From Squalus acanthias (lineage: Eukaryota): 64,000 nt of DNA. The notes under the pieces were generated by a model, which saw nothing but the letters and a program-made list of their open reading frames with translations, did no database searches and was not told where the DNA came from. The stretch spans positions 1,860,001 to 1,924,000 of the forward strand of contig CM059442.1 in NCBI GenBank assembly GCA_030390025.1. Reading direction: 5' to 3'. The position numbers and the translations under genes are program-made. Shown piece by piece: positions 1 to 64,000 of this stretch. Position 1 is the stretch's first letter. Every line of letters begins with the position of its first letter.

Positions 1-79
1 TGCCATGGATGAGGGAATTCAGTTATGTAGAATAAGTAGAGAAGCTGGGATTGGTCTCCTTATGGCAGAGAGGTATAAG

Positions 80-1914
80 AACATAAGAACATAAGAACTA
101 GGAGCAGGAGTAGGCCAATTGGCCCCTGGAGCCAGCTCCGCCATTCAATAAGATCATGGCTGATCTGATCCTAACCGCCAATCTACTATCACAGAACCAT
201 CTCCTGAACCTAACAGAATTGGACACACGAAATAGGAGCAGGATCAGGCTACACGGCCTCTGGGCCCGCTACGCTACCCACAGGGCCATGACCGATCCGA
301 ACCTAGACTCATGTCCAAATTCCTGCCCGCTCCCCGTAACCCTTAATTCCCTTTACTTCTAGGAAACTGTCTATTTCTGTTTTAAATGTATGTAATGATG
401 TAGCTTCTACAGCTTTTTGGGGCAGCATATTCCATGGACCTACCACCCTCTGAGTGAAATAGTTCCTTCTCATCTCAGCTTTGAAAGAGCAGCCCCTTAT
501 TCTAAGACTATGCCCCCTAGTTCTAGTTTCACCCATCATCGGGAACATCCTCCCCGCATCCACCCGATCCAACCCCTTCACAATCTTATATGTTTCAATA
601 AGATCGCCTCTCATTCTTCTGAACTCCAATGAGCAGAGACCCAATCTACCCAACTTCTCCTCATATGTCCATCCCCTCATCCCCGGGATTAACCGAGTGA
701 ACCTTCTTTGTACTGACTCGAGAGCAAGTATGTCTTTTCTTAAGTATGGACACCAAAACTGTACGCAGTATTCCAGGTGCGGTCTCACCAATACCTTGTA
801 CAACTGAAGCAATACCTCCCTATTTTTATATTCTATCCCCTTAGCAATGAAAGCCAACATTCCCTTGGCCTTCTTAATCACTTGCTGCACCTGCATACTA
901 ACCTTTTGAGTTTCCTGCACCAGGACCCCCAGATCCCTTTGTACTTCAGTACTTTCCAGTTTCTTGCCATTTAGATAATAACTTGCTCTACTATTTTTCC
1001 TGCCAAAGTGCATAACCTCACACTTTCCAGTATTGTATTCCATCTGCCAAATCTCTGCCCACTTACTTAGCCTGTCTATGTCCCCTTGCAGATTTTTTAT
1101 GTCCTCCTCACTCACTACTTTCCCTCCCATCTTAGTATAATCTGCAAACTTTGATATGTTACACTCGGTCCCCTCCTCCAAATCGTTAATATAGATTGTA
1201 AAGAATTGGGGACCCAGCACTGACCCCTGCGGAACACCACTAGTTACTGATTGCCAGTCTGAGAATGAACCATTTATCCCAACTCTCTGCCTTCTGTTAG
1301 ATAGCCAATCCTCTATCCATGCCAGAATATTACCCCCAATCACGTGATTTTTTATCTTAAGCAATAATCTTTTGTGTGGCACCTTGTCAAATGCCTTTTG
1401 GAAGTCTAAATACACCACATCCACTGGTTCCCCTTTATCCACCCTGTGTGTTACTTCCTCAAAGAACTACAGCAAATTTGTCAAACATGACTTCCCCTTC
1501 ATAAAACCATGCTGACTTTGTCCTATTAAATTATGATTATCCAAATGTCCCGTTACTGTCTCCTTAATAATGGACTCCAAAATTTTACCTACCGCAAATG
1601 TTAGGTTAACCGGTCTATAGTTGCCAGCCTTCTGTCTACTGCCCTTTTTAAATAAGGGTGTTACATTAGCAGTTTTCCAGTCTGCCGGGATCTTTGCTGA
1701 GTCCAGGGAGTTTTGGAAAATTATTACCAATGCATCCACAATCCCTACCGCCACTTCGCTCAAGACCCTAGGATGTAAGCCATCATGTCCAGGTGATTTA
1801 TCCGCCTTGAGTCCCATTATTTTACCGAGTACCACTTCCTTAGTGATTTTGATCGTGTTTAGCTCCTCCCCCCCTATAGCCCCCTGTTTGTAAAGTGTTG
1901 GGATATTCTTAGTG
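80..1914 (-). mobile_element. CR1-type LINE, 5'-truncated (RT domain and 3' end), relatively young
   Basis: ORFs 309-1442 and 1467-1835 contain YLDFQKAFDKVPH, GVPQGSVLGP, KFADY (mutated FADD) and RPHLEYCVQFW. A (TTCTTATG)n tail lies at ~77-100. Confidence 0.97.
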
Positions 1915-4384
1915 TAAGGGAAGATTTACCAGAATGGCACGAGGCCTGAGCAACTTCAGTTATTTAGAGAGATAAGAGAATAAGGAATGTTTTTTCTCCT
2001 GAGCGCAGAGAATGTTAAGGTGTGATGTATCAGTAATATACCGGGAATGAGGGACTTCAGTTCCGTGGAGACACTAGAGGAGGTGGGATTATTCTCCTTA
2101 GAGCAGTGAAGGTGAAGTGGAGATTTAACAGTCTGGTATCGGGAATGAGGAACTTCAGTTTGTAGGACAGATGAGAGAAGCTGCGTTTGTTCTGTTGTAA
2201 TCAGCAAGGAACAAAGAAGAGGGATTAAATACCGATAAGCAAATAATATGAAAAAAACGCAGGGTGCAGTCAACAGTTACAGGAAATGCTTACAACGGAA
2301 AACTGTGGTTTCACCTCAGAAGCGCTTCACGTCGCACAATGAAGCATTTAACCCCTGACATTGACAACAGTGCATCAGAACCAAGACTGAGGCTAAACAT
2401 ATTGAAGGATAATGCATGTTGGGAATATCTCTGATATGTTTTAAAACCGTATCATTAGTTAATTATTTGAATATCACCACAGTTAGAATCAGATATTTAT
2501 AGAATAATTGAGCATTGAAGGAGTTCACTCGGTCCAACCTGCCTGTGCGGCACTTTGAAAGAGCAATTCAATTAGACCCTTTGATAGTCTTTAACGACCT
2601 AAACCTGCACGTGTTTCCTTTTCAAGCATTTAAAAAATTCACTTTTGACAGTTACAATAAGAGGTTCACAAAGAGATTGATTCTCAGATATTAATTAATT
2701 AATAAAATTGAAATCCAGTTTTTTAATTTACATCAGGGTTAACATTCCACCGAGAATTTCCTAAACTATAAATTAGTGGCGTGAACACATACACAATGTG
2801 TGAAATAGGAGCATAAAAACCGCATCTTAGCCCTGTATTGTGCTACACATGTAACTTTGACTTGAAATAAATGTAGTTTGTTTCAGAATCCAAAAAAATA
2901 AAATGAGTAAACGGCATCGGAAATATAAGATTTAAATCATCTTTGCAGGAAAATGAAATCCATGTGCTTCACATTTCTTTTATCTGAAAAATAAGTCAGC
3001 TTGAATCACTGTGGGAAATGTAGTAAACTTGAAAGTGTAGTAAGCAGTGAGGAGGCTAGCAGCAGACTTCAGGAGGGCAGAGACAGGCTGATGAAATGAA
3101 CAGAAACGTGGCAGATTCCATTTAATGCAGAAAAATGTGAAGAGATGAATTTTGGGTAGGCAAATGAGAAGAAACAATATGAAGGAAATTATAAAATGTT
3201 ACAGGGCATTCAAGGTGCACATAAACAAGATAAGTTGTTCAATATATTCTAAAAACTTTAAGATTTTGTCTTTAAAAGTTGAGGTATAATGTACAAAAGG
3301 AAGGAGCTGTTGCTAATCCTTTGTATATCACTGGTTAGGCTTCAGCTTGAGCAATGTTTCCAATTCTCAGCACCATAACTTAGGAAGGATGTCACGACCT
3401 TGTAAAGGATGCAGAGAAATTTACCAGAATGGTGCCATGGATGAGGGAATTCAGTTATGTAGAATAAGTAGAGAAGCTGGGATTGGTCTCCTTATGGGAG
3501 AGAGGTATATGGAAAGATTTACCAGAATGGCACGAGGCCTGAGCAATTTCAGTTATGTAGAGAGCTTAGAGAAACTGGGATGTTTTTTCTCCTTAGAGCA
3601 AAGAAGGTTATGGTGTGATGTATCTGTAATATACTGGGAATGAGGGACTTCTGTTTAGTGGAGAGAGTAGAGAAGGTGGGATTATTCTGCTTAGAGCAGT
3701 GAAGGTGAAGTGGAATTTACCAGTACGGTAGCGGGGATGAGGGACTTCATTTATGAGGAGGGACTAGGAAAGGTGGCATTATTCTCCTTAGAGCAGTGAA
3801 GGTGAAGTGGAGATTTACCAGTACGGTATCGGGGATGAGGGACTTCAGTTTGGAGGACAGATGAGAGAAGCTGGGGTTGTTCTGGTGTAATCTGCAGGGA
3901 ACAAAAACGAGGAATTAAATACCGATAAGCAAAGAAGATGAAAAAAATTTCAGGCTGCAGTCAACAGTGACAGGAAATTCTTACAACGGAAACCTGTGGT
4001 TTCAGCTCAGAAGCGCTTCACGTCGGACAATGAAGCATTTAAAAACTGACATTAACAACAGGGCATCAGAACCAAGCCTCAGGATAAACAGATTGAAGGA
4101 TAATGCATGGTGGAATCTATCTGATGTGTTTTAAGCCCTATAATTAGTTAATTATATGAATACCAACAGAGTTAGAATCAGACATTTATAGAATAATAGA
4201 GCAGAGAAGGAGGTCACTCATTACAACCTGCATGTGCGGCTCTTTGAAAGACCTATCCAATTCGGCCCTTTCAGAGAATTTATCCTCCTAAACCTGCACG
4301 TGTTTCCTGTTCAAGCATTTAAACAATTCCCTTTAGACAGTTACAATTAGATATCCAGAAACAGATTGATTCTCAGACATTAAT

Positions 4385-6800
4385 AGAGTCGTAGATAGAG
4401 TCATAGAGAATCATAGAGTTATACAGCACAGAAAGAGGCCCTTCGGCCCATCGTGTCCGCCTCGGCCATCAAGCCCTGTCTATTCTAATCTAATTTTCCA
4501 ACAATTGGTCCGTAGCCTTGTATGCTCTGGCGTTTCAAGTGCTCATCTAAATGCTTCTTGAATGTTGTGAGGGTTCCTGCCTCTACCACCCTTTCAGGCA
4601 GTGAGGTCCAGATTCCATCCACCCTCTGAGTGAAAAAGTTTTCCTCAAATCCGCTCTAAACCTCCTGCTCCTTACCTTGAAACTATGCCCCCTGGTTATC
4701 GACTCCTCTACCAAGTTGAAAAGTTCCTTTCTATCTACCCTATCTATGCCCCTCATAATTTTGTACACCTGAATCAGGTCCCCCTTCTGCCTTATCTGCA
4801 ATAAGGAAAATAACCCAGCCTGTCCAGTCTCTCTTCATAGCTGAAGCGCTGCAGCCCAGGTAACATCCTGGTAAATCTCCTCTGCACCCTCTCCAATGCA
4901 ATCACATCCTTCCTATAGTGTGGCGACCAGAACTGCACACAGTATTCCAGCTGTGGCCTAACTAGCATTTTGTACAGCTACATCAAAACCTCGCTGCTCT
5001 TATATTCTATGCTTCGGCTAATGAAGGCAAGTATCCCATATGACTTTTTAACCACCATATCCACCTTTCCTTCTGCCTTCAGGGATCTATGTACATGCAC
5101 GCCAAATTCCCTCTGTTCCTCTGTCCTTACTAGTGTCCTACCATTCATTGTGTATTCCTTTGCCTTGTACGTCCTCCTCAAAATGCATCACCTCACGCTT
5201 TTCAGGGTTACATTCAATTTGCCACTGTTCTGCCCATCTGACCAACCCGTCGATATCGTCCTGTAGCCTGAGGCTTCCCTCCTCGCTATTTACCACCCCA
5301 CCAATTTCGTGCCATCTGCGAACTTACTGCTCATACATCCTACATTCATATCTAAATCGTTAATGTACACTTCAAACAGCAAATCATACAGCACCGATCC
5401 CTGCGTTACACCACAGTCTTCTAGTCACAAAAACAGACTTCGTCCAACACCCTCTGCCTACTGCCACGAAGCCAATTTTGGTTCCAATGTGCCAGGTTGC
5501 CCTGGATCCCATGAGCTTTTACCTTCTTGACCAGTCTCCCATGCGGGACTTTGTCAAAAGCCTTACTGAAGTCCTTGTAGACCACATCAACTGCACTACC
5601 CTAATCCACACACCTAGTCACCCCCTCGAAAAATTCAATCAAATTGGTTAGACATGATCTCCCCCTGACAAAGCCATGCTGACTATCCTTGATTAATCCT
5701 TGCCTCTCCAAGTGGAGACTAATTCTGTCCCTCAGAATTGTTTCCAATAATTTCCCTATCGCTGATGTTAGGCTCACTTGCCTGTAATTCCATGGTTTAT
5801 CCCTACTCCCCTTCTTGAATAATGGTACTACGTTAGCTGTTCAGCAGTCCTAGCACCTCCCCTGTGGCCAGAGAGGCTCTGAAAAGTTGTGTCAGAGCCC
5901 CTGCAATCTCCTCCCTTGCCTCACAGAGCAGCCTGAGATACATCTCGTCTGGTCCTAGGCATTTATCCACTTTTAAGCCTGCTAAAACCGCTAGTACCTC
6001 CTCCCTCACAACAATAATTTGTTCAAGTATATCACAATCCCCCTCCCTGATTTCTATGCCTATATCATCCTTCTCCACAGTGAACACAGATGCAAAAGAT
6101 TCATTTAAAACCACACCTACCTCTTCTGGCTCTACATACAGATTGCCACTCTGGTCCCTAATGGGCCCTACTCATTCCCTAGTTTTCCTATTTCCCTTAA
6201 TATACTTATGAAACACCTTGGAATTTTCCTTTATTTTGCGGCGAGTGTTATTTCATGCCCCCTCTTCGCTCTCCTAATTTATTTTTTATTACCCTCCTAC
6301 ACTTTCTATACTCCTATCGGGCTTCCACTGTATTTATTCCTTTGTATCTGCCAAAAGCCACCCTTGTTTTTCCGAATCCATTCTCGTATATCCCTTGACA
6401 AAGAGGGTTCCCTGGGCTTGTTGGTCCCACCCTTGACCTTTAAGGGAACATGTTGCCGTTGTACTCTCTCTATTTCTTTTCTGAAAGACTCCCACTGCTC
6501 TGATGTGGATTTTCTAACAAGTAGATGATCCCAGTCCAATTTGGCCAGATTCTGCCTTATCATATTAAAATCGGCCTTCCCCCAATTTAGAACCTAAATC
6601 TCCGGTCCATCTTTGTCCTTTTCCATGACTACCTTAAATCTCACTGAATTATGGTCACTCTCACCAAACTGCTCTCCTACTAACACTACGACCACTTGCC
6701 CGGCTACATTCCCTAGAATTAGGTCAAGTACTGCCCCCTCTCTTGTAGGACTTTCTACATGCTGGCTCAAAAAGCTCTCCTGGATGCACTTTACGAATGT
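4385..6800 (-). mobile_element. CR1-type LINE, 5'-truncated, frameshifted
   Basis: Minus-strand ORF fragments cover the endonuclease end (PTREGAVLDLILGN), linker and RT. An (ACTCTATG)-like tail lies at ~4385-4420. Confidence 0.93.
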
Positions 6801-9379
6801 ATTGTTAACATTGAAATCCACCTAGTATTCCACCTAGAATTTTCTAAACAATAAATTAGGGTCTTGTAAACAAGCATAATGTGTGAAATAGGAGCATACA
6901 AACCGCCTCTCATCCCTGTATTGTGCTACAGATGTAACTGTGCCTTGAAATCAATGCTTTTTGTTTCAGAGTCCAAAAAAGTTAAATGAGTAAACGGAAT
7001 CTGAATCATAAGATTTAAATCCCCTTTGCAGGAAAATTAAATCCATGTGTTTCACATTTCTTTTCTCTAAAAAGCAAGTCAGCGTGGAGCACGGTTGGAA
7101 ATGTAGTAAACTTGAAAGTGTTGTAAGCAGTGAGGAGGTTGGCAGCAAACTTCAGGAGGGTAGAGATAGGCTGGTGAAATGGACAGACACATGGCAGATT
7201 ACATTTAATGCAGAGAAATATGAAGTAATGAATTTTGTGTAGGCAAATGAGAAGAGACAATATAAAGGATATTGTAAAATTTTACAGTGCATTGAGGGTG
7301 CACATAAACAAGATAAGTTGGTCAATATATTCCAAAAACTTCAAGATCTTTGGTTTTAAAAGTTGAGGTATAATGTACAAAAGGAAGGAGGTGATGCTGA
7401 TCCTTTGTATATCACTGGTTAGGCTTCAGCTGGAGCAATGTTTCCAATTCACAGCACCACAATGAGGAAGGATGTCACGACCTTGTAAAGGGTGCCAAGG
7501 AAATTTACCAGAATGGTGCCAGGGATGAGAGAATTCAGTTATGTAGAATAACTAGAAAGCTGGGATTGGTCTCCGTAAGGCCAGAGAGGTATAAGGGAAG
7601 ATTTACAAGAATGGCACGAGCCCTGAGCAACTTCAGTTATGTAGAGAGATTCGAGAAGCAGGGATGTTTTTTTCTCCTTAGAGCAGAGATGGTTAAGGTG
7701 TGATGTATCAGTAATATACCGGGAATGAGGAAATTCAGTTCCGTGGAGACACTAAAAAGGTGGGTTTATTCTCCTTCGAGCAGTGAAGGTGAAGTGGGGA
7801 TTTACCAGTCCGGTAGCTGTGATTAGGGACTTCAGTTTTAAGGAGAGACTAGGGAAGGTGGCATTATTCTCCTTAGAGCAGTGAAGGTGAAGTGTAGATT
7901 TAACAGTATGGTACCGGGAATGAGGGTCTTCAGTTATGAGGAGAGATTAGAGAAGCTGGGGTTGTTCTGGTGCAATCTTCATGTAACAAAGAAGAGGAAT
8001 TAATAGCGATAAGCATGAATATGAAAAAAATTCAGGCAGCAGTTAACAGTGACAGATTATGCTTACAACGGAAACTAGTGTGTTTAGGTCAGAAAACCTT
8101 CACCTCGAACAATTAAGCATTTAACCCCTGACATTAAGAACAGGACATCAGAATCAAGACACAGGCTAAACACATTGAATGATAATGCATTTTGTGAATC
8201 TCTCTGATATGTTTTAAGGCGTATGATTAGTTAATTCTTTAAATACCACCACAGTAGATTCATAAAATTGTAGAATCTTAGAGCAGAAAAGGAGGCCACT
8301 AGGTCCAACCTGCCTGTGCGGCTCTTTGAAAGACCAATACAATTAGGCCCTTTCATAGACTGTTTCCACATAGGCCTGCACGTGTTTCTTTTTCAAGCAT
8401 TATTCCAGTTCCCTTTTGAAAGTTACAATTAGAATTGCAGTAACAGATTGATACTCAGACATTCATTTATGAATAATATTGAATTCCAGGGTATTAAATT
8501 ACATCAGGGATAATATTCCACCTCGATACTCCTCAACTATAAATTAGGGGCCGTGTACACAAACACAATGTGAGAAAAGGAACATACAAACCGCCTATTC
8601 GCCCTGTATTGTGGTACAAATATAAAAGGCCCTTGAAATCAATGTAGTTTTTTTCAGACTCAAAAAAAAAATAAGTAAACGGCTTCGGAAATAAAAGATT
8701 TAAATCCCCCTTTGCAGGAAAATGAAATCAATGTGTTTCACATTTATTTTATCTAAAAAGCAAGTCTACTTACAGCACGTTTGGAAATGTAGTTAACTTG
8801 AAATTGTAGTAATGAGGGAGCAGGATAGCAGTAGACTTCAGGGGGGCAGAGAATGGCTGCTAAATGGGCAGACACTTGGCAGCTGACATTTAATGCAGAG
8901 AAATGTGAAGTTGTGAATTTTGGGAAGACGAATGAGAAGAGACAATAAAAAGGAAATTGTAAAACGTTGAAGGACATTCAGGGTGCACATCAACAAGATA
9001 AGTTGGTGAATAAGTAAAACCATCTTTAAGATCATTTACTTTTAAATTAGAGGTATACAGTACAAAAGGAAGGAGGTTTGCTAAACCTTTGTATATCACT
9101 GGTTAGGCCGCAGCTGGAGCATTGTCCCCATTCTGGGCACCACACTTCAGGAGGGTTTTCATTACATTGTAAAGGGTGCAGAGGAAAGTTACCAGAATGT
9201 ACCAGAGGTGAGGGTATTCAGTTATGTAGAAAGCTAGAGAAGCTGGGATTGTTCTCCTTATGGCAGAGATGTATCAGGGAAGATTTATCATACTGCTTCC
9301 AGGGATGGTGGATTTCATTTATGTGGAGAGACTGGAGAATCTGTGTTCTGTCTCCCACGTACAAACCAGACATGTACGC

Positions 9380-11400
9380 ATAAGAAGCAAAGATGGGGTT
9401 TCAGAAGCAAGAGTGTCTGGATGAGAAAGCGAATACGGTTTAAACTAAGCAGAAACAGCAGGCGTATGACAAATGTCAAGTGCACGAGTAAAGCAGAACA
9501 TCGCGTAAAATCTGGAGAGTGCAGGTGGAAATTGAAAAACGATATAAGAAGGGCAAAGAGAGATTACGAAAACAGATTAAAGGGTAACATTATCAGGAAT
9601 ACAACAATCTTTCACATATAAAAACTGAAAGGGCAGTTAAAGGAATGGAGGGGCCGATTAGGGTCAAAAAGGAAATATTCTTGTGGAGGCTGATGGTATG
9701 ATTGTGGTACCGAATGAGTATTTTGCATCTGTATTCACAAAAGAAGAGGATGAAGTTGCAGTAGAAGATGGGGAGTATATATATTGGATAGGATAAAGAT
9801 AGATAGAAAGGAGGTGCTAAATGAGTTGGAATCACTCAATGATAACAAGTCTCCCGGTCCAGATCGGATCCATCCTACGTTGCTGAGGGAAGCTATGGTG
9901 GAGATAGCAGAAGTTCTGACCACAGTCTTCCCATCCTCCTTGGAAATGGGAGTGTTGCCAGAGGACTGACGGATTGCAAATGTCACTGACTGTTCAAAAA
10001 CGGGGAGAGCGATAACCCTGGTAACTACAGGCTGATCAGTCTACCTTCAGCCTTGGGAAAATTACTGGAAACCACAGTCATTGACAACCTTAATTCTTAT
10101 TTAGAGAAGCTTGGTTTAGTGAGGGAGTGCCAGCTGTCCTTATTAATGTATATTGTTCAAGTATAATCGTGTTTGATTGAACTGATTGAGTTATTTGATT
10201 AAGTATGAATGAAGGTTGATGAAGGTAGTGCAGTAGATGTTGTGCATCCGGAATTTCAATAATGTATCACATAACAGACTCACTAGAAAAGTAGAAGCAC
10301 GTAGTATGAAAGGGACGGTGGTGAATTGTGTTCTTAAATGTCTAAGGGATAAGAGGCTTAGAATAGTGTTGAACAGATGTTTTCCTGACCATGTGGAAGT
10401 AGGCAGTGGTGTACAACAGAGGTCGGTGTTAAAACTATTGATGTTCCTATTATATAAAAATTACGTGGACTTGTGCATTAGGGATAACATTTCCAATATT
10501 GCTTTTGATGCAAAATTTGGCAAAGTTGTAATTAGTGAGCAGGATAGCAGCAGACTTCAGGAGGATATAGTCAGAGTTGTGAAATGGACAGACATATGCC
10601 AGATGGAATTCACTGCGGCTAACTGTGCAGTGAAGCACTTTGGGAGAAACAACACGGAGAGGCAGTTTAATGTAAATGACAATATCGTCAATGGGTAAAA
10701 GAGCGAAGGGAGCTGGCCGAACACACTCACAAATCATTGAAGGTAGTTGGGCAAGTTGATAAAGCAGTATAGAACGTGTATGGGATAATTGGCTTTCAAA
10801 AAAGAGCCATTGAATACAACAACAAGGAAGTCATGCTAAACACTTACAAATCACTGGTTAGGCCTCAACTGGAGTTTTGTGAACAATTCTGAGCACCACA
10901 GTTTATGAACGATGTCAAGTACTTTGGAGGATAGAGAGAAGGTTTCCAGGATGATGCTAGGGATGAGGGTCCTCAATAGGAGAAGGTGAAATTGTTCACT
11001 ATATAATAGAACATGCCAATGGGAGACCAGATAAAGGTACTCGCAATAATATGGTGTTTTGATAGAGCAAGTAGCGACAAACTCTGTCCCGTTGCAAGTG
11101 GGTCGGCAACCAAAGGTCACAGATTAAAAATAATTTGATAAACGCCGAGACGGGAAATGATGCGAAATTAATTTACACGGGAGGTTGTTAAGATCTGGAA
11201 CACAACATCTGAAAGGGTGTTGGGATCAGATTCCATAGGATCTTTCATAAGAACATTGGGCTTGTACTTGAAGAGCAATAATGTGCATGGTTACGGGTAA
11301 AATGGTCCAGGCTGGGACAAATTTGGACAGATCTTTCAAACAACCGACACAGGGAGGACAGGCCGAATGGCTCCACCTGCACTGTAAGATTCCATGATTC
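9380..11400 (+). mobile_element. Old degenerate CR1 LINE (ORF2 linker, RT and 3' end)
   Basis: KSPGPDRIHPTLLRE (9784 ORF) and RT remnants (10237 ORF). The 3' UTR ends in gattccatgattc at ~11400. Confidence 0.85.
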
Positions 11401-12321
11401 TAACTAAATAAGGTCAATTGAGATAACCGTTTGTAAACAATTCCAATAATCCATCGCTAGAATCAAGATATACCTTCGGCCTAATGAAACAAACCAGCTT
11501 TAAATGATGATCAGATACACAAACTTTCCATTTTGTGACTGAGTGAAACCATCAGTGAAAGATAAAGGAGAGCAACTGGGTGGAGTCTGTGTGCAAATAC
11601 TGAGCATCTCTGCAGATCTCCACATGCGACCATACCACGGAACAGGATGACAATGCAAGCGGCGGAGCTCCATTGTGAAATGGCTGGAGGCATTTAGGGT
11701 GGGAATTGAGATTGAACATGATGGAGATTAAGAGATACATTTTGAGCGCAAAAGGTAGCTGCAGCACTGTGTTTGTTGAAGGACATTAGTCTCCGCCCAC
11801 TGTGCAGATCAATATCTCAGTGAGATGTTCAGCTCGTGCACACTGAATGAGGAAGTGGACTTAAAATAAATTCCTAGATCTGAAAGCTGCCTGAATTATT
11901 CACCAGAAAATTTTAGTTTTACAGACAGTACACACCCGCTCACAAATATCACAAAGCGCCTTATATTGAGATGCAAGATGGCAAAGAAAATGAAAAATAA
12001 GCAAACAAAGGGAAAACGGTCAGTACTGCAGAGAACAGGAACAGCAGTTAAGTCTCATAACGGAAGGCAGAGGTTTCAAAACGAAGGAGCTTTAGTTCAA
12101 AGAAAGAGGAACTAAGCTGCTCACAGAAAGAAAATTGTCTCAGAACCAACGGCAGAGCAAAAAATATATTTACTGGAATATCCACTGACTGTTAATATCT
12201 TTTTCTCCTCTTTCTCCCTCCAAATCACCGGAAACCTAGAATCATATAAGCGTACGGCACAGTAGTAGATCATTCGGCCCATCGTATCCGTGCCGGCAGG
12301 AAGGGATTTTATTTTGCTCAC

Positions 12322-12357
12322 TGGACACATTCCTGTTCGGTTCAGCAAATTACCAGG
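12322..12357 (-). pseudogene. 36-nt second leader mini-exon of LRC-like Ig receptor gene A, with in-frame TAA
   Basis: Minus strand: ttattctgtcggttctgtaaag|CCTGGTAATTTGCTGAACCGAACAGGAATGTGTCCA|gtgagc. Phase 1-1, reading (A)W*FAEPNRNVS, with the stop at 12350-12352. Confidence 0.65.
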
Positions 12358-12997
12358 CTTTACAGAACCGACAGAATAACATTTACTTCAAGTGAACATC
12401 TTTGTGAAACCTCAAACCTAAGCAGCTGGTATTGTGCATTATCTGGCACAAATGTAACCGTTTCATTTCAATAAGTCTAATCCTTCCCCTTTCTTTATAA
12501 AGGAGGCGTCTCTCGCTGGAAAACGGTTGTAAGGGCGGCGCTTTTCTGTTTTGCCCTTGGGTAGAGCGAACACTTTCCATGTCTGAGCTCAGACGCTGTG
12601 TGTCCTTGAAAAGTCTGATTGCAGATGGTGTAAACATGGATCCTGAAAATGTCCTCAATGGACATCCACTGATCAACAGTTTACAATGGAGCCACACGGT
12701 AACGATTAGCAGCGGGCACTCTCTCTACTTCTCAATCCGCCCTAAATCACCCAAATCTCCCGTAAACTAAAACCAGATGCAATCTCTCAAAGTTGCCAAC
12801 TGAGAATTCTGCAAAAACAATTATCCGCTCCGACAGCTTTCCAGTCTAAAGTGCTTCACACCAATCTAGGAGTTATTTTCATCCACTGAGCTACTGGTGA
12901 TCGGATACTGCCGGGCTCAGTCCCGCTCTGCCGCTTATATTTGCCCACTCTGATATTTCAAGGAACTGGAATGCAGTAAAATTGTTTCACGACTCAC

Positions 12998-13028
12998 CGA
13001 ACATCAGTAACAAGGCGGCTGTGTCCAT
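12998..13028 (-). CDS. First leader exon (signal peptide part 1) of Ig receptor gene A
   Basis: aacATGGACACAGCCGCCTTGTTACTGATGTTCG|gtgagt encodes MDTAALLLMF plus a phase-1 G. Good Kozak context and a consensus donor. Confidence 0.7.
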
Positions 13029-13109
13029 GTTCTAGAGTGAGCTACTTTCAGACATGAGAACTGTAAGGAATGGCGACTGAGTCTCTTGCTCCGCCTCCAG
13101 GATTGTCAT

Positions 13110-13162
13110 ACCTGGAAGTGTTCGGAGAATGAGAGCAGAAACAGAGCCTGGGAGGAAGTGAG
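13110..13162. promoter_or_regulatory. Candidate ETS/PU.1 sites in the promoter of gene A
   Basis: CTGGAAGTG (13112-13120) and GAGGAAGTG (13152-13160) lie 85-130 bp upstream of the leader ATG. Confidence 0.4.
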
Positions 13163-13269
13163 GTTGCCCCACAATTAAAGCAACAGCACCACAATTAAAT
13201 AAGGATTAGAACTTTGCAAGGTTCACCATGGAAGCATTTAAATTGCATACGATCATCTCAGGATGTAGA

Positions 13270-14965
13270 GCCCAGAATGGACAATGAACCCAGAACAACA
13301 CCGTCATTAATTTTTCTTTAGTTAGAACCTCATCTCTCATAATGGTCAGGAACTCAAGTGCTGGCAAGAGACCGTATCCCCCTTCAGCCTCTTAGAGTCA
13401 GCATCAAACACTCAAAAGTCATGCGCACTACAGCAAATTACAAGGGCAAAGTGACTCAACACAAATCTCAGAAGAGCGCCCCCTACTGTGTAGATATTAG
13501 TTTCTGAATTTCGTTAAACGTCCATTTTTGGGCAGCTTTAGTGAGATGCGGTTTGCTCCAGAATCGGTGCTGCATTTAAGCGGCAGCCGATTAAAAAGAA
13601 AACTGGAACATCCAGAAACTGACAGCAGTGTTTTTACACGGAGGTCGGGGAAAATGAATGTACACGGCTATGTTTAATGTGAATCTCATATTGAGCTGGT
13701 TTACTGTTGGTAATAATTGATTGATTTCTACCGTCTTCCTCAAATACTATCTCATCCAACATGGAAATGATGGTGAAAACAAAACTAATGATGTTACGGT
13801 GCAACGTTCTAGCTCTCGTCAGTAGAAGAGAACTGGAATGGCCTCCGATGAAATGCAGCGACACATTTAGAGATGTGTTCGAAACTGAGAATGCTCATTT
13901 GAAACATTTGACTTAAAATGCGGAAGAGAATCGGTGCAGCTCTGTTCCTGAACCGCTTTCCCCTCCACAGCCATGCCAAACCATGTCAGACTGTGACTGG
14001 GAGCTCACAGTTCCCCACAGAAGTGTGTGATTTTGGCGGGTATAATTAAATAAATGCATTAATAACCTTCACTCAAAATCAAAGGCGATTTCATCAAGAA
14101 CCACACATTCCCCCGTTGGTTCAGTAAGTTCACCGAGTGTGATACTTCATTAATAATCACAAAAACTGGGGACTTTGGTAAAAACAGGCTGAGTTTGATA
14201 GTTCTTCTTCCATTTTTGTCAGTATAAGATCTACTAGGACCGCGTCTGACGGGCAAAAGGAACTGTTAATATTCCCTGAAGCAGTGAATCCCTGATACAC
14301 AGTGCGCCAGAATACCTGTCCAACAACAACAGCAACAACTAGCATTTATAGAGCGCAGTAAAATGTCCCAAGGCTCTTCACAGGAGCGATTATCAAACAA
14401 AATTCGACACAGTTTTCGGGAATAAGTTCCGGACCTTAGGTCCTGGGCAACTGGAGACACGGCCGTCAGAGGTGGCGCGCAGAAAATGAGGGACGTTGAA
14501 GAGGAAGGAGGCCACTCGGCCCCTCATATCTCTGAATTGGAATGTTGCAATGTATAACATCATAATCTTTGAATATTAGACTGAATGACAGTTCTAGATT
14601 GGACTATGTACCCTGAAGAACACCGTTAATCATTTGTGTTTAGTTAGAACTTTAGCTCCCATCATGGTCAGGTACTCCAGTGCTGGGAAGTAACCGTTTC
14701 CCGCTCGAAACGAATGCGCAGGTCAGTAAAATACAACAAAGTGACACAACCCAAACGTCAGAAGAGCGCCACCAAACTGTATCGATCCAGCATTTTCTGT
14801 TTTTATTTTGTATCGTCCATTGTTCCTCCATTTCGCTAAACAACCATCCTGTGGTCGATTTGAGTGAGATGCCGTTAGCTCCGGATACGTTGTCGATTTT
14901 ACGTTGCAGTTGATTGAAAAGAAAACTGGAACATGAAATTGACAGCAAATTGTGTTACATGGAAG
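13270..14965. repeat. Diverged direct duplication of a ~370-bp non-coding block (~13270-13645 and ~14600-14965)
   Basis: Shared strings include tttagttagaac, atggtcagg.actc.agtgctgg, tcagaagagcgcc, gtgagatgc and aaaagaaaactggaacat. Confidence 0.85.
13474..13490 (-). promoter_or_regulatory. Candidate CTCF site
   Basis: The minus strand reads CACAGTAGGGGGCGCTC, a close match to the CTCF core consensus. Confidence 0.5.
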
Positions 14966-14999
14966 TCTGGTGTAATCAATATCCAAGAGGCAAGATTTT

Positions 15000-15310
15000 G
15001 ATGATTGCTGTGGTCTCGGAGGGTTGTAGGGCTGGAGGAATTTACATAAATAGGGAGGGGCGGCGTTATGGAGCAAAATGTATATCAGGATGAGAATTGT
15101 GGGGCTGGAGGAGGTTACAGAGATAGGAAGGGGCGGGGCTATGGAGAGATTTGAACAGCAGGATGGGAATTGTGGGGCTGGAGGAGGTTACAGTGATAGG
15201 GAGGGGCGGGCCATATAGGGATTTGAACATGAGAATGAGAATCGTGGGGCTCGAGGAGGTTGCAGAGATAGGGAGGGACGGGACCATGGATTTTTATATC
15301 ACGATGAGAA
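15000..15310 (-). repeat. L2-type LINE fragment locally amplified as ~73-bp tandem repeats
   Basis: Units start at ~15089, 15162 and 15235. The minus-strand translation PPYLCNLLQP matches the L2-like copy at ~21550-21620. Confidence 0.75.
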
Positions 15311-15709
15311 TTGAAATAGTTATTTTTAAAGGTATGGTTTAAAAATAAGTATGGACAGATTAATAGAAAGCATGCTCTTAACAATCGTCTAAAAATATTT
15401 AAATTAAAGTTGTTGTTTATTCTGTGTATTCTTTGGTAGTGAAATGAATTGATATTTGTGTTTGTGTCCTCTGTCTATTTTTAGGTTCCTTAGGTTGTTA
15501 ATACGTGTTGTTATTGTTATTATGTGTAGTAACGACATGAAGGTCTCTTTATGCAATAAATGCCACGACAAATTTTATTGGTAACTGTTGTTAACATCAT
15601 TCATTTTGTGCCATTTAGCTCTTTCATTTATGCTCCTCTGAAAGATTAACTTTTACGATGAAGTCCAGTCATATCATTAAAACGCATCGGACGGGATATT
15701 CCGCTTATA

Positions 15710-16410
15710 GAATCTTGGAAATTTACGGCACATAAGGGGGCCATTCGGCCAATCGTGTTTGTGCCGGCCGAGAAAGCGCCAGCCAGCGTAATCACACTTT
15801 CCAACACATAGTTCTTAGCCCTCTAGGTTACAGCACTTCAAATGCATATCCAAGTACTTTTTAAACGTGATGAGGGTTTCTGCCTCTACCACCATTTCAG
15901 GCAGTGAGTTTCAGATCCCTACCAACCTCTGAGTGAAGCAAGTTCTCCTCAAATCCCCTCTAATCTTTCTACCAATTACTTTAAATCTATGCCCCCTGAT
16001 TATTGAACTCTCTGCTATGGGAAATATGTGCTTCCCATCCACTCTGTCAAGGCTCCTCATTATTTTGTACACCTCAATTAAGTCTCCCCGCAGCCTTATC
16101 TGTTCCAAATCAAAGAACCCAGCCTATCGAAAATAACAAGATAAAATGCTGGAAATGCTCAGCAGGTTAGGCCGCAACTAGGTGAGAGAAACAAAGTTAA
16201 CGTTTCAGGTTGATGACACTAACAAATCTTTCCTCATAGCTAAAATTCTCCAATCCTGATAACATCCCCGTAAATCTCTTCTGTACCCTTTCTCGTGAAA
16301 TCACATCTTTCCTGTAATGTGGTGACCAGAACTGTACGCAGAGCTCTAGCTGTTGTCTAATTGGAGTTTTATGCAGTTCAAGCATGTGGTGACCAGAAGT
16401 GTACGCAGTA
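15710..16410 (-). mobile_element. CR1 3' fragment with a small nested Penelope-type terminal fragment (~16130-16220)
   Basis: RGDLIEVYKIM and CVQFWSPHYRKDV fragments. The insert gctggaaatgctcagcagg...gttaacgtttcaggttgatgac resembles 22660-22745. Confidence 0.8.
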
Positions 16411-16729
16411 CTCTTGCAGTAATTCCGGCGAAGTAACGCCAGCGAAACGGGAGCAGGCTGTCTGGACCGCAATGTCCGGTGGCTTCTTGCTCCCCCTTAA
16501 TCAGCTCGTCGCCCCCATCGCCCCCAGTTTGGGAATCTCTATTCTATTGCATGGAAAGGAACAATTGCACAAAACCGAGTGACGTAATCTGTTTGTTCAA
16601 AGGACTTAAACTAACTTGAGGATAATTGCCTCACTGGAGACTCGCGACAGGTATAACCGAGGAATCCATTGAATGTGACACAGAGATAAAGTCTACAGCT
16701 TGTAGGACTCACATCGCTTCTCATAGAAA

Positions 16730-16799
16730 ATTCACGGACCAGCCACTGGTCCGGTGTATGCCATTTACAATCCCTTCCTCGCAGCTATTGGCACTCCAC
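16730..16799 (+). CDS. Exon 1 of GPR139/142-like GPCR (N-terminus and first half of TM1); ATT at the expected start position
   Basis: Reads (I)HGPATGPVYAIYNPFLAAIGTP plus c|gtaagt (phase 1) and joins in frame to exon 2. An in-frame TAG lies two codons upstream (16724-16726), and there is no ATG. Confidence 0.8.
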
Positions 16800-17192
16800 G
16801 TAAGTTGCTACGGTATTGATTGTGCAAACGGCTTCTCAAAGCAGTTACTTAATTTGTTGTTTTTTATTCAGAGCTCAGTCTCTTCCTTTAAGGATCGGAC
16901 CGACCTTTTGAAATCTTCTGCTGCACTTGAAATTGAGCGATTTCAACTCTGATCCCACCTTGTGATCAGAAATTATTTAAAGCACAGCGATCGCTGTTGT
17001 TGATTCTCGCAGATGTACACCGAAATGTTTCCTTAGACTCTGCACTGTGCACCATTTTAGAGGAATTGGTCACATTTATTGAAACGTTTAACATTTGCCT
17101 TAAATAGCCGACAAAACCTCTAATGAATGTTTAGCTCCACTAATGCCACCGGCATTTAAGTTTAACTGATGTCGGGCGGTGCATTACAGTGT

Positions 17193-17397
17193 CAGCGTGG
17201 CTCAGTGGGCAGCGCTCTCGCTTCTGAGTCAGAAGGTTGTGGGTCCAGCGACCCACTCCAGAGACATAAGCACAAAAATTCGAGGCTGATGCTCCAGTGC
17301 AGTAGCGAGGGAGCGCAACACTGTCGGCCGGTGCCGTCTTTCGGATGAGGCGTTAAACCGAGGCCCCGTCTGCTCTCTCAGGTGGAGGTGAAAGAGG
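17193..17397 (+). mobile_element. tRNA-headed SINE with Deu-type central domain (partial)
   Basis: Box A tggctcagtggg, then ggtgccgtctttcggatgag...taaaccgaggccccgtctgc. Confidence 0.75.
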
Positions 17398-17399
17398 AA

Positions 17400-17900
17400 G
17401 GAGGTCAAGGTGTTGGAGCGGTTACAGAGGAGGTTTAACAGGAAGTTGCACGGGATGAGGGCTTTTAATTATGTGGAGAGTGCTGGGAAACTGGGATTGT
17501 TCTCCGTCGAACAGAGAAGAATAAGAGGTAACCGAAAAGAGGCATTCAAAACGCTGAGGGATTTTGATGCAGCAGGTAGTGATAAATGTAGGACACTGGC
17601 AAAGGGGTCGGTAATAAGATTTCATAGATTTACAGAAATTGCCAAAATAATTAGAGGGGAGATAAGGATTTTTTTTACACAGTGAATGGATAAAATCTGG
17701 AACGCACGACCGAAAGCGTTTTGGAAGCAGATTCCATGGGAAATCTCAAACTGCTTTTGTACATATTCTGGAAGACTAATTTGCAGTGTTATGGAGAGGA
17801 AGCTGGGGTGTGCGACTAACTTGGACAGTTCTTTGAAAGAGCCGGCACAGGCACGACATGCCTAATGACCACCTTCTGTGCTGTAATATTCTGTGATTTT
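17400..17900 (+). mobile_element. Degenerate CR1 3' fragment
   Basis: LERLQRRFNRK...LGLFSVEQRRIRG. Confidence 0.8.
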
Positions 17901-18171
17901 GTGCTATTGTAGTGTATTGTAATGCATTAATTACATTACGGTGTATTTTATGGTGCTAGACTCTTTTATAATTATATACTTGTACTATAATGCTTCATAT
18001 GGTATTGTACTTCTAATACCTCTGTAAATGTATTATGCTGTAACACATGGTGTTAAACTGTGATAGAGTACATTAATACATTACAGTGCATTATTGATAT
18101 TATAATATATTATAATTGAATGAATTGTATTAAGGTGCGCTATGCAGCATTATACTGTATTATATGGAGAG

Positions 18172-18625
18172 GGTCAGTAGTGGCTCAGTTGGTAGTACTC
18201 TCACCTCTGAATCAGAAATTAATGTGTTCAAAGTCCCACCACAGAGACTGAGCACAGAAATCTAGGCGGACATTCCAGTACAGTACTAAGGGAATGAAGT
18301 ACTGAGGGAGCGCTGCAATGTCAGAGGTGCCGTTTTTCGGATGAGATTTTAATCCGAAGACCCGTCTGCTCTCTCAGTTGTGCGTAAAAGATCCCATGTC
18401 ACTATTCCAAAGAGGAGTGGGGAAGCTATTGCTGCTGTCCTGGGCCAAATCTTTATACGTCAATCAACATTATGTGGTCCTAACCACATTGCTGTTTGAG
18501 GGAGCTTGCTGTGCAGAAATTGGCTGGCGAGTTTCCTACGTTAAAAATGCGCTTCATTGGCAGTAAAGAAATTTGGGACGTCTGGAGGCCGAGAAAGGCG
18601 CTTTATCAATGCACGTTTTTTCTTT
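18172..18625 (+). mobile_element. Near-complete tRNA-headed Deu-type SINE
   Basis: Box A (tggctcagttgg) and a box-B-like gttcaaagtcc, the same core as 17193, and an L2-like tail (gaaaggcgctttatcaatgca). Minus-strand partial copies lie at ~29890-30185, ~51975-52085 and ~54200-54310. Confidence 0.75.
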
Positions 18626-18784
18626 CAATATAGAGCATCAATTGTGTTACGGTGCTTTACATGGTATTGGACTGTAGTATCTGTTACCTCACTGTGTTAT
18701 ACTGATTTAGCTGCGTTATAGCGCAGTAGATGGTGTTATGCTGTATTATACTGAATCAATTGTATTTCAGTGCACCAAAAGAAA

Positions 18785-19145
18785 ATAAGAACATTAGAAT
18801 TCGAAGGAGGAGAAGGCCATACGGGCCCCCGAGCCTGCTCCGCCATTCAATAAGGTGAGGGCTGGTCTTCGTCATCAACTCCAGTTTCCGTCCGACCCCA
18901 TACCCCGTGATTCCCTTAGTGCCCAACAATCTATCGACCTCCGCCTTGAATATACTCAACGAATGAACATCCACAGAACTTTGCGGTAGAGGATTGCAAA
19001 CATTCACTACCCTCTGAGCGAAGAGATTCCTTATCATCTAATTCTTATATGGCCGATCCCTTATCCTGAGTCAGTGTCCCCTAGTTCTAGAAACCCCAGC
19101 ACGGGGAAACAGCCTCTCAGCATCTCCCCTCTCAATCCCCCTCAG
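18785..19145 (-). mobile_element. CR1 3' end fragment
   Basis: RNLFAQRVVNVCNPLPQ translation and a taagaacat tail. Confidence 0.8.
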
Positions 19146-19688
19146 ATACGGTGGTATACTCTATTATACTGAGTTAGATTTATTACAGTGCACTATTTGG
19201 TGTGGTGATGCTGCGTCATCCATTTACCAAGACCACACAATGAAACAAATGGTTTAATTTCGGCTCCTAAGTGAGATTGACTGATTTTGAGCCGATGCAG
19301 TCCGTATAGTGAAGATGCTCTCACAATGCTATTGGGTAGGGATTTCCAGGATTTGAACCCAGCGATAATATTCTGTGCAAGTCAGGATGGTACTTGACTT
19401 GGAGGTGAACTCCCGCACCTGCTGCCCTTGGTCTTCCTGCTGGTGGAAGTCGCAGCTTTGAGAGGAGCTGCCGAAGAGGTCTTGGCGGTTTGCTGCCGTG
19501 CATCCGGTAGATAGTACACACTGCAGCCACCGTACTCCGCTGGTGGAGGGAGTGGATGCTCAGGTTTAACGTGGAAGAGCTGGATCAAATATCAAAGTTG
19601 CAATTTTCATAGAACGTGCGGTGAAAATCGAGCCTGTGTTGTGAGTCTCAGCCCTCATTTCCTTGTCTTTTCCCGCTCTTGTTAACAG

Positions 19689-20605
19689 TGAATTTGGTGG
19701 CAGTTGTGATCCTGTCGCGGGGAAGGTGCGGACTCTCCAGATGCATCACTCACTACCTGGTGGGCATGGCAGCGACGGATATGCTGGTCATCCTCACTGT
19801 GGTGATACTGAACCGGATCGGTGGGATTTATTACCGGGACAGTTGGCTCTCCACCACTCCCGCCTGTAGTCTCAGTACGGTTCTGGTTTACACAACCAGA
19901 GACAGTTCGGTCTGGTTAACGGTCGATTTCACTTTCGATCGATTCGTAGCCATTTGTTGGCAGGAGCTGAAAACGAGATATTGCACCGAGAAAACGGCGG
20001 CTGAGGTTATAGCGGCTGTTTTTACGCTGAACTGTTTGAAAAACATTCCCTTTTACTTTACATACCAGCCGTTGTATATCGTCAACAGAGTGCCCTGGTT
20101 CTGTGACATCAAATTAAGCTACTACACTTCCCCTGCATGGAAAGCCTACGACTGGCTCGAACGTATATTAACACCGTGTTTCCCTTTCGATCTGATTCTG
20201 CTTCTCAATGTTCTGACCGTCAGGCACATTGTAGCGGCCAGTCGAGTCCGCAGGGGACTCCGGGGTAACAGGGACGGTGAGAATTACAGGGACCCAGAGA
20301 TGGAGAACCGGAGAAAATCTATCATTTTACTGTTCGCGATTACCCTCAGTTTCCTGCTGTTGTGGATAACGTACGTCGTTCACTTCCTGTACGTCAGAAT
20401 TATAGACGATTCTTATTTCACTGGTTTGAATTTCAATGACCAACGCTTTATTCTCCAAGAAAGTACAAACATGCTCCAGCTCCTCAGCTCCTGCACCAAC
20501 ACCTTTATTTATGCAGTGACCCAGACTAAATTCAGAAAAGAGTTGAAGAATGCGGGGACATTTCCCCTCACTTTGGTTGAGAATTGCTTTAAGCATTGCA
20601 AGTGA
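19689..20605 (+). CDS. Exon 2 of class A GPCR, GPR139/GPR142-like (~328 aa with exon 1), possibly an incipient pseudogene
   Basis: Acceptor ttttcccgctcttgttaacag. Open frame with TM segments, MAATD (TM2), FTFDRFVAIC (DRY-like), KSIILLFAI (TM6) and NTFIYAVTQTKFR (NPxxY-like plus helix 8). AATAAA at 20758. Confidence 0.92.
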
Positions 20606-21049
20606 AAGCTTCCGGCGTTAATTATGGGTCACGTTTCGCCCTGTGTTGTTCCTATATTTGGTTTTTGAACTAGGTTTCTTCGACTTTCCCCTGTCCTAAT
20701 TAGAATCGCAAGCACGCCCTCTGAGACTCTTCCCCAACAAGGTAAACCCACACTTGAAATAAACCACTTGCATTTAAAGCACGCTGTTCATGTCCTTGTG
20801 TAAGCGGTAGATTCCGACACTAAATAGACGTTTCTACCTTTACTGTATTTGACACACACAGTAACTGTATTCAGTAGACAGACAGAGAAATAAACGATGT
20901 TATTGCGATTTCCCCGCGTTGAAATGTAATCTTTTTGGATTCCTACAATCCCTGCAACTTGTTAGGTAAAGTTTACAGTCATTATATTATGATTTCATAC
21001 CCAGCTCTACCTCTCCTCCACATCTTTCGAACCGTCTACCAACTCTCTG

Positions 21050-21943
21050 CTATCAGACTGCTTGTCCGACATCCAGTACTGGATGAGTTGAAGTTTCCTC
21101 CAATTAAATATCCGGAAGCCCGAATCCATTGTCCTCGGTTTACTCCACGAACTTCATCCATTTCCACTGATTCGATCACTTTCCCGGCAACTTTCTAAAG
21201 CTGCCAATGTCTGTTCTGAAACATGGTGTTATATTTGATCACGAATTGAGATTCCAACCACATATCCATGCTATCACTAACACTGCCCATTTCCACCTTC
21301 GTAATATTGCCAGTCTCCACCCGTACATCAACTTATTTGCTGCTGGAATTCTCATCCATGCATTTATCACCTCTGGGCTTGACTATTCCAATGCACTCCT
21401 GGTCGTCCTCCCTAGCTCTATCCTTGATAAACTTGAGTTAATCTAAATCTTCCACCCGCAATCTAACTCGCAACAATCCTGCTCACGCATCTCACCCGTC
21501 TTGCTGACCTACATTTGCTCCAGTTAAGCAACACCTCGATTCTAAAATTTGCATCCTTTTTCATATCCCTCCATGGAATTGTTCCTCCTTATCTGTGTAA
21601 TCTCCTCCAGCCCAAAAATCGCCCGAGGACTCTGCACCTCACCTATTCCAGACTTTTGAACAACCACGATTTTAAATGCTCCACAATTCCGGTCTTGCCT
21701 TCAGCTGCCTAGGCGCTAAGCTCTGGAATTCCCTCCCTAAATCTCGCCGCCTCGCTACTTCTCTGTCGTCCTTTAAGGCTCTCCTTAAAGGCCTACATCT
21801 TTCAACAAGCGTTATTTCATCTGCCCCAACATCTCCGTATTTGGCTCGGTGTCAATTTTAATTGGTAACACTCCTATGAAGCGCCTTGCGACGCTTTATT
21901 ACTTTAAAGCGCTACATAAATATAAGTTGATAAGTTGTTGTTG
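21050..21943 (+). mobile_element. L2-type LINE 3' fragment
   Basis: GVIFDHEL...HFHLRNIA...LIHAFITSGLDYSNALL. Tail gcgctacataaatataag...ttgttgttg. Confidence 0.85.
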
Positions 21944-22649
21944 CTTCTTACCCACATGAATATTGCTGATTCATTATAGCATGACACGTTTTACTGTGAA
22001 CAACAGCACCAGAAATAATATATTTCCTTCAAAACTACAGATTCTAACTGGTGTTGCACTCTGTCCTATTGTCTCTCTTCCTCTCTCAAGACAGAGCTCG
22101 TTTCACAATGTGGCCACAAAAAGAAGTACACAGAAACGAATCGCGCATCTTCACATTCAGTAAAACCTAAACAACAGTGTCTGCTAAATTGAATCCTGAC
22201 ACATTAAACCCTAAAACATCCTGGGATTTAAAACTTTTAACCATTTAGTTATTTCGAGCTACAGGACAATCTTAGTTTAGTAATTCACGGGCTGTGGGCG
22301 TGGCTGACAAGGCCAGCATTTATTGGCCATCCATAATAGCCCTTGAGAAGGTGGTGGTGAACGGCCTGATACAACTGACTGAAGACAGTTAATAGTCAAT
22401 CACATTGCTGTCGGTCTGGAATCAAATAAAGGCTAGACCAGGTAAGGAAGTCAGATTTGCTTCCCGAAACGATGTTAGTGAACCAGTTGGGCTTTTACGT
22501 CAATCCGATAGTTTCATGGTCACCATTACTGATGTTACCTTGTTTTTCCAGATTTATTAAATGAATTTCAATTCCCCAGTTGCCGTGGTTCGATTTGAAC
22601 ACTTGTCTATGGATCATTAGTCAGAACGCTGAATTACTTTTGTAATATA

Positions 22650-24870
22650 AACAAAAAATGATGCAAATACTCAGCTGGTCAGGCAGCATCTGTGGAGAGA
22701 GAAACAGTGTTAAACTTTCAGGTCGATGATACTTCGTCAGAACTGGAAAAATTGAGAGACGTAACAGGTGTAAAACAAGTGCACAGGCAGGGGGAGGGGG
22801 AGTCATAGAGTCATAGAGTGATACTGCACAGAAAGAGGCCCTTCGGCCCACCGTGTCCGCGCCGGCCATCAAGCCCTGGCTATTTTAATCTCATTTTCCA
22901 GCACTTGATCCGTAGCCTTGTATGCTGTGGCGTTTCAAGTGCTAAATTAAATGCTTCTTCAATGTTGTGACTGTTCCTGCCTCTACCACCCTTTCAGGCA
23001 GTGAGTTCCAGATTCCAACCACCTTCTGGGTGAAAAGGTTTTTCCTCAAATTCCCTGTAAACCTCCTGCCCCTTACCTTGAATCTACGCCCCCTGTTTAT
23101 TGACCCATCTACTAAGGGGAAACGTTCCTTTATATCTACGCTATCTATGCCTCTCATAAATTTGTACACCTCAATCAGCCCGCCCCCCCCCCCACCCTCA
23201 GCCTTCTCTGTTCTAAGGAAAACAACCCCAGCCTGTCCAATCTCTCTTCATAGCTGAAGCGCTGCAGCCCAGGTAACATCCTGGTGAATCTCCTCTGCAC
23301 CCTCTCCAATGAAATCACATCCTTCCTATAGTGTGGCGACCAAAACTGCACATAGTATTCCAGCTGTGGCCTAACTAGCGTTTTGTACAGCTCCATCATA
23401 ACCACCCTGCTGTTATGTTCTATGCCTCTGCTAATGACGGCATGTATCCCATATGCCTTTTTAAATAGCTTATCTACCTGGCCTGCTGCCTTCAGGGATC
23501 TATGTACATGCACACCAATGTCCCTCTGATCCTCTGTCCTTCCTAGGATCTTATCATTCATTATGTAGTACCTTGCCTTGTTAGTCCTCCCAAAATACAT
23601 CACCTCACACTTTACAGGGTTAAATTCCATTTGCCACTATTCTGCCCATCTGACCAACCCGTCTATATCGTCCTGTAGCCTGAAGCTTCCCTCCTCGCTA
23701 TTTACCACACCACCAATTTTCGCGTCATCTGCAAACTTACTGCTCATACATCCTACATTCATATCTAAATCATTAATGTTCACTACAAACAACAAAGGAC
23801 CCGGCACCGATCCCTGCAGTACACCACCTGACACAGGCTTCGAGTCACAAAAACAACCTTCGACCATCACCCTCTGCCTCCTGCCACGAAGACAATTTTG
23901 GATCCAATGTGCCAAGTTGCCCTGGATCGCATCGGCTTTTACCTTCTTGACCAGTCTCCCATTCGGTACTTTGGCAAAAGCCTTACTGAAGTCCATGTAG
24001 ACCACATAAACCACCCTCATTCACACACCTAGTTACCCCCTTAAAAAATTAAATCAAATTGGTCAGACATGATCTCCCCCTGACAAAGCCATGCTGACTA
24101 TCCTTGATCAATCCTTGCCTCTCCAAGTGGAGACTAATTCTGTCCCTCAGAACTTTTTCCAATAATTTCCCTATCACTGATGTTAGGTTCACTGGCCTGT
24201 AATTCCCTGTTTTATCCCTACTAACCTTCTTGAATAATAGTACTACGTTAGCTGTTCTCCAGTAATCTGGCACCTCCCCTGTGGCCAGAAAGTTTCTGAA
24301 AATTTGTGTCAGAGCCCGTGCAATCTCCTCCCTTGCCTCACACAGCAGCCTGGTATTTTACTCGTCTTGGCCTCCGAATTTATCCACTTTTAAGCCTGCT
24401 AAAACCGATAGTACATCCTCCCTCTCAATATTAATTTGTTCAAGTATATCACAATCCCCCTGCCTGGGGAGGGGAGGAAGGAACAAAAGGGAAGATATAT
24501 GATCGGGTAGAAGTCAGGAGTTATTAAATAACAAAATGGTATGAATGTACAAAGTAAAAGGAGATGTTAATTGGACAAGTAAATAAGCAAAATATGTGTC
24601 TAGAAGAGGTGTAAATGATAATGGCAGAACATCAACAGCGGCAAACTGAAAGAAATAGATGCAGAGTTTATGGACTGAAATCGTTGAAATCGATGACGTG
24701 TTCATATGGCAGTAATTTGAATAAGCGAAAGATGATGTGCTGTTCCTCGAGCTTACGTTGAGCTTCGCTGGAACAATGTCAGAGGCCGAGGACAGAGAGG
24801 TCAGAGTGGGAGTGGATAAAAGAAGTAAATTGAACGATGAAAAAGAAGCTCGGGGGCAGGCTGTGGACTA
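22650..24870 (-). mobile_element. Penelope-like 3'/terminal-repeat fragment (~22650-22800 plus ~24466-24870) split by a CR1 insertion
   Basis: Degenerate hammerhead at 22709-22743. Sequence resembles the reverse complement of 45345-45665. ggggagggg occurs on both sides of the CR1. Confidence 0.65.
22801..24465 (-). mobile_element. CR1 LINE, 5'-truncated, same subfamily as 4385-6800
   Basis: RT ORF fragments at 23175-24273 (YMDFSKAF, KFADDAK) and an agtcatagagtcatagag tail. Confidence 0.95.
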
Positions 24871-25333
24871 CTAGTCCAGTAACTAACCCACAATGCTGCT
24901 GGTTTAAAGAAAAAAATCCAAAAGCTAACTAAAGTAAAACTAAACCAACAACTTTAAACTTTTGACATTAAAACAAATTCTAATGCTAATATATGTGTAT
25001 ACACAGCTAGGGTATCTTGCCCTTGGGAGTTCCTGAAGCTCTTCACAGGCAGTGGAGAAGTTTTCAAATGTCGTCATTACTGCAACGTCGGAAAAACGCG
25101 GCAGCGAATTCGTGCAGAATGTGAAAGCCAAGGCTGCATTTGCCAAGGCTGTTTGCAGCATTTGCAGCTTATGTTGGTGCAAATAAAAGTGATTTGAAAG
25201 TTTTGTTGCAGGTTTTTGCGCTTATTGCAAGCAGTATGTTCATGTATGTAAAGTGTAAAGTGTGATAAAAATAAGTGCGATGTTATTCTGGGTAGCAAGT
25301 GATGAAATTTTTTGTTGCAAATAAGAATGCAAA

Positions 25334-25398
25334 TAGCAGAAGATGGCTTCGATCCATCGAGCTCTGGGTCTAACACGCTTCCGCTGTGCCACTCTGCT
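25334..25398 (-). pseudogene. Initiator tRNA-Met pseudogene lacking the anticodon
   Basis: The minus strand AGCAGAGTGGCACAGCGGAAGCGTGTTAGACCCAGAGCTCGATGGATCGAAGCCATCTTCTGCTA aligns to the conserved vertebrate tRNA-iMet (72 nt) with a 7-nt deletion removing CAT. Confidence 0.9.
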
Positions 25399-26094
25399 GC
25401 GGGGGTCTATCGATCACTAGCTGTCTGTCAGGGCTGTGAGTTAGCGACACATATTAAAGCCTCCAGGCTAAATTGAAAGGGATCGCATTCCCATCAAGTC
25501 GCCCAGAATTCCGGACACAGCAACACATGTGTTGGGAGGCTCACCCTGGCTACACAATGTCACTAGGACACTCAGTATTACACCACCCACAATGGGACAG
25601 ACACAGAATGACATAGCGAAAACCAGCAAAGGACTTTCAGGACACACAAAGGGAGGGTCAGAGAAAGACAATGAGGAAACCCGAGAGAGACAGACAAACA
25701 GACTTCTTAAACTTTCGATGCTGACATTTACGTTCACTCACACGTGTCCAACCGCGCTGTGTCTCAGCTACTCAGAGATTCCAACACTTTTACAATTTTG
25801 TTTCTTCCATTTCTTGCAATCTATCGACCGCGCCACGCTTGCTGCCACTCTCAAACCCAGCATCGAAACGCCGCTTCCCCGTTTGCCCTCAGAAACTTGC
25901 CGGTTGAACAGCACCTCCCATCTGCTCTTGCCGTCCAATCCGATCAATATAACAAGAATATATTCTCAGCCTGACACAGAGGGAGGAATAGACTGAATTT
26001 TAGGCGGCGTTACATTTCCCAGAGAGCAGTGAGCCTCTGGAATGCGTTGCCGGCCAGTGTTGTGGGTGCTGACTCTCTGATCGCCTTCAAGAAG

Positions 26095-26845
26095 GATGGG
26101 AAAACACATGGCAGATGGAAGTTAACGCGGAGAAGTGTAACGTGATATATTTTGTTGGGACGAATGAGGAGAGGCAATATGAACGAAATAGTACAATTTT
26201 AAACGGGTGCATGAACAGAGAGACCTGGAGGTGTATGTGGACAAATCTTTGAAGGTGGCAGGACACGGCTGTTAAAAAGCACATGGGATGCTTGGCTTTA
26301 TCAGTAGAGGAATAGAGAAGAAAAGTCAATAAGTAATGCTAAATTTTCATAAAACACTGGTTAGCCTCAGCGGGAGTATTGTTTTGAATTATGGGCATAC
26401 GCTTTGGGCAAAATGGCAAGGCTTTGGAGAGGGTGCAGTGGAGATTTCTAGAATGGTAGCAGGGTTAAGGGATAAAAGTTATGTGGAGAGATTGGAGATC
26501 CTGGGATTGTTCTCGTTAGCGCAGAGACGATTAACGGGAGAATTAATAGAGATATTCCAAAACATGAAGGGGTTTGATAGAGCAAGTAGGGAAACTATTT
26601 CCTCTGACAACCGGAATGGTAACCAGACATCATAGTTGTAATATATATTGGTGCACAGGCGGTTGTTAAGTGGAGGAACGAGTTACCTAAAAAGGTAGTA
26701 GAGTCAGATTCGACTTCAAAAAGCAATTGGACATTTATTGGAAGAGAACTAAGTTGCAGGGTTCTGGCAAAACGCTGGGGTGAGGGATAAAAAGCCGGCA
26801 TAGGCACGACATTACAATTAGCCCCTGTTGTGCTGTAATATTCAA
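26095..26845 (+). mobile_element. Degenerate CR1 3' fragment
   Basis: SYVERLEILGLFSLAQRRLTGELIE translation. Confidence 0.75.
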
Positions 26846-27111
26846 TGATTTTAACCCCTCCATAATGTTCAAGGCCTACATGAGCTTTCCTCTCTGTCTA
26901 CTTTTTCCAACAACGAAGAGGCCAAATAATTCCACAAGTCTTCATTCTCATTTCGCCTTTCTCTGTTCTCGGAGTGACGAGGCCAGAATTCTTCTCTTCA
27001 CCCACAGTTGCATCAGCTGCTCCTGCTTCAGCACAGATCTGGAACACAAAGGGAAATTGGAAAGGTAAGGCTCCCAATCCGTCTCTCCTTCAATGCCGCA
27101 AAGCATCGGTT

Positions 27112-27182
27112 GTGGGTGCAGCTCAGTGGTAGAGCGCATGCTTCGCATCTGCGAGGTGCCGGGTTCAATCCCTAACCCCCCA
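27112..27182 (+). tRNA. tRNA-Ala(CGC)-like gene, probably a pseudogene
   Basis: GTGGGTGCAGCTCAGTGGTAGAGCGCATGCTTCGCATCTGCGAGGTGCCGGGTTCAATCCCTAACCCCCCA. Boxes A and B are intact and the anticodon is CGC, but the stems have mismatches. A T-run lies ~10 nt downstream. Confidence 0.85.
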
Positions 27183-27570
27183 AAATGTAAATTTTTCGCC
27201 ATAGTTTTCTGCAAAATGTTGTGTTTTGAGTTTCAACATCTGAGACATCGATGAAACGTTTCTTCAATTTCTTAAAATCTAATGACCGCGGCATGCTTAC
27301 TGCCACTCTCACACACACCATCGCTAAGCCGCTTACCCGTTCGCCATTCCAAACTTCCCGTTTGAAAATTCCCTGTGCTCCCATCCGATCATAGAGTCAT
27401 ATATTCATAAGGGCAGAGGAGGCCATTTTGCCCATCGAGACAGTGCCGGCTCTCTGTAGAGCAATCCAGTCAGTCCCATTCCCCCGCTCTATCCCCGTAG
27501 CGTTGCAAATTTATTTCCCACAAGTGCCGATCCAGTCTCCCCTTGAAAACATTGAGTGTCTCCGCTTCCT

Positions 27571-28385
27571 TCGTTCATCTTTTTAGACATCCCTCGGAAC
27601 CGAGGATGACTTGATCCCCACTAGAAATGAGATCTCAGGTGAATGATGAGTCCAATGCGGAACCTACAGTCTCTGTCACAGGTGGGGCAGGCGGTGGTTG
27701 AAGGGGCGGATCGGTGAAGTGCTTGGGTTGACGTGCGCTCCTTGCGCTTGGCTTCCGTTTGCTCCTGGCGAAGAGACTCGAGGTGTTCGGCGCCTTCCCG
27801 GATGCTTCTCCTCCACTTTGTGCGATCTTGGGCCAGGGATTCCCAGGTGTCGGTGGGGATGTACCACTTTTTCAAGGAGGCTTTGTGGCTTTCCTTGAAG
27901 CGTTTCCTCTGCCCAACTTGGGCTCTCTTGCCGCGTCGGAGCTCCGAGTAGAGCGCTTGTTTTGGGAGTCTCGTATCGGTCATGCCGACGATGTGGCCCG
28001 TCCATCGGAGCTGATTGAGCGTGGTCATAGCTTCGATGCAGGGGAAGTTGGCCTGAGCGAGATCACTGACGTTGGTGCGCCTATCCTGCTATTGGATTTG
28101 TAGGTTCTTGCGGAGGCTGCATTGCTGGTACCTCTCCAGCGCTCTGAGGTGACTGCTTCACATCGTCCATGTCTTTTAATCAAACAGGAGGGCATGTATC
28201 ACTACTGCTCTGAAGACCATGAGCTTGGTGCTGGGTTTGTGTCCTGGTCTTCAAAAACTCTCTTACTCAGGCGGCCGAAGGCTGCACTGGCACACTGAAG
28301 GCCGTGCTGAACTTTGTCATCGACGTCTGCCATAGTCGACAGTAGGTCCCCGAGGTATGGAAGATGGTCCACTAGTTCCACCATT
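27571..28385 (-). mobile_element. RTE-clade LINE 3' fragment
   Basis: YLGDLLS, QLRWTGHIVGM..TRLPKQALYSEL, GQRKRFK and a C-terminal CPTC...HLRSH zinc finger. Confidence 0.9.
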
Positions 28386-28850
28386 TCCTTCGCAGCAAAT
28401 TCCAGGTCTTCAACTCACGCTGCGTGAAAAAAAAAATTCGACACGTCCCTCCTGTGTTTCTTGCCAAATACCTTAAATCTGTGTCCCCTAGTACTGGTAC
28501 CAGCAGCACAATCATGACGGGGCGAATGGCTCCTGCTGTGCTGTAAGATTCTGTGATTATATGTTTGTAATCGCTTCATAATATTAAAGATCTCCATGAG
28601 GTCACCTCTTAGTCTCCTCTTTCCCTGAGGGAAGATCCCAAGAAGACCCCCATGTCTTCCTTCTCAACGGCACTTTTCAGTTAACTGACAGCCGAGCTCT
28701 GGTTTCTTCTCTTCACCCACACTTGTATCAGGTGCACATACTTCAGTCCATAATTGGAGCACAAATGGAGATCATTTTAAGAATTAAGAAGCCGTTAAGA
28801 GTGTAAGGAACTCAGTCCTTCTGGCCTTGATGTCATTAGCATTGTGTCCC

Positions 28851-28902
28851 GAGCATGTAGCTCAGTGGTATGCGAGCCTAAATTCAATCCCCGGCACCTC
28901 CT
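28851..28902 (+). pseudogene. Internally deleted tRNA-Ala remnant
   Basis: atgtagctcagtggta (5' half) is fused to ttcaatccccggcacctcc (3' half). The upstream flank is homologous to that of the 27112 copy. Confidence 0.7.
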
Positions 28903-29316
28903 TGCATTTGTTTTAACCACAGTTGCTGAAAGTTGATTTATGAGGGCAGCAGGTTCCAACATCTGTGGCTACAGAAACATTCAATTGGCAGGAGCTGGTC
29001 TTCACCCCTGAGTCCCAGACTGACCGGATTGTGTGACGTCACAATGCTGAGCGAGCAGCCACTGCTCTTGTTCCTGTTTGACTCAATGTGGTTCTTCCCT
29101 CCTCACTTTCTGATTCAGAGATCGGATTTCATTATGGAAACTGAACCTTCGCCATTGCATTTATGCCACAGACCTGTTTTTGAAATGTTCAAAGAGGAGC
29201 AGAAACCTTGTGAACAGAAAACGATTTAAAAGCAGTGAGCCCTCGGCATCGCAGGGCAGCTGGTTTTCGGTGAGAGACAATAGAAATTACATCCACAATT
29301 TGCAGCATAAAGTGGT

Positions 29317-29389
29317 TGGAGAGGCTTAAGATTAGAACACGTGATCTCGTACATTCAAAGCATGCGCTCTAACACTGAGCGACATCCCC
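29317..29389 (-). pseudogene. tRNA-Ala(TGC)-derived pseudogene, anticodon now TGA
   Basis: Minus strand: GGGGATGTCGCTCAGTGTTAGAGCGCATGCTTTGAATGTACGAGATCACGTGTTCTAATCTTAAGCCTCTCCA. The T arm is degenerate. Confidence 0.85.
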
Positions 29390-30199
29390 ACTGACTGCTT
29401 AGCACGCAAACTTTGGACAGAGAGAGCAGCGCTACTGTCTGAGGGCTGCTGTTTGCTTCTTTGAGCGCCTCTCCCGCAGACTCATCGCCTCCAATCCTTT
29501 AATTATACCGCAGCAGGACTTGATCTCAGGCTCCTGGAAACAGCTCAGTTCACGAAGCCTGGACCAACAACTTGTAGTGCCGGAATATGTGACGGTGTCC
29601 ACGGCGAGCGAGCCGCCCCTCTTTTTCCTCATTGGCTCCCTGTGATTTGTCCTCCCACTTTCTGAATCACAGTTCAAATTTCAGCCCAGTCTTCAGATCT
29701 CACTTTTGCAAGGCCGCTGACCGCTGCTCCACACAAAGTTTGTAATTTACCTTTGGGCGCGAGTGTAAAATGTGCGATATCGGCTTAGCCGCCCCTTAGA
29801 GGAAATATTTGGACGGGAAAGAGGGCGGAAAGTATGGCCTTTTAGGGCGCTTTAGGGGGAAAGGTATTGCCACCCTGTTTCAGTAGAAAGAAAAAATAAA
29901 GACTTCCATTTCACGACATCAGTACTAACTTTACAGTCAATGAAGTACGTTTTGAAATGCAGTCACTGTTGCAATGTCGGAAACGCGGCATCCAATTTTG
30001 CACAGCAAGGTCCCAGAAATAGCAATGTCATAATGTCGAGATGATCTGTTTTAATGATGTTGGTTGAGAGATAAACAATGTCCAGAACACCGGGGAGTAC
30101 TCCGCTGCGATTTAACTAATAGTGCCACGGGAAACTTTATGTCTACCGGAGAGGGTTGGCGGGGCCTCGGTTTAACATCTCATCCAATTTTGGTCTTCT

Positions 30200-30585
30200 T
30201 ATCTGAGCAAGGAGATACTTGCCTTTGGAGCATCGCAACGAAGGGTTAATAGATTCATTCCTGTGATGGGTAGGTTGTGTTGATTGAGCCTGTACTCTCT
30301 GGTGTTTAGAAGAATGAGAGGTGATCTCATTGAAACAAATACAATTCTGAGGGGGATTGACAGGGCAGATGTTAAGATGTTGTTACTCAAGGCTGGTGAG
30401 TCCAGAAATAGGGAACATATTCTCAGGATAAGTGGTCGGTCATTTAAGATTGAGATGAGGAGAAATATCTTCATTCAGATGGCTTTGAATCTTTGGAATT
30501 CTCTACCCCAGAGGGCTGTGGATGCTGAATGGTTGAGCATATTCAAGGCTGAGCTGCATTGATTTTTGGACTCTAGGGGAATCAA
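30200..30585 (+). mobile_element. CR1 3' fragment
   Basis: LYSLVFRRMRGDLIET...NLWNSLPQRAV. Confidence 0.85.
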
Positions 30586-31439
30586 ACAAAATATATCGTC
30601 TCATATGTCTCGATCTCGATTTCTTTCTGATTACTTTCCTGTGAGCCGCCTTGGACCGTTTTACTATGTTAAGGAAAGGATATTAATGCAAGTTGTTGTT
30701 GTTGAACTTTCCAATCTCATGGGGCCTTGTGGTAAATACACAAACACCACTACTGTGTCAATAGACTTCTGTGAAACTGTAATGCATTTATTCAGATATT
30801 GCAAGCATTCATTGCTGTACGATCAAACGCGTATGATCTTATAAAGTTATTAAATCATCTTCAGTGCCATTAACAGTAATAATTATTTCCTGCAACAAAA
30901 CATCACCCGGGCGGAGCGCAGAGAGTAAAATCTGGCGGGGCAGCGGGGAATCGCACAGTTTTAACAGAATAAAACCCCTTTACTATCAATGAAAGGAAAG
31001 TCAATCCCGTTCCTCAAGTTGCGCCCGATTTTCCGCACCATATTTACCTTTCGCTGCTACGCTCAGGTGAAAATTAACGCCCAGTCAGTAAAAGCAAAAA
31101 CAAATTTTACACTAATTTATTTAGAGCCGATGTCACTTCCTGGAGCAAACTCCAGCAGTAAAGGAGATGGCAAAGATGCTCATGATGTTTACTAATCTAT
31201 TCTAATTTCCCCAAAGTGAGATCCGTTCTGCAATGTGCAAGCTTAGTAAGAAGGTTTATTTTATTAAAGTTCCGCTTCTACCCTCCTGCTGCATGGTGGG
31301 TCCGAAAGTATTCGCAAAATTGTGCAACCCCCAATCTCGTGGTTAATCGATTATTCAAATTCATTGACTGAGGGCCAAGCTTGCATTTTGCGGCCGGCTA
31401 CGCAGAAGCAGCGATTCAGTCACAATTATCTCAAGGAAC

Positions 31440-32035
31440 ATGGAAAAAAAGGATGGAATTTAAGAATGAGTTGTCCAAATCCTTGGTGAGACCCAATCTG
31501 GAATACTGCGGTTAGTTCAGGGCACCGTAATTCTGGAAAAATACATTGGCTTTGGGGGTGGTGAAGAGCAGATTCCTCAAAATGATACCGGGGATTAGAG
31601 GGTTAAATTCTGAGGACAGTTTGCATTGACTTGGATTGTTTTCCCTTGAGTGCAGGAGATTATTGTGTAAATTAATCATGGCCCTTAAATGTTTAAACTA
31701 TCTGATAGGTTGTATACAGTTAAGCTATTTTTTCTGGTAATTAAATTTTTCACAATCTAATCTTAAAATTAGAGTTAGGCCGCGCAGAAGCAAATTCAGG
31801 AAGCACACTTTCACACAAAATTTGTAGAAATTTGGAACTTTACCCGCATAAAGGCACGGTGTGCTGGGGGACAATAGGAGATTTCGAGATTGAGAATGAA
31901 CATTTTTTTTTAGATCAGGGTATCAAATGATTGGGCGGAATCCGGGTAAATGGAGTTGAGGTTCAGATCAAACAGGATCTCATTCCATAGAGAAGATCGA
32001 GGGGCTGAATGTCCTGCTCCTGGTTACCATGTTCC
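31440..32035 (+). mobile_element. Highly degenerate CR1 3' fragment
   Basis: ccttggtgagacccaatctggaatactg matches the RPHLEYC region, followed by a CR1-like 3' UTR (gaggggctgaatgtcctgctcctg). Confidence 0.7.
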
Positions 32036-34287
32036 AAAATGGTCGTTTAAACTATGTGCAAATTAAACTAAATACAAGGAGTGGGGTCGGACATTTCTCT
32101 CAGATAACATTTCTATAGATGGCTATTTGCAAACACAAAGTTTCTCTGGATAATATTGGAATGGGTGAAATGCTGATGACCATTACATTGACCGGCACTG
32201 TTGAGATGGGCGAGCCTGGTGTCCGGGAGACCTGCAAATGTGCTACAGCTTCACCGCTGCGTAAATGATGGAGTCCTCACCGAGGATTATGACGGTGTCT
32301 CGCTGACGCTGAAATGAACGGTGCAATTGGTCAGAAATTCAATCGAACAACTACACCCTGGTAACAGTTCAGTGAAATTCTATCAGCAGATGCTTCGCGG
32401 CAGAAGCCGAAAATGTCAAAAGCGGCGTTGTTCCATTGAGCAGTGGTTAACGGGGAATATTCCGCTGCTCTAAATGGTATTAACTGTCTGCTGAGAGTTA
32501 CATTTTCAGCTGAAGTCATCACCTCAGGTAATGCTGTTTGTTTAAAAGCAAGAAGGGACACTCGAGCAGCAGCAGGCAAACAGGAGATGCTGGAAACAGA
32601 GAGCGGGAGGAACTTTCTACTTGATCAGAGGCGCTAAAGGGGCGATAAGGGTTCGGCCACCGGTCACATTGATTTCGATGCATAGGGAAATTGGGAGGGT
32701 TTACAATAGACGGCTGAATCCAGATCACCGTTTTCGCCCACTCTAACTCAAAGTTTCCAGCGGCTATTTCTGACTGCATCAGAAAATGAAGGGACAACTT
32801 AACATTACAGGCGGATACAAGGATGGTGGGTGTAAGACCTGGAAACCGCACGCCGGTTCAGTGGAGAAATTGAAAATATTCTTGTTTACATCACAATGCT
32901 CTGCATATTCCACACATTAACCAAGAGTTAAACTGTAACTGCTGTACACTGTCCAGATTCGGTTGTATAGGAGTCTATTTGCAGCTGCATTCGTGGTAAT
33001 TGAACTCTGACATTTCCCTTCAGTTCCTATTACGGGAGCAAATCTACGCCTCAACCCACAAAGATTCGTGTTCTATTGGAAAAAAATTGTTCAATCCGCT
33101 TAGAGAAACACATATCCGTTCACTATTCTTTATTGGAAATTTTTCTGTCGCCGTTTTAAGACCTGTTGAAGTGTGATCAAAAACGTATTTGGCCTCATGA
33201 ATATTAATTACTGGACAAGACAATTGTGACATATCAAAAGAACAAGAATTCTGTGAGAGAAAGCGACAACTTATTTGGAAACATATTTCCAGGAGCAGGA
33301 ATGAGCGAGATAAAATACAAAATCAATGGAAACAATAACGTCGCAGTGCATTTGTAACTTACAGCGTTTTCTCTCGGCAATGTTTGCAGATTAAGAATAG
33401 CATCTAAATAAAACAAAACACAAAAAAGGCTGGATTGATGTTTAAATACTAAAAGCATTTCCCTCTTTTATTAAAGATTTTTATGCCTATGGAGGTTTTG
33501 TTGATCATCATATGGATGGGACAGAATCTCCACTCTCAATAGTGGGAACCAGCTGGTCATTGACAACCACCAATGGGTATTTGACTACTGAATAGGAAGT
33601 GAATGGACCTCCTATGCTGAGCTTCCCTTCCCACTTACTCTCCTTCTCCAGGGAGTGGATGGTTTGGCAGAGGTTTCTCTCGACATGGGCAGTGGATATG
33701 CACTTTGTGACTTGATGTTTCTCGGAAAATCAGTGATGCAGCAATAGCTTGTCTATTATTGTATGTCCTGTGATCTCAATGAGTGCTAAACTGTATCGAT
33801 TGTTCAATATTAATGCATTTTTATCCATGATAATAATTTTAGCAATTTGAATAAGGAAATACTAAATTCCAAAATATTTACATGGCTTTTGATTATTAAC
33901 ATCATGCAGGCATCTTGCTACCTGTCAACACAATCTTACTTCCTGTTGTAAAGATTCTGTCATCCTTTTTGTTCAATCTTTTTTCATTATAATAACCTAT
34001 GTGAACATTTATGCTGGAAACATTCTGTGTAAATTTCTCACACTGTAGTTACACCGTCTCACCACTGGCGGCACTATAGCACATTAACCTGTACTGCAGA
34101 GGAAGATCGGTGCTCCATCCAACCCGATGTGTTTGCTTCACAATTTGGCAATGGTTTTGCAATTTCACGTTAAATAATAATAAAATGTGAAGTATTGTAC
34201 AAAATGGAAAGACTGCCAGCACTGGAATGTAATTATATCTGTGTACCCTGGTCCAGTAATCCACTACCCTAGAATAGCAAAAAGTGA

Positions 34288-34463
34288 AATGAGCGCACGT
34301 CAATCCAAGCACCCCACCAACCCGCCCCTTCAACCAACCTCTGCCCCACCTGTGACAGAGATTGTAGGTCCCGCATTGGACTCCTGAGTCACCTGAGAAC
34401 TCATTTATAGTGTGGAAGTAAGTCAACCTCAGTTCCGAGTGACTGCCTAAGAAGAAGAAGAAG
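34288..34463 (+). mobile_element. Short RTE 3' end
   Basis: Homologous to the reverse complement of ~27590-27740 (tgccccacctgtgacagaga) with a (GAA)n tail. Confidence 0.8.
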
Positions 34464-34958
34464 ACTCTGCAATACTGCACTTGAAATCCTTACATAGTCC
34501 GGACAACACGTGCCCAATGCGCTGCGAATTCGATGAGCAGTACAATAAAAATCTTATGTGTGCTCTTTATAAAAACGCACTTCCGATTGTTATCATTTGT
34601 CACACTTTTGCTTCACGTTGTCCATTTTAAATTATCTGCTCTATCACTTGCAGAATCAAAATCTGCCGATAGAAATTAGCCATGCTGTAATTACAGCTAT
34701 CCACCAGTGGTGGCGTGGTGCAACGTCTCAGCATGTTTGCAAAAACCTGTGATGCTATCACCGACTCTACTTGCTTCAGCATTAGCCAACTATTTTACTA
34801 CTTTACTGTAAATATATAAATATTTTGAACAACGCATGATCAGACTTCCTATTATAAACAAATAAGCACAGTGGGTCGGAAGTAAATAGGGGTTTGGTTT
34901 ACATCTATGTACCGGGGTCCAACAATCTCTTTCCGACTATCCTCTCTGCATCTGTTGA

Positions 34959-34982
34959 CTACACTCGCTCATCACTCCCTGT
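34959..34982 (-). CDS. Predicted last coding exon of Ig receptor gene B
   Basis: gatgtttcag|ACAGGGAGTGATGAGCGAGTGTAG encodes TGSDERV*. Phase 0, compatible with the preceding exon. Confidence 0.4.
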   Translation of the reverse strand, partial: TGSDERV

Positions 34983-35163
34983 CTGAAACATCACTTTAAT
35001 TGAATGATGAAAATATAAATTCGGAGTTTATTTTGATTCTTGGTCAGATTCACTAAATGTTTCAGAATGATTGACAGTATATGTGTTTCACAGTTGTGTT
35101 GCTAAATACAATAAAAAGTCTACAAACGGTTAATAGAAATGAAGTAATAACATTGTCTCATAC

Positions 35164-35178
35164 CTTTTCGTTAACAAG
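35164..35178 (-). CDS. Predicted 15-nt cytoplasmic micro-exon of gene B
   Basis: ttcctgttatcatttag|CTTGTTAACGAAAAG|gtatga encodes LVNEK, phase 0-0. Confidence 0.5.
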
Positions 35179-35247
35179 CTAAATGATAACAGGAATTCTG
35201 GTTGCACGAATACAAAACTGAACTTATATGTTATGGTCTCACTGCTT

Positions 35248-35266
35248 TGGTCACCAGGTGGCGCTG
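35248..35266 (+). promoter_or_regulatory. Candidate CTCF site
   Basis: TGGTCACCAGGTGGCGCTG is a near-consensus CTCF motif. Confidence 0.55.
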
Positions 35267-35575
35267 TGTTCCTTAAAACAACATACATCGTCAATCAATC
35301 ATTTTATTTTCGATGGCACAGGTCATTAAATTCTTGAGAAAGTTGTTGATTGGATTTCAGACATGGATCCCGTGTTCTATGTAGAAGTGTCTCTCTGCCC
35401 ACATCCTGGAACATGTGTTTATCCAACGGTTCCCAGGACAGGTTATTCCTTGGAATGTTACTTTATTACCCTTGAACTAATGATTTGTTTGACGCCTAGG
35501 GCGATGAATGAGGACCTATCTCCTACTCTCCCCATGTGGAGCGGCACCGTTAAATAGTTTGTGAATATTTCCTAC

Positions 35576-35615
35576 CGTTGGATAATCTTTTTTGTCGCGC
35601 ACAGTTTCCATTGGG
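35576..35615 (-). CDS. Predicted 40-nt cytoplasmic exon of gene B
   Basis: ttcttatttttag|CCCAATGG...TATCCAACG|gtagga. Phase 2-0, reading (C)PMETVRDKKDYPT. Confidence 0.6.
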
Positions 35616-35829
35616 CTAAAAATAAGAATTTGATGAAATCGTCACAAACGGTTTCGCGATATCGTTTCAGTGAGCACACAGAGGGATTTCTTCTCTCATT
35701 GACCTATCGTTAGTATGGGATCCAAGATGAGAAAGGCTATAGCTTAATGAGATATTGAATAATAACACATTTAAAGGGATTTAGAGCAGATGCAAGCAAA
35801 ATGATTGAAGTAAGTGAAACCTGCCTGGA

Positions 35830-37720
35830 TTAGTGTTTGATTGTGTTTGAATGTGTGTGATTGTGTGTGTGTTTGTGTGTGTGTCTATGTGTGTGTCTGT
35901 GTGTTGTAATATGAACGTGTGTTTGAGTGTTTGTCTGTGTGTTTTAACATGAGTGTGTGTCTGTGTGTTTTAATATGAGGGTGTGTTTGAGTGTGTTTAT
36001 GTGTGCTTTAATATGTGTGTGTGTTTGAGTATGTGTGTGTTTTAACGTGAGTGAGTGTTTGAGTGTGTGTATGTGTGCTTTAATATGTGTGTGTGTTTGA
36101 GTATGTGTGTGTTTTAACGTGAGTGAGTGTTTGAGTGTGTTTATGTGTGCTTTAATATGTGTGTGTGTTTGAGTATGTGTGTGTTTTAACGTGAGTGAGT
36201 GTTTGAGTGTGTGTATGTGTGCTTTAATATGAGTGTGTGTTTGCGTGTGTGTGTGTGTGTGTTTTAATATGAGTGGGTGTTTGAGTGTGTGTGTGTTTTA
36301 ATATGAGTGTGTGTTTGACTGTGTGTGTGTGTGTTTTAATATGAGTGGGTGTTTGAGTGTGTGTGTGTGTTTTAACATGAGTGTGTGTTTGACTGTGTGT
36401 GTGTGCTTTAATATGAGTGTGTGTTTGAGTGTGTGTGTGTGTTTTAATATGAGTGTGTGTGTGTGTGTTTTAATATGAGTGGGTGTTTGAGTGTGTGTGT
36501 GTGCTTTAATATGAGTGTGTGTTTGCGTGTGTGTGTGTGTTTTAATATGAGTGTGTGTTTGAGTGTGTGTGTGAGTTTTAATATGAGTGGGTGTTTGAGT
36601 GTGTGTGTGTTTTAATATGAGTGTGTGTTTGACTGTGTGTGTGTGTGTTTTAATATGAGTGGGTGTTTGAGTGTGTGTGTGTGTTTTAACATGAGTGTGT
36701 GTTTGACTGTGTGTGTGTGTTTTAATATGAGTGGGTGTTTGAGTGTGTGTGTGTTTTAATATGAGTGTGTGTTTGACTGTGTGTGTGTGTGTTTTAATAT
36801 GAGTGGGTGTTTGAGTGTGTGTGTGTGTTTTAACATGAGTGTGTGTTTGACTGTGTGTGTGTGTTTTAATATGAGTGGGTGTTTGAGTGTGTGTGTGTGT
36901 TTTAATATGAGTGTGTGTTTGACTGTGTGTGTGTGCTTTAATATGAGTGTGTGTTTGAGTGTGTGTGTGAGTTTTAATATGAGTGTGTGTTTGAGTGTGT
37001 GTGTGAGTTTTAATATGAGTGGGTGTTTGAGTGTGTGTGTGTGTTTTAATATGAGTGGGTGTTTGAGTGTGTGTGTGTGTTTTAATATGAGTGTGTGTTT
37101 GAGTGTGTGTGTGAGTTTTAATATGAGTGTGTGTTTGAGTGTGTGTGTGAGTTTTAATATGAGTGTGTGTTTGAGTGTGTGTGTGTGTTTTAATATGAGT
37201 GTGTGTTTGAGTGTGTGTGTGAGTTTTAATATGAGTGTGTGTTTGAGTGTGTGTGTGAGTTTTAATATGAGTGTGTGTTTGAGTGTGTGTGTGTGTTTTA
37301 ATATGAGTGGGTGTTTGAGTGTGTGTGTGTTTTAATATGAGTGGGTGTTTGAGTGTGTGTGTGTGTTTTAACATGAGTGTGTATTTGACTGTGTGTGTGT
37401 GCTTTAATATGAGTTGTGTTTGCGTGTGTGTGTGTGTGTTTTAATATGAGTGGGTGTTTGAGTGTGTGTGTGTTTTAATATGAGTGTGTGTTTGACTGTG
37501 TGTGTGTGTTTTAATATGAGTGGGTGTTTGACTGTCTGTGTGTGCTTTAATATGAGTGTGTGTTTGCGTGTGCGTGTGCGTGTTTTAATATGAGTGGGTG
37601 TTTGAGTGTGTGTGTGTTTTAATATGAATGTGTGTTTGAGTGTGTGTCTGTGTGTTTTAACATGAGGGTGTGTGTTAGTGTGTGTATGTGTGCTTTAATA
37701 TGAGTGTGTGTTTGAGTGTG
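35830..37720. repeat. TG-rich minisatellite, ~28-32 bp unit (ttttaatatgagtgtgtgtttgagtgtgtg), ~60 copies
   Basis: Directly visible. The core is homogeneous and the edges degenerate. Confidence 0.98.
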
Positions 37721-38034
37721 AGTGTATGTTTTTGGTCGAGTGAATGTCTGTGTCTTTGACTGAACGTATGAGCATATATATGTGTTTGTGTGTGTGCATG
37801 TTTGTGATTATGTATACAAGTCTGTGTATATATGTATATGTATTTGTGAGTGTGTGTATGTATATACGTCTAATTGTGTGTTGGAGTGTGTGCGTGAGTG
37901 TGAGTGAGGAGCTTCTTTCTAATATGCAAATTAAGTCATGTATACAGGGTACAATATTTCCCGAACGTTTTGTTCTGAGCATTATCTTGGTCCAGTTTGG
38001 TTGAAATTGACAAAACAACACTTAATGTTCTTAC

Positions 38035-38062
38035 CACATTTCTCTTCTGCTTCTCCAATTCC
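38035..38062 (-). CDS. Predicted 28-nt first cytoplasmic exon of gene B
   Basis: cattttcttcttag|GGAATTGGAGAAGCAGAAGAGAAATGTG|gtaaga. Phase 1-2, reading (G)NWRSRREM. Confidence 0.7.
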
Positions 38063-38985
38063 CTAAGAAGAAAATGTAAGTGTTAGAAATCTGAGCCAAA
38101 TACTGGATTACAAAATAGGAATATGCGAAAAGTCAAAGAGCAGAAAAGGTCTTTCGGACTCAGAAACTTTTGCCCCAGCAGCATAACTGTCCGGACACAA
38201 CCACCAAATGTTTTATGAAGAAACACGAAGGGGGTAAATTTAACCTAACCCGTCGGTGGGAAACGGGCGAATTCAGGCAGGACTTCCGTTGTACACAACG
38301 CCGATTTCCCGCTCCGCTGCACGAAATTTTCATTCCATGCCTGTGGTCCAGATTTTCCTCTTCCATATTCATGTACTACCCGCACCACCTCCACAAAATC
38401 ACCTCTCATCCGTCTCCTTCCAGACTTGAATACGGAGTTTCTCGATTCATTCTTCATAATGTGACACTGTGGGTTGGAATTGCTCTTGACTGGTGAAGCA
38501 AAATTGGCGGTATCGCTCGCTCTGCCTGTTGTACACCAGACAGTACATTCAGTTCCTCAGATGGGGCATATCACAGGTGGCCAATGTGATATCCTCCATC
38601 TTGCACTATCAAGCAAGACACATTTGTGCCCAAGTAATGCAGTAGCACAAAAGTGGCGGCAGGTTTGAGCCGCCCATTCTACGATTAAATCTACATTCTA
38701 TTGAAATCAATGGTGCTAAATATCGGACGGAGCCTATAACAGGCGGCCGATTAAAGCCCTCCCGTTATGTGCTTCCATCAAAGACGCATTTCTACCCAGG
38801 TCCCTTTCAGCTTCGACCTTCGCTACTTCACCTGTCAGTCTAAATTTCCTAATATTTACAGTCCGAGGTTAGGGGTCCAGTGGAAGATGGTTGGAGGAGG
38901 TTGTTAGTACTGGGTAAGTAGAGAGGCGGCAGTAAGCTTAGTCTGTGTGTCTGCAATGACGGATAACCCATATTGTTTAACCCAC

Positions 38986-39075
38986 CTTTCTTCCAGAAGC
39001 ACAAACCCAACAGAGCAAGGATGAGAATCAGACCCACAGCAGAGCCAACACCAGCCTCCATCGCAAAGGGTTTAT
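38986..39075 (-). CDS. Transmembrane exon of Ig receptor gene B
   Basis: tttccctttatctcatttag|...|gtgggt, 90 nt, phase 1-1, reading (D)KPFAMEAGVGSAVGLILILALLGLCFWKK. An uncharged hydrophobic helix is followed by basic stop-transfer residues. Confidence 0.88.
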
Positions 39076-40002
39076 CTAAATGAGATAAAGGGAAACAGCG
39101 GAACCAAGTTAATCAACAGTTTCTGCACAAAATATATACTCTGCAGCTTAACGGAAGCCAGCAATAGGCAGTGGATCCAGAGTGAATTCCAAAACAGAAA
39201 AAATAAATAAGCAATTAAAAGTTTGATATAAAATCATAGAATTGCACTGAACGATATGAGTCCATTTCGCCCATCGTGCCTGTGCCGGCTCTTTGAAATA
39301 GCTATAGAATTAGTATCACAACTCTGCTCATTCCTCACAGCCCTGCATTGTTTCTCATTTTCAAGAATTTATCCGGTTCCCTTTGGAATCTTCATCTCAC
39401 CTCTGTTTTTTGCCAGTTATCTTAAATCTGTGCCCTCTGGTTACCGACCCTCCTGCCAGTAGAATCAGTTTCTGCTTATCTACTGTATCGTAAACCCTCA
39501 TCATGTTGAAAAATTCCATTAAATCTCCCGTTAACATTCTCTGCTCTAAGGTGAACGACCCCAGATTCCCTTGTCGCTTCACATAAAATGACATAGCATT
39601 TCCAACACTCGCGATACTGAATTGTATCGATTCCTTGGATTTGCACTGTTTCGATAAAGTGCCTCAGATGTTCAAAGTCTGTCTCACTTCTTCTCTGTTT
39701 TTCTTATAAAAGACACGCATTAAATCAGTGCTGCAAAATTAGCGAATCAGTAATAAAGTCGGCGGGGGTTTGGCACGCAGGTAACGTCAAAATTCACTGG
39801 GTGAACATGACGCAGCATGAAGATCATTCTCATTGTTCGATTGAATAGGTGCCTCATTAATTATTTTACTCTTTTATTGGATATTAACCGTGTTCTGGGA
39901 ACAAGCGACTCTTCCAAGCTGGCGGCAAAAATATAACAGACTGTGTGTAAATTAGTCAGTTTAATTCGGTATTTTCATTCTGGTCATTGCGTCAAAACTG
40001 CT

Positions 40003-40196
40003 TGTCGTAAGAATGAGCCTTACGCGTGGTGAACTTAAAGTAAGCTTTAATCAACTAAAAAGGTGCTACATACAAAAGAGGTCTTACTCTATGCCTCTCC
40101 AGGATGCAACTGATCAGCCCAGTATTTATCCTGGACTAATCACAGGAAGTGATGTAATAAAGTTCAAGTCACAGGAAGCTGTATTGTGTTACCACA
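40003..40196 (-). repeat. 3' LTR
   Basis: Identical to 44060-44253 except for one substitution I could find (gtcttActct vs gtcttGctct). On the minus strand it is preceded by the PPT ggggggggggagaa-like tract at 40197-40208. Confidence 0.97.
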
Positions 40197-40831
40197 TTCT
40201 CCCCCCCCAAAAGATTAGGAGGCCGGGATGAAGTTCGAGTCACAGGAAGCTGTATTGTGATACCACATTCTCCCTCCATTTCGTAGCCGCTGGACGAGGG
40301 AGAGCCGCACCCGTTTGGGTTTTCGTAGCGGTAGAGGGCCCCTAGCCCGTTTACCCGCCGCGGGCCGTGGACCAGAGTCCGAGTGATCCAGCCCGCTCTG
40401 TGAGGGGTCAGGACGATCCTGACTGTGTACTGGTGCCCGAACGGGTGTCGGGCAGGGCTGTGGCAGATCCGTTTCCGAGCGTATGGTACGGGGTGGATCG
40501 TGGCTGCGCGTGCGAGCCCCGACGGGCTCATAGTCAGTCTGCCCCAGGTCGGCACGCTGGGGTGAGGTACCAGCCGGCGTCAGATCCAGATCGTGATGAG
40601 AGGCACCTGGCGAGCCCAGAGATGTGCCTGGTACAATATCATCCCCTGGTGTCCCTCTATGTTTCGGCGGGCAGGGAGCCAGATCCCGCAATGACACGGT
40701 AGATTCCCGACCGTCAGGATACCGAATATAGGCGTAGGTAGGGTTGACGTCAGTGAGCTCAACCTCATCTACCAGGGGGTCATTCTTAGACGCCCGAACA
40801 TATCTTCGGAGTAGCACTGGTCCCGGTGCAG

Positions 40832-43800
40832 TCAGCCACGACGGGAGAGATATCCCATAGGATGAGCGACGTGAAATCGGAAGAACCGTTCATGAGGCGT
40901 CGTATTTGTGGCGGTCGAAAGGAGGGACCGTGTGGAGTGTAATGCGTCTGGAAGTACTGCTTCCCATTGCTGGTTGGGTAGGCACCGAGATCTCAAATCC
41001 AGACGTACCGCATTCCAGATGATAGCGTTAAAACGCTCGACTTGCCCATTCCCGACCGGATGATAAGGCGTCGTTCTGCTGGCAGCAATACCCCGTTCCG
41101 AGAGATAGGCCTTGAGTCCTCCTGACATAAAAGAAGGGCCCCGATCTGAATGAGCATAGGATGCCATGCCACAGAAAGCAAATACCTGCTCAAGGCAGCT
41201 GATAACCGTGGTCGTCAGCATATTGGGGCAGGGAAAGGCAAACGGAAAACGGGAATACTCATCGACCATGGTCAATAGATAAGTGTTGCGAGTTGAAGAG
41301 GGCAACGGCCCCTTAAAATCGATGCTAAGCCGTTGCATTGGCTGGGTCGCATGTATGAGTATACCACCCGAGGGGCGGAAAAACTGAGGTTTCAATTCCG
41401 CACAGACTCTGCAGTCCGAGCACATCTTCTTTACATTCCCGGTAGAGAATGGGAGATTTCGGGACCGCACGAAGTGTAGCATGCGAGTAACGCCCGGATG
41501 ACACAACCCATCATGGATGTCTACGAGCGTAGAGGGTGCCATGGCAGAGCAGAATGCTCGTGTGAGGGTATCCAGAGCCACATTCTCCTTGCCAGGTCGA
41601 TAGTGGATGGTGTAACCAAAAGAGGCCAATTCCAGCCGCCAAAGCTGGATTTTATTATTTTTAATTTTGGTCCGTTTTCGATTATCGAGCATGAAGGCGA
41701 CCGATCGCTGGTCCGTGATTAAGGTAAAGTGCTGGCGAGCTAGGAGATGAGTCCACTTCCGTACTGCCTCTATGATGGCTGTAGCTTCTTTCTCGACTGG
41801 AGGATAATGTAGCTCAGCCCCTTGAAAAGTCCTGGACAAAAATGCCACCGGACGACCTTCCTGATTCAGAGTGGCCGAGATCGCCACCTCCGAGGCATCA
41901 CACTCAACAACAAAAGGAAGACTCTCATCGATGGAGTGAAGAGCCGCTTTCTCCAACTGTTTTTTCAGGAGGTTAAAGGCTGCAACAGCCGCTGTGTCTA
42001 GTGGGAATGTGCTGGCCTTCAGTAGAGGTTGGATTCGGTCCGAGAAGTTAGGAATCCATTTAGCATAGTATGCAAACAGGCCGAGGGCCCGGCGCAAGGA
42101 GGCCAGATTCTTAGGTGGCGGGAGTTCTTGGAGTGGGCGAAGCCTTTCAGGGTCAGGTTTAATGATGCCATTGCCCACACAATAGCCAAGGATGTTGATG
42201 GTTGGTTGTGACTCAATGGATTTAGCCGCATTTAATGTCAAAATACGGTGCTGGAGTGCATCCCAAAATCGTTGGAGATTGGCGTCATGTTCCCGCTGAT
42301 TGCGACCTGCGACAGTAATATTGTCCAGATAAGGAAATGTATCCGTTAAGTCTTCCTGTTTGACCAGGTCATCCATTGCTCGCTGGAAGACAGCCACTCC
42401 ATTAGTGACCCCAAAGGGGAGGCGACGAAATTGATACAGCCGTCCATTGGCTTCAAAGGCCGTATACTGCTTGTCTGAGACCTTCAAGGGTACCTGATGA
42501 TAGGCACTTTTCAGATCATATGTTGAGAACACCGTGTACTCAGTCAGTTTATTAACCATATCATCGATGCGCGGCAATGGGTATGCGTCCAAGTCCGTAT
42601 ATTGATTGATGGTCTGTGAATAGTCAATGCACAGCCGTTTCTTGTGAGGTTGTATATTAGAAATAGTGATTTCAGGTTTGGATCCGCCGAACTCAGTGGT
42701 GAGCTTCTTATGCTGCTTTTGAAAATCTAGCCCTAAGATAAGATCACTACATAAGTCCTTGAGCACCGAAAGCCGGGTGGAGGGATACCTGTGACCATTA
42801 AGTGTTATTTCAACCATACAAAAGCCAGAAATTCTGGTATTAAGTGATGACTGAGCCATCGCAATTGCCTGGTCCGATGGGAAAACATGTAGCTTTAACT
42901 CTGCAACAATCTGTTCCCTAATGAAACTATCAGTGCTAACTGAGTCAATTAAGGCATCTAAAGTATGTCCATTAATTGATGCTTTTGTAGCTGCATGGAA
43001 ATAGTTCTGAGGACAAGCAGCTGTAATTGGTGTCGTTGCACAAAGAGTGGCTGAAACTCTAGGTGTGTTTCTTCGAGAGAAAACCCGAGAGGAAGCACGA
43101 TAGATTTTAGCCGGAACATCTTGATAGGCCCTTACCGGGGCAGTTCGGTAGGACTTAGCTTGATAAGCCCTCGTAGAGGCTCTTGATAGGCAAACCTTTG
43201 CAAAATTACCCTTTTTGTTGCAATGACTGCAAAACGCATTGCGAGCAGGGCAGAATTTCCGAAGGTGAAACTCATCACCACAAAAGAAGCATTTCTTAGA
43301 TTGCCAAGAGGCTGCTACAGTGGGGTCATCATCCTCTTCATCAGTGAAGTCATCAGATTGATCGTCAGGGATAAAGTCCTCCCTAATAGAGTTCACCTGT
43401 GGCCTCTTAAATTGCCTGACTGTAGTTAAGGCAGCAGACCGAGGTCTGGGCACTGTATAAAGGACTGCATTTCTTTTTGCCAGATCTAGAGAGCAAGCCA
43501 TGTCATAAGCTCTCTGAAGCTCAAGTGTCTTACTTTCCAGTAGACGCTGGCGTATAAATGGGGAGGCAAGCCCGCAGATGAAAGCATCACGGATCATTTC
43601 TTCACGGTACAGCTCAGCTGAGGCCGCCTGAAAGTTACAGTCCATACTAAGTCTGCGAAGCTCTTGGAGGAATTTATCAATGGATTCCTCCGGCCCTTGT
43701 TGGGCTGTAGCTAGTAGATGTCTGGCATAGACCTCATTCGGTGTCTTAGTATATAGTCTTTTAAGCGTCCGAATTGCCTCCTCGTAACTGCCCCATTCCT

Positions 43801-43981
43801 CGACATACTGAAATACATTCGGGGTGACACAGTTGATGAGTATCCGCAATTTTGAGTCATCATCAGCCTTGCAATATTCAAGAAAATTGTCAAACGTGCG
43901 ATACCAGTGTTTCCACACCTTACCGGCTGCTGGGGTGTTTGGGTCCAAGTCAAGACGCGATGGTTTAAGGATGTTTTCCAT
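40832..43981 (-). CDS. Gypsy gag-pol polyprotein (1049 aa, defective); integrase C-terminus continues after a frameshift in ORF 40215-40817
   Basis: Cys knuckles (CFFCG...CPARNAFCSHCNKKGN), protease LIDSVS, RT (YDLKSAYHQV, LPFGV, YLDN), RNase H (ECDAS) and integrase (HPG..., SIDF, HSDRG, NGQVER). Confidence 0.95.
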   Translation of the reverse strand: MENILKPSRLDLDPNTPAAGKVWKHWYRTFDNFLEYCKADDDSKLRILINCVTPNVFQYVEEWGSYEEAIRTLKRLYTKTPNEVYARHLLATAQQGPEESIDKFLQELRRLSMDCNFQAASAELYREEMIRDAFICGLASPFIRQRLLESKTLELQRAYDMACSLDLAKRNAVLYTVPRPRSAALTTVRQFKRPQVNSIREDFIPDDQSDDFTDEEDDDPTVAASWQSKKCFFCGDEFHLRKFCPARNAFCSHCNKKGNFAKVCLSRASTRAYQAKSYRTAPVRAYQDVPAKIYRASSRVFSRRNTPRVSATLCATTPITAACPQNYFHAATKASINGHTLDALIDSVSTDSFIREQIVAELKLHVFPSDQAIAMAQSSLNTRISGFCMVEITLNGHRYPSTRLSVLKDLCSDLILGLDFQKQHKKLTTEFGGSKPEITISNIQPHKKRLCIDYSQTINQYTDLDAYPLPRIDDMVNKLTEYTVFSTYDLKSAYHQVPLKVSDKQYTAFEANGRLYQFRRLPFGVTNGVAVFQRAMDDLVKQEDLTDTFPYLDNITVAGRNQREHDANLQRFWDALQHRILTLNAAKSIESQPTINILGYCVGNGIIKPDPERLRPLQELPPPKNLASLRRALGLFAYYAKWIPNFSDRIQPLLKASTFPLDTAAVAAFNLLKKQLEKAALHSIDESLPFVVECDASEVAISATLNQEGRPVAFLSRTFQGAELHYPPVEKEATAIIEAVRKWTHLLARQHFTLITDQRSVAFMLDNRKRTKIKNNKIQLWRLELASFGYTIHYRPGKENVALDTLTRAFCSAMAPSTLVDIHDGLCHPGVTRMLHFVRSRNLPFSTGNVKKMCSDCRVCAELKPQFFRPSGGILIHATQPMQRLSIDFKGPLPSSTRNTYLLTMVDEYSRFPFAFPCPNMLTTTVISCLEQVFAFCGMASYAHSDRGPSFMSGGLKAYLSERGIAASRTTPYHPVGNGQVERFNAIIWNAVRLDLRSRCLPNQQWEAVLPDALHSTRSLLSTATNTTPHERFFRFHVAHPMGYLSRRG

Positions 43982-44059
43982 GATGGGTGATTCCCTGGAT
44001 CCTTAGTTCCGAGTTCGTCCAAAAAGTTTGAGTGCGAAGTTTTTCAAAGTTGATTAAAT

Positions 44060-44253
44060 TGTCGTAAGAATGAGCCTTACGCGTGGTGAACTTAAAGTAA
44101 GCTTTAATCAACTAAAAAGGTGCTACATACAAAAGAGGTCTTGCTCTATGCCTCTCCAGGATGCAACTGATCAGCCCAGTATTTATCCTGGACTAATCAC
44201 AGGAAGTGATGTAATAAAGTTCAAGTCACAGGAAGCTGTATTGTGTTACCACA
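44060..44253 (-). repeat. 5' LTR
   Basis: The minus strand contains TATA-like GATAAATA and the poly(A) signal ATTAAA. Confidence 0.97.
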
Positions 44254-44864
44254 CTGCTCATGCGAGGAGAGAAAGAGATGACCTAATGTTTCAGGTGCGG
44301 GCCTTGGTCAGAACATCCTGCTCTCTCCACAGACGCCGACTGAACTGTTGTATATTTCAAACAGCTGATAGTTTTTTTTGCTTTTTTGCTTACTATGTTA
44401 AAATGAACTTTTGTTAAAGTCGCTAACGTGGATATATTTTTTTCTCAGCTTCCCTAGGGGGCAACCTTGGACAATTAGAGAATCGTTGAGGAACTACAAG
44501 AGAAAGCGAGTGAATCAAACTTTTAATCGGAGTTGGAGAAGTAAAACCATTCAATGATTAGCGCTTTAATTCGGCCATCAGTCACGCGGTAAGTAGCGAA
44601 CATTTAAGGGAATAAGTTTCAAAGGGTATTCGGGCACTGGGGCAAAAGCGGGCATTGTCGCATCGCACGCCTGTACAGTTCGATAGGACGGGGTTTAAGG
44701 CGGGCGGCCTATGAGACACCATCCAAGAAGAATTTTAACACCTGGATGTCATTTCCACGGCAGTTTTAATCGTTAAACAGAAAATCTGATGCGGACTAGC
44801 AATAACTCAAAAACTCCTTGTACTGGGGTACGATGAATACAGAGACTGTGTGAATCTCACTCAC

Positions 44865-45160
44865 CTCCTACAGTTATATGTACCGGGTCACTCAGAGCTG
44901 ATGTCAGCCGCCTTCCCCTCACATCCGCTTCATACAGACAGGAGTGATTTCCTCATTCGGCGTGATCAATACTCCTGATGGTGAAGGTGACAGAATAACA
45001 CCCTGCAGCAGCAGGCTGGACATCCGAGTAATTCGTTTCCCCTTGACGGTATAAGTAAAATGTGATGCCAGGAAGCTCCGGGGGCTTGTACAGTTAAAGA
45101 TGACTTCTCCACTCTTCACAACAACATTGGAATCCATTAATATATTTGGTTTGGGTAGAT
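44865..45160 (-). pseudogene. Disabled membrane-proximal Ig-domain exon of gene B (1-bp deletion plus stop)
   Basis: 296 nt between intact AG and GTGAGT. Reads DLPKPNILMDSNVVVKSGEVIFNCTSPRSF, then after a frameshift at ~45070 ITFYLYRQGETNY...VTFTIRSIDHAE*GNHSCLYEADVRGRRLTSALSDPVHITVG. TGA at 44953-44955. Confidence 0.9.
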
Positions 45161-45259
45161 CTGTATTTCGAAAGGAACAAGTAGTGACCATCGATTCAAA
45201 ATGCAATACAGACTTATTCTTTTGAACCAAAAAATGAATAACCTGAACTTGTGTAAACA

Positions 45260-46990
45260 GGGCATAATTGAAAAGTTTGGAGAAGACACGACAGTCCAAA
45301 ATATATTGAGCAGTGAGGAGGATATCAACACACTTCAAGAGGACATGATTCTGCTATTCCCATTTACACCTCTTCTAGACACATCTTTTCTTTCTTTACT
45401 GGTCCCATACCATCTCCTTTTGCATTGTACAATCAGACCATCTATCATTTAATCTTTCCAGCATTCCAAACTATCACAGACCTTCCCTTTTGATCTTTTC
45501 ACCCTTTCCCCCATTCCCTGCCTCTGCATTTGCTTAAATTCTTTTATATCGCGAAGTTTTTTGCAGTTCTGAGGAAAGGTCATCCATCTGAACTGTTAAC
45601 TCTGTTTCTCTCTCGACAGATGCTGTCTCGCTGCTGAGTATTTCCAGCATGTTTTGTTTTTAATTCAGGAGTACATAGACAGACTGGTGAAATTGAGAGA
45701 AACATGGGGGCAGATGAAATTTAACACAGAGAAGTGTGAAGTGACACATTTTGGTAAGAAAGAATGAGGAGGGACAGTATAAACGAAATGGTACAATTTC
45801 AAACGTGGTGCAGGAACAACGGGACCTGTGGTGCACATATACCAGTCTTTAAAGGTGGCGGGATAGGCAGAGGAAACATTTAAAGAAAAGCTTTATCAAA
45901 CTGAGGTTGAGACTACAAAGTCAAAGAAGATATGCTAAAGCTGTAGAAATCAATGGATAGACGCCATGTAGGAATACCGTGTCCCAAATTAGGTCATTAC
46001 GCTTTAGGAAGGATGTCAATGCCTTAGAGACGGTGTAGAGGAGATTTACCAGAATGCTTCCAGCGATGAGGAATTTCAGTAATATTGAGAGGCTGGTGAA
46101 ACTGTGATTGATTTCCTCAGAGCAGAGAAGGATGAGTAGAGATTTAATAGAGGTGATCAAAATCGTGAAGGGTTTTGATAGAGTAAATAAGTATGAACTT
46201 TTTCCAGTGACAGAAAGGTAGGTAACCAGGGGTCGCAGGTCTGATTGTACAAATCAAATTTCCTCTCAACCTTTTCTGCTCTAAGGAGAACAAACCCAGC
46301 TTATCTAATATGTCCACGTAACTGAAGTCCGTCATCCCTGGAATCGTCGTCGTAAATCGTCTGTGGCCCTCTCTGAGGCCTTCACACCATTCCTAATGTG
46401 CGTTGCCCAGAATTAGAGACAATACTCCAGTTGAGGCCGGTAAAGTGTTTTATAAAAGTTTATTATAACTTCCTTGCTGTTTTACTTTATGCCACTATTT
46501 AAGAACTTGACTTGACATCATGGCCGGTCTTCCCAGGTGTTTTTTTTTTTTTTTTAAAACACAAGAACACAAATTGACAGGATATGCAGCCAGCAGGTGG
46601 TTTGACACGCTGGACCCCCTGGGACACATCTCATTGTCTTGGCTGTGCTCTTTGTTGTAGCGAATAATGTGAATAGATTTTGTCTGGGTTTAAATTGTGA
46701 ATTCTGGGAGATTCTCTCATTGCTAACTTACCTGACGAAGGAGCGATAGCTCCGAAAGCTTGTAAAATTAAATAAATCTGTTGGACTATAACCTGGTGTT
46801 GTGCGACTTCTCACTATTTAAGAAGTTCAGGATCCCGTATGCTTTTATAACCGTTATCTCAAACTGCCCTGCCACCTTCAACGATGTGTGCACATATACC
46901 TCCAGGTCTCTCTGTTTACAAACATCCTTTAGGATTGTACCCTTTAGTTTTTATTGCCTCTCCTCGTTCTTCCTACCAAAATATATCAAG
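45260..46990. mobile_element. Cluster of degenerate CR1 fragments (+ then -) with nested Penelope-type pieces at ~45345-45665 and 46506-46811
   Basis: CR1 RT-end motifs on both strands, interrupted by inserts carrying hammerhead-like cores. Confidence 0.75.
46728..46765 (+). ncRNA. Minimal type-I hammerhead ribozyme (Penelope-associated)
   Basis: TTAC-CTGACGA-A-GGAGC-gata-GCTCC-GAAA-GCTT-GTAA. The core is intact, stems I and II are perfect, and stem III is the palindrome AAGCTT. Confidence 0.8.
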
Positions 46991-47032
46991 TCGGATTCTT
47001 CTACCTTAATATATTTGGTATTGTTACCGCAT
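46990..47032 (-). pseudogene. Truncated remnant of a further Ig exon (acceptor plus ~14 codons)
   Basis: Same acceptor (atttattttaccacag) and upstream intron as the exons at 51809 and 54038. Reads DAVTIPNILR*KNPT and then runs into CR1 sequence. Confidence 0.7.
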
Positions 47033-49266
47033 CTGTGGTAAAATAAATGGAAAGAAGATCGGAAATGGATTTCTGCATTTTCTTGTGCCATGAAATGCTG
47101 GTAACTCAATAACGATTGTGTCGTGTTAAATTGAAATGTTCGCATCGGCGATTGAGATTCGACAAAAGGGGGAATTGAAGGCTTCAAACAGAAATTGGAC
47201 AGAAACAAATCATTTGGGGATCTTGTTCCAAAACCTGGGCTTATAGCTGAAATTTCCATCTTTGATACCAGGAGAAGAAGTGTTCGTTTGAAATTCACAT
47301 TTCTGAAAATTTCGTCTAGCCATACGGATTAAAAGGAATGAGCAACTCCCATAAACCGTGTGGAGTTGCATTTCACATAAAGCAGTTCAGGGTTGCTGGG
47401 CTCTAGAATGTGGGCTTCGCTGGCAAGTCCAGCATTTAGTGCCCGACCCCAGTTGCCCTTGAGAAGATGGTGGTCGGCCTTCTTCTTGAACCCATTTGTG
47501 TTCCCACAATGCTGTTCGGTATGGACTTCCAAGATTTTGTGCGAGCGACGATGAAGGAACGCCAGATATATCTCCAAGTCAGGATGGTGTGTGAATTGGA
47601 GGTGGAACTAGGAGATGATGCTGTCCCGATGCAACTACTGCCACCCTCCTTTTTGATGATGAAGGTCGAGGGTTTTCGAGGTGTAGACGAAATGCAATCC
47701 ATTGAGGGATATGGAAACCTAAAATGTACTTAAGTTAAAATATTTCGCTTATCAGGATGTTTTTCTACATCACGTTACACAGTTTCGGTTACCTGACGGA
47801 GACTCTGTAATCTGACAAGGCCAGCCAGTCTGGCGGTGCCTCATGAGGTGAATATACACTCAGTGGAGTTAAAAATCTGGCAGGATTAAGCCATTTGACA
47901 TTAAACATTCCACTGTGGAAGTTGCAGACATTTAGGGAGTAAATTTGGAAATCAGAGTCATATTTGGTGTGTTTATAACAGACAGCCTGCAGTTCCCCAG
48001 TCAGAATATCTTATCTGCACATCGCTAATTATCGGGTCTCTCAGCTCCATAACACTGCATTCCGACAGTACTCAGTCACAGGGGCAAGTGCAAACTAGCA
48101 CGATATTACACTCCATCCAAGTCAATGGAGGGTATAATTGGGCGGAGATTAAAACGTAAGGCCGATCCCTATCCGCCTCTTTCCCGCCTGGAGGATGTGG
48201 TTAGATTTACCCTCCAAGTGTCGCCGCGGACTGTGAGCTCACGTTTTTCGTTGGGGTTGAATTCACAACATTCAGACGCAATGGAGTATAAAATCGTCTT
48301 TTACAGTAGCCTAAAGCAGGCGATAACACATCGTCAGCACGTTTTACACATCGCCTGATTTCCGTTCCCATTGCCTACAATGGAATCAGATACCGGGCGG
48401 GTGTGAATCGGGCGGCCGATTCGCTTTCGCCCGTTTTGCACGCCCTCCCGTGACGAATTTCACACCCTTATCTCCAGTAACGCTGTTTGCCGCTAACAGG
48501 TGCACAGCGAGTGATTGCACGGCCCAATGCTTCATGAATTCTGTCAAGAGTTGAGCAATAAGATTAAAACCTAACCCCACTATTTAAGAAAGGAGGGAGA
48601 GAGAAAACGGGGAAACACAGACTAATTAGCCTGACATCAGTAACAGGGCTAATGTTCGAATCTGTTATTGAGGAAATGGTAATGGGCACTTAGAAAATAA
48701 TAATAGTATTGGGCAAAGTTAACACGGATTTATGAAACTGAAATCGTGTTTGACAAATCTGTTAGTGTTTTTTGAGGTTTTAACTAGCAGAATAGCTAAG
48801 GGGGAATCAGTGGATGCGGTGCATTTGGATTTTCGGAAGGCATTCGATAATTTGCCACACAGGAGGTTAATAAACAACATTAGGGCACATGGGATTGGGG
48901 ATAATATATTTTCATGAATTGAGGATTGGTTAACTGACAGAACACAGAGAGGAAGAATAATAGGGTCATTTTCGGGTTGGCAGGTTCTAACTAGTGGGGT
49001 AACGTAAGGTTCAGTGCTTGGGCCTCAGTTATTCACAATCTACATCAATGCTTTGGATGAAGGGATCAATTGTAATATATCCAAGTTTGCAGTTGATACA
49101 AAGCTCGTGCAACATAAGTTGTGAGGAGTATGTAAGAAGGCTTCAAGGTGACATTGACAGGCAAAGTGAGTGGGCAAGATCATGGCAAATGTAATAAAAT
49201 GTGGAGAAATGTGCATCTAGAAACAGGGTCCAAAGTCTCAGTTTAAGGGGTCGGCCATTTAGAAAT

Positions 49267-51109
49267 TTAGGAACACTCCTCGCCACGATGGACGTCTCGG
49301 CACTCTACACCAGTATCCCCCACAATGACGGCATCGCTGCGACAGCCTCAGTACTCAACACCAACAACAGCCAATCTCCAGATGCCATCCTACAACTCAT
49401 CTGCTTCATCCTTAACCACAATGTCTTCACCTTCGACAACCAGTTTTTTACCCAAACACACGGAACAGCTATGGGGACCAAATTCGCACCCCAATACCCC
49501 CACATCTTCATGCACAAGTTCGAACAAAACGTCTTCGCTGCACAGGCCCTCCAACTAACGCTATACACCAGATACATCGACGACATTTTCTTCCTATGGA
49601 CCAAAGGCGAAGAATCACTGAAAAGACTACCCGATAACATCAACAAGTTCCATCCCACCATCAAACTCACCATAGACCACTCCTCAGAATCAGTTTAATT
49701 CTTTGACACACGAATCTCCATCAAAGACGGATACCTCAGCATTTCACTCTACCGCAAGCCCACGGACAACCTCACGATGCTTCACTTTTCCAGCTTCCAC
49801 CCTAACCACGTTAAAGAAGCCATCCCCTATGGACAAGCACTGCGAATACACAGGATCTGCTCAGACGTGGAGGAACGCGATGGACACCTGCAAACGCTGA
49901 AAGACGCCCTCGTAAGAACAGGATATGACGCTCGACTTGTGGATCGACAGTTCCGACGGGCCACAGCGAGAAATCGCATAGACCTCCTCAGAAGAAAAAC
50001 AGGGGACACAACCAACAGAGTACCCTACGACGTCCTGTACTTCCCCGGAGCGGAGAAACTACGCCATGTTCTTCGGAGCCTTCAACATGTTATTGATGAC
50101 GCCAAACACCTCGCTAAGGCCATCCCCACGCCTCCACTCCCCGCCTTCAAACAGCCCCCTAACCTCAAACAGACTATCGTTCGCAGCAAATTACCCAGCT
50201 TTCAGGAGTACAGCGTCCACGACACCACACAACCCTGCGACAGCAACCTCTGCAAGACATGCCAGAGCATCAACACAGATACCATCATCACAGGTGAGGA
50301 CACCACCCACCAGGTACATGGTACATACTCATGTGACTCGGTCAAAGTTGTCTACCTCATACGTTGCAGGAAAGGATGCCCTGGAGCATGGTACATCAGC
50401 GAGACCATGCAGTCACTGCGACAATGTATGAACGGACACCGCACAACAATGACCAGGCAGGAGTGTTGCCTCCCAGTCGGGGAACAGTTCAGCAATCAAG
50501 GACATTCAGCCTCCGATCTTCGGGTAAGCGTTCTCCAAGGCGGCCTTCGAGACACACGACAAAACATAATCGTCGAGCAGAAATTGATAGCCAAGCTCCG
50601 CACCCATGAGGACAGCTTCAACCGGGATCTTGGCTACATGTCACGCTACAAGTAACCCCACCTGACGTCGAGTCATCTAGAGTCGATTCGTCATTGGCTT
50701 GTTCTCTCTACACAGATGCGGCCGGACCTGCTGTGATTTCCAGCAAAAAAAGTTTTTGTTTTCCATACAGACCCCAGCATCTGCCAGATTTGAGCCCTTG
50801 TGAGCCCACCTCATTGTCTTTGATGTAATGCTTTCCTGACTGACCTGTTTGGACACCATCCACACCTTTGATTGCCGTGATTATCTCTCTGCCGAGGTGT
50901 GATAAAGGGCAGTTAGAAAGATTAACTGTAATCATCTGGCAGTGTTCTCTGACTATATATGCTGTGCCTATATGCATCTCTTTACTTCAACTGACGAAGG
51001 AGCAGCGCTCCGAAAGCTTGTGATTTTAAATAAAGCTGTTGGACTATAACCTGATGTTGTGCGACTTTTCACATTTGCACACCCCAGTCCCAAACCGGCA
51101 TCTCCACAT
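49267..51109 (+). mobile_element. Penelope-like element (RT plus GIY-YIG endonuclease), 5'-truncated, one internal stop
   Basis: MDVSALYTSIPH, GTAMGTKFAP, RYIDDIF and VVYLIRC...WYISET. Terminal repeat with a hammerhead. TSD CATTTAGAAAT (49256-49266 and 51110-51120). Confidence 0.95.
50987..51023 (+). ncRNA. Minimal hammerhead ribozyme in the Penelope terminal repeat
   Basis: TCAA-CTGACGA-A-GGAGC-agc-GCTCC-GAAA-GCTT-GTGA, with one stem I mismatch. Confidence 0.75.
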
Positions 51110-51515
51110 CATTTAGAAATGAGATGAGGAGAAATTTCTCCACTGAGAGGATGGTGAATCTTTGGCACTCAGTATCCCATGGCGCTGTGAAGGCTCAGTC
51201 CTTGAGTATATTCAAGACAGAGGTCGATAGATTTTTTGAATATTAAGGGAATCAAGGATATGTGCATAGTGCAGGAAAGAGGAGATCCTCTCGGTGATTG
51301 CGAATGTTCTTACTGAATGGCGGAGCAGGCTTGAAGGGCCAAATGGCCTAATCCTGCTCCTGTTTCTTATATTCTTATGTTCTTAAAACCAATCCTGTTG
51401 TTTTCCTCTCTCCTAATATTGAACCATTAATTCAGTTGCAGTGGTTAAAGCCTGATTTTGTAAACATACGAAGAGTGTTGAAAAAAATGAGAAATCTCTG
51501 CTCCCTTTCACTCAC

Positions 51516-51809
51516 CTGCTTCAGTAACCGACACAGACTCGCTGCGTTGAGATTCTAACCTCCTCCCCATGACGGAGGTTCTATATCGGCACTGGTACCG
51601 CCCTCCTTGGCCTTTAGTGGTAACCGGGAATTTTCCAATTTTGTCCTCTGTGACAATTTGATCGGTTTGCAGATATTGATTATCTTTGTAAAAGTAGAAG
51701 GTTTTAACGCGATAATCTCCGGTCACGGTGCAGGTCATGGTGACTGTCTGTCCTACTACATACACCCCAGTCGGTTGATCAAGAGATATCACGGGCGGTG
51801 TTAGCGGAC
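51516..51809 (-). CDS. Ig-like (C2/LRC-type) domain exon of gene B, intact
   Basis: 294 nt, phase 1-1, AG/GTGAGT. GPLTPPVISLDQPTGVYVVGQTVTMTCTV...FYFYKD...GGRYQCRY...SQRSESVSVTEA. Confidence 0.93.
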
Positions 51810-52419
51810 CTGTGGTAAAATAAATAGAAATAACATTTAGAAATGGATCTGCGGATTTTCATGTACAGTGCAAATTTGGGAACTCAATGATGATTGTGCG
51901 GTGTTAAAGCGCAGTTTCACATCGGATATAAAGATTCCACAAAAGGGGACTTCGGGATTTGATTACAAAGAAACAAAGAAAGACGTCCATTCCTCTAGCA
52001 CCTTTCATGACCCCTGGACGTCTCAATGCGCTTTACCACCAATTTACTAATTTTGAAGTGTAGTCGCTGTTGTAAAGTACGAAATCAAATTGCAGAGCCA
52101 AAGAACCTAAATCTGCTCGAGTTCTCTATACAAAGTCCGGTTTAAGGCCAGAGATTTTACTCTGGGATACGAGCGCAACAAGGAAATGGCTGCTTGGGAA
52201 ATCCTCAGTGCTGCTAATTTATCCCAGGTGAAGATGCGATCAAAAAGAGTCAAAGTCTCCATTATACCCGCATCGCGATTGGTGACCTGTACCAGTGCAA
52301 GTATGAAAACTCCGCCAAGGGAAGGCAGTTAGAAACCAATCTGAGCGGGGCTGTGACCGTCAGACATTTCAAATAATTGAGCCGTTATTGTGAGCCATCA
52401 ATTGTTGTTATCATTACTG

Positions 52420-53140
52420 TTGTGGTTGTCGCTGGCATGGTTGGCAACAACTGTCCGTCCCCAGTTTCCTCTTCAGAAGCTGATGACTGGCCTTCGATTT
52501 GATCCACAGCGAGTCCGGTGCGGTCAAAGTTCACAACAGTGCAGTGAGTTCCAAGATTTTGACCGACCGACGATGAAGCAACAGCGATATATTTCCAAGT
52601 CAGGATGGTGTGTTACTTGGAGGTAAACGGGGAGGTGCTGCTGTTCCCATGCGCCTGCTGCGCTTTCCCTTCTAGATGGTTGAGTTCGCGGGTTTGGGAG
52701 GTGCTGCCCAATAAGACTTGGTGAGTTGCTGAAGTGCATTTTGTAGATGGTATACAATGCAGCCACTGTGCTCCGGTGGTGGACGGCCTGAATGTTTAAT
52801 GTGGTGCATGACCTGCCAATCAAGCGGGCTGCTTTGTCCTGGATAGGGTCCAGCTTGCTGAGTTGGACCTGCTCTCACCCAGGCATGTGGAGAGTATTCC
52901 ATCATACACCTGACTTGTGCAAGTAGATGTTGGAAAGTCTTTGCAGAGTCAGGAGGTGAGTCATTCGCCTCCGCATTCCTCGCCAGCGACCTCCTCTAGT
53001 AGCCACAGTGATTATGTGAAGTGGAATTTCTAGTTGATGGTGTTAGAGTAGAATTGAGAGGTGATGTTGTTCCCATGCGCCTGCTGCCCTTGTCCTTCTG
53101 GGTGGTGAAGGTCCCGTGTAAGTGAAGTGCTGCCGAAATG
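52420..53140 (-). mobile_element. Degenerate non-LTR retrotransposon 3' fragment (CR1/L2 superfamily); related copies at ~19280-19590, ~47400-47690 and ~54650-55100
   Basis: MEYSPHAW, LDTIQDKAARLIG and HHRSTVAALYTIYKMH motifs are shared between copies. Confidence 0.7.
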
Positions 53141-53747
53141 CAATGCAGAGAGAGATATGGAACACCACAACGTAATTAGATTAAAATATCGCGCATAACA
53201 GGGTCCTTTTGAAAGTATCGGAACGCAGATTCTGTTCTCTGACAGAGAAACCTGTAATGTGTCAAGGCCAGTCAGTCTGGAGAGATTCTTGAGGTGACGC
53301 TACACACAGTGGAGTTAATATCCCTGGCGCCGTGCTGTCATTGTGGCACTAAACTTTGATAGTTGAAACATATATTGGAGCATTTTTTCTTAGGTGGTTC
53401 CAAAAAACAGGTGGTCACGATTCGATTTGAAACACATAATTAAATGGAAAAGAAAATCAGTCGGGGCATAAAACGGGCTGACGAATATCTATTTCCCCCT
53501 GCATATTTTACCCACTTATCCAGTAACGACGTTTGCTGGTAATACATTCACAACAGGAGAATGTAGGGGCCAGTGTTACAGGGATCCTGTCTCGAGTTGA
53601 GCAATAAGATCAAAACCCATTCGGTTATATTCCTCTCTCCTAATATTAAACCATTCATTTTGTTAAAGTGATTAAAGCCTGATTTTATAAAAAATACCAT
53701 GAGCGATTTAAGAAACAGATGAAAATTCTCTGCTCCCTGTCACTCAC

Positions 53748-54038
53748 CTGCTACAGTGACCGTCACAGAATCGCTGTGATGAGATACTAACCACCACCCA
53801 TTAACGGAGGTTCTATACGCGCACTGGTACCGCCCTCCTAGGTCTGTACTGGTAACCCGGAATGTTCCAATGTTGTTCTTTGGGACAATTTGATCGGTTT
53901 TCAGATATTGATTATCTTTGTAAAAGTAGAACTTTTTATCGCGATAATCTCCGGTCACAGTGCAGGAAATTGTGACCGTCTCTCTTACTACATACACCCC
54001 AGTCGGTTGATTAAGAAAAATCACTTGCGTTAGCGGAT
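53748..54038 (-). CDS. Ig-like (C2/LRC-type) domain exon of gene B, intact, paralogue of 51516-51809
   Basis: 291 nt, phase 1-1. DPLTQVIFLNQPTGVYVVRETVTISCTV...FYFYKD...GGRYQCAY...SHHSDSVTVTVA. Confidence 0.93.
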
Positions 54039-57000
54039 CTGTGGTAAAATAAATAGAAATAACATTTAGAAATGGACCTGCGGATTTTCATGTGCAGTGC
54101 AAGTTGGGAACTCAATGCTGATTGTGCTTTGTTAAAGCGCAGTTTCACATCGGATACAGATATTCTACAAAAGGGAAGTTCGTGATTTCATTGAAAAGAA
54201 AAAATAAAGTCTTGGATTTCTATAGTGCCTTTCACCGCCACAGAATGTCCTTAAGCGCTTCACAGCCTATGTCGTACTTTTGAAGTGTAGTCGCTGATGT
54301 ACTATAGCAAATCAAATGGCGGAGCCAAAGAAATTTAATCAGCTCGAGTTCTCTATACAAAGTCCGGTTTTGGGCCGAAGATTTTACTTTGGGATACCAG
54401 CGGAACAAGGAAATGATTGCTTTGAAAAGCCCAGTGCTGCTAATTATCCCAGTTGTAGATGCAATCAGAAAGAGTGAAAGTCTCCAATATACCCGCACCG
54501 CGACCGGTACCAGTGCAAGTATTAAACCTCCACCAAGGGAAGGCAGTTAGAAACCAATCTCAGCGAGGCTGCGACGGTCACACATTTCACATAATCGAGC
54601 TGTTTTTGTGGGAGCCCAAATATTGATATCATTACCGTTGTGGTAGTCGCTGAGATGGCCGGCAACTACTGTCCATCCCTAGTTTCCCATTCAGAAGGTG
54701 ATCGGTGTCCTTCTAATTGAACCGCAGCGAGTCCGGTGCGATCAAAGTGCACAACAATGTAGTGAGTTCTATAATTTGGATAAGCGATGATGAAGGAACA
54801 GCGATATAGTTCCAAGTCAGGATGATGTGTGACTTGGAGGGGAACTTGGATGGTGTTCCCATGCGCCTGCTGCCCTTTTCCTTCTAGGTGGTAGAGGTCG
54901 CGGGTTTGGGTGCTGCTGCCGCAGAAGCCTTGGTGAGTTGCTGCAATGCATCTTGTAGATGGTACACACTGCAGCTGGTGGAGCGAGTGCATGTTTGAGG
55001 TGGTGGATGAGGTGCCAATCAAGCGGGCTGCTTTGTCCTGAATGGTGTCAAGCTTCCTGAGTTGGAGCTGCTCACATCCAGATGTGTAATTCATCACAGA
55101 CAGACAGACAGAGGAAGAAAATTACCGTGTTAAAGGGAGCAGCAAAAGACGTCCGAGAGAGGGTTTGAGAGAAAGACAGATCTCCAGAGAAGAATGAAAA
55201 GTAGGAGTGGGAGAGAAAAAGAGAGAGATGGAATGCGAGAGCATCATGGAGAAATGGAACGAGGGGGAATCAGTTGAGACCGGATAAGGGAGTTCAAAAG
55301 AGAGCGAAGGCGGAAGGGAGTGAAATTGTATTGAGACAGATGGTTGAAAGTTATCGTATGGGAACTAGAGGTAATGGGCAATGAGAGAAAGAGAGAGAGA
55401 GACAGTGCAGATAAAGGGGACAGGCGACTGGAATTAAAAATAAATGTAAAGGGGGACTGAGAGAGAGAGAGAAAGAGACAGAAGATGGACCTTTGAACCC
55501 CGTCACTCAGCTCTCTGTGATGATGATTGGCTCTCTGAGCTACCAATCTATCTAGCACGAGAAACATCACCCATGTAGGTTCGGGAACTGCTGCAAGCAG
55601 GTTGTCGGTTTAGCTGAAATTTGCGAGGAATTTCTTCACACAGGGATTGCTGAGAATGTGGAATTCGCTGCCCCGTGGAGTGATTGAAGCAGGTGACATA
55701 GTTGCCTCTAAGCCGAGGCTAAATGTATACGCGAGGGAGCAAATAATTGAGGCGCATCGGGGCAGTGCGGTAGGAGGGAAGTAGCATGAACACCGGTGTG
55801 GACCAGCAGGGCCAAATTGTCACTTTCTTTGTAGTAAATTCAATGTAATTGTATATAATTAGCACCCCTCTGAGCGTTTCAAAATAAAACCATTGAAACA
55901 TTAAAGCTGTGAATATCTGTTCATAGAATCATAGAGATCAGAAGAAGGCCATTCGACGAAGCATGCCCGTGCCGGCTCTTTGAAATAGCCGTCATATCAA
56001 TCCCTCTAACCGCTGGTAGTACACCATAAATCTGCAAATCTTCCGCCTTCAAGTATTTATTCAAATTACTTATGAAATTTACTACTGAATCTGCTTTCAC
56101 CACCCTTTCAGCAAGTGCAGTCCACAACATAGCAACTCACTAATAATCATTGTCTGCTGAAAGTGTTGTGCGAACTCGTATTGTCTGAAAGTAATGTGCT
56201 CTGTGAGAATACACATTTCTGAGATGACCGGTACTCCAGCTAATTTTCCCTGAGCAACATTCCAGACAGCGTCTGCTTGTCTGGGATTTAAATATTTCAG
56301 AACTAAATCTAAGGAATGGGTATTATAATATTATCTTTGATTTACTGTGAAGAAGCAGACCGGTCGATGCAATGATTTCATTTCCGAACTAATTATTTCA
56401 CGATTCGTTATCACTTCACTTTGTCGAGGGAATGCGATTCGGACCGCAATACAAAATTGCAATGGTGAAAGGATCTTTTTCAAACTGGAGAGAAGTATGC
56501 AGTAGACACCGCCAGCGGAGGGTATTCGGACCATTGCTTATTTGTTTACAAATACAGCAGATGGACTTTGGTACACGGAGTACAATTGCGAATTTTATGG
56601 ATGATACAAAACTTGTTAATGCCGTAAATACTGAGCAGGATAATAGCAGTAATCAGGAGGACGTAATCAGACTGGTGAAATGTGCAGACACAAGGCAGAT
56701 GCAATTTTTGGCGGATAAATGTGAAGTAATGCAATTTGTGTGGAATGGCATTGAGAGACAGTATAATCTAACTGGTAATATTTTGAGAGGGGTTTACGAG
56801 CAGAGGAATCTTTCTCGTCATAGCAACTCACTTTCGCGGGCTTTTTTGCAGAGGTCAGTGTCGGGAGCGGAGAGAGCAGCAGCACAGTGAGTAGTTAAAC
56901 TCACTTTCGTGGGGCTTTTTTCAGAGGCTAACCAATCTCACAGACCGCTGGCGGCGTTCCAGATTTGCGTCACAATTCAAAAAGTGACGCGGACAAAAGG

Positions 57001-59985
57001 AAGCAGCTGATTGGGTGAGTACGGCCAGGTGAGTATTTATACTACTCTGCAGTTTGACAGTTAAGGTTAATAGTTTATAGAGTTTAGTAGGTCCTAATGT
57101 GTGTGGTTATAATTTCTAAGGTCTCTGTTGTGTAGCAGGGAGTGCTAGTATACAAGGGCTCTTGGGTATATCATTTAATTGCAATGTAATTTGTGTTATT
57201 GATTTGAGTTAATTTAAATTAATTTAGAGAAAAGTCATGGCAGCACAGCTCAGCCCCGTGGCATGCTCCTCCTGCGCTATGTTGGAAATAGGGACACTTT
57301 CTGTGTCCCTGTTGACCATGTGTGCGAGAAATGTATCCAGCTGCAGCTCCTGGCAGACCGCATTGCGGCGCTAGAGCTGCGAATGGATGCATACTGGAGC
57401 ATTCGCGATGCTGAGGACATCGTGCATAGCACGTTTAGGGAGTAGTAGGCGCAGGCAGGTGGTGCAGCGGTCCCCTGTGGACATCCCATTCTCAAACAGA
57501 TATACCACTTTGGATATTGTTGTGGGAGATGGCTTATCGGGGGAAGGCAGCAGCAACCAACTTGTTGGCACCATGTTTGGTTCTGCTGCACAAGAGGGAG
57601 GAAAGCGTGCGGGAGAGCTACAGTGATAGGGGATTCTATTGTAAGGTGTATAGATAGGCGTTTCTGCAGCCGAAAACGAGACTCCAGGATGGTATGTTGC
57701 CTCCCTGGTGCAAGGGTCAAAGATGTCTCGGAGCGGCTGCAGGGCATTCTGGAGGGGGAGGGTGAACAGCCAGTTGTCGTGGTGCATATAGGTACCAACG
57801 ATATAGGTAAAACACGGGATGAGGTACTAAAAACTGAATATAGGGAGCTTGGAGGTAAATTAAAAAATAGGACCTCAAAGGTAGTTATCTCAGGATTGCG
57901 ACCGGTGCCACGTGCTAGTCAGAGTAGAAATAGAATGATAATTCAGCTGAATACGTGGCTAGAGGAATGGTGCAAGGGGGAGACATACAAATTCCTGGGA
58001 CATTGGAACCGGTTCTGGGGGAGGTGGGACCAGTACAAATTGGACGGTTTGCACCAGAGCAGGACCGGGACCGATCTCCTAGGGGGAGTGTTTGCTAGGG
58101 CTGTTGGTGAGGATTTAAACAAAAATGGCAGGGGTTGGGAACCTGTGTCATGAAACAGAGGAAAGGGAAGCAAGGATAGAAGCAAAAGACAGGAAGGTGG
58201 AAAGCAAAAGTGGAAGGCAGAGAAATCAAGTGTGTAAATCACACAGGGCTACAGTAAATAATAATTCTAAAAGGACTAAGAGTGGTAAAAAAACAAGCTT
58301 GAATGCTTTGTGTCTTAATGCGAGGAGCATTCGTAATAAGATGGATGAGTTAAATAGAAACATAGAAGATAGGAGCAGCAGTAGGCCATTCGGCCCCTCG
58401 AGCCTGCTCCGCCATTTAATGAGATCATGGCTGATCATCCAAATTCACTACCATGTCCCTGATTTCTCCCCATATCCCTTGCACAAATAGATGTAAACGG
58501 ATATTACATAATTGGGAGTACGGAGACATGGCTCCAGGGTGACCAAGGATGGGAATTCAACATCCAGGGGTATTCAATATTCAGGAAGGACAGAAAAAAA
58601 GGAAAAGGAGGTGGGGTAGCATTGCTGGTTAAAGAGGAGATCAGAACAATAGTAAGAAGGATATTAGCTCTGATGATGTGGAATCTGTATGGGTAGAGCT
58701 GAGAAATAACAAGGGGCAGAAAACGTTAGTGGGAGTTGTATACAGACACCCAAACAGTAATGCTGAGGTTGGGGAAGGCATTAAACGGGAAATTAGAGAC
58801 ACGTGCAATAAGGGCACAGCAGTTATCATGGGTGACTTTAATCTACATATAGATTGGGCTAACCAAATTAGTAACAATACTGTGGAGGAGGTATTTCCTA
58901 GAGTGTATACGGGATGGTTTCCTGGAAAAATATGTAGAGGAACCAACTGGAGATCAGGTCATCGTAGACTGGGTATTATGTAATGAGAAAGGATTAATTA
59001 GCAATCTTTTTGTGCGAGGCCCCTTGGGGATTAGCGGTTATAATATGATAGAATTCTTCATTAAGATGGAGAGTGAAGTAGTTGACTCAGAGACTAGGGT
59101 CCTGAATTTAGATAATGGAAACTACGATGGTATGAGGCGCGAGTTGGCTAGGGTGGATTGGGGAGCGTTACTTAAAGGGTTGACGGTGGATAGGCAATGG
59201 CAAACATTTAAAGATAGCATGGATGAACTGCAGAATTTGTTCATCCCTTTTTGACATAATAATAAAAGAAAAAAGGTGACTCAAACATGGCTAACAAAGG
59301 TAATTAGGGATAGCATAAGATCCAACCAGAGGACATAAAAAATGGCCAGAAAAAGCAGCAAACCTGAGGATTGGGAGCAGTTTAGGATTCAGCAAATGAG
59401 GACAAAGTGGTTAATTAAGAGGGGGAAAATAGAATATGAGAGTAAGCTTTCAGGGAACATAAAAAATGAGCGTAAAAGCTTCTTAGATATGTGAAGAGAA
59501 AAAGATTGGTGAAGTCAAGTGTAGGTCCCTTGCAGTCAGAATCATGAGAATTTATAATGGGGAACAAAGAAATGTCTGAGGAATTAAATACATACTTTGG
59601 TTCTGTCTTCACAAAGGAGGACACAATTGAACTCCCAGATATGTCGGGGAACATAGGGTCTAATGAGAGGGAGGAATTGAATTAAATCACTATTTGTAGG
59701 GAAATGGTGTACGGGAAATTGATGGGATTGAAGGCCGATAAATCTCCAGGGCCTGATAATCTACATCCTAGGGTACTTAAGGAAGTGGCCCCCGAAATAG
59801 TAGATGCATTGCTGATCATCTTTCAAAATTCTATAGACCCTGGAAAAGTTCCTATGGATTGGAGGGTAGCTAATGTAACTCCACTATGTCATAAAGGTGG
59901 TAGAGAAAAAAACGGGGATATATATATCGGTAAGCCTGACATCGGTAGTGGGCAAAATGCTAGAGTCCATTATAAAAGATGTAAT

Positions 59986-60692
59986 GATGCGGAGATACCG
60001 GTGTTGGACTGGGGTGGACAAAAGTGGGAAGTCGCACAACACCAGGTTATAGTCCACCAGTTTTATTTCAAAACACAAGCTTTCAGAACTGCAGCTCCTT
60101 CGTCAGGTGACGTGAATGAATACGAATCGGCAAAGCATATATAGACAGAGAACAATGCCTGTGCAGCGTACAATGTCACACGACTACAGTTAATCTTTCT
60201 GACTGCCTTTTATCACACCTCGGCAGAGAGACAATCAAGTCAGTCAGGAAGGCATTATATCAAAGACATAGGAGAATACAACTAAGACAATGAGGTGGGG
60301 TCACAGGGGGTCTAATGTGTCAAATGCTGCAGTCTGTATGGAAAACCATAAACTTTAAACGCTTTACTTTTTTTTACTGGAAATCACATCTGCGAACAAT
60401 CCAACGACGACTCGAGTCTGGATGGCTCTACGTCATGTAGCGTGACATGAAACGAAGATCACGGTTGAGGCCGTCCTCATGGGTGCGGACCTTGGCTATC
60501 AGTTTCGGCTCGATGATTTTGCATTGTCGTATGTCTCGTAGGACGCATTGGAGAATGCTTACCCGCAGATCCGAGGCTGAATATCCTTGACTGCTGAAGG
60601 TAACCTCCCAGTCGGGGAACACTTCAGCAGCTCCGAAAGCTTGTGATTTCAAATAAAACTGTTGGACGAGAACCTGGTATTGTGCGACTGCT
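59986..60692 (-). mobile_element. Penelope-like element 3' fragment with an inverted partial terminal repeat, nested in CR1
   Basis: ASDLRVSILQ...THEDGLNRD matches the C-terminus of the 49777 ORF. Terminal repeat on the minus strand at ~59990-60110 and a plus-strand partial copy at ~60625-60690. atgtaat occurs on both flanks. Confidence 0.9.
60074..60109 (-). ncRNA. Minimal hammerhead ribozyme
   Basis: Minus strand: CAC-CTGACGA-A-GGAGC-tgca-GTTCT-GAAA-GCTT-GTG. Stem II is retained through G-U pairs. Confidence 0.72.
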
Positions 60693-62414
60693 CAAAATAT
60701 GTAATAGCAGAGCACTTGGAAAACAGTGACAAAGTCAACATGGATTTACAAAAGGGACATCATGCTCGTCTAATCTACTGGAATTTTTTAAGGATGTAAC
60801 TGCTAGAATAGATAAGGAAGAAAGAGTGGATGTGGTGTATTTGGACTTTCAGAAGGCTTTCGATAAGGTCCCACATAAGAGATTAGTGTGCAAAGTTAAT
60901 GCACATGGGATTGGGGGTGAGGTACTGATTTGGATAGAGAACTGCTTGGCAGACAGGAAGCAAAACGTTGGAATAAACGGGTCATTTTCCGAGTGGCAGG
61001 TAGTGATTAATGGGGTACCACAGGGATCGGTGCTAGGACCTCAGCTATTCACAATATATAGTAATGATCTAGACGAGGGTAATAGATGTTATATCTCTAA
61101 GTTTGCAGACGACACAAAGCTTGGTGGGCGTGTGTGCTGTGAGGAGGATGCAGAGAAACTCCAGTATGATTTGGACAGGTTAGGTGATTGGGCAGATGCT
61201 TGGCAGATGCAGTATAATGTGGATAAATGCGAGGTTATCCACTTAGGTGGCAATAACAGGAAGGCAGATTATTATCTGAACGGCAATAGATCGGAAAAAG
61301 TGGAAGTGCAACGAGACCTGGGAGTCCTTGTACACCAGTCGCTGAAGGTAAGCATGCATTTGCAGCAGCCGGTTAAGAAGGCAAATGGTATGTTGGTCTT
61401 CATAGCGAGAGGATACGAGTAAAGGAGCAAGGATGTCTTGCTGCAGTTGTATAAGGCCTTGGTGAGACCACTTCTTGAGTATTGTGTGCAGTTTTCTTCG
61501 CCTTATCTGAGGAAGGAGGTTATTGCCATGGAGGGAGTGCAGCGAACATTTACCAGACTGATACCTGGGATGGCAGGAATCACGTATGAAGAGAGATTGG
61601 GTCGATTGGGCTTATATTCGCTGGACTTTCGAAGAATGAGAGGGTATCTCATTGAAACTTATAAAATTCTAACAGGACTAGACAGACTAGATGAAGGAAG
61701 GATGTTCCCGATGGCGGGGGAGTCCAGAACCAGGGGTCACAATCTAAGGATAATGGGTAAGCCATTTAGGACTGAGATGAGGATGAATTTCTTCACCCAG
61801 AGAGTGGTGAACCTATGGAATTCACTACCACAGAAGGCAGTTGAGCCCAATTCATTAAATATATTCAAGAAGGAGATAGATACATTTCTTAAGGCTAAAG
61901 AGACCAAGGGATATGGGGAGAAAGCAGGGACATGGTACTGAATTTGGATGAACAGCCATGATCTCATTAAATGGCGGAACAGGCTCGAGGTGCCTTAACC
62001 AGAGGTCAGTGACTTAAAATAATTGGGACAAGAAGTAATAGGGACCGGGACCGGAGTAGAATTTTTTTCACACAGATGATTTTTAGAATTGGAAAAGCAT
62101 TATCTGAAAAGATAGTGAAAAAATATTCAATAAGAACAAACAGTTGGGCATGTACATGAAGGATGCTAATTTTCAGCTTTACAGTAAAAGCTGGTCTGTG
62201 GGATTCAATTGTACAACACTTTCAAAGAGCCTTCACAGTCAGGACGGGTGGAATGGCCTATTACAGTTTTGCGAGACTGTATCAGGCTATCAATTTATGC
62301 TCTACTAAAATAGAAAAGGAATTAATGTTAGTCATCTGCTTTAGAGAGGCCATTGCTCACCGAAAGATGGCGCAAATGCACCTTTTGGACATCTAAGGAA
62401 CGTCTAAGATTAAG

Positions 62415-62910
62415 GATACAGGAACATAGGAACAGAACTCGGCCATTCAGCTCCTCGAGCCTGTTTCGCCATTCAATTCGATCATTGCTGATCGATATCA
62501 GAACTCCATCTATATGCCTTGACTTTGTAACTCTTAATACCCTTGCTTAATAAAAATCTATCAATCTCTGTTTGGAAATACTTAATTGACCTCGTCCCAA
62601 CCGACTGTTGGGTGACGTTCGAGGTCTTCACTACTCTTTGTGTACAGAAGAGTTTCCTGACATCACCCTTAAAGGGCCTAGCACTAATTTTAATGTTATG
62701 GGCCCTTGTTCTGTACTCTACCACCAGACGGAATAGTTTCTCTATTTCTACCAGATTAAATGCTGTAATCATCTTAAACACCTGAATTAGATCACCCCTT
62801 AACCTTCTGTACTCGAGGAAATGCAAGCCAGGAGTATAGAACCTCTCAACATAGTTTAACCCTTGTATCCTCGGTATCATTATGGTGAATCTGCGCTGCA
62901 CACCCTCTAA
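62415..62910 (-). mobile_element. CR1 3' fragment
   Basis: QRRFTIMIP...RRLRGDLIQVFKM. Confidence 0.85.
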
Positions 62911-63194
62911 AGCAAATGGGGCAGATTTTGCAGTGGGTATGATGACCTACTCAGAGAGCATCCGTCATACCACCTTTGAAATTTACTGCAAGTTCGTGAT
63001 TTTCGCATGTGCTTGTGTATGCGCTAAATCCCGAACCAGCGATCTGTCAAGGTTTGCCTTGACAGATGATCCGCACCGACGGCGAAATACTAAATATTTT
63101 ATAGATTTGGGCTAATTGCCCACCAACTGCCCAGCAATTATGTCCGAAAATGTTACGGTTACTGAAAGCAGGCGCAGGAACCTGTGTCACACCG

Positions 63195-64000
63195 CAGGTA
63201 AAGACTAGGTCAGACAGTAAATGGGTGACCAAGAGGCAGGGCAATATCAGGAAGGTAGTGCAGGAGTCCCCTGCGGTCGTCTCTCTCCAAAACAGATATA
63301 CCGTTTTGGATACTGTTGGGGGAAATGTCCTACCAGGGGAAGGCACCAGCAGCCAGGTTCATGGCACCATGGCTGGTTCTGCTGCACAGCAGGGCGGGAA
63401 AAAGAGTGGTAGAGCTATAGTGATAGGGGACTCAATTGTAAGGGGAATAAACAGGAGTTTCTGTGGCCGCAACCGAGATTCCAGGATGGTATGTTGCCTC
63501 CGTGGTGCAAGGGTCAAGGATGTCTCGGAGCGTCTGCTGAACAATTTGGAAAGGGAGGGTGAAGAGCCAGCTGTCGTGCTGCATGTAGGTACCAACGATA
63601 TAGGTAAAAAGCGGGAAGAGGTCCTACAAGCAGAATTTAGGGAGCTAGGAGCTAAATTGAAAAGTAGGACCTCAAAGGTAGTAATCTCTGGGTTGCTACC
63701 AGTGCCACGTGCTAATCAGTGTAGCATGAACAGGAAAGCGAGATTAAATACGTGGCTTGAGCAGTGGTACAGGAGGGAGGGATTCAAATACCTGAGGCAT
63801 TGGAACCAGTTCTGGGGGAAGTGGGACCTGTACAAAAGGGACAGTCTGCACTTGGGCAGGACTGGAACCGATGTCCTCGGGGTAATATTTGCTAAGGCAG
63901 TTCGGGAGGATTTAAACTAATATGGCAGGGGAATGGGAACCTATGTACCGAAACAGGGGGAATAATATGCAGTCAGAAACAAATGTGAGAAGGGTGAGAA
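63195..64000 (+). mobile_element. CR1 ORF1 (SGNH/GDSL esterase domain), element continues beyond the window
   Basis: LQNRYTVL, VIGDSIVR, LHVGTNDIG and DSLHL. Paralogous to 57480-58150. Confidence 0.92.

Follow-up and report, generated by a model that had tools for sequence, protein, structure and literature searches.

A broken gene copy from Squalus acanthias and the large shark family of C2-type Ig receptors to which it belongs, a likely sister lineage of the leukocyte receptor complex

The stretch of DNA analysed here (the window: 64,000 nucleotides of Squalus acanthias contig CM059442.1, or C18, positions 1,860,001 to 1,924,000) contains one broken gene copy and one duplicated first exon, both from a large shark family of type I membrane receptors with C2-type Ig domains. 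This family is likely the sister lineage, in cartilaginous fish, of the leukocyte receptor complex (LRC). A preliminary description had already proposed that a cartilaginous fish has a multigene cluster of LRC-like type. That proposal holds because of the domain fold, the tree, the paired transmembrane and tail types, the linkage to LENG8 and the homologues in other sharks and rays, but its original argument, a 36-nt leader exon, fails. On the best reading, the family is a sister lineage of the LRC and not a set of KIR, LILR or CHIR orthologues.

All elements in the window lie on the minus strand. Gene B contributes two open Ig exons in phase 1/1, the first of 291 nt (53748–54038; Pfam Ig_2, 36 bits) and the second of 294 nt (51516–51809), whose model (pLDDT 82) has CHIR-AB1 as its nearest fold. 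A further Ig exon likely began at 47008–47032, where a remnant with the shared acceptor context, present also in five of five sister copies, is cut off by a repeat insertion. The membrane-proximal Ig exon (44865–45160) has 296 nt and is broken by a frameshift and a TGA, the single lost nucleotide falling within a short run of G; in all five sister copies it is 297 nt long and open. It is followed by a 90-nt transmembrane exon without a charged residue, i.e. of the inhibitory type (38986–39075), and by four tail exons: C1 (28 nt, 38035–38062), C2 (44 nt, 35228–35271), which breaks off within the codon for the tyrosine of the first ITIM, C3 (41 nt, 33363–33403), which completes the predicted first ITIM (ITYAIL), and the last coding exon C4 (32243–32308), which supplies a second motif of ITIM type, IIYAAV, as well as the stop. 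The donor of C2 is AT in the window copy and GT in five of five sister copies. With a frameshift and stop in its last Ig exon and a dead tail donor, this copy of gene B is a pseudogene.

The phase-1 Ig exons, uncharged transmembrane exon and tail exons that had been assigned to a second gene at 35–54 kb are real, but the tail continues to 32243 and includes two ITIM-type motifs. The frameshift, the TGA and the AT donor are absent from the preliminary description. Its Ig motifs are present as claimed, with FYFYK/FYLYR where the C strand would normally have Trp, GxYxCxY in both Ig1 and Ig2, and a terminal SxxS[DE]xVxV. Two of these traits, the lack of the Trp and the SxxSE terminus, are not diagnostic, since alignments reveal them in human FCRL5 domains too.

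The leader is indeed split. The 31-nt first exon of the proposed "gene A" (12998–13028; ten codons plus one nucleotide, with an ATG and a GTGAG donor) has 41 matches genome-wide. It sits in a 12-kb duplicated block (6823–18968) about 90% identical to the leader region of gene B at C18:1950100–1962188 (self-BLAST alignments of 8457 nt at 90.0% identity and of 3893 nt at 90.7%). Gene B's second leader exon, a conserved one, measures 33 nt and lies 5 kb beyond the window (C18:1929098–1929066, window position 69,098); it has 36 matches in the genome. Of 30 copies, 29 have this length and one has 32 nt; in 27, length, splice sites and frame are all intact. The signal peptide is divided between the 31-nt and 33-nt exons across a predicted junction. 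Between the 31-nt exon of "gene A" (13028–12998) and C18:1837741, where the next first exon lies, no 33-nt exon was found. What had been read as two tandem genes is actually one broken gene plus a duplicated first-exon block, and the 31-nt exon of that block is an orphan or alternative first exon.

LRC genes have a second leader exon of 36 nt, and a 36-nt mini-exon at 12322–12357 had been the main argument for an LRC affinity. This segment has AG and GTGAG ends, yet after the phase-1 join it contains an in-frame TAA. Among 21 aligned copies the AG is kept in 9, a stop occurs in 16 and only 3 are intact, and conservation across the surrounding 1-kb block is flat, without a peak at the segment. 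The minus strand of the window has 43 pyrimidine-led AG-36-GT segments, of which one shows a GTRAG donor; the count for other lengths is 0–5, so a single such segment is about chance level. Most likely it is not a conserved exon but intron sequence. Occasional cryptic use is conceivable, because an intact segment accompanies the first exon of gene B itself (L054) and of two close copies. When 264 kb were searched with the leader peptides that other sharks have, no 36-nt exon emerged, and the best acceptor-bearing candidate, at C18:1925153, turned out to be a LINE (40 matches at 98–100%). A genome-wide pattern search for a 36-nt exon gave 32 matches against 25 in the control.

The expectation of a multigene family was borne out on a large scale, with 151 Ig-exon matches in the genome (150 of 380 candidates scored) besides the 36 second-exon matches. 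By hand count, 45 of the 150 listed Ig-exon matches are on C18, where they flank LENG8 on both sides (33 at 0.49–2.13 Mb and 12 at 7.6–10.6 Mb). Many copies are tandem, inverted or broken, and none of the six close copies was shown to be complete. All 16 homologues of Ig2 come from sharks or rays (45–60% identity), in which full-length gene models of the family exist; ITIM-type tails are found at the end of 8 of them. From RNA, one contig of run X2 joins Ig2-like and last-Ig-like exons (91–94% identity); it belongs to an open relative. No RNA run was listed for window positions 51400–54200.

Two kinds of receptor end can be distinguished. The inhibitory type, seen in gene B and its sister copies, has an uncharged transmembrane segment and a tail of four exons that bears two ITIM-type motifs, and the activating type, found in neighbouring genes, has a transmembrane arginine and a short tail. 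Both occur within 370 kb, with arginine-bearing exons at C18:1.767 and 2.132 Mb and an ITIM gene in between; such exons were present in five regions examined. NxxR is absent from the transmembrane segments examined, in which the arginine is retained and position −3 is Ile, Ser or Ala. A transmembrane exon resembling FcR-gamma (43.9 bits, vs 38.2 to CD3-zeta) is located on unplaced contig C1222 and a zeta-like exon on C5, neither being on C18. From these features we predict a family of paired activating and inhibitory immune-cell receptors.

Between the two C18 Ig clusters lie an exon of LENG8 (C18:2.955 Mb; 108.8 bits against the human protein) and, at 3.005 Mb, a third Tweety gene. By elimination this gene is likely TTYH1, but its exon taken alone has better scores against TTYH3 and TTYH2. 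Both lie 0.83–0.88 Mb from the nearest Ig exon found, across assembly gaps, a distance to be read with the fact that C18 2.21–2.90 Mb fell outside the stretch examined; the 200 kb around LENG8 held no Ig exon. In human, LENG8 and TTYH1 are located between LILR clusters, according to a section of PMC8562567. Of the other markers, CNOT3 is on C27/C698 and not on C18, CDC42EP has six matches in the genome but none on C18, and an RPS9 search via PF00163 gave no match and is uninformative for linkage. Of the proposed markers, LENG8 and likely TTYH1, about 1 Mb away, speak for synteny and CNOT3 against it. A scaffolding misjoin is possible because of two N gaps directly before the LENG8 exon, the 2.21–2.90 Mb stretch, the presence of TTYH3 also on C18 at 53 Mb, and CNOT3 elsewhere.

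To compare folds, predicted models built from shallow alignments were searched against 48,161 chains. For the membrane-proximal domain, modelled on a paralogue, ranks 1–10 were all LRC receptors (Z 14.8–12.6), led by CHIR-AB1 (Z 14.8, rmsd 1.4 over 91), with FCRLA, FcgRI, FceRI and FCRL5 at Z 11.1–11.6. For Ig2 of the window, ranks 1–4 were LRC receptors, including CHIR-AB1 (Z 12.9, rmsd 1.7 over 89) and PirB (12.7); CD22 tied with LILRB4 at Z 11.8, and FcR types reached 10.1–10.7. Foldseek on its own gave a less clear picture: it listed PD-1 first by E-value and gave its best TM-scores, 0.70–0.76, to LRC chains. The C2 Ig domains, so modelled, have the LRC fold. In profile comparisons over the full domain, PirB D1 scored 38.5 bits and LILRB domains 31–33 bits, and CHIR-AB1 (28.5 bits) was the best single-domain PDB match to profile A1 among chains scoreable as one domain. 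By sequence, the Ig1/Ig2 type is ambiguous (best single domains FCRL5, 18.4, and LILRB1, 17.0).

A 39-row tree with outgroups (LG+G4 without a mixture model; HIDE1-like, coelacanth and other shark rows left out) placed the shark domains and tetrapod LRC on one side of a branch with 96/94 support. In a larger tree of 105 rows, whose figures come from a quick tree, this link was weak (79) and the Ig1/Ig2 type had no resolved place. The membrane-proximal type leaned to the LRC in both trees, and FCRL/LITR formed a separate branch (92–98) in both; references were chosen by the analysis's own profile, and the trees had no tetrapod FCRL, KIR or CHIR rows. Tetrapod LRC sequences (IGSF1, LILRB3-like, marsupial, turtle, lizard) made up their own branch without shark rows (98 and 96/94). 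The shark domains fall outside the tetrapod KIR/LILR/IGSF1 clade and are therefore relatives, not orthologues. The trees lean towards a grouping with tetrapod LRC, but the AU test does not reject the alternative of shark with FCRL/LITR (p 0.12; p 0.21 for the Ig1/Ig2 type).

An unlikely alternative is that the shark genes go back to an ancestor shared by LRC and FcR/FCRL, or to a third lineage retained as HIDE1-like and turtle/frog multi-Ig proteins; they would still be paired receptors, but no nearer to KIR/LILR than to those proteins. In its favour, Ig2 exceeds the cut-off of Pfam Ig_C19orf38, i.e. HIDE1 (24.5 vs 23.2 bits), the turtle/frog proteins P0052, P0058, P0051 and P0069 score 43–57 bits to profile A1 and tetrapod LRC proteins 10–30, and deep forks stay open in the 105-row tree, which includes HIDE1-like, turtle and frog proteins; the leader exon length fits neither family. 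However, the membrane-proximal type leans to the LRC by both trees and all ten top fold ranks, LENG8 and likely TTYH1 lie between the C18 Ig clusters, and the turtle/frog proteins may themselves be LRC-related.

We consider it quite improbable that the genes are a shark branch of the FcR/FCRL/LITR lineage, which would make them B-cell or phagocyte regulators and likely binders of antibody Fc. Eight of the 16 shark/ray homologues bear the name 'Fc receptor-like', and FCRL5, with similarly long tandem Ig arrays, is the top whole-chain PDB match for Ig2 and profile A1 and heads the list for the Ig1/Ig2 type; that score, however, is a sum over nine weak domains of 2–18 bits each. The AU test tolerates this grouping, and part of PMC6557307 describes a transmembrane arginine in Xenopus FCRL-like receptors too. 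Against it, FcR types score about 2–3 Z units below the best LRC chains, LENG8 is on the same scaffold, and the second leader exon has 33 nt, as opposed to the 21 nt given for FcR-like genes in a portion of PMC2413239.

Decaying segmental duplicates without a working member, their signal mostly assembly redundancy and relics, are a highly improbable explanation: the window copy has three lesions, Ig2 carries a TAA in four of five sister copies, the remaining one lacks a first exon in the 54 kb upstream of it, stops occur in 23 of the 150 listed Ig matches (hand count) and contigs C3354 and C2672 resemble two versions of one locus, but 27 of 30 second exons are intact, open Ig exons have a mean dN of 0.30 below a mean dS of 0.47 over 153 pairs (dN/dS 0.64, with 65 of the 153 above 1, a descriptive figure and not a selection test), the RNA contig joins two exons of an open relative, and other sharks and rays have full-length models.

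Returning to a sister lineage of the LRC, the gene plan comprises 31-nt and 33-nt leader exons, several phase-1 Ig exons and either an inhibitory or an arginine-bearing end. By analogy with LRC biology, intact members may act as paired receptors on leukocytes: ligand binding would lead to ITIM phosphorylation and recruitment of SHP-1/SHP-2, damping activation, and the forms with the arginine would activate through pairing with FcR-gamma. Relics like the window copy would be a product of birth-and-death duplication. As ligand, our first guess would be a self molecule that is polymorphic, for example MHC class I, and our second antibody Fc, as for CHIR-AB1 and FCAR. More tentatively, sharks might keep a true orthologous LRC, with dozens of paired receptors flanking LENG8/TTYH1 and signalling through ITIMs and FcR-gamma, among them missing-self NK receptors for MHC class I or an IgM Fc receptor, which would date the LRC back to the beginnings of jawed vertebrates and of adaptive immunity.

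The window alone holds only a pseudogene, and its value rests in the family. The part of a 2014 survey that treats these genes (PMC4016189) finds neither C2-only LRC homologues nor FcR-gamma in sharks and dates both to bony fish, and a 2019 study, in the section concerned, treats it as uncertain that fish have any family corresponding to the LRC (PMC6557307). A paired LRC-fold family near LENG8 and likely TTYH1, together with an FcR-gamma-like gene, would shift the origin to the jawed-vertebrate ancestor, and the family supplies named candidate shark NK and Fc receptors for cloning and testing. Our literature search found no paper on the shark family, although Wang, Belosevic and Stafford 2021 (Immunogenetics 73:93) may cover cartilaginous fish; the main-text portions of PMC3964593, PMC6795676, PMC4701786, PMC10247546 and PMC8302630 contain no shark LRC genes, and the supplement of PMC3964593 may bear on the question.

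Among known systems, the chicken CHIR cluster offers the best fold for both shark domain types (CHIR-AB1, PDB 2vsd). Both families have activating and inhibitory forms and block duplication with pseudogenes (41 of 103 CHIR loci, according to a passage of PMC1458963), and the CHIR leader is also on two exons, as stated in part of PMC3601082. CHIR have 1–2 Ig domains, whereas the shark models have 3–10, at only 22–25% identity; CHIR-AB1 binds IgY. Mammalian LILR, PIR, KIR, LAIR1, OSCAR, GPVI, FCAR, NKp46 and IGSF1 are alike in fold, profile scores, ITIM tails and the apparent proximity of LENG8 and likely TTYH1. The shark arginine segment has the N-terminal Tyr and, in several members, the C-terminal Glu listed as LRC features in a section of PMC6557307. 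Unlike mammalian LRC genes, the shark genes have a 33-nt second leader exon and no Asn three residues before the arginine, and their position outside the tetrapod clade (96–98) argues against gene-level orthology. FCRL5, FcR and teleost LITR share long C2-Ig arrays, the missing C-strand Trp, a split leader and ITIM tails with the shark genes, but differ in lower fold scores, a separate branch and, for FcR-like genes, the shorter second exon. The shark/ray models P0001–P0016 belong to the same family, with the same transmembrane segments and tails as the window gene and a leader register that implies a 33-nt second exon there too; they are auto-named inconsistently ('FCRL5', 'IGSF1-like', 'LILRA6', 'uncharacterized'), and many shark 'FCRL5' annotations may be misnamed.

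The window covers C18:1,860,001–1,924,000, and the minus strand carries every exon discussed here. The receptor gene of the window (gene B) comprises two open, phase 1 Ig exons, Ig1 and Ig2 (54038–53748 and 51809–51516; Pfam Ig_2, 36 and 38 bits), a likely Ig exon remnant starting at 47032, a membrane-proximal Ig exon (45160–44865), an uncharged transmembrane (TM) exon (39075–38986) and four tail exons, C1 to C4 (38062–38035, 35271–35228, 33403–33363 and 32308–32243). The four tail-exon lengths preserve the frame, and the predicted product would carry two motifs of ITIM type, ITYAIL, which C2 and C3 encode jointly, and IIYAAV. As the 296-nt membrane-proximal exon has a frame shift and a TGA, and the donor of C2 is AT, gene B is, judged from its sequence, a pseudogene. 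These lesions are particular to the window copy, since in five sister copies (contigs C3354, C2672 and C2671; blocks 92–98% identical) the membrane-proximal exon is open at 297 nt and the C2 donor is GT. Four of the five have a TAA within Ig2, and the fifth keeps an open frame from its second exon on, no first exon being found within 54 kb upstream; among these six close copies none was demonstrated whole.

The intron preceding the TM exon holds a Gypsy-type LTR retrotransposon (40100–44300, minus strand) with an open gag-pol frame of 1056 aa (44002–40835), likely a recent insertion given that three sister copies have an intron some 4.3 kb shorter at this place. A TG-rich minisatellite with a 36/72-bp unit (35862–37732) separates C1 from C2, and an open frame of 318 aa on the plus strand (49699–50652) presumably resembles a Penelope-like element. 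Inverted fragments of Ig-exon 3′ ends lie in introns upstream of Ig exons, both in the window (52290–52463 and 54496–54582, plus strand) and in paralogues on the same contig, C18 (1797373, 2122645 and 9307813).

The preliminary description had placed the leader of a separate "gene A", a 31-nt exon plus a 36-nt mini-exon, at 12.3–13.0 kb. The 31-nt first exon (13028–12998) is real, its length and GT donor being kept in 19 of 21 aligned copies, and the 1-kb block around it has at least 41 genome matches (40 of 503 candidates scored). The 36-nt segment did not behave as an exon: across the same copies it had AG in 9, a stop in 16 and was intact in 3, with no conservation peak. Its encoded peptide was hydrophilic and the frequency of such segments close to chance. 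The paralogue scan revealed in its place a second leader exon of 33 nt, with 36 genome matches (36/36 candidates scored); AG, GT, length and open frame were all kept in 27 of 30 fetched copies. For gene B it lies on the minus strand at C18:1,929,098, 5 kb past the window end, and the first leader exon at C18:1,956,315 (minus); the leader peptide register in other sharks would imply 33 nt there too. Upstream of this leader is a long low-complexity satellite (L049–L050, C18:1,994,626–2,014,000 and beyond).

Gene A did not stand as a separate gene, the window at 6.8–19 kb being a 90% duplicate of the gene B leader region. Downstream of its first exon come a further first exon (C18:1,837,741) and two 33-nt exons (C18:1,815,320 and 1,809,031), while Ig exons do not begin until 1,800,276, so the window's 31-nt exon reads as an orphan or as an alternative start of that gene. 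On the sister contigs a 33-nt exon follows this leader block at a distance of about 19 kb. The first-exon block also recurs in many near-identical copies at C29:1.2–5.3 Mb and elsewhere (L060–L068), around which no Ig match is listed; these are possibly orphan duplicated leaders.

That the window belongs to a multigene cluster was borne out. Searching the 3.7-Gb genome with Ig2 gave at least 151 matches (150 of 380 candidates scored); a hand count among the 150 listed placed at least 45 on C18 (33 at 0.49–2.13 Mb, 12 at 7.6–10.6 Mb), the remainder on C1, C29, C66 and unplaced contigs, and found stops in 23. In a protein search with Ig2, 16 of 16 matches came from sharks or rays, which makes a cartilaginous fish the likely source. 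An arginine-bearing TM closes neighbouring genes at C18:1.767, 2.132 and 0.977 Mb and, twice, on C3839. The gene plan, two receptor types, and duplication with decay are demonstrated for the family. Five Ig exons at C18:1.778–1.789 Mb (L033–L034), upstream of an Arg-TM exon, belong to two more divergent subtypes and are related to horn shark models "IGSF1-like" and "DM43-like". Five large proteins (P0018, a shark model named "DMBT1-like", P0019, P0022, P0023 and P0026) apparently combine SRCR-type repeats with Ig domains like those of the family. One contig of sequencing run X2 aligns to both the last Ig exon and Ig2 (91–94% identity) with 52 letters between, a length that the unaligned end of Ig2 would account for; it reads as an intron-less relative, from one study of guessed RNA status and perhaps from another species.

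On sequence, evidence for the kind of family is mixed. The Ig motifs first taken as a mark of the leukocyte receptor complex (LRC) do not discriminate, as FCRL5 has them also. With the Ig1/Ig2-type profile FCRL5 came top when scores were summed (9 domains, 95 bits in all, 18.4 for the best) and LILRB1 second (best domain 17.0), a single CHIR-AB1 domain reaching 28.5; the profile of membrane-proximal and related types favoured PirB and LILRB (best domains 38.5, 32.6 and 30.9). Unnamed multi-Ig proteins of turtle and frog outscored classical LRC proteins on the Ig1/Ig2 profile, so that they and the shark family may be part of a third lineage. Predicted folds speak more clearly. The Ig2 model (pLDDT 82) matched CHIR-AB1 (Z 12.9), PirB (12.7), LILRB4 and CD22 (11.8) ahead of FcR types (10.1–10.7), and for a membrane-proximal model from paralogue L102 (pLDDT 89) ranks 1–10 were LRC receptors (Z 14.8–12.6), with PECAM-1 at 12.5 and FcR types at 11.1–11.6. 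In a quick tree (105 rows) tetrapod LRC and ray-finned FCRL/LITR-like domains formed separate branches with the shark domains outside both. A 39-row tree with siglec- and hemicentin-like outgroups, in which 4 unnamed reference proteins were grouped by resemblance, united shark and tetrapod LRC domains at 96/94. Grouping with FCRL instead was not rejected by an AU test (p 0.12 and 0.21). The family is thus likely a sister lineage of the LRC in sharks, represented in the window by a pseudogene; the LRC-like assignment survives in this form, though not its 36-nt exon argument.

Automatic annotation already contains models of the family's genes, variously named, and no description of it was found in the literature searched, whose coverage was incomplete. 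PMC4016189 reports neither such LRC genes nor FcR-gamma in sharks, with which an FcR-gamma-like TM exon at C1222:25571–25654 (L186), separate from the CD3-zeta-like exon of C5, contrasts; in PMC8302630 the LRC region is assigned to a microchromosome of the ancestral jawed vertebrate, and shark receptors are left unnamed. By analogy with general LRC biology and with PMC6557307, ITIM forms would recruit SHP phosphatases and inhibit, and Arg forms would signal via FcR-gamma.

A 36-nt second leader exon is typical of LRC genes, a figure not found in the literature searched, and FcR-like genes follow a 30/21-bp leader exon rule (PMC2413239); the 33 nt of the shark exon match neither. In LRC genes, too, the leader is split over two exons (PMC3601082). 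The shark Arg TMs share an N-terminal Tyr with those of the LRC and often a C-terminal Glu as well (features listed in PMC6557307) but lack Asn at −3. Of the LRC markers, CNOT3 lies away from C18, on C27/C698, whereas a LENG8 exon is at C18:2.955 Mb (108.8 bits against human LENG8). Three Tweety genes were found, TTYH3 (C18:53 Mb), TTYH2 (C24) and a third at C18:3.005 Mb, by elimination probably TTYH1; its single tested exon, however, scores better against both TTYH2 and TTYH3 than against TTYH1. This linkage is to be taken with caution, as the parts read of the C18 interval from receptor cluster to Tweety gene were 1.75–2.21 Mb, gap-free, and 2.90–3.10 Mb, with six gaps. A tRNA tandem array (L220, L223, L226; period about 1.8 kb) adjoins the receptor cluster at C18:2.14–2.21 Mb, with tRNA-Asn on the minus and tRNA-Ser or -Thr on the plus strand (33 genes in the 30 kb scanned). 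Ig exons on C18 flank LENG8 and the third Tweety gene from both sides, an arrangement like that of the human LILR genes, which flank TTYH1 and LENG8 (PMC8562567).

What the first reader, a model, noticed from the sequence alone, without database searches (positions are those of the whole stretch)
44048..44113. Gypsy element lacks a tRNA primer site and has an 11-bp fold-back onto its own LTR poly(A) signal
Seen: the sequence after the 5' LTR (minus strand) is ATTTAATCAACTTTG, with no TGG. Its 11-mer TTTAATCAACT (44048-44058) is perfectly complementary to AGTTGATTAAA in the LTR (44103-44113), which contains the ATTAAA signal. Established: Tf1/sushi-type elements self-prime using ~11 nt at the transcript 5' end. 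Here the partner lies ~60 nt downstream of the TATA-like box, apparently not at the cap site. Inference: a different self-priming geometry (possibly from the RNA 3' region), and/or a hairpin that masks the poly(A) signal only in the 5' LTR.
Basis: partly seen in the sequence, partly recalled or inferred. Interest (0 to 1): 0.7.

Follow-up and report, generated by a model that had tools for sequence, protein, structure and literature searches.

The report
Self-priming non-chromovirus Gypsy retrotransposon lineage
This young jumping gene and two dozen distant relatives have no tRNA landing site but a short stretch that pairs with the element's own end-repeat, and faulty copies preserved in the genome suggest that the element likely cuts its own RNA right after that stretch to start copying itself.

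Summary
Observation confirmed. After the 5' LTR come one spacer base and an 11-mer (44058-44048) that pairs perfectly with LTR 44113-44103. In 25 related Gypsy families (gag 36-66% identical to this one) the register is the same, with 19 different partner 11-mers: 22 perfect, 3 near-perfect, 0 of 576 cross-family matches. A tRNA primer is therefore very unlikely. Aberrant insertions in this genome, mostly with 5-bp target duplications, show the junction being used during reverse transcription. In 6 of 8 snap-back copies the minus strand stops at the partner's last base. This supports a Tf1-like cut of the 5' RNA copy and argues against a primer from the RNA 3' end. Poly(A) masking is not the general purpose (hexamer in 13 of 25). 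Whether the RNA starts at the partner (Tf1 geometry, about 0.35) or about 45 nt upstream behind the TATA-like box (about 0.45) is unresolved. The lineage has no chromodomain and looks Mag/Cigr-1-like (no tree built). The scan noted this lineage before on other DNA of this genome. New variant of a known kind.

The parts
44254..44258 (-). target-site duplication, upstream copy (AGCAG)
44060..44253 (-). 5' LTR, 194 bp, TG...CA
   Evidence: 1 mismatch to the 3' LTR
44180..44187 (-). TATA-like box GATAAATA, 74 nt upstream of the partner; TATAAATA with similar flanks in the two sister families
   Evidence: function untested
44157..44158 (-). candidate upstream transcription start (TATA+29/30); the inverted arm of aberrant copy L310 ends here
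   Evidence: one event, inference
44103..44113 (-). partner (putative self-primer end), 11 nt, begins AG, ends in ATTAAA (44108-44103); inferred cut within one base of its 3' end
44090..44102 (-). short predicted hairpin directly 3' of the partner; a stem starting at this position is predicted in most panel families
   Evidence: prediction only, covariation not counted
44059..44059 (-). one-base spacer between LTR end and primer site; not paired with the base after the partner
44048..44058 (-). primer-binding site, 11 nt, complementary to the partner, no TGG
40832..43981 (-). gag-pol ORF (gag with two zinc knuckles, protease, RT with YLDN, RNase H, integrase); this copy lacks about 76 codons at the start of RT and has a frame break in integrase
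40215..40889 (-). integrase C-terminal part in a second frame; no chromodomain or other Pfam hit
40228..40277 (-). second purine tract plus duplicated first ~40 nt of the LTR, also in both other family copies checked
40197..40208 (-). polypurine tract
40003..40196 (-). 3' LTR, 194 bp
39998..40002 (-). target-site duplication, downstream copy (AGCAG)

Best explanation
The 11 bases after the 5' LTR pair with an 11-base stretch of the element's own LTR, and the element likely primes reverse transcription with that stretch after its RNase H would cut the RNA at the stretch's 3' edge. Shown: no tRNA-type site, exact pairing, the same register with different letters across the lineage, and aberrant insertions built on this junction. 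Inferred: in the RNA the 5' copy of the partner pairs with the primer site and the RNA is cut within one base of 44103/44102. DNA synthesis then starts opposite the spacer A44059, copies U5 and the short R, and jumps to the 3' end using the bases between the cut and the poly(A) site. The plus strand can copy the primer and so carry the primer-site sequence at its end. Where the RNA begins is open. For this family I lean slightly to a start about 45 nt upstream behind the TATA-like box, giving a ~55-nt primer of which only the last 11 nt pair (about 0.45), over a start at the AG of the partner (about 0.35). Hiding ATTAAA in the 5' copy is at most a side benefit.
For: Panel: 31 of 37 gag-proximal regions with enough upstream DNA have a perfect inverted repeat of 11-19 bp, and 30 of these 31 beat all 30 shuffles. 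Grouped by eye into 25 families: 22 perfect 11-mers, 2 with G-U pairs, 1 with one mismatch; 19 distinct partners; 0 of 576 cross-family matches; always CA + 1 base + site (the CA and partner were picked by best score, so one search is the independent test). On a MAFFT alignment, 10 of 11 core pairs change on both sides; covariation score 0.519 against 0.169 shuffled and at most 0.138 slid. The family replicates: 1,975 exact LTR-end/primer-site junctions in the genome, many copies with long open frames. Aberrant insertions: all 3 family-A hits where the primer site is followed by non-leader letters continue as an inverted copy of the LTR upstream of the partner. Of 20 family-B hits, 17 are such junctions; 11 of the 16 with two integrated ends have a perfect 5-bp target duplication. 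In 8 of them the minus strand copies U5 and R, snaps back, copies U5, spacer and primer, then U3; it stops at the partner's last base in 6 of 8, and 2 and about 7 bases further in the other two. Two family-A copies share an LTR deletion joined at a 5-base homology starting at the partner's last base. Precedent: Tf1 pairs its first 11 bases with the PBS and RNase H cuts between bases 11 and 12 (PMC7175516, passage); about half of Tf1 cDNA keeps a single-stranded PBS copy (PMC11042837, passage).
Against: No RNA end, cut or cDNA was observed: only contigs of runs guessed to be RNA were available, and they showed no starts, ends or poly(A) tails. The snap-back copies come from sister family B, not the window's family, and some may share a founder. 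Five family-B copies end 11 nt upstream of the AG, which fits neither proposed start; they share one subfamily's letters and may be one or two events. Only one copy with a compensated double change was found over three partner positions, and its 3' LTR lacks the change, so inheritance of the site from the primer is not shown. One family (L062) gave no partner and was dropped because its contig starts 118 nt before gag. The RT motif is D-N rather than D-D in 90 of 120 relatives, and its activity is untested.
Confidence: 0.8

Rival explanations
1. Sub-case of the best explanation with strict Tf1 geometry: the RNA is capped at or within a few bases of the AG (44113), the primer is the first 11 bases, and the TATA-like box is irrelevant or drives a separate RNA.
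For: The partner starts with A in 22 of 25 and has G second in 24 of 25, at a fixed distance from its 3' end, which pairing alone does not require. 21 of 25 families have no TATA-like box within 130 nt. Tf1 uses exactly 11 bases (PMC7175516, passage). A short primer explains most simply how the plus strand ends at the site.
Against: No family has a TATA-like box 25-35 nt upstream of the AG. Pairing extends 1-8 bases upstream of the AG in 21 of 25, although DNA fold-back could also lengthen it. The sister families keep TATAAATA plus a GC box 90-92 nt upstream (39 of 51 and 25 of 27 loci). L310's inverted arm ends at TATA+29 with no microhomology.
Confidence: 0.35
2. The primer is the partner in the 3' LTR of the same or a co-packaged RNA, cut after ATTAAA.
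For: In all 17 family-B and all 4 family-C junction hits the inverted arm runs to the LTR start or on into the polypurine tract and body, which a 3'-end primer would give directly. The 3' partner has no primer site of its own nearby. An earlier scan note (e1-7857552) argues this from mutation footprints.
Against: The same products arise if a DNA end carrying the site anneals to the 3' partner. With a 3' primer the 5' RNA stays uncut and the minus strand should run past the partner, yet it stops at the partner's edge in 6 of 8 snap-back copies and in the L310/L311 deletion. My footprint test found only one co-variant in three positions and could not decide.
Confidence: 0.1
3. The hairpin only hides the poly(A) signal in the 5' LTR; priming uses something else.
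For: ATTAAA lies inside the stem here, and A[AT]TAAA lies in the stem in 13 of 25 families. The stem is predicted with high probability.
Against: 12 of 25 partners lack the hexamer and 4 families have a free one in the loop. Masking does not need a stem that begins exactly one base after CA. It leaves a replicating family with no primer and does not explain the aberrant junctions.
Confidence: 0.05
4. A host tRNA, tRNA half or other small RNA binds the site.
For: Half-tRNA primers without TGG exist in Ty1/copia lineages (PMC6317226, passage). My tRNA check covered only 7 distinct genes of 2 isotypes.
Against: 19 different site sequences each match their own LTR and never another family's. The longest complement to the 7 tRNAs was 5 bases. 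No Rfam hit over 43900-44400.
Confidence: 0.02

Closest known systems
Tf1/Tf2 (Schizosaccharomyces pombe), Tj1, Tosmo1-3 and the Tf1/sushi group of chromoviruses
   Same: Ty3/gypsy, single gag-pol ORF as in Tf1/Tf2, no tRNA site, 11-base LTR partner for the PBS, 5-bp target duplication; inferred cut at the 3' edge of the duplex. The Tf1 PBS begins ATAAC (PMC11042837, passage); this one begins A then TTTAA.
   Different: No chromodomain (0 of 120 relatives by precomputed Pfam; 0 of 5 rescanned). Two gag zinc knuckles (112 of 120) and a D-N RT motif (90 of 120). The partner often holds the poly(A) hexamer and may not be at the cap. Predicted folds show local hairpins, not the three-duplex 'pretzel' (bioRxiv 10.1101/2022.12.06.519325, passage).
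Cigr-1 clade / Mag lineage of Ty3/gypsy elements
   Same: Compact single ORF of about 1,200 aa, short LTRs, double zinc knuckle, aquatic animal hosts (named relatives in shrimp, tunicate, coral, anemone, copepod, isopod, nematode). The Cigr-1 size and the Mag-type knuckle are recalled, not from a call. PMC6238403 supplement 1 lists Cigr-1 under Mag.
   Different: No tree with named references was built, so the clade name is a lead. I found no report of self-priming for this lineage in my searches.
TAR/Houba/Osr-1 (plant Ty1/copia) and Tcn1 elements predicted to self-prime
   Same: Self-priming predicted from PBS-LTR complementarity outside fission yeast (PMC6317226, passages).
   Different: Other superfamily or chromovirus branch; plant, moss and fungal hosts.

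Membership tests
Ty3/gypsy LTR retrotransposon | LTRs with TG...CA, target duplication, PPT, domain order PR-RT-RH-IN | tested here: met
Tf1/sushi group | no tRNA PBS; PBS complementary to the element's own LTR | tested here: met
Tf1/sushi group | self-primer is the very 5' end of the RNA | tested here: inconclusive
   no raw RNA reads; indirect signs point both ways
Tf1/sushi group | RNase H cut at the 3' edge of the RNA duplex | tested here: inconclusive
   indirect support only: minus strand stops at the partner's last base in 6 of 8 snap-back copies; the enzyme is not identified
Tf1/sushi group | chromodomain at the integrase C-terminus (usual, not universal) | tested here: not met
   no PF00385 in 120 of 120 relatives, in 5 rescanned or in the window's C-terminal frame
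Tf1/sushi group | three-duplex 'pretzel' around the PBS | tested here: inconclusive
   predicted folds give local hairpins inside the loop; the folding program cannot form crossing helices
Tf1/sushi group | RT-IN tree nests within chromoviruses | not tested
   no named reference sequences could be loaded; 0 of 16 chromodomain loci in the genome had an RT/IN hit
Mag lineage / Cigr-1 clade | two adjacent gag zinc knuckles, single ~1,200-aa ORF (features recalled) | tested here: met
   112 of 120 relatives have the double knuckle; lengths
Mag lineage / Cigr-1 clade | groups with Cigr-1 or Mag references in an RT tree | not tested
   reference sequences not available through the tools; motif searches in the PMC6238403 supplements found none
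tRNA-primed LTR elements | TGG-starting PBS complementary to a tRNA 3' end | tested here: not met
   0 of 25 families

The most novel reading that the evidence does not exclude
A widespread animal Gypsy lineage outside the chromoviruses self-primes with an internal RNA segment rather than the cap-proximal bases: a TATA-driven RNA is cut right after its own poly(A) hexamer, and the freed 5' piece of 55-70 nt primes through its last 11 bases. Fossil copying errors in the genome map both the cut and, in one copy, the RNA start.
Probability: 0.4. Interest if true: 0.75.

Novelty: new variant of a known kind. Interest (0 to 1): 0.58.

Why it matters
Self-primed reverse transcription has been shown experimentally for Tf1 and is treated as a hallmark of the Tf1/sushi chromoviruses, with predictions for a few plant copia lineages (PMC6317226; bioRxiv 10.1101/2022.12.06.519325). 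A large, active animal lineage without a chromodomain that does the same implies either a further origin or an older, wider trait. It also gives a clear test of whether a self-primer must sit at the cap. Such elements would not depend on tRNA primers. Aberrant insertions give a way to map the cut from genomes alone. The mechanism class itself is known.

Tried and rejected
RNA evidence: no RNA holder on record; 14 runs listed, all contigs. Laying 8 of them showed no starts, ends or poly(A) tails; not used as evidence. Poly(A)-tailed retrocopies: 0 hits. Viral contigs: 44 pattern hits, 0 relatives. Host tRNA set: only Lys and Cys genes returned, too narrow. Chromovirus comparators in this genome: the PF24626 hits were other integrase-bearing elements and the PF00385 hits had no RT/IN nearby, so no tree was built. 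Mutation footprints: 1, 0 and 0 double variants at three positions and 4 LTR-only variants at one position; too few to interpret. Splice-acceptor reading of the AG (lead from the BEL/Pao notes e1-7882409 and e1-7811049): rejected, because the pairing includes and extends past the AG, 3 families have TG there and the nearest donor-like site gives a 33-nt intron (by eye). Assembly fold-back artefact for the aberrant copies: rejected, because 11 of 16 have perfect target duplications. A three-LTR alignment did not line up the family-A box with the TATA boxes of B and C, so their homology rests on shared flanking letters seen by eye. Family-C search for non-leader junctions: 8 hits, of which 1 fold-back, 1 jump into the body and 6 small changes. 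Dropped rows: 41 of 77 outside loci had no detectable gag start; L073, L080 and L125 had too little upstream DNA; L062 gave no partner; 3 of 20 family-B hits were not fold-backs.

Full report
Observation. The finding lies at the 5' end of a 4,251-bp LTR element on the minus strand, 44253-40003. Its LTRs are 194 bp with one mismatch, it has a 5-bp target duplication and a polypurine tract. After the 5' LTR come one A and an 11-mer (44058-44048) that is the exact reverse complement of LTR positions 141-151 (44113-44103), which end in ATTAAA. There is no TGG. Chance expectation is about 1e-4 per LTR. The TATA-like box starts 74 nt upstream of the partner.

The element. One gag-pol frame encodes gag, protease, RT, RNase H and integrase in Ty3/gypsy order. 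This copy lacks about 76 codons at the start of RT and has a frame break in integrase. The family is young and large: 1,975 exact LTR-end/primer-site junctions and many long open frames among 150 scored copies. The best 120 protein relatives are mostly single ORFs of about 1,200 aa, and the named ones come from shrimp, tunicate, coral, anemone, copepod, isopod and nematode. None of the 120 has a chromodomain; 112 have two adjacent zinc knuckles, and 90 have D-N in place of D-D in the RT motif. From recall this resembles the Mag lineage and Cigr-1; a supplement of PMC6238403 lists Cigr-1 under Mag. I could not load named references, so no tree was built.

Conservation. Two sister families (B, C) were found in this genome and 77 loci elsewhere. 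Of these 77, 36 had a detectable gag start, giving 37 starts; 3 had too little upstream DNA. Among the 37 regions tested (34 plus one for each of the three families in this genome), 31 have a perfect inverted repeat of 11-19 bp, and 30 of the 31 beat all 30 shuffles. The six misses were L062, L071, L095, L096, L106 and L124. Grouped by eye and without L062, 25 families remain, with gag 36-66% identical to the window's. All follow CA, one spacer base, site: 22 pair perfectly over 11 bases, 2 with G-U pairs and 1 with one mismatch. There are 19 distinct partners and no site matches another family's region (0 of 576). On an unguided alignment, 10 of the 11 core pairs change on both sides, and 3 of the 4 unpaired core cells come from one misaligned row; the score is 0.519 against 0.169 shuffled and at most 0.138 slid. 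My direct tRNA check was narrow: 7 genes of 2 isotypes, longest complement 5 bases.

Poly(A) masking. A[AT]TAAA lies in the partner in 13 of 25 families, and 4 families have a free hexamer in the loop. The constant features are the register and the ends of the partner, not the hexamer.

Fossil copying errors. Tf1 cDNA can keep a single-stranded PBS copy (PMC11042837, passage), so I searched for copies where the site is followed by something other than the leader. In family A all 3 hits continue as an inverted copy of the LTR upstream of the partner. In family B, 17 of 20 hits have this junction, against 171 exact normal junctions (the patterns differ in tolerance, so this is not a rate). Family C has 4 hits, two of them with the same flank. 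Of the 16 family-B cases with two integrated ends, 11 have perfect 5-bp target duplications, 2 match at 4 of 5 bases, 2 at 3 of 5, and 1 is unclear. They therefore formed before integration. Eight read as a minus strand that copies U5 and R, stops, snaps back onto itself, copies part of U5, the spacer and the primer, and goes on into U3. The stop is at the partner's last base in 6 of 8. The snap-back points differ (21-39 bases), so several events are independent. Family-A copies L310 and L311 share an LTR deletion joined at a 5-base homology that begins at the partner's last base. Inference: the template RNA ends there, so the 5' copy is cut within one base of the duplex edge, as in Tf1, where RNase H cuts between bases 11 and 12 (PMC7175516, passage). 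A primer from the RNA 3' end would leave the 5' copy uncut and is disfavoured. It is not excluded, because every family-B and family-C inverted arm runs to the LTR start or beyond.

Where the RNA starts. For a start at the partner: A then G at a fixed distance in 21 of 25 families, and no TATA-like box in 21 of 25. For an upstream start: no family has such a box 25-35 nt upstream; the three families of this genome have one at 74, 90 and 92 nt, with a GC box in B and C; pairing extends 1-8 bases upstream of the AG in 21 of 25; and L310's inverted arm ends 29 nt behind the box with a blunt jump, a single event. Five family-B copies end 11 nt upstream of the AG, fitting neither reading; they may share a founder. 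The duplex is predicted under both starts. Public runs were contigs only and could not help. I put about 0.45 on the upstream start and 0.35 on the AG.

Comparison with what is known. It works like Tf1 but should not be filed in the Tf1/sushi group: the chromodomain test failed and the tree was not done. Nine answered literature searches returned no report of self-priming in this lineage. What I saw: passages of PMC3601003, PMC6317226, PMC4600332, PMC6238403 (plus rows of supplements 1, 3 and 4; supplement 2 unreadable, 4 cut), PMC8556966, PMC3670739, PMC6934838, PMC11042837, PMC5006619, PMC7175516 and PMC2774666; passages and section 5 of PMC5341516; passages and part 1 of section 28 of bioRxiv 10.1101/2022.12.06.519325 (supplements closed; its figure of primer lengths could bear on this). 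Earlier scan notes describe the same lineage on other DNA of this genome, and one describes a fold-back copy in another genome; they are not independent support.

Verdict. A real, lineage-wide self-complementary primer site with genomic traces of use. New variant of a known kind; interest 0.58, rising to about 0.75 if the primer proves to be internal.

Noticed in passing
window 40228-40277 (-): A second purine tract plus a copy of the first ~40 nt of the LTR sits 71 nt upstream of the 3' LTR, also in both other family-A copies checked. Aberrant copy L311 jumps into it.
   Followed up: partly
P0002 and relatives: The RT catalytic motif reads D-N instead of D-D in 90 of 120 relatives and D-D in 22, in a lineage that is clearly replicating. 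One paper search for YLDN with retrotransposon gave one unrelated title.
   Followed up: partly
L337, L340, L342, L343, L348 (family B): Five small insertions made of U3, partner, inverted U5-R-partner, all ending 11 nt upstream of the AG; 3 have perfect target duplications. A defined RNA end, a cryptic integrase site or one amplified founder.
   Followed up: partly
L279 (G000:C3218): One family-C copy has a compensated double change in partner and primer site; its 3' LTR lacks it and its flanks do not match, so it is probably a recombinant.
   Followed up: yes
G000:C1:566510-575028: Three family-A junctions spaced 4,247 bp apart on one strand, suggesting a tandem array of elements.
   Followed up: no
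L126: A relative whose 5' region carries the LTR end and primer site twice in tandem.
   Followed up: no
window 19625-20605 (+): Uninterrupted 326-codon frame matching rhodopsin-family 7TM receptors.
   Followed up: no
window 309-1925, 49198-49698, 60730-61422; 57449-58153, 63105-63920: Fragments with RT matches and two GDSL-esterase frames, probably LINE-type retroposon pieces (the LINE reading is recalled).
   Followed up: no
window 35776-37400: Long G/T-rich tandem repeat with 16-20-bp spacing.
   Followed up: no
L289, L291: Elements elsewhere in this genome with a YVDD RT motif and integrase, retrovirus-like; not studied.
   Followed up: no
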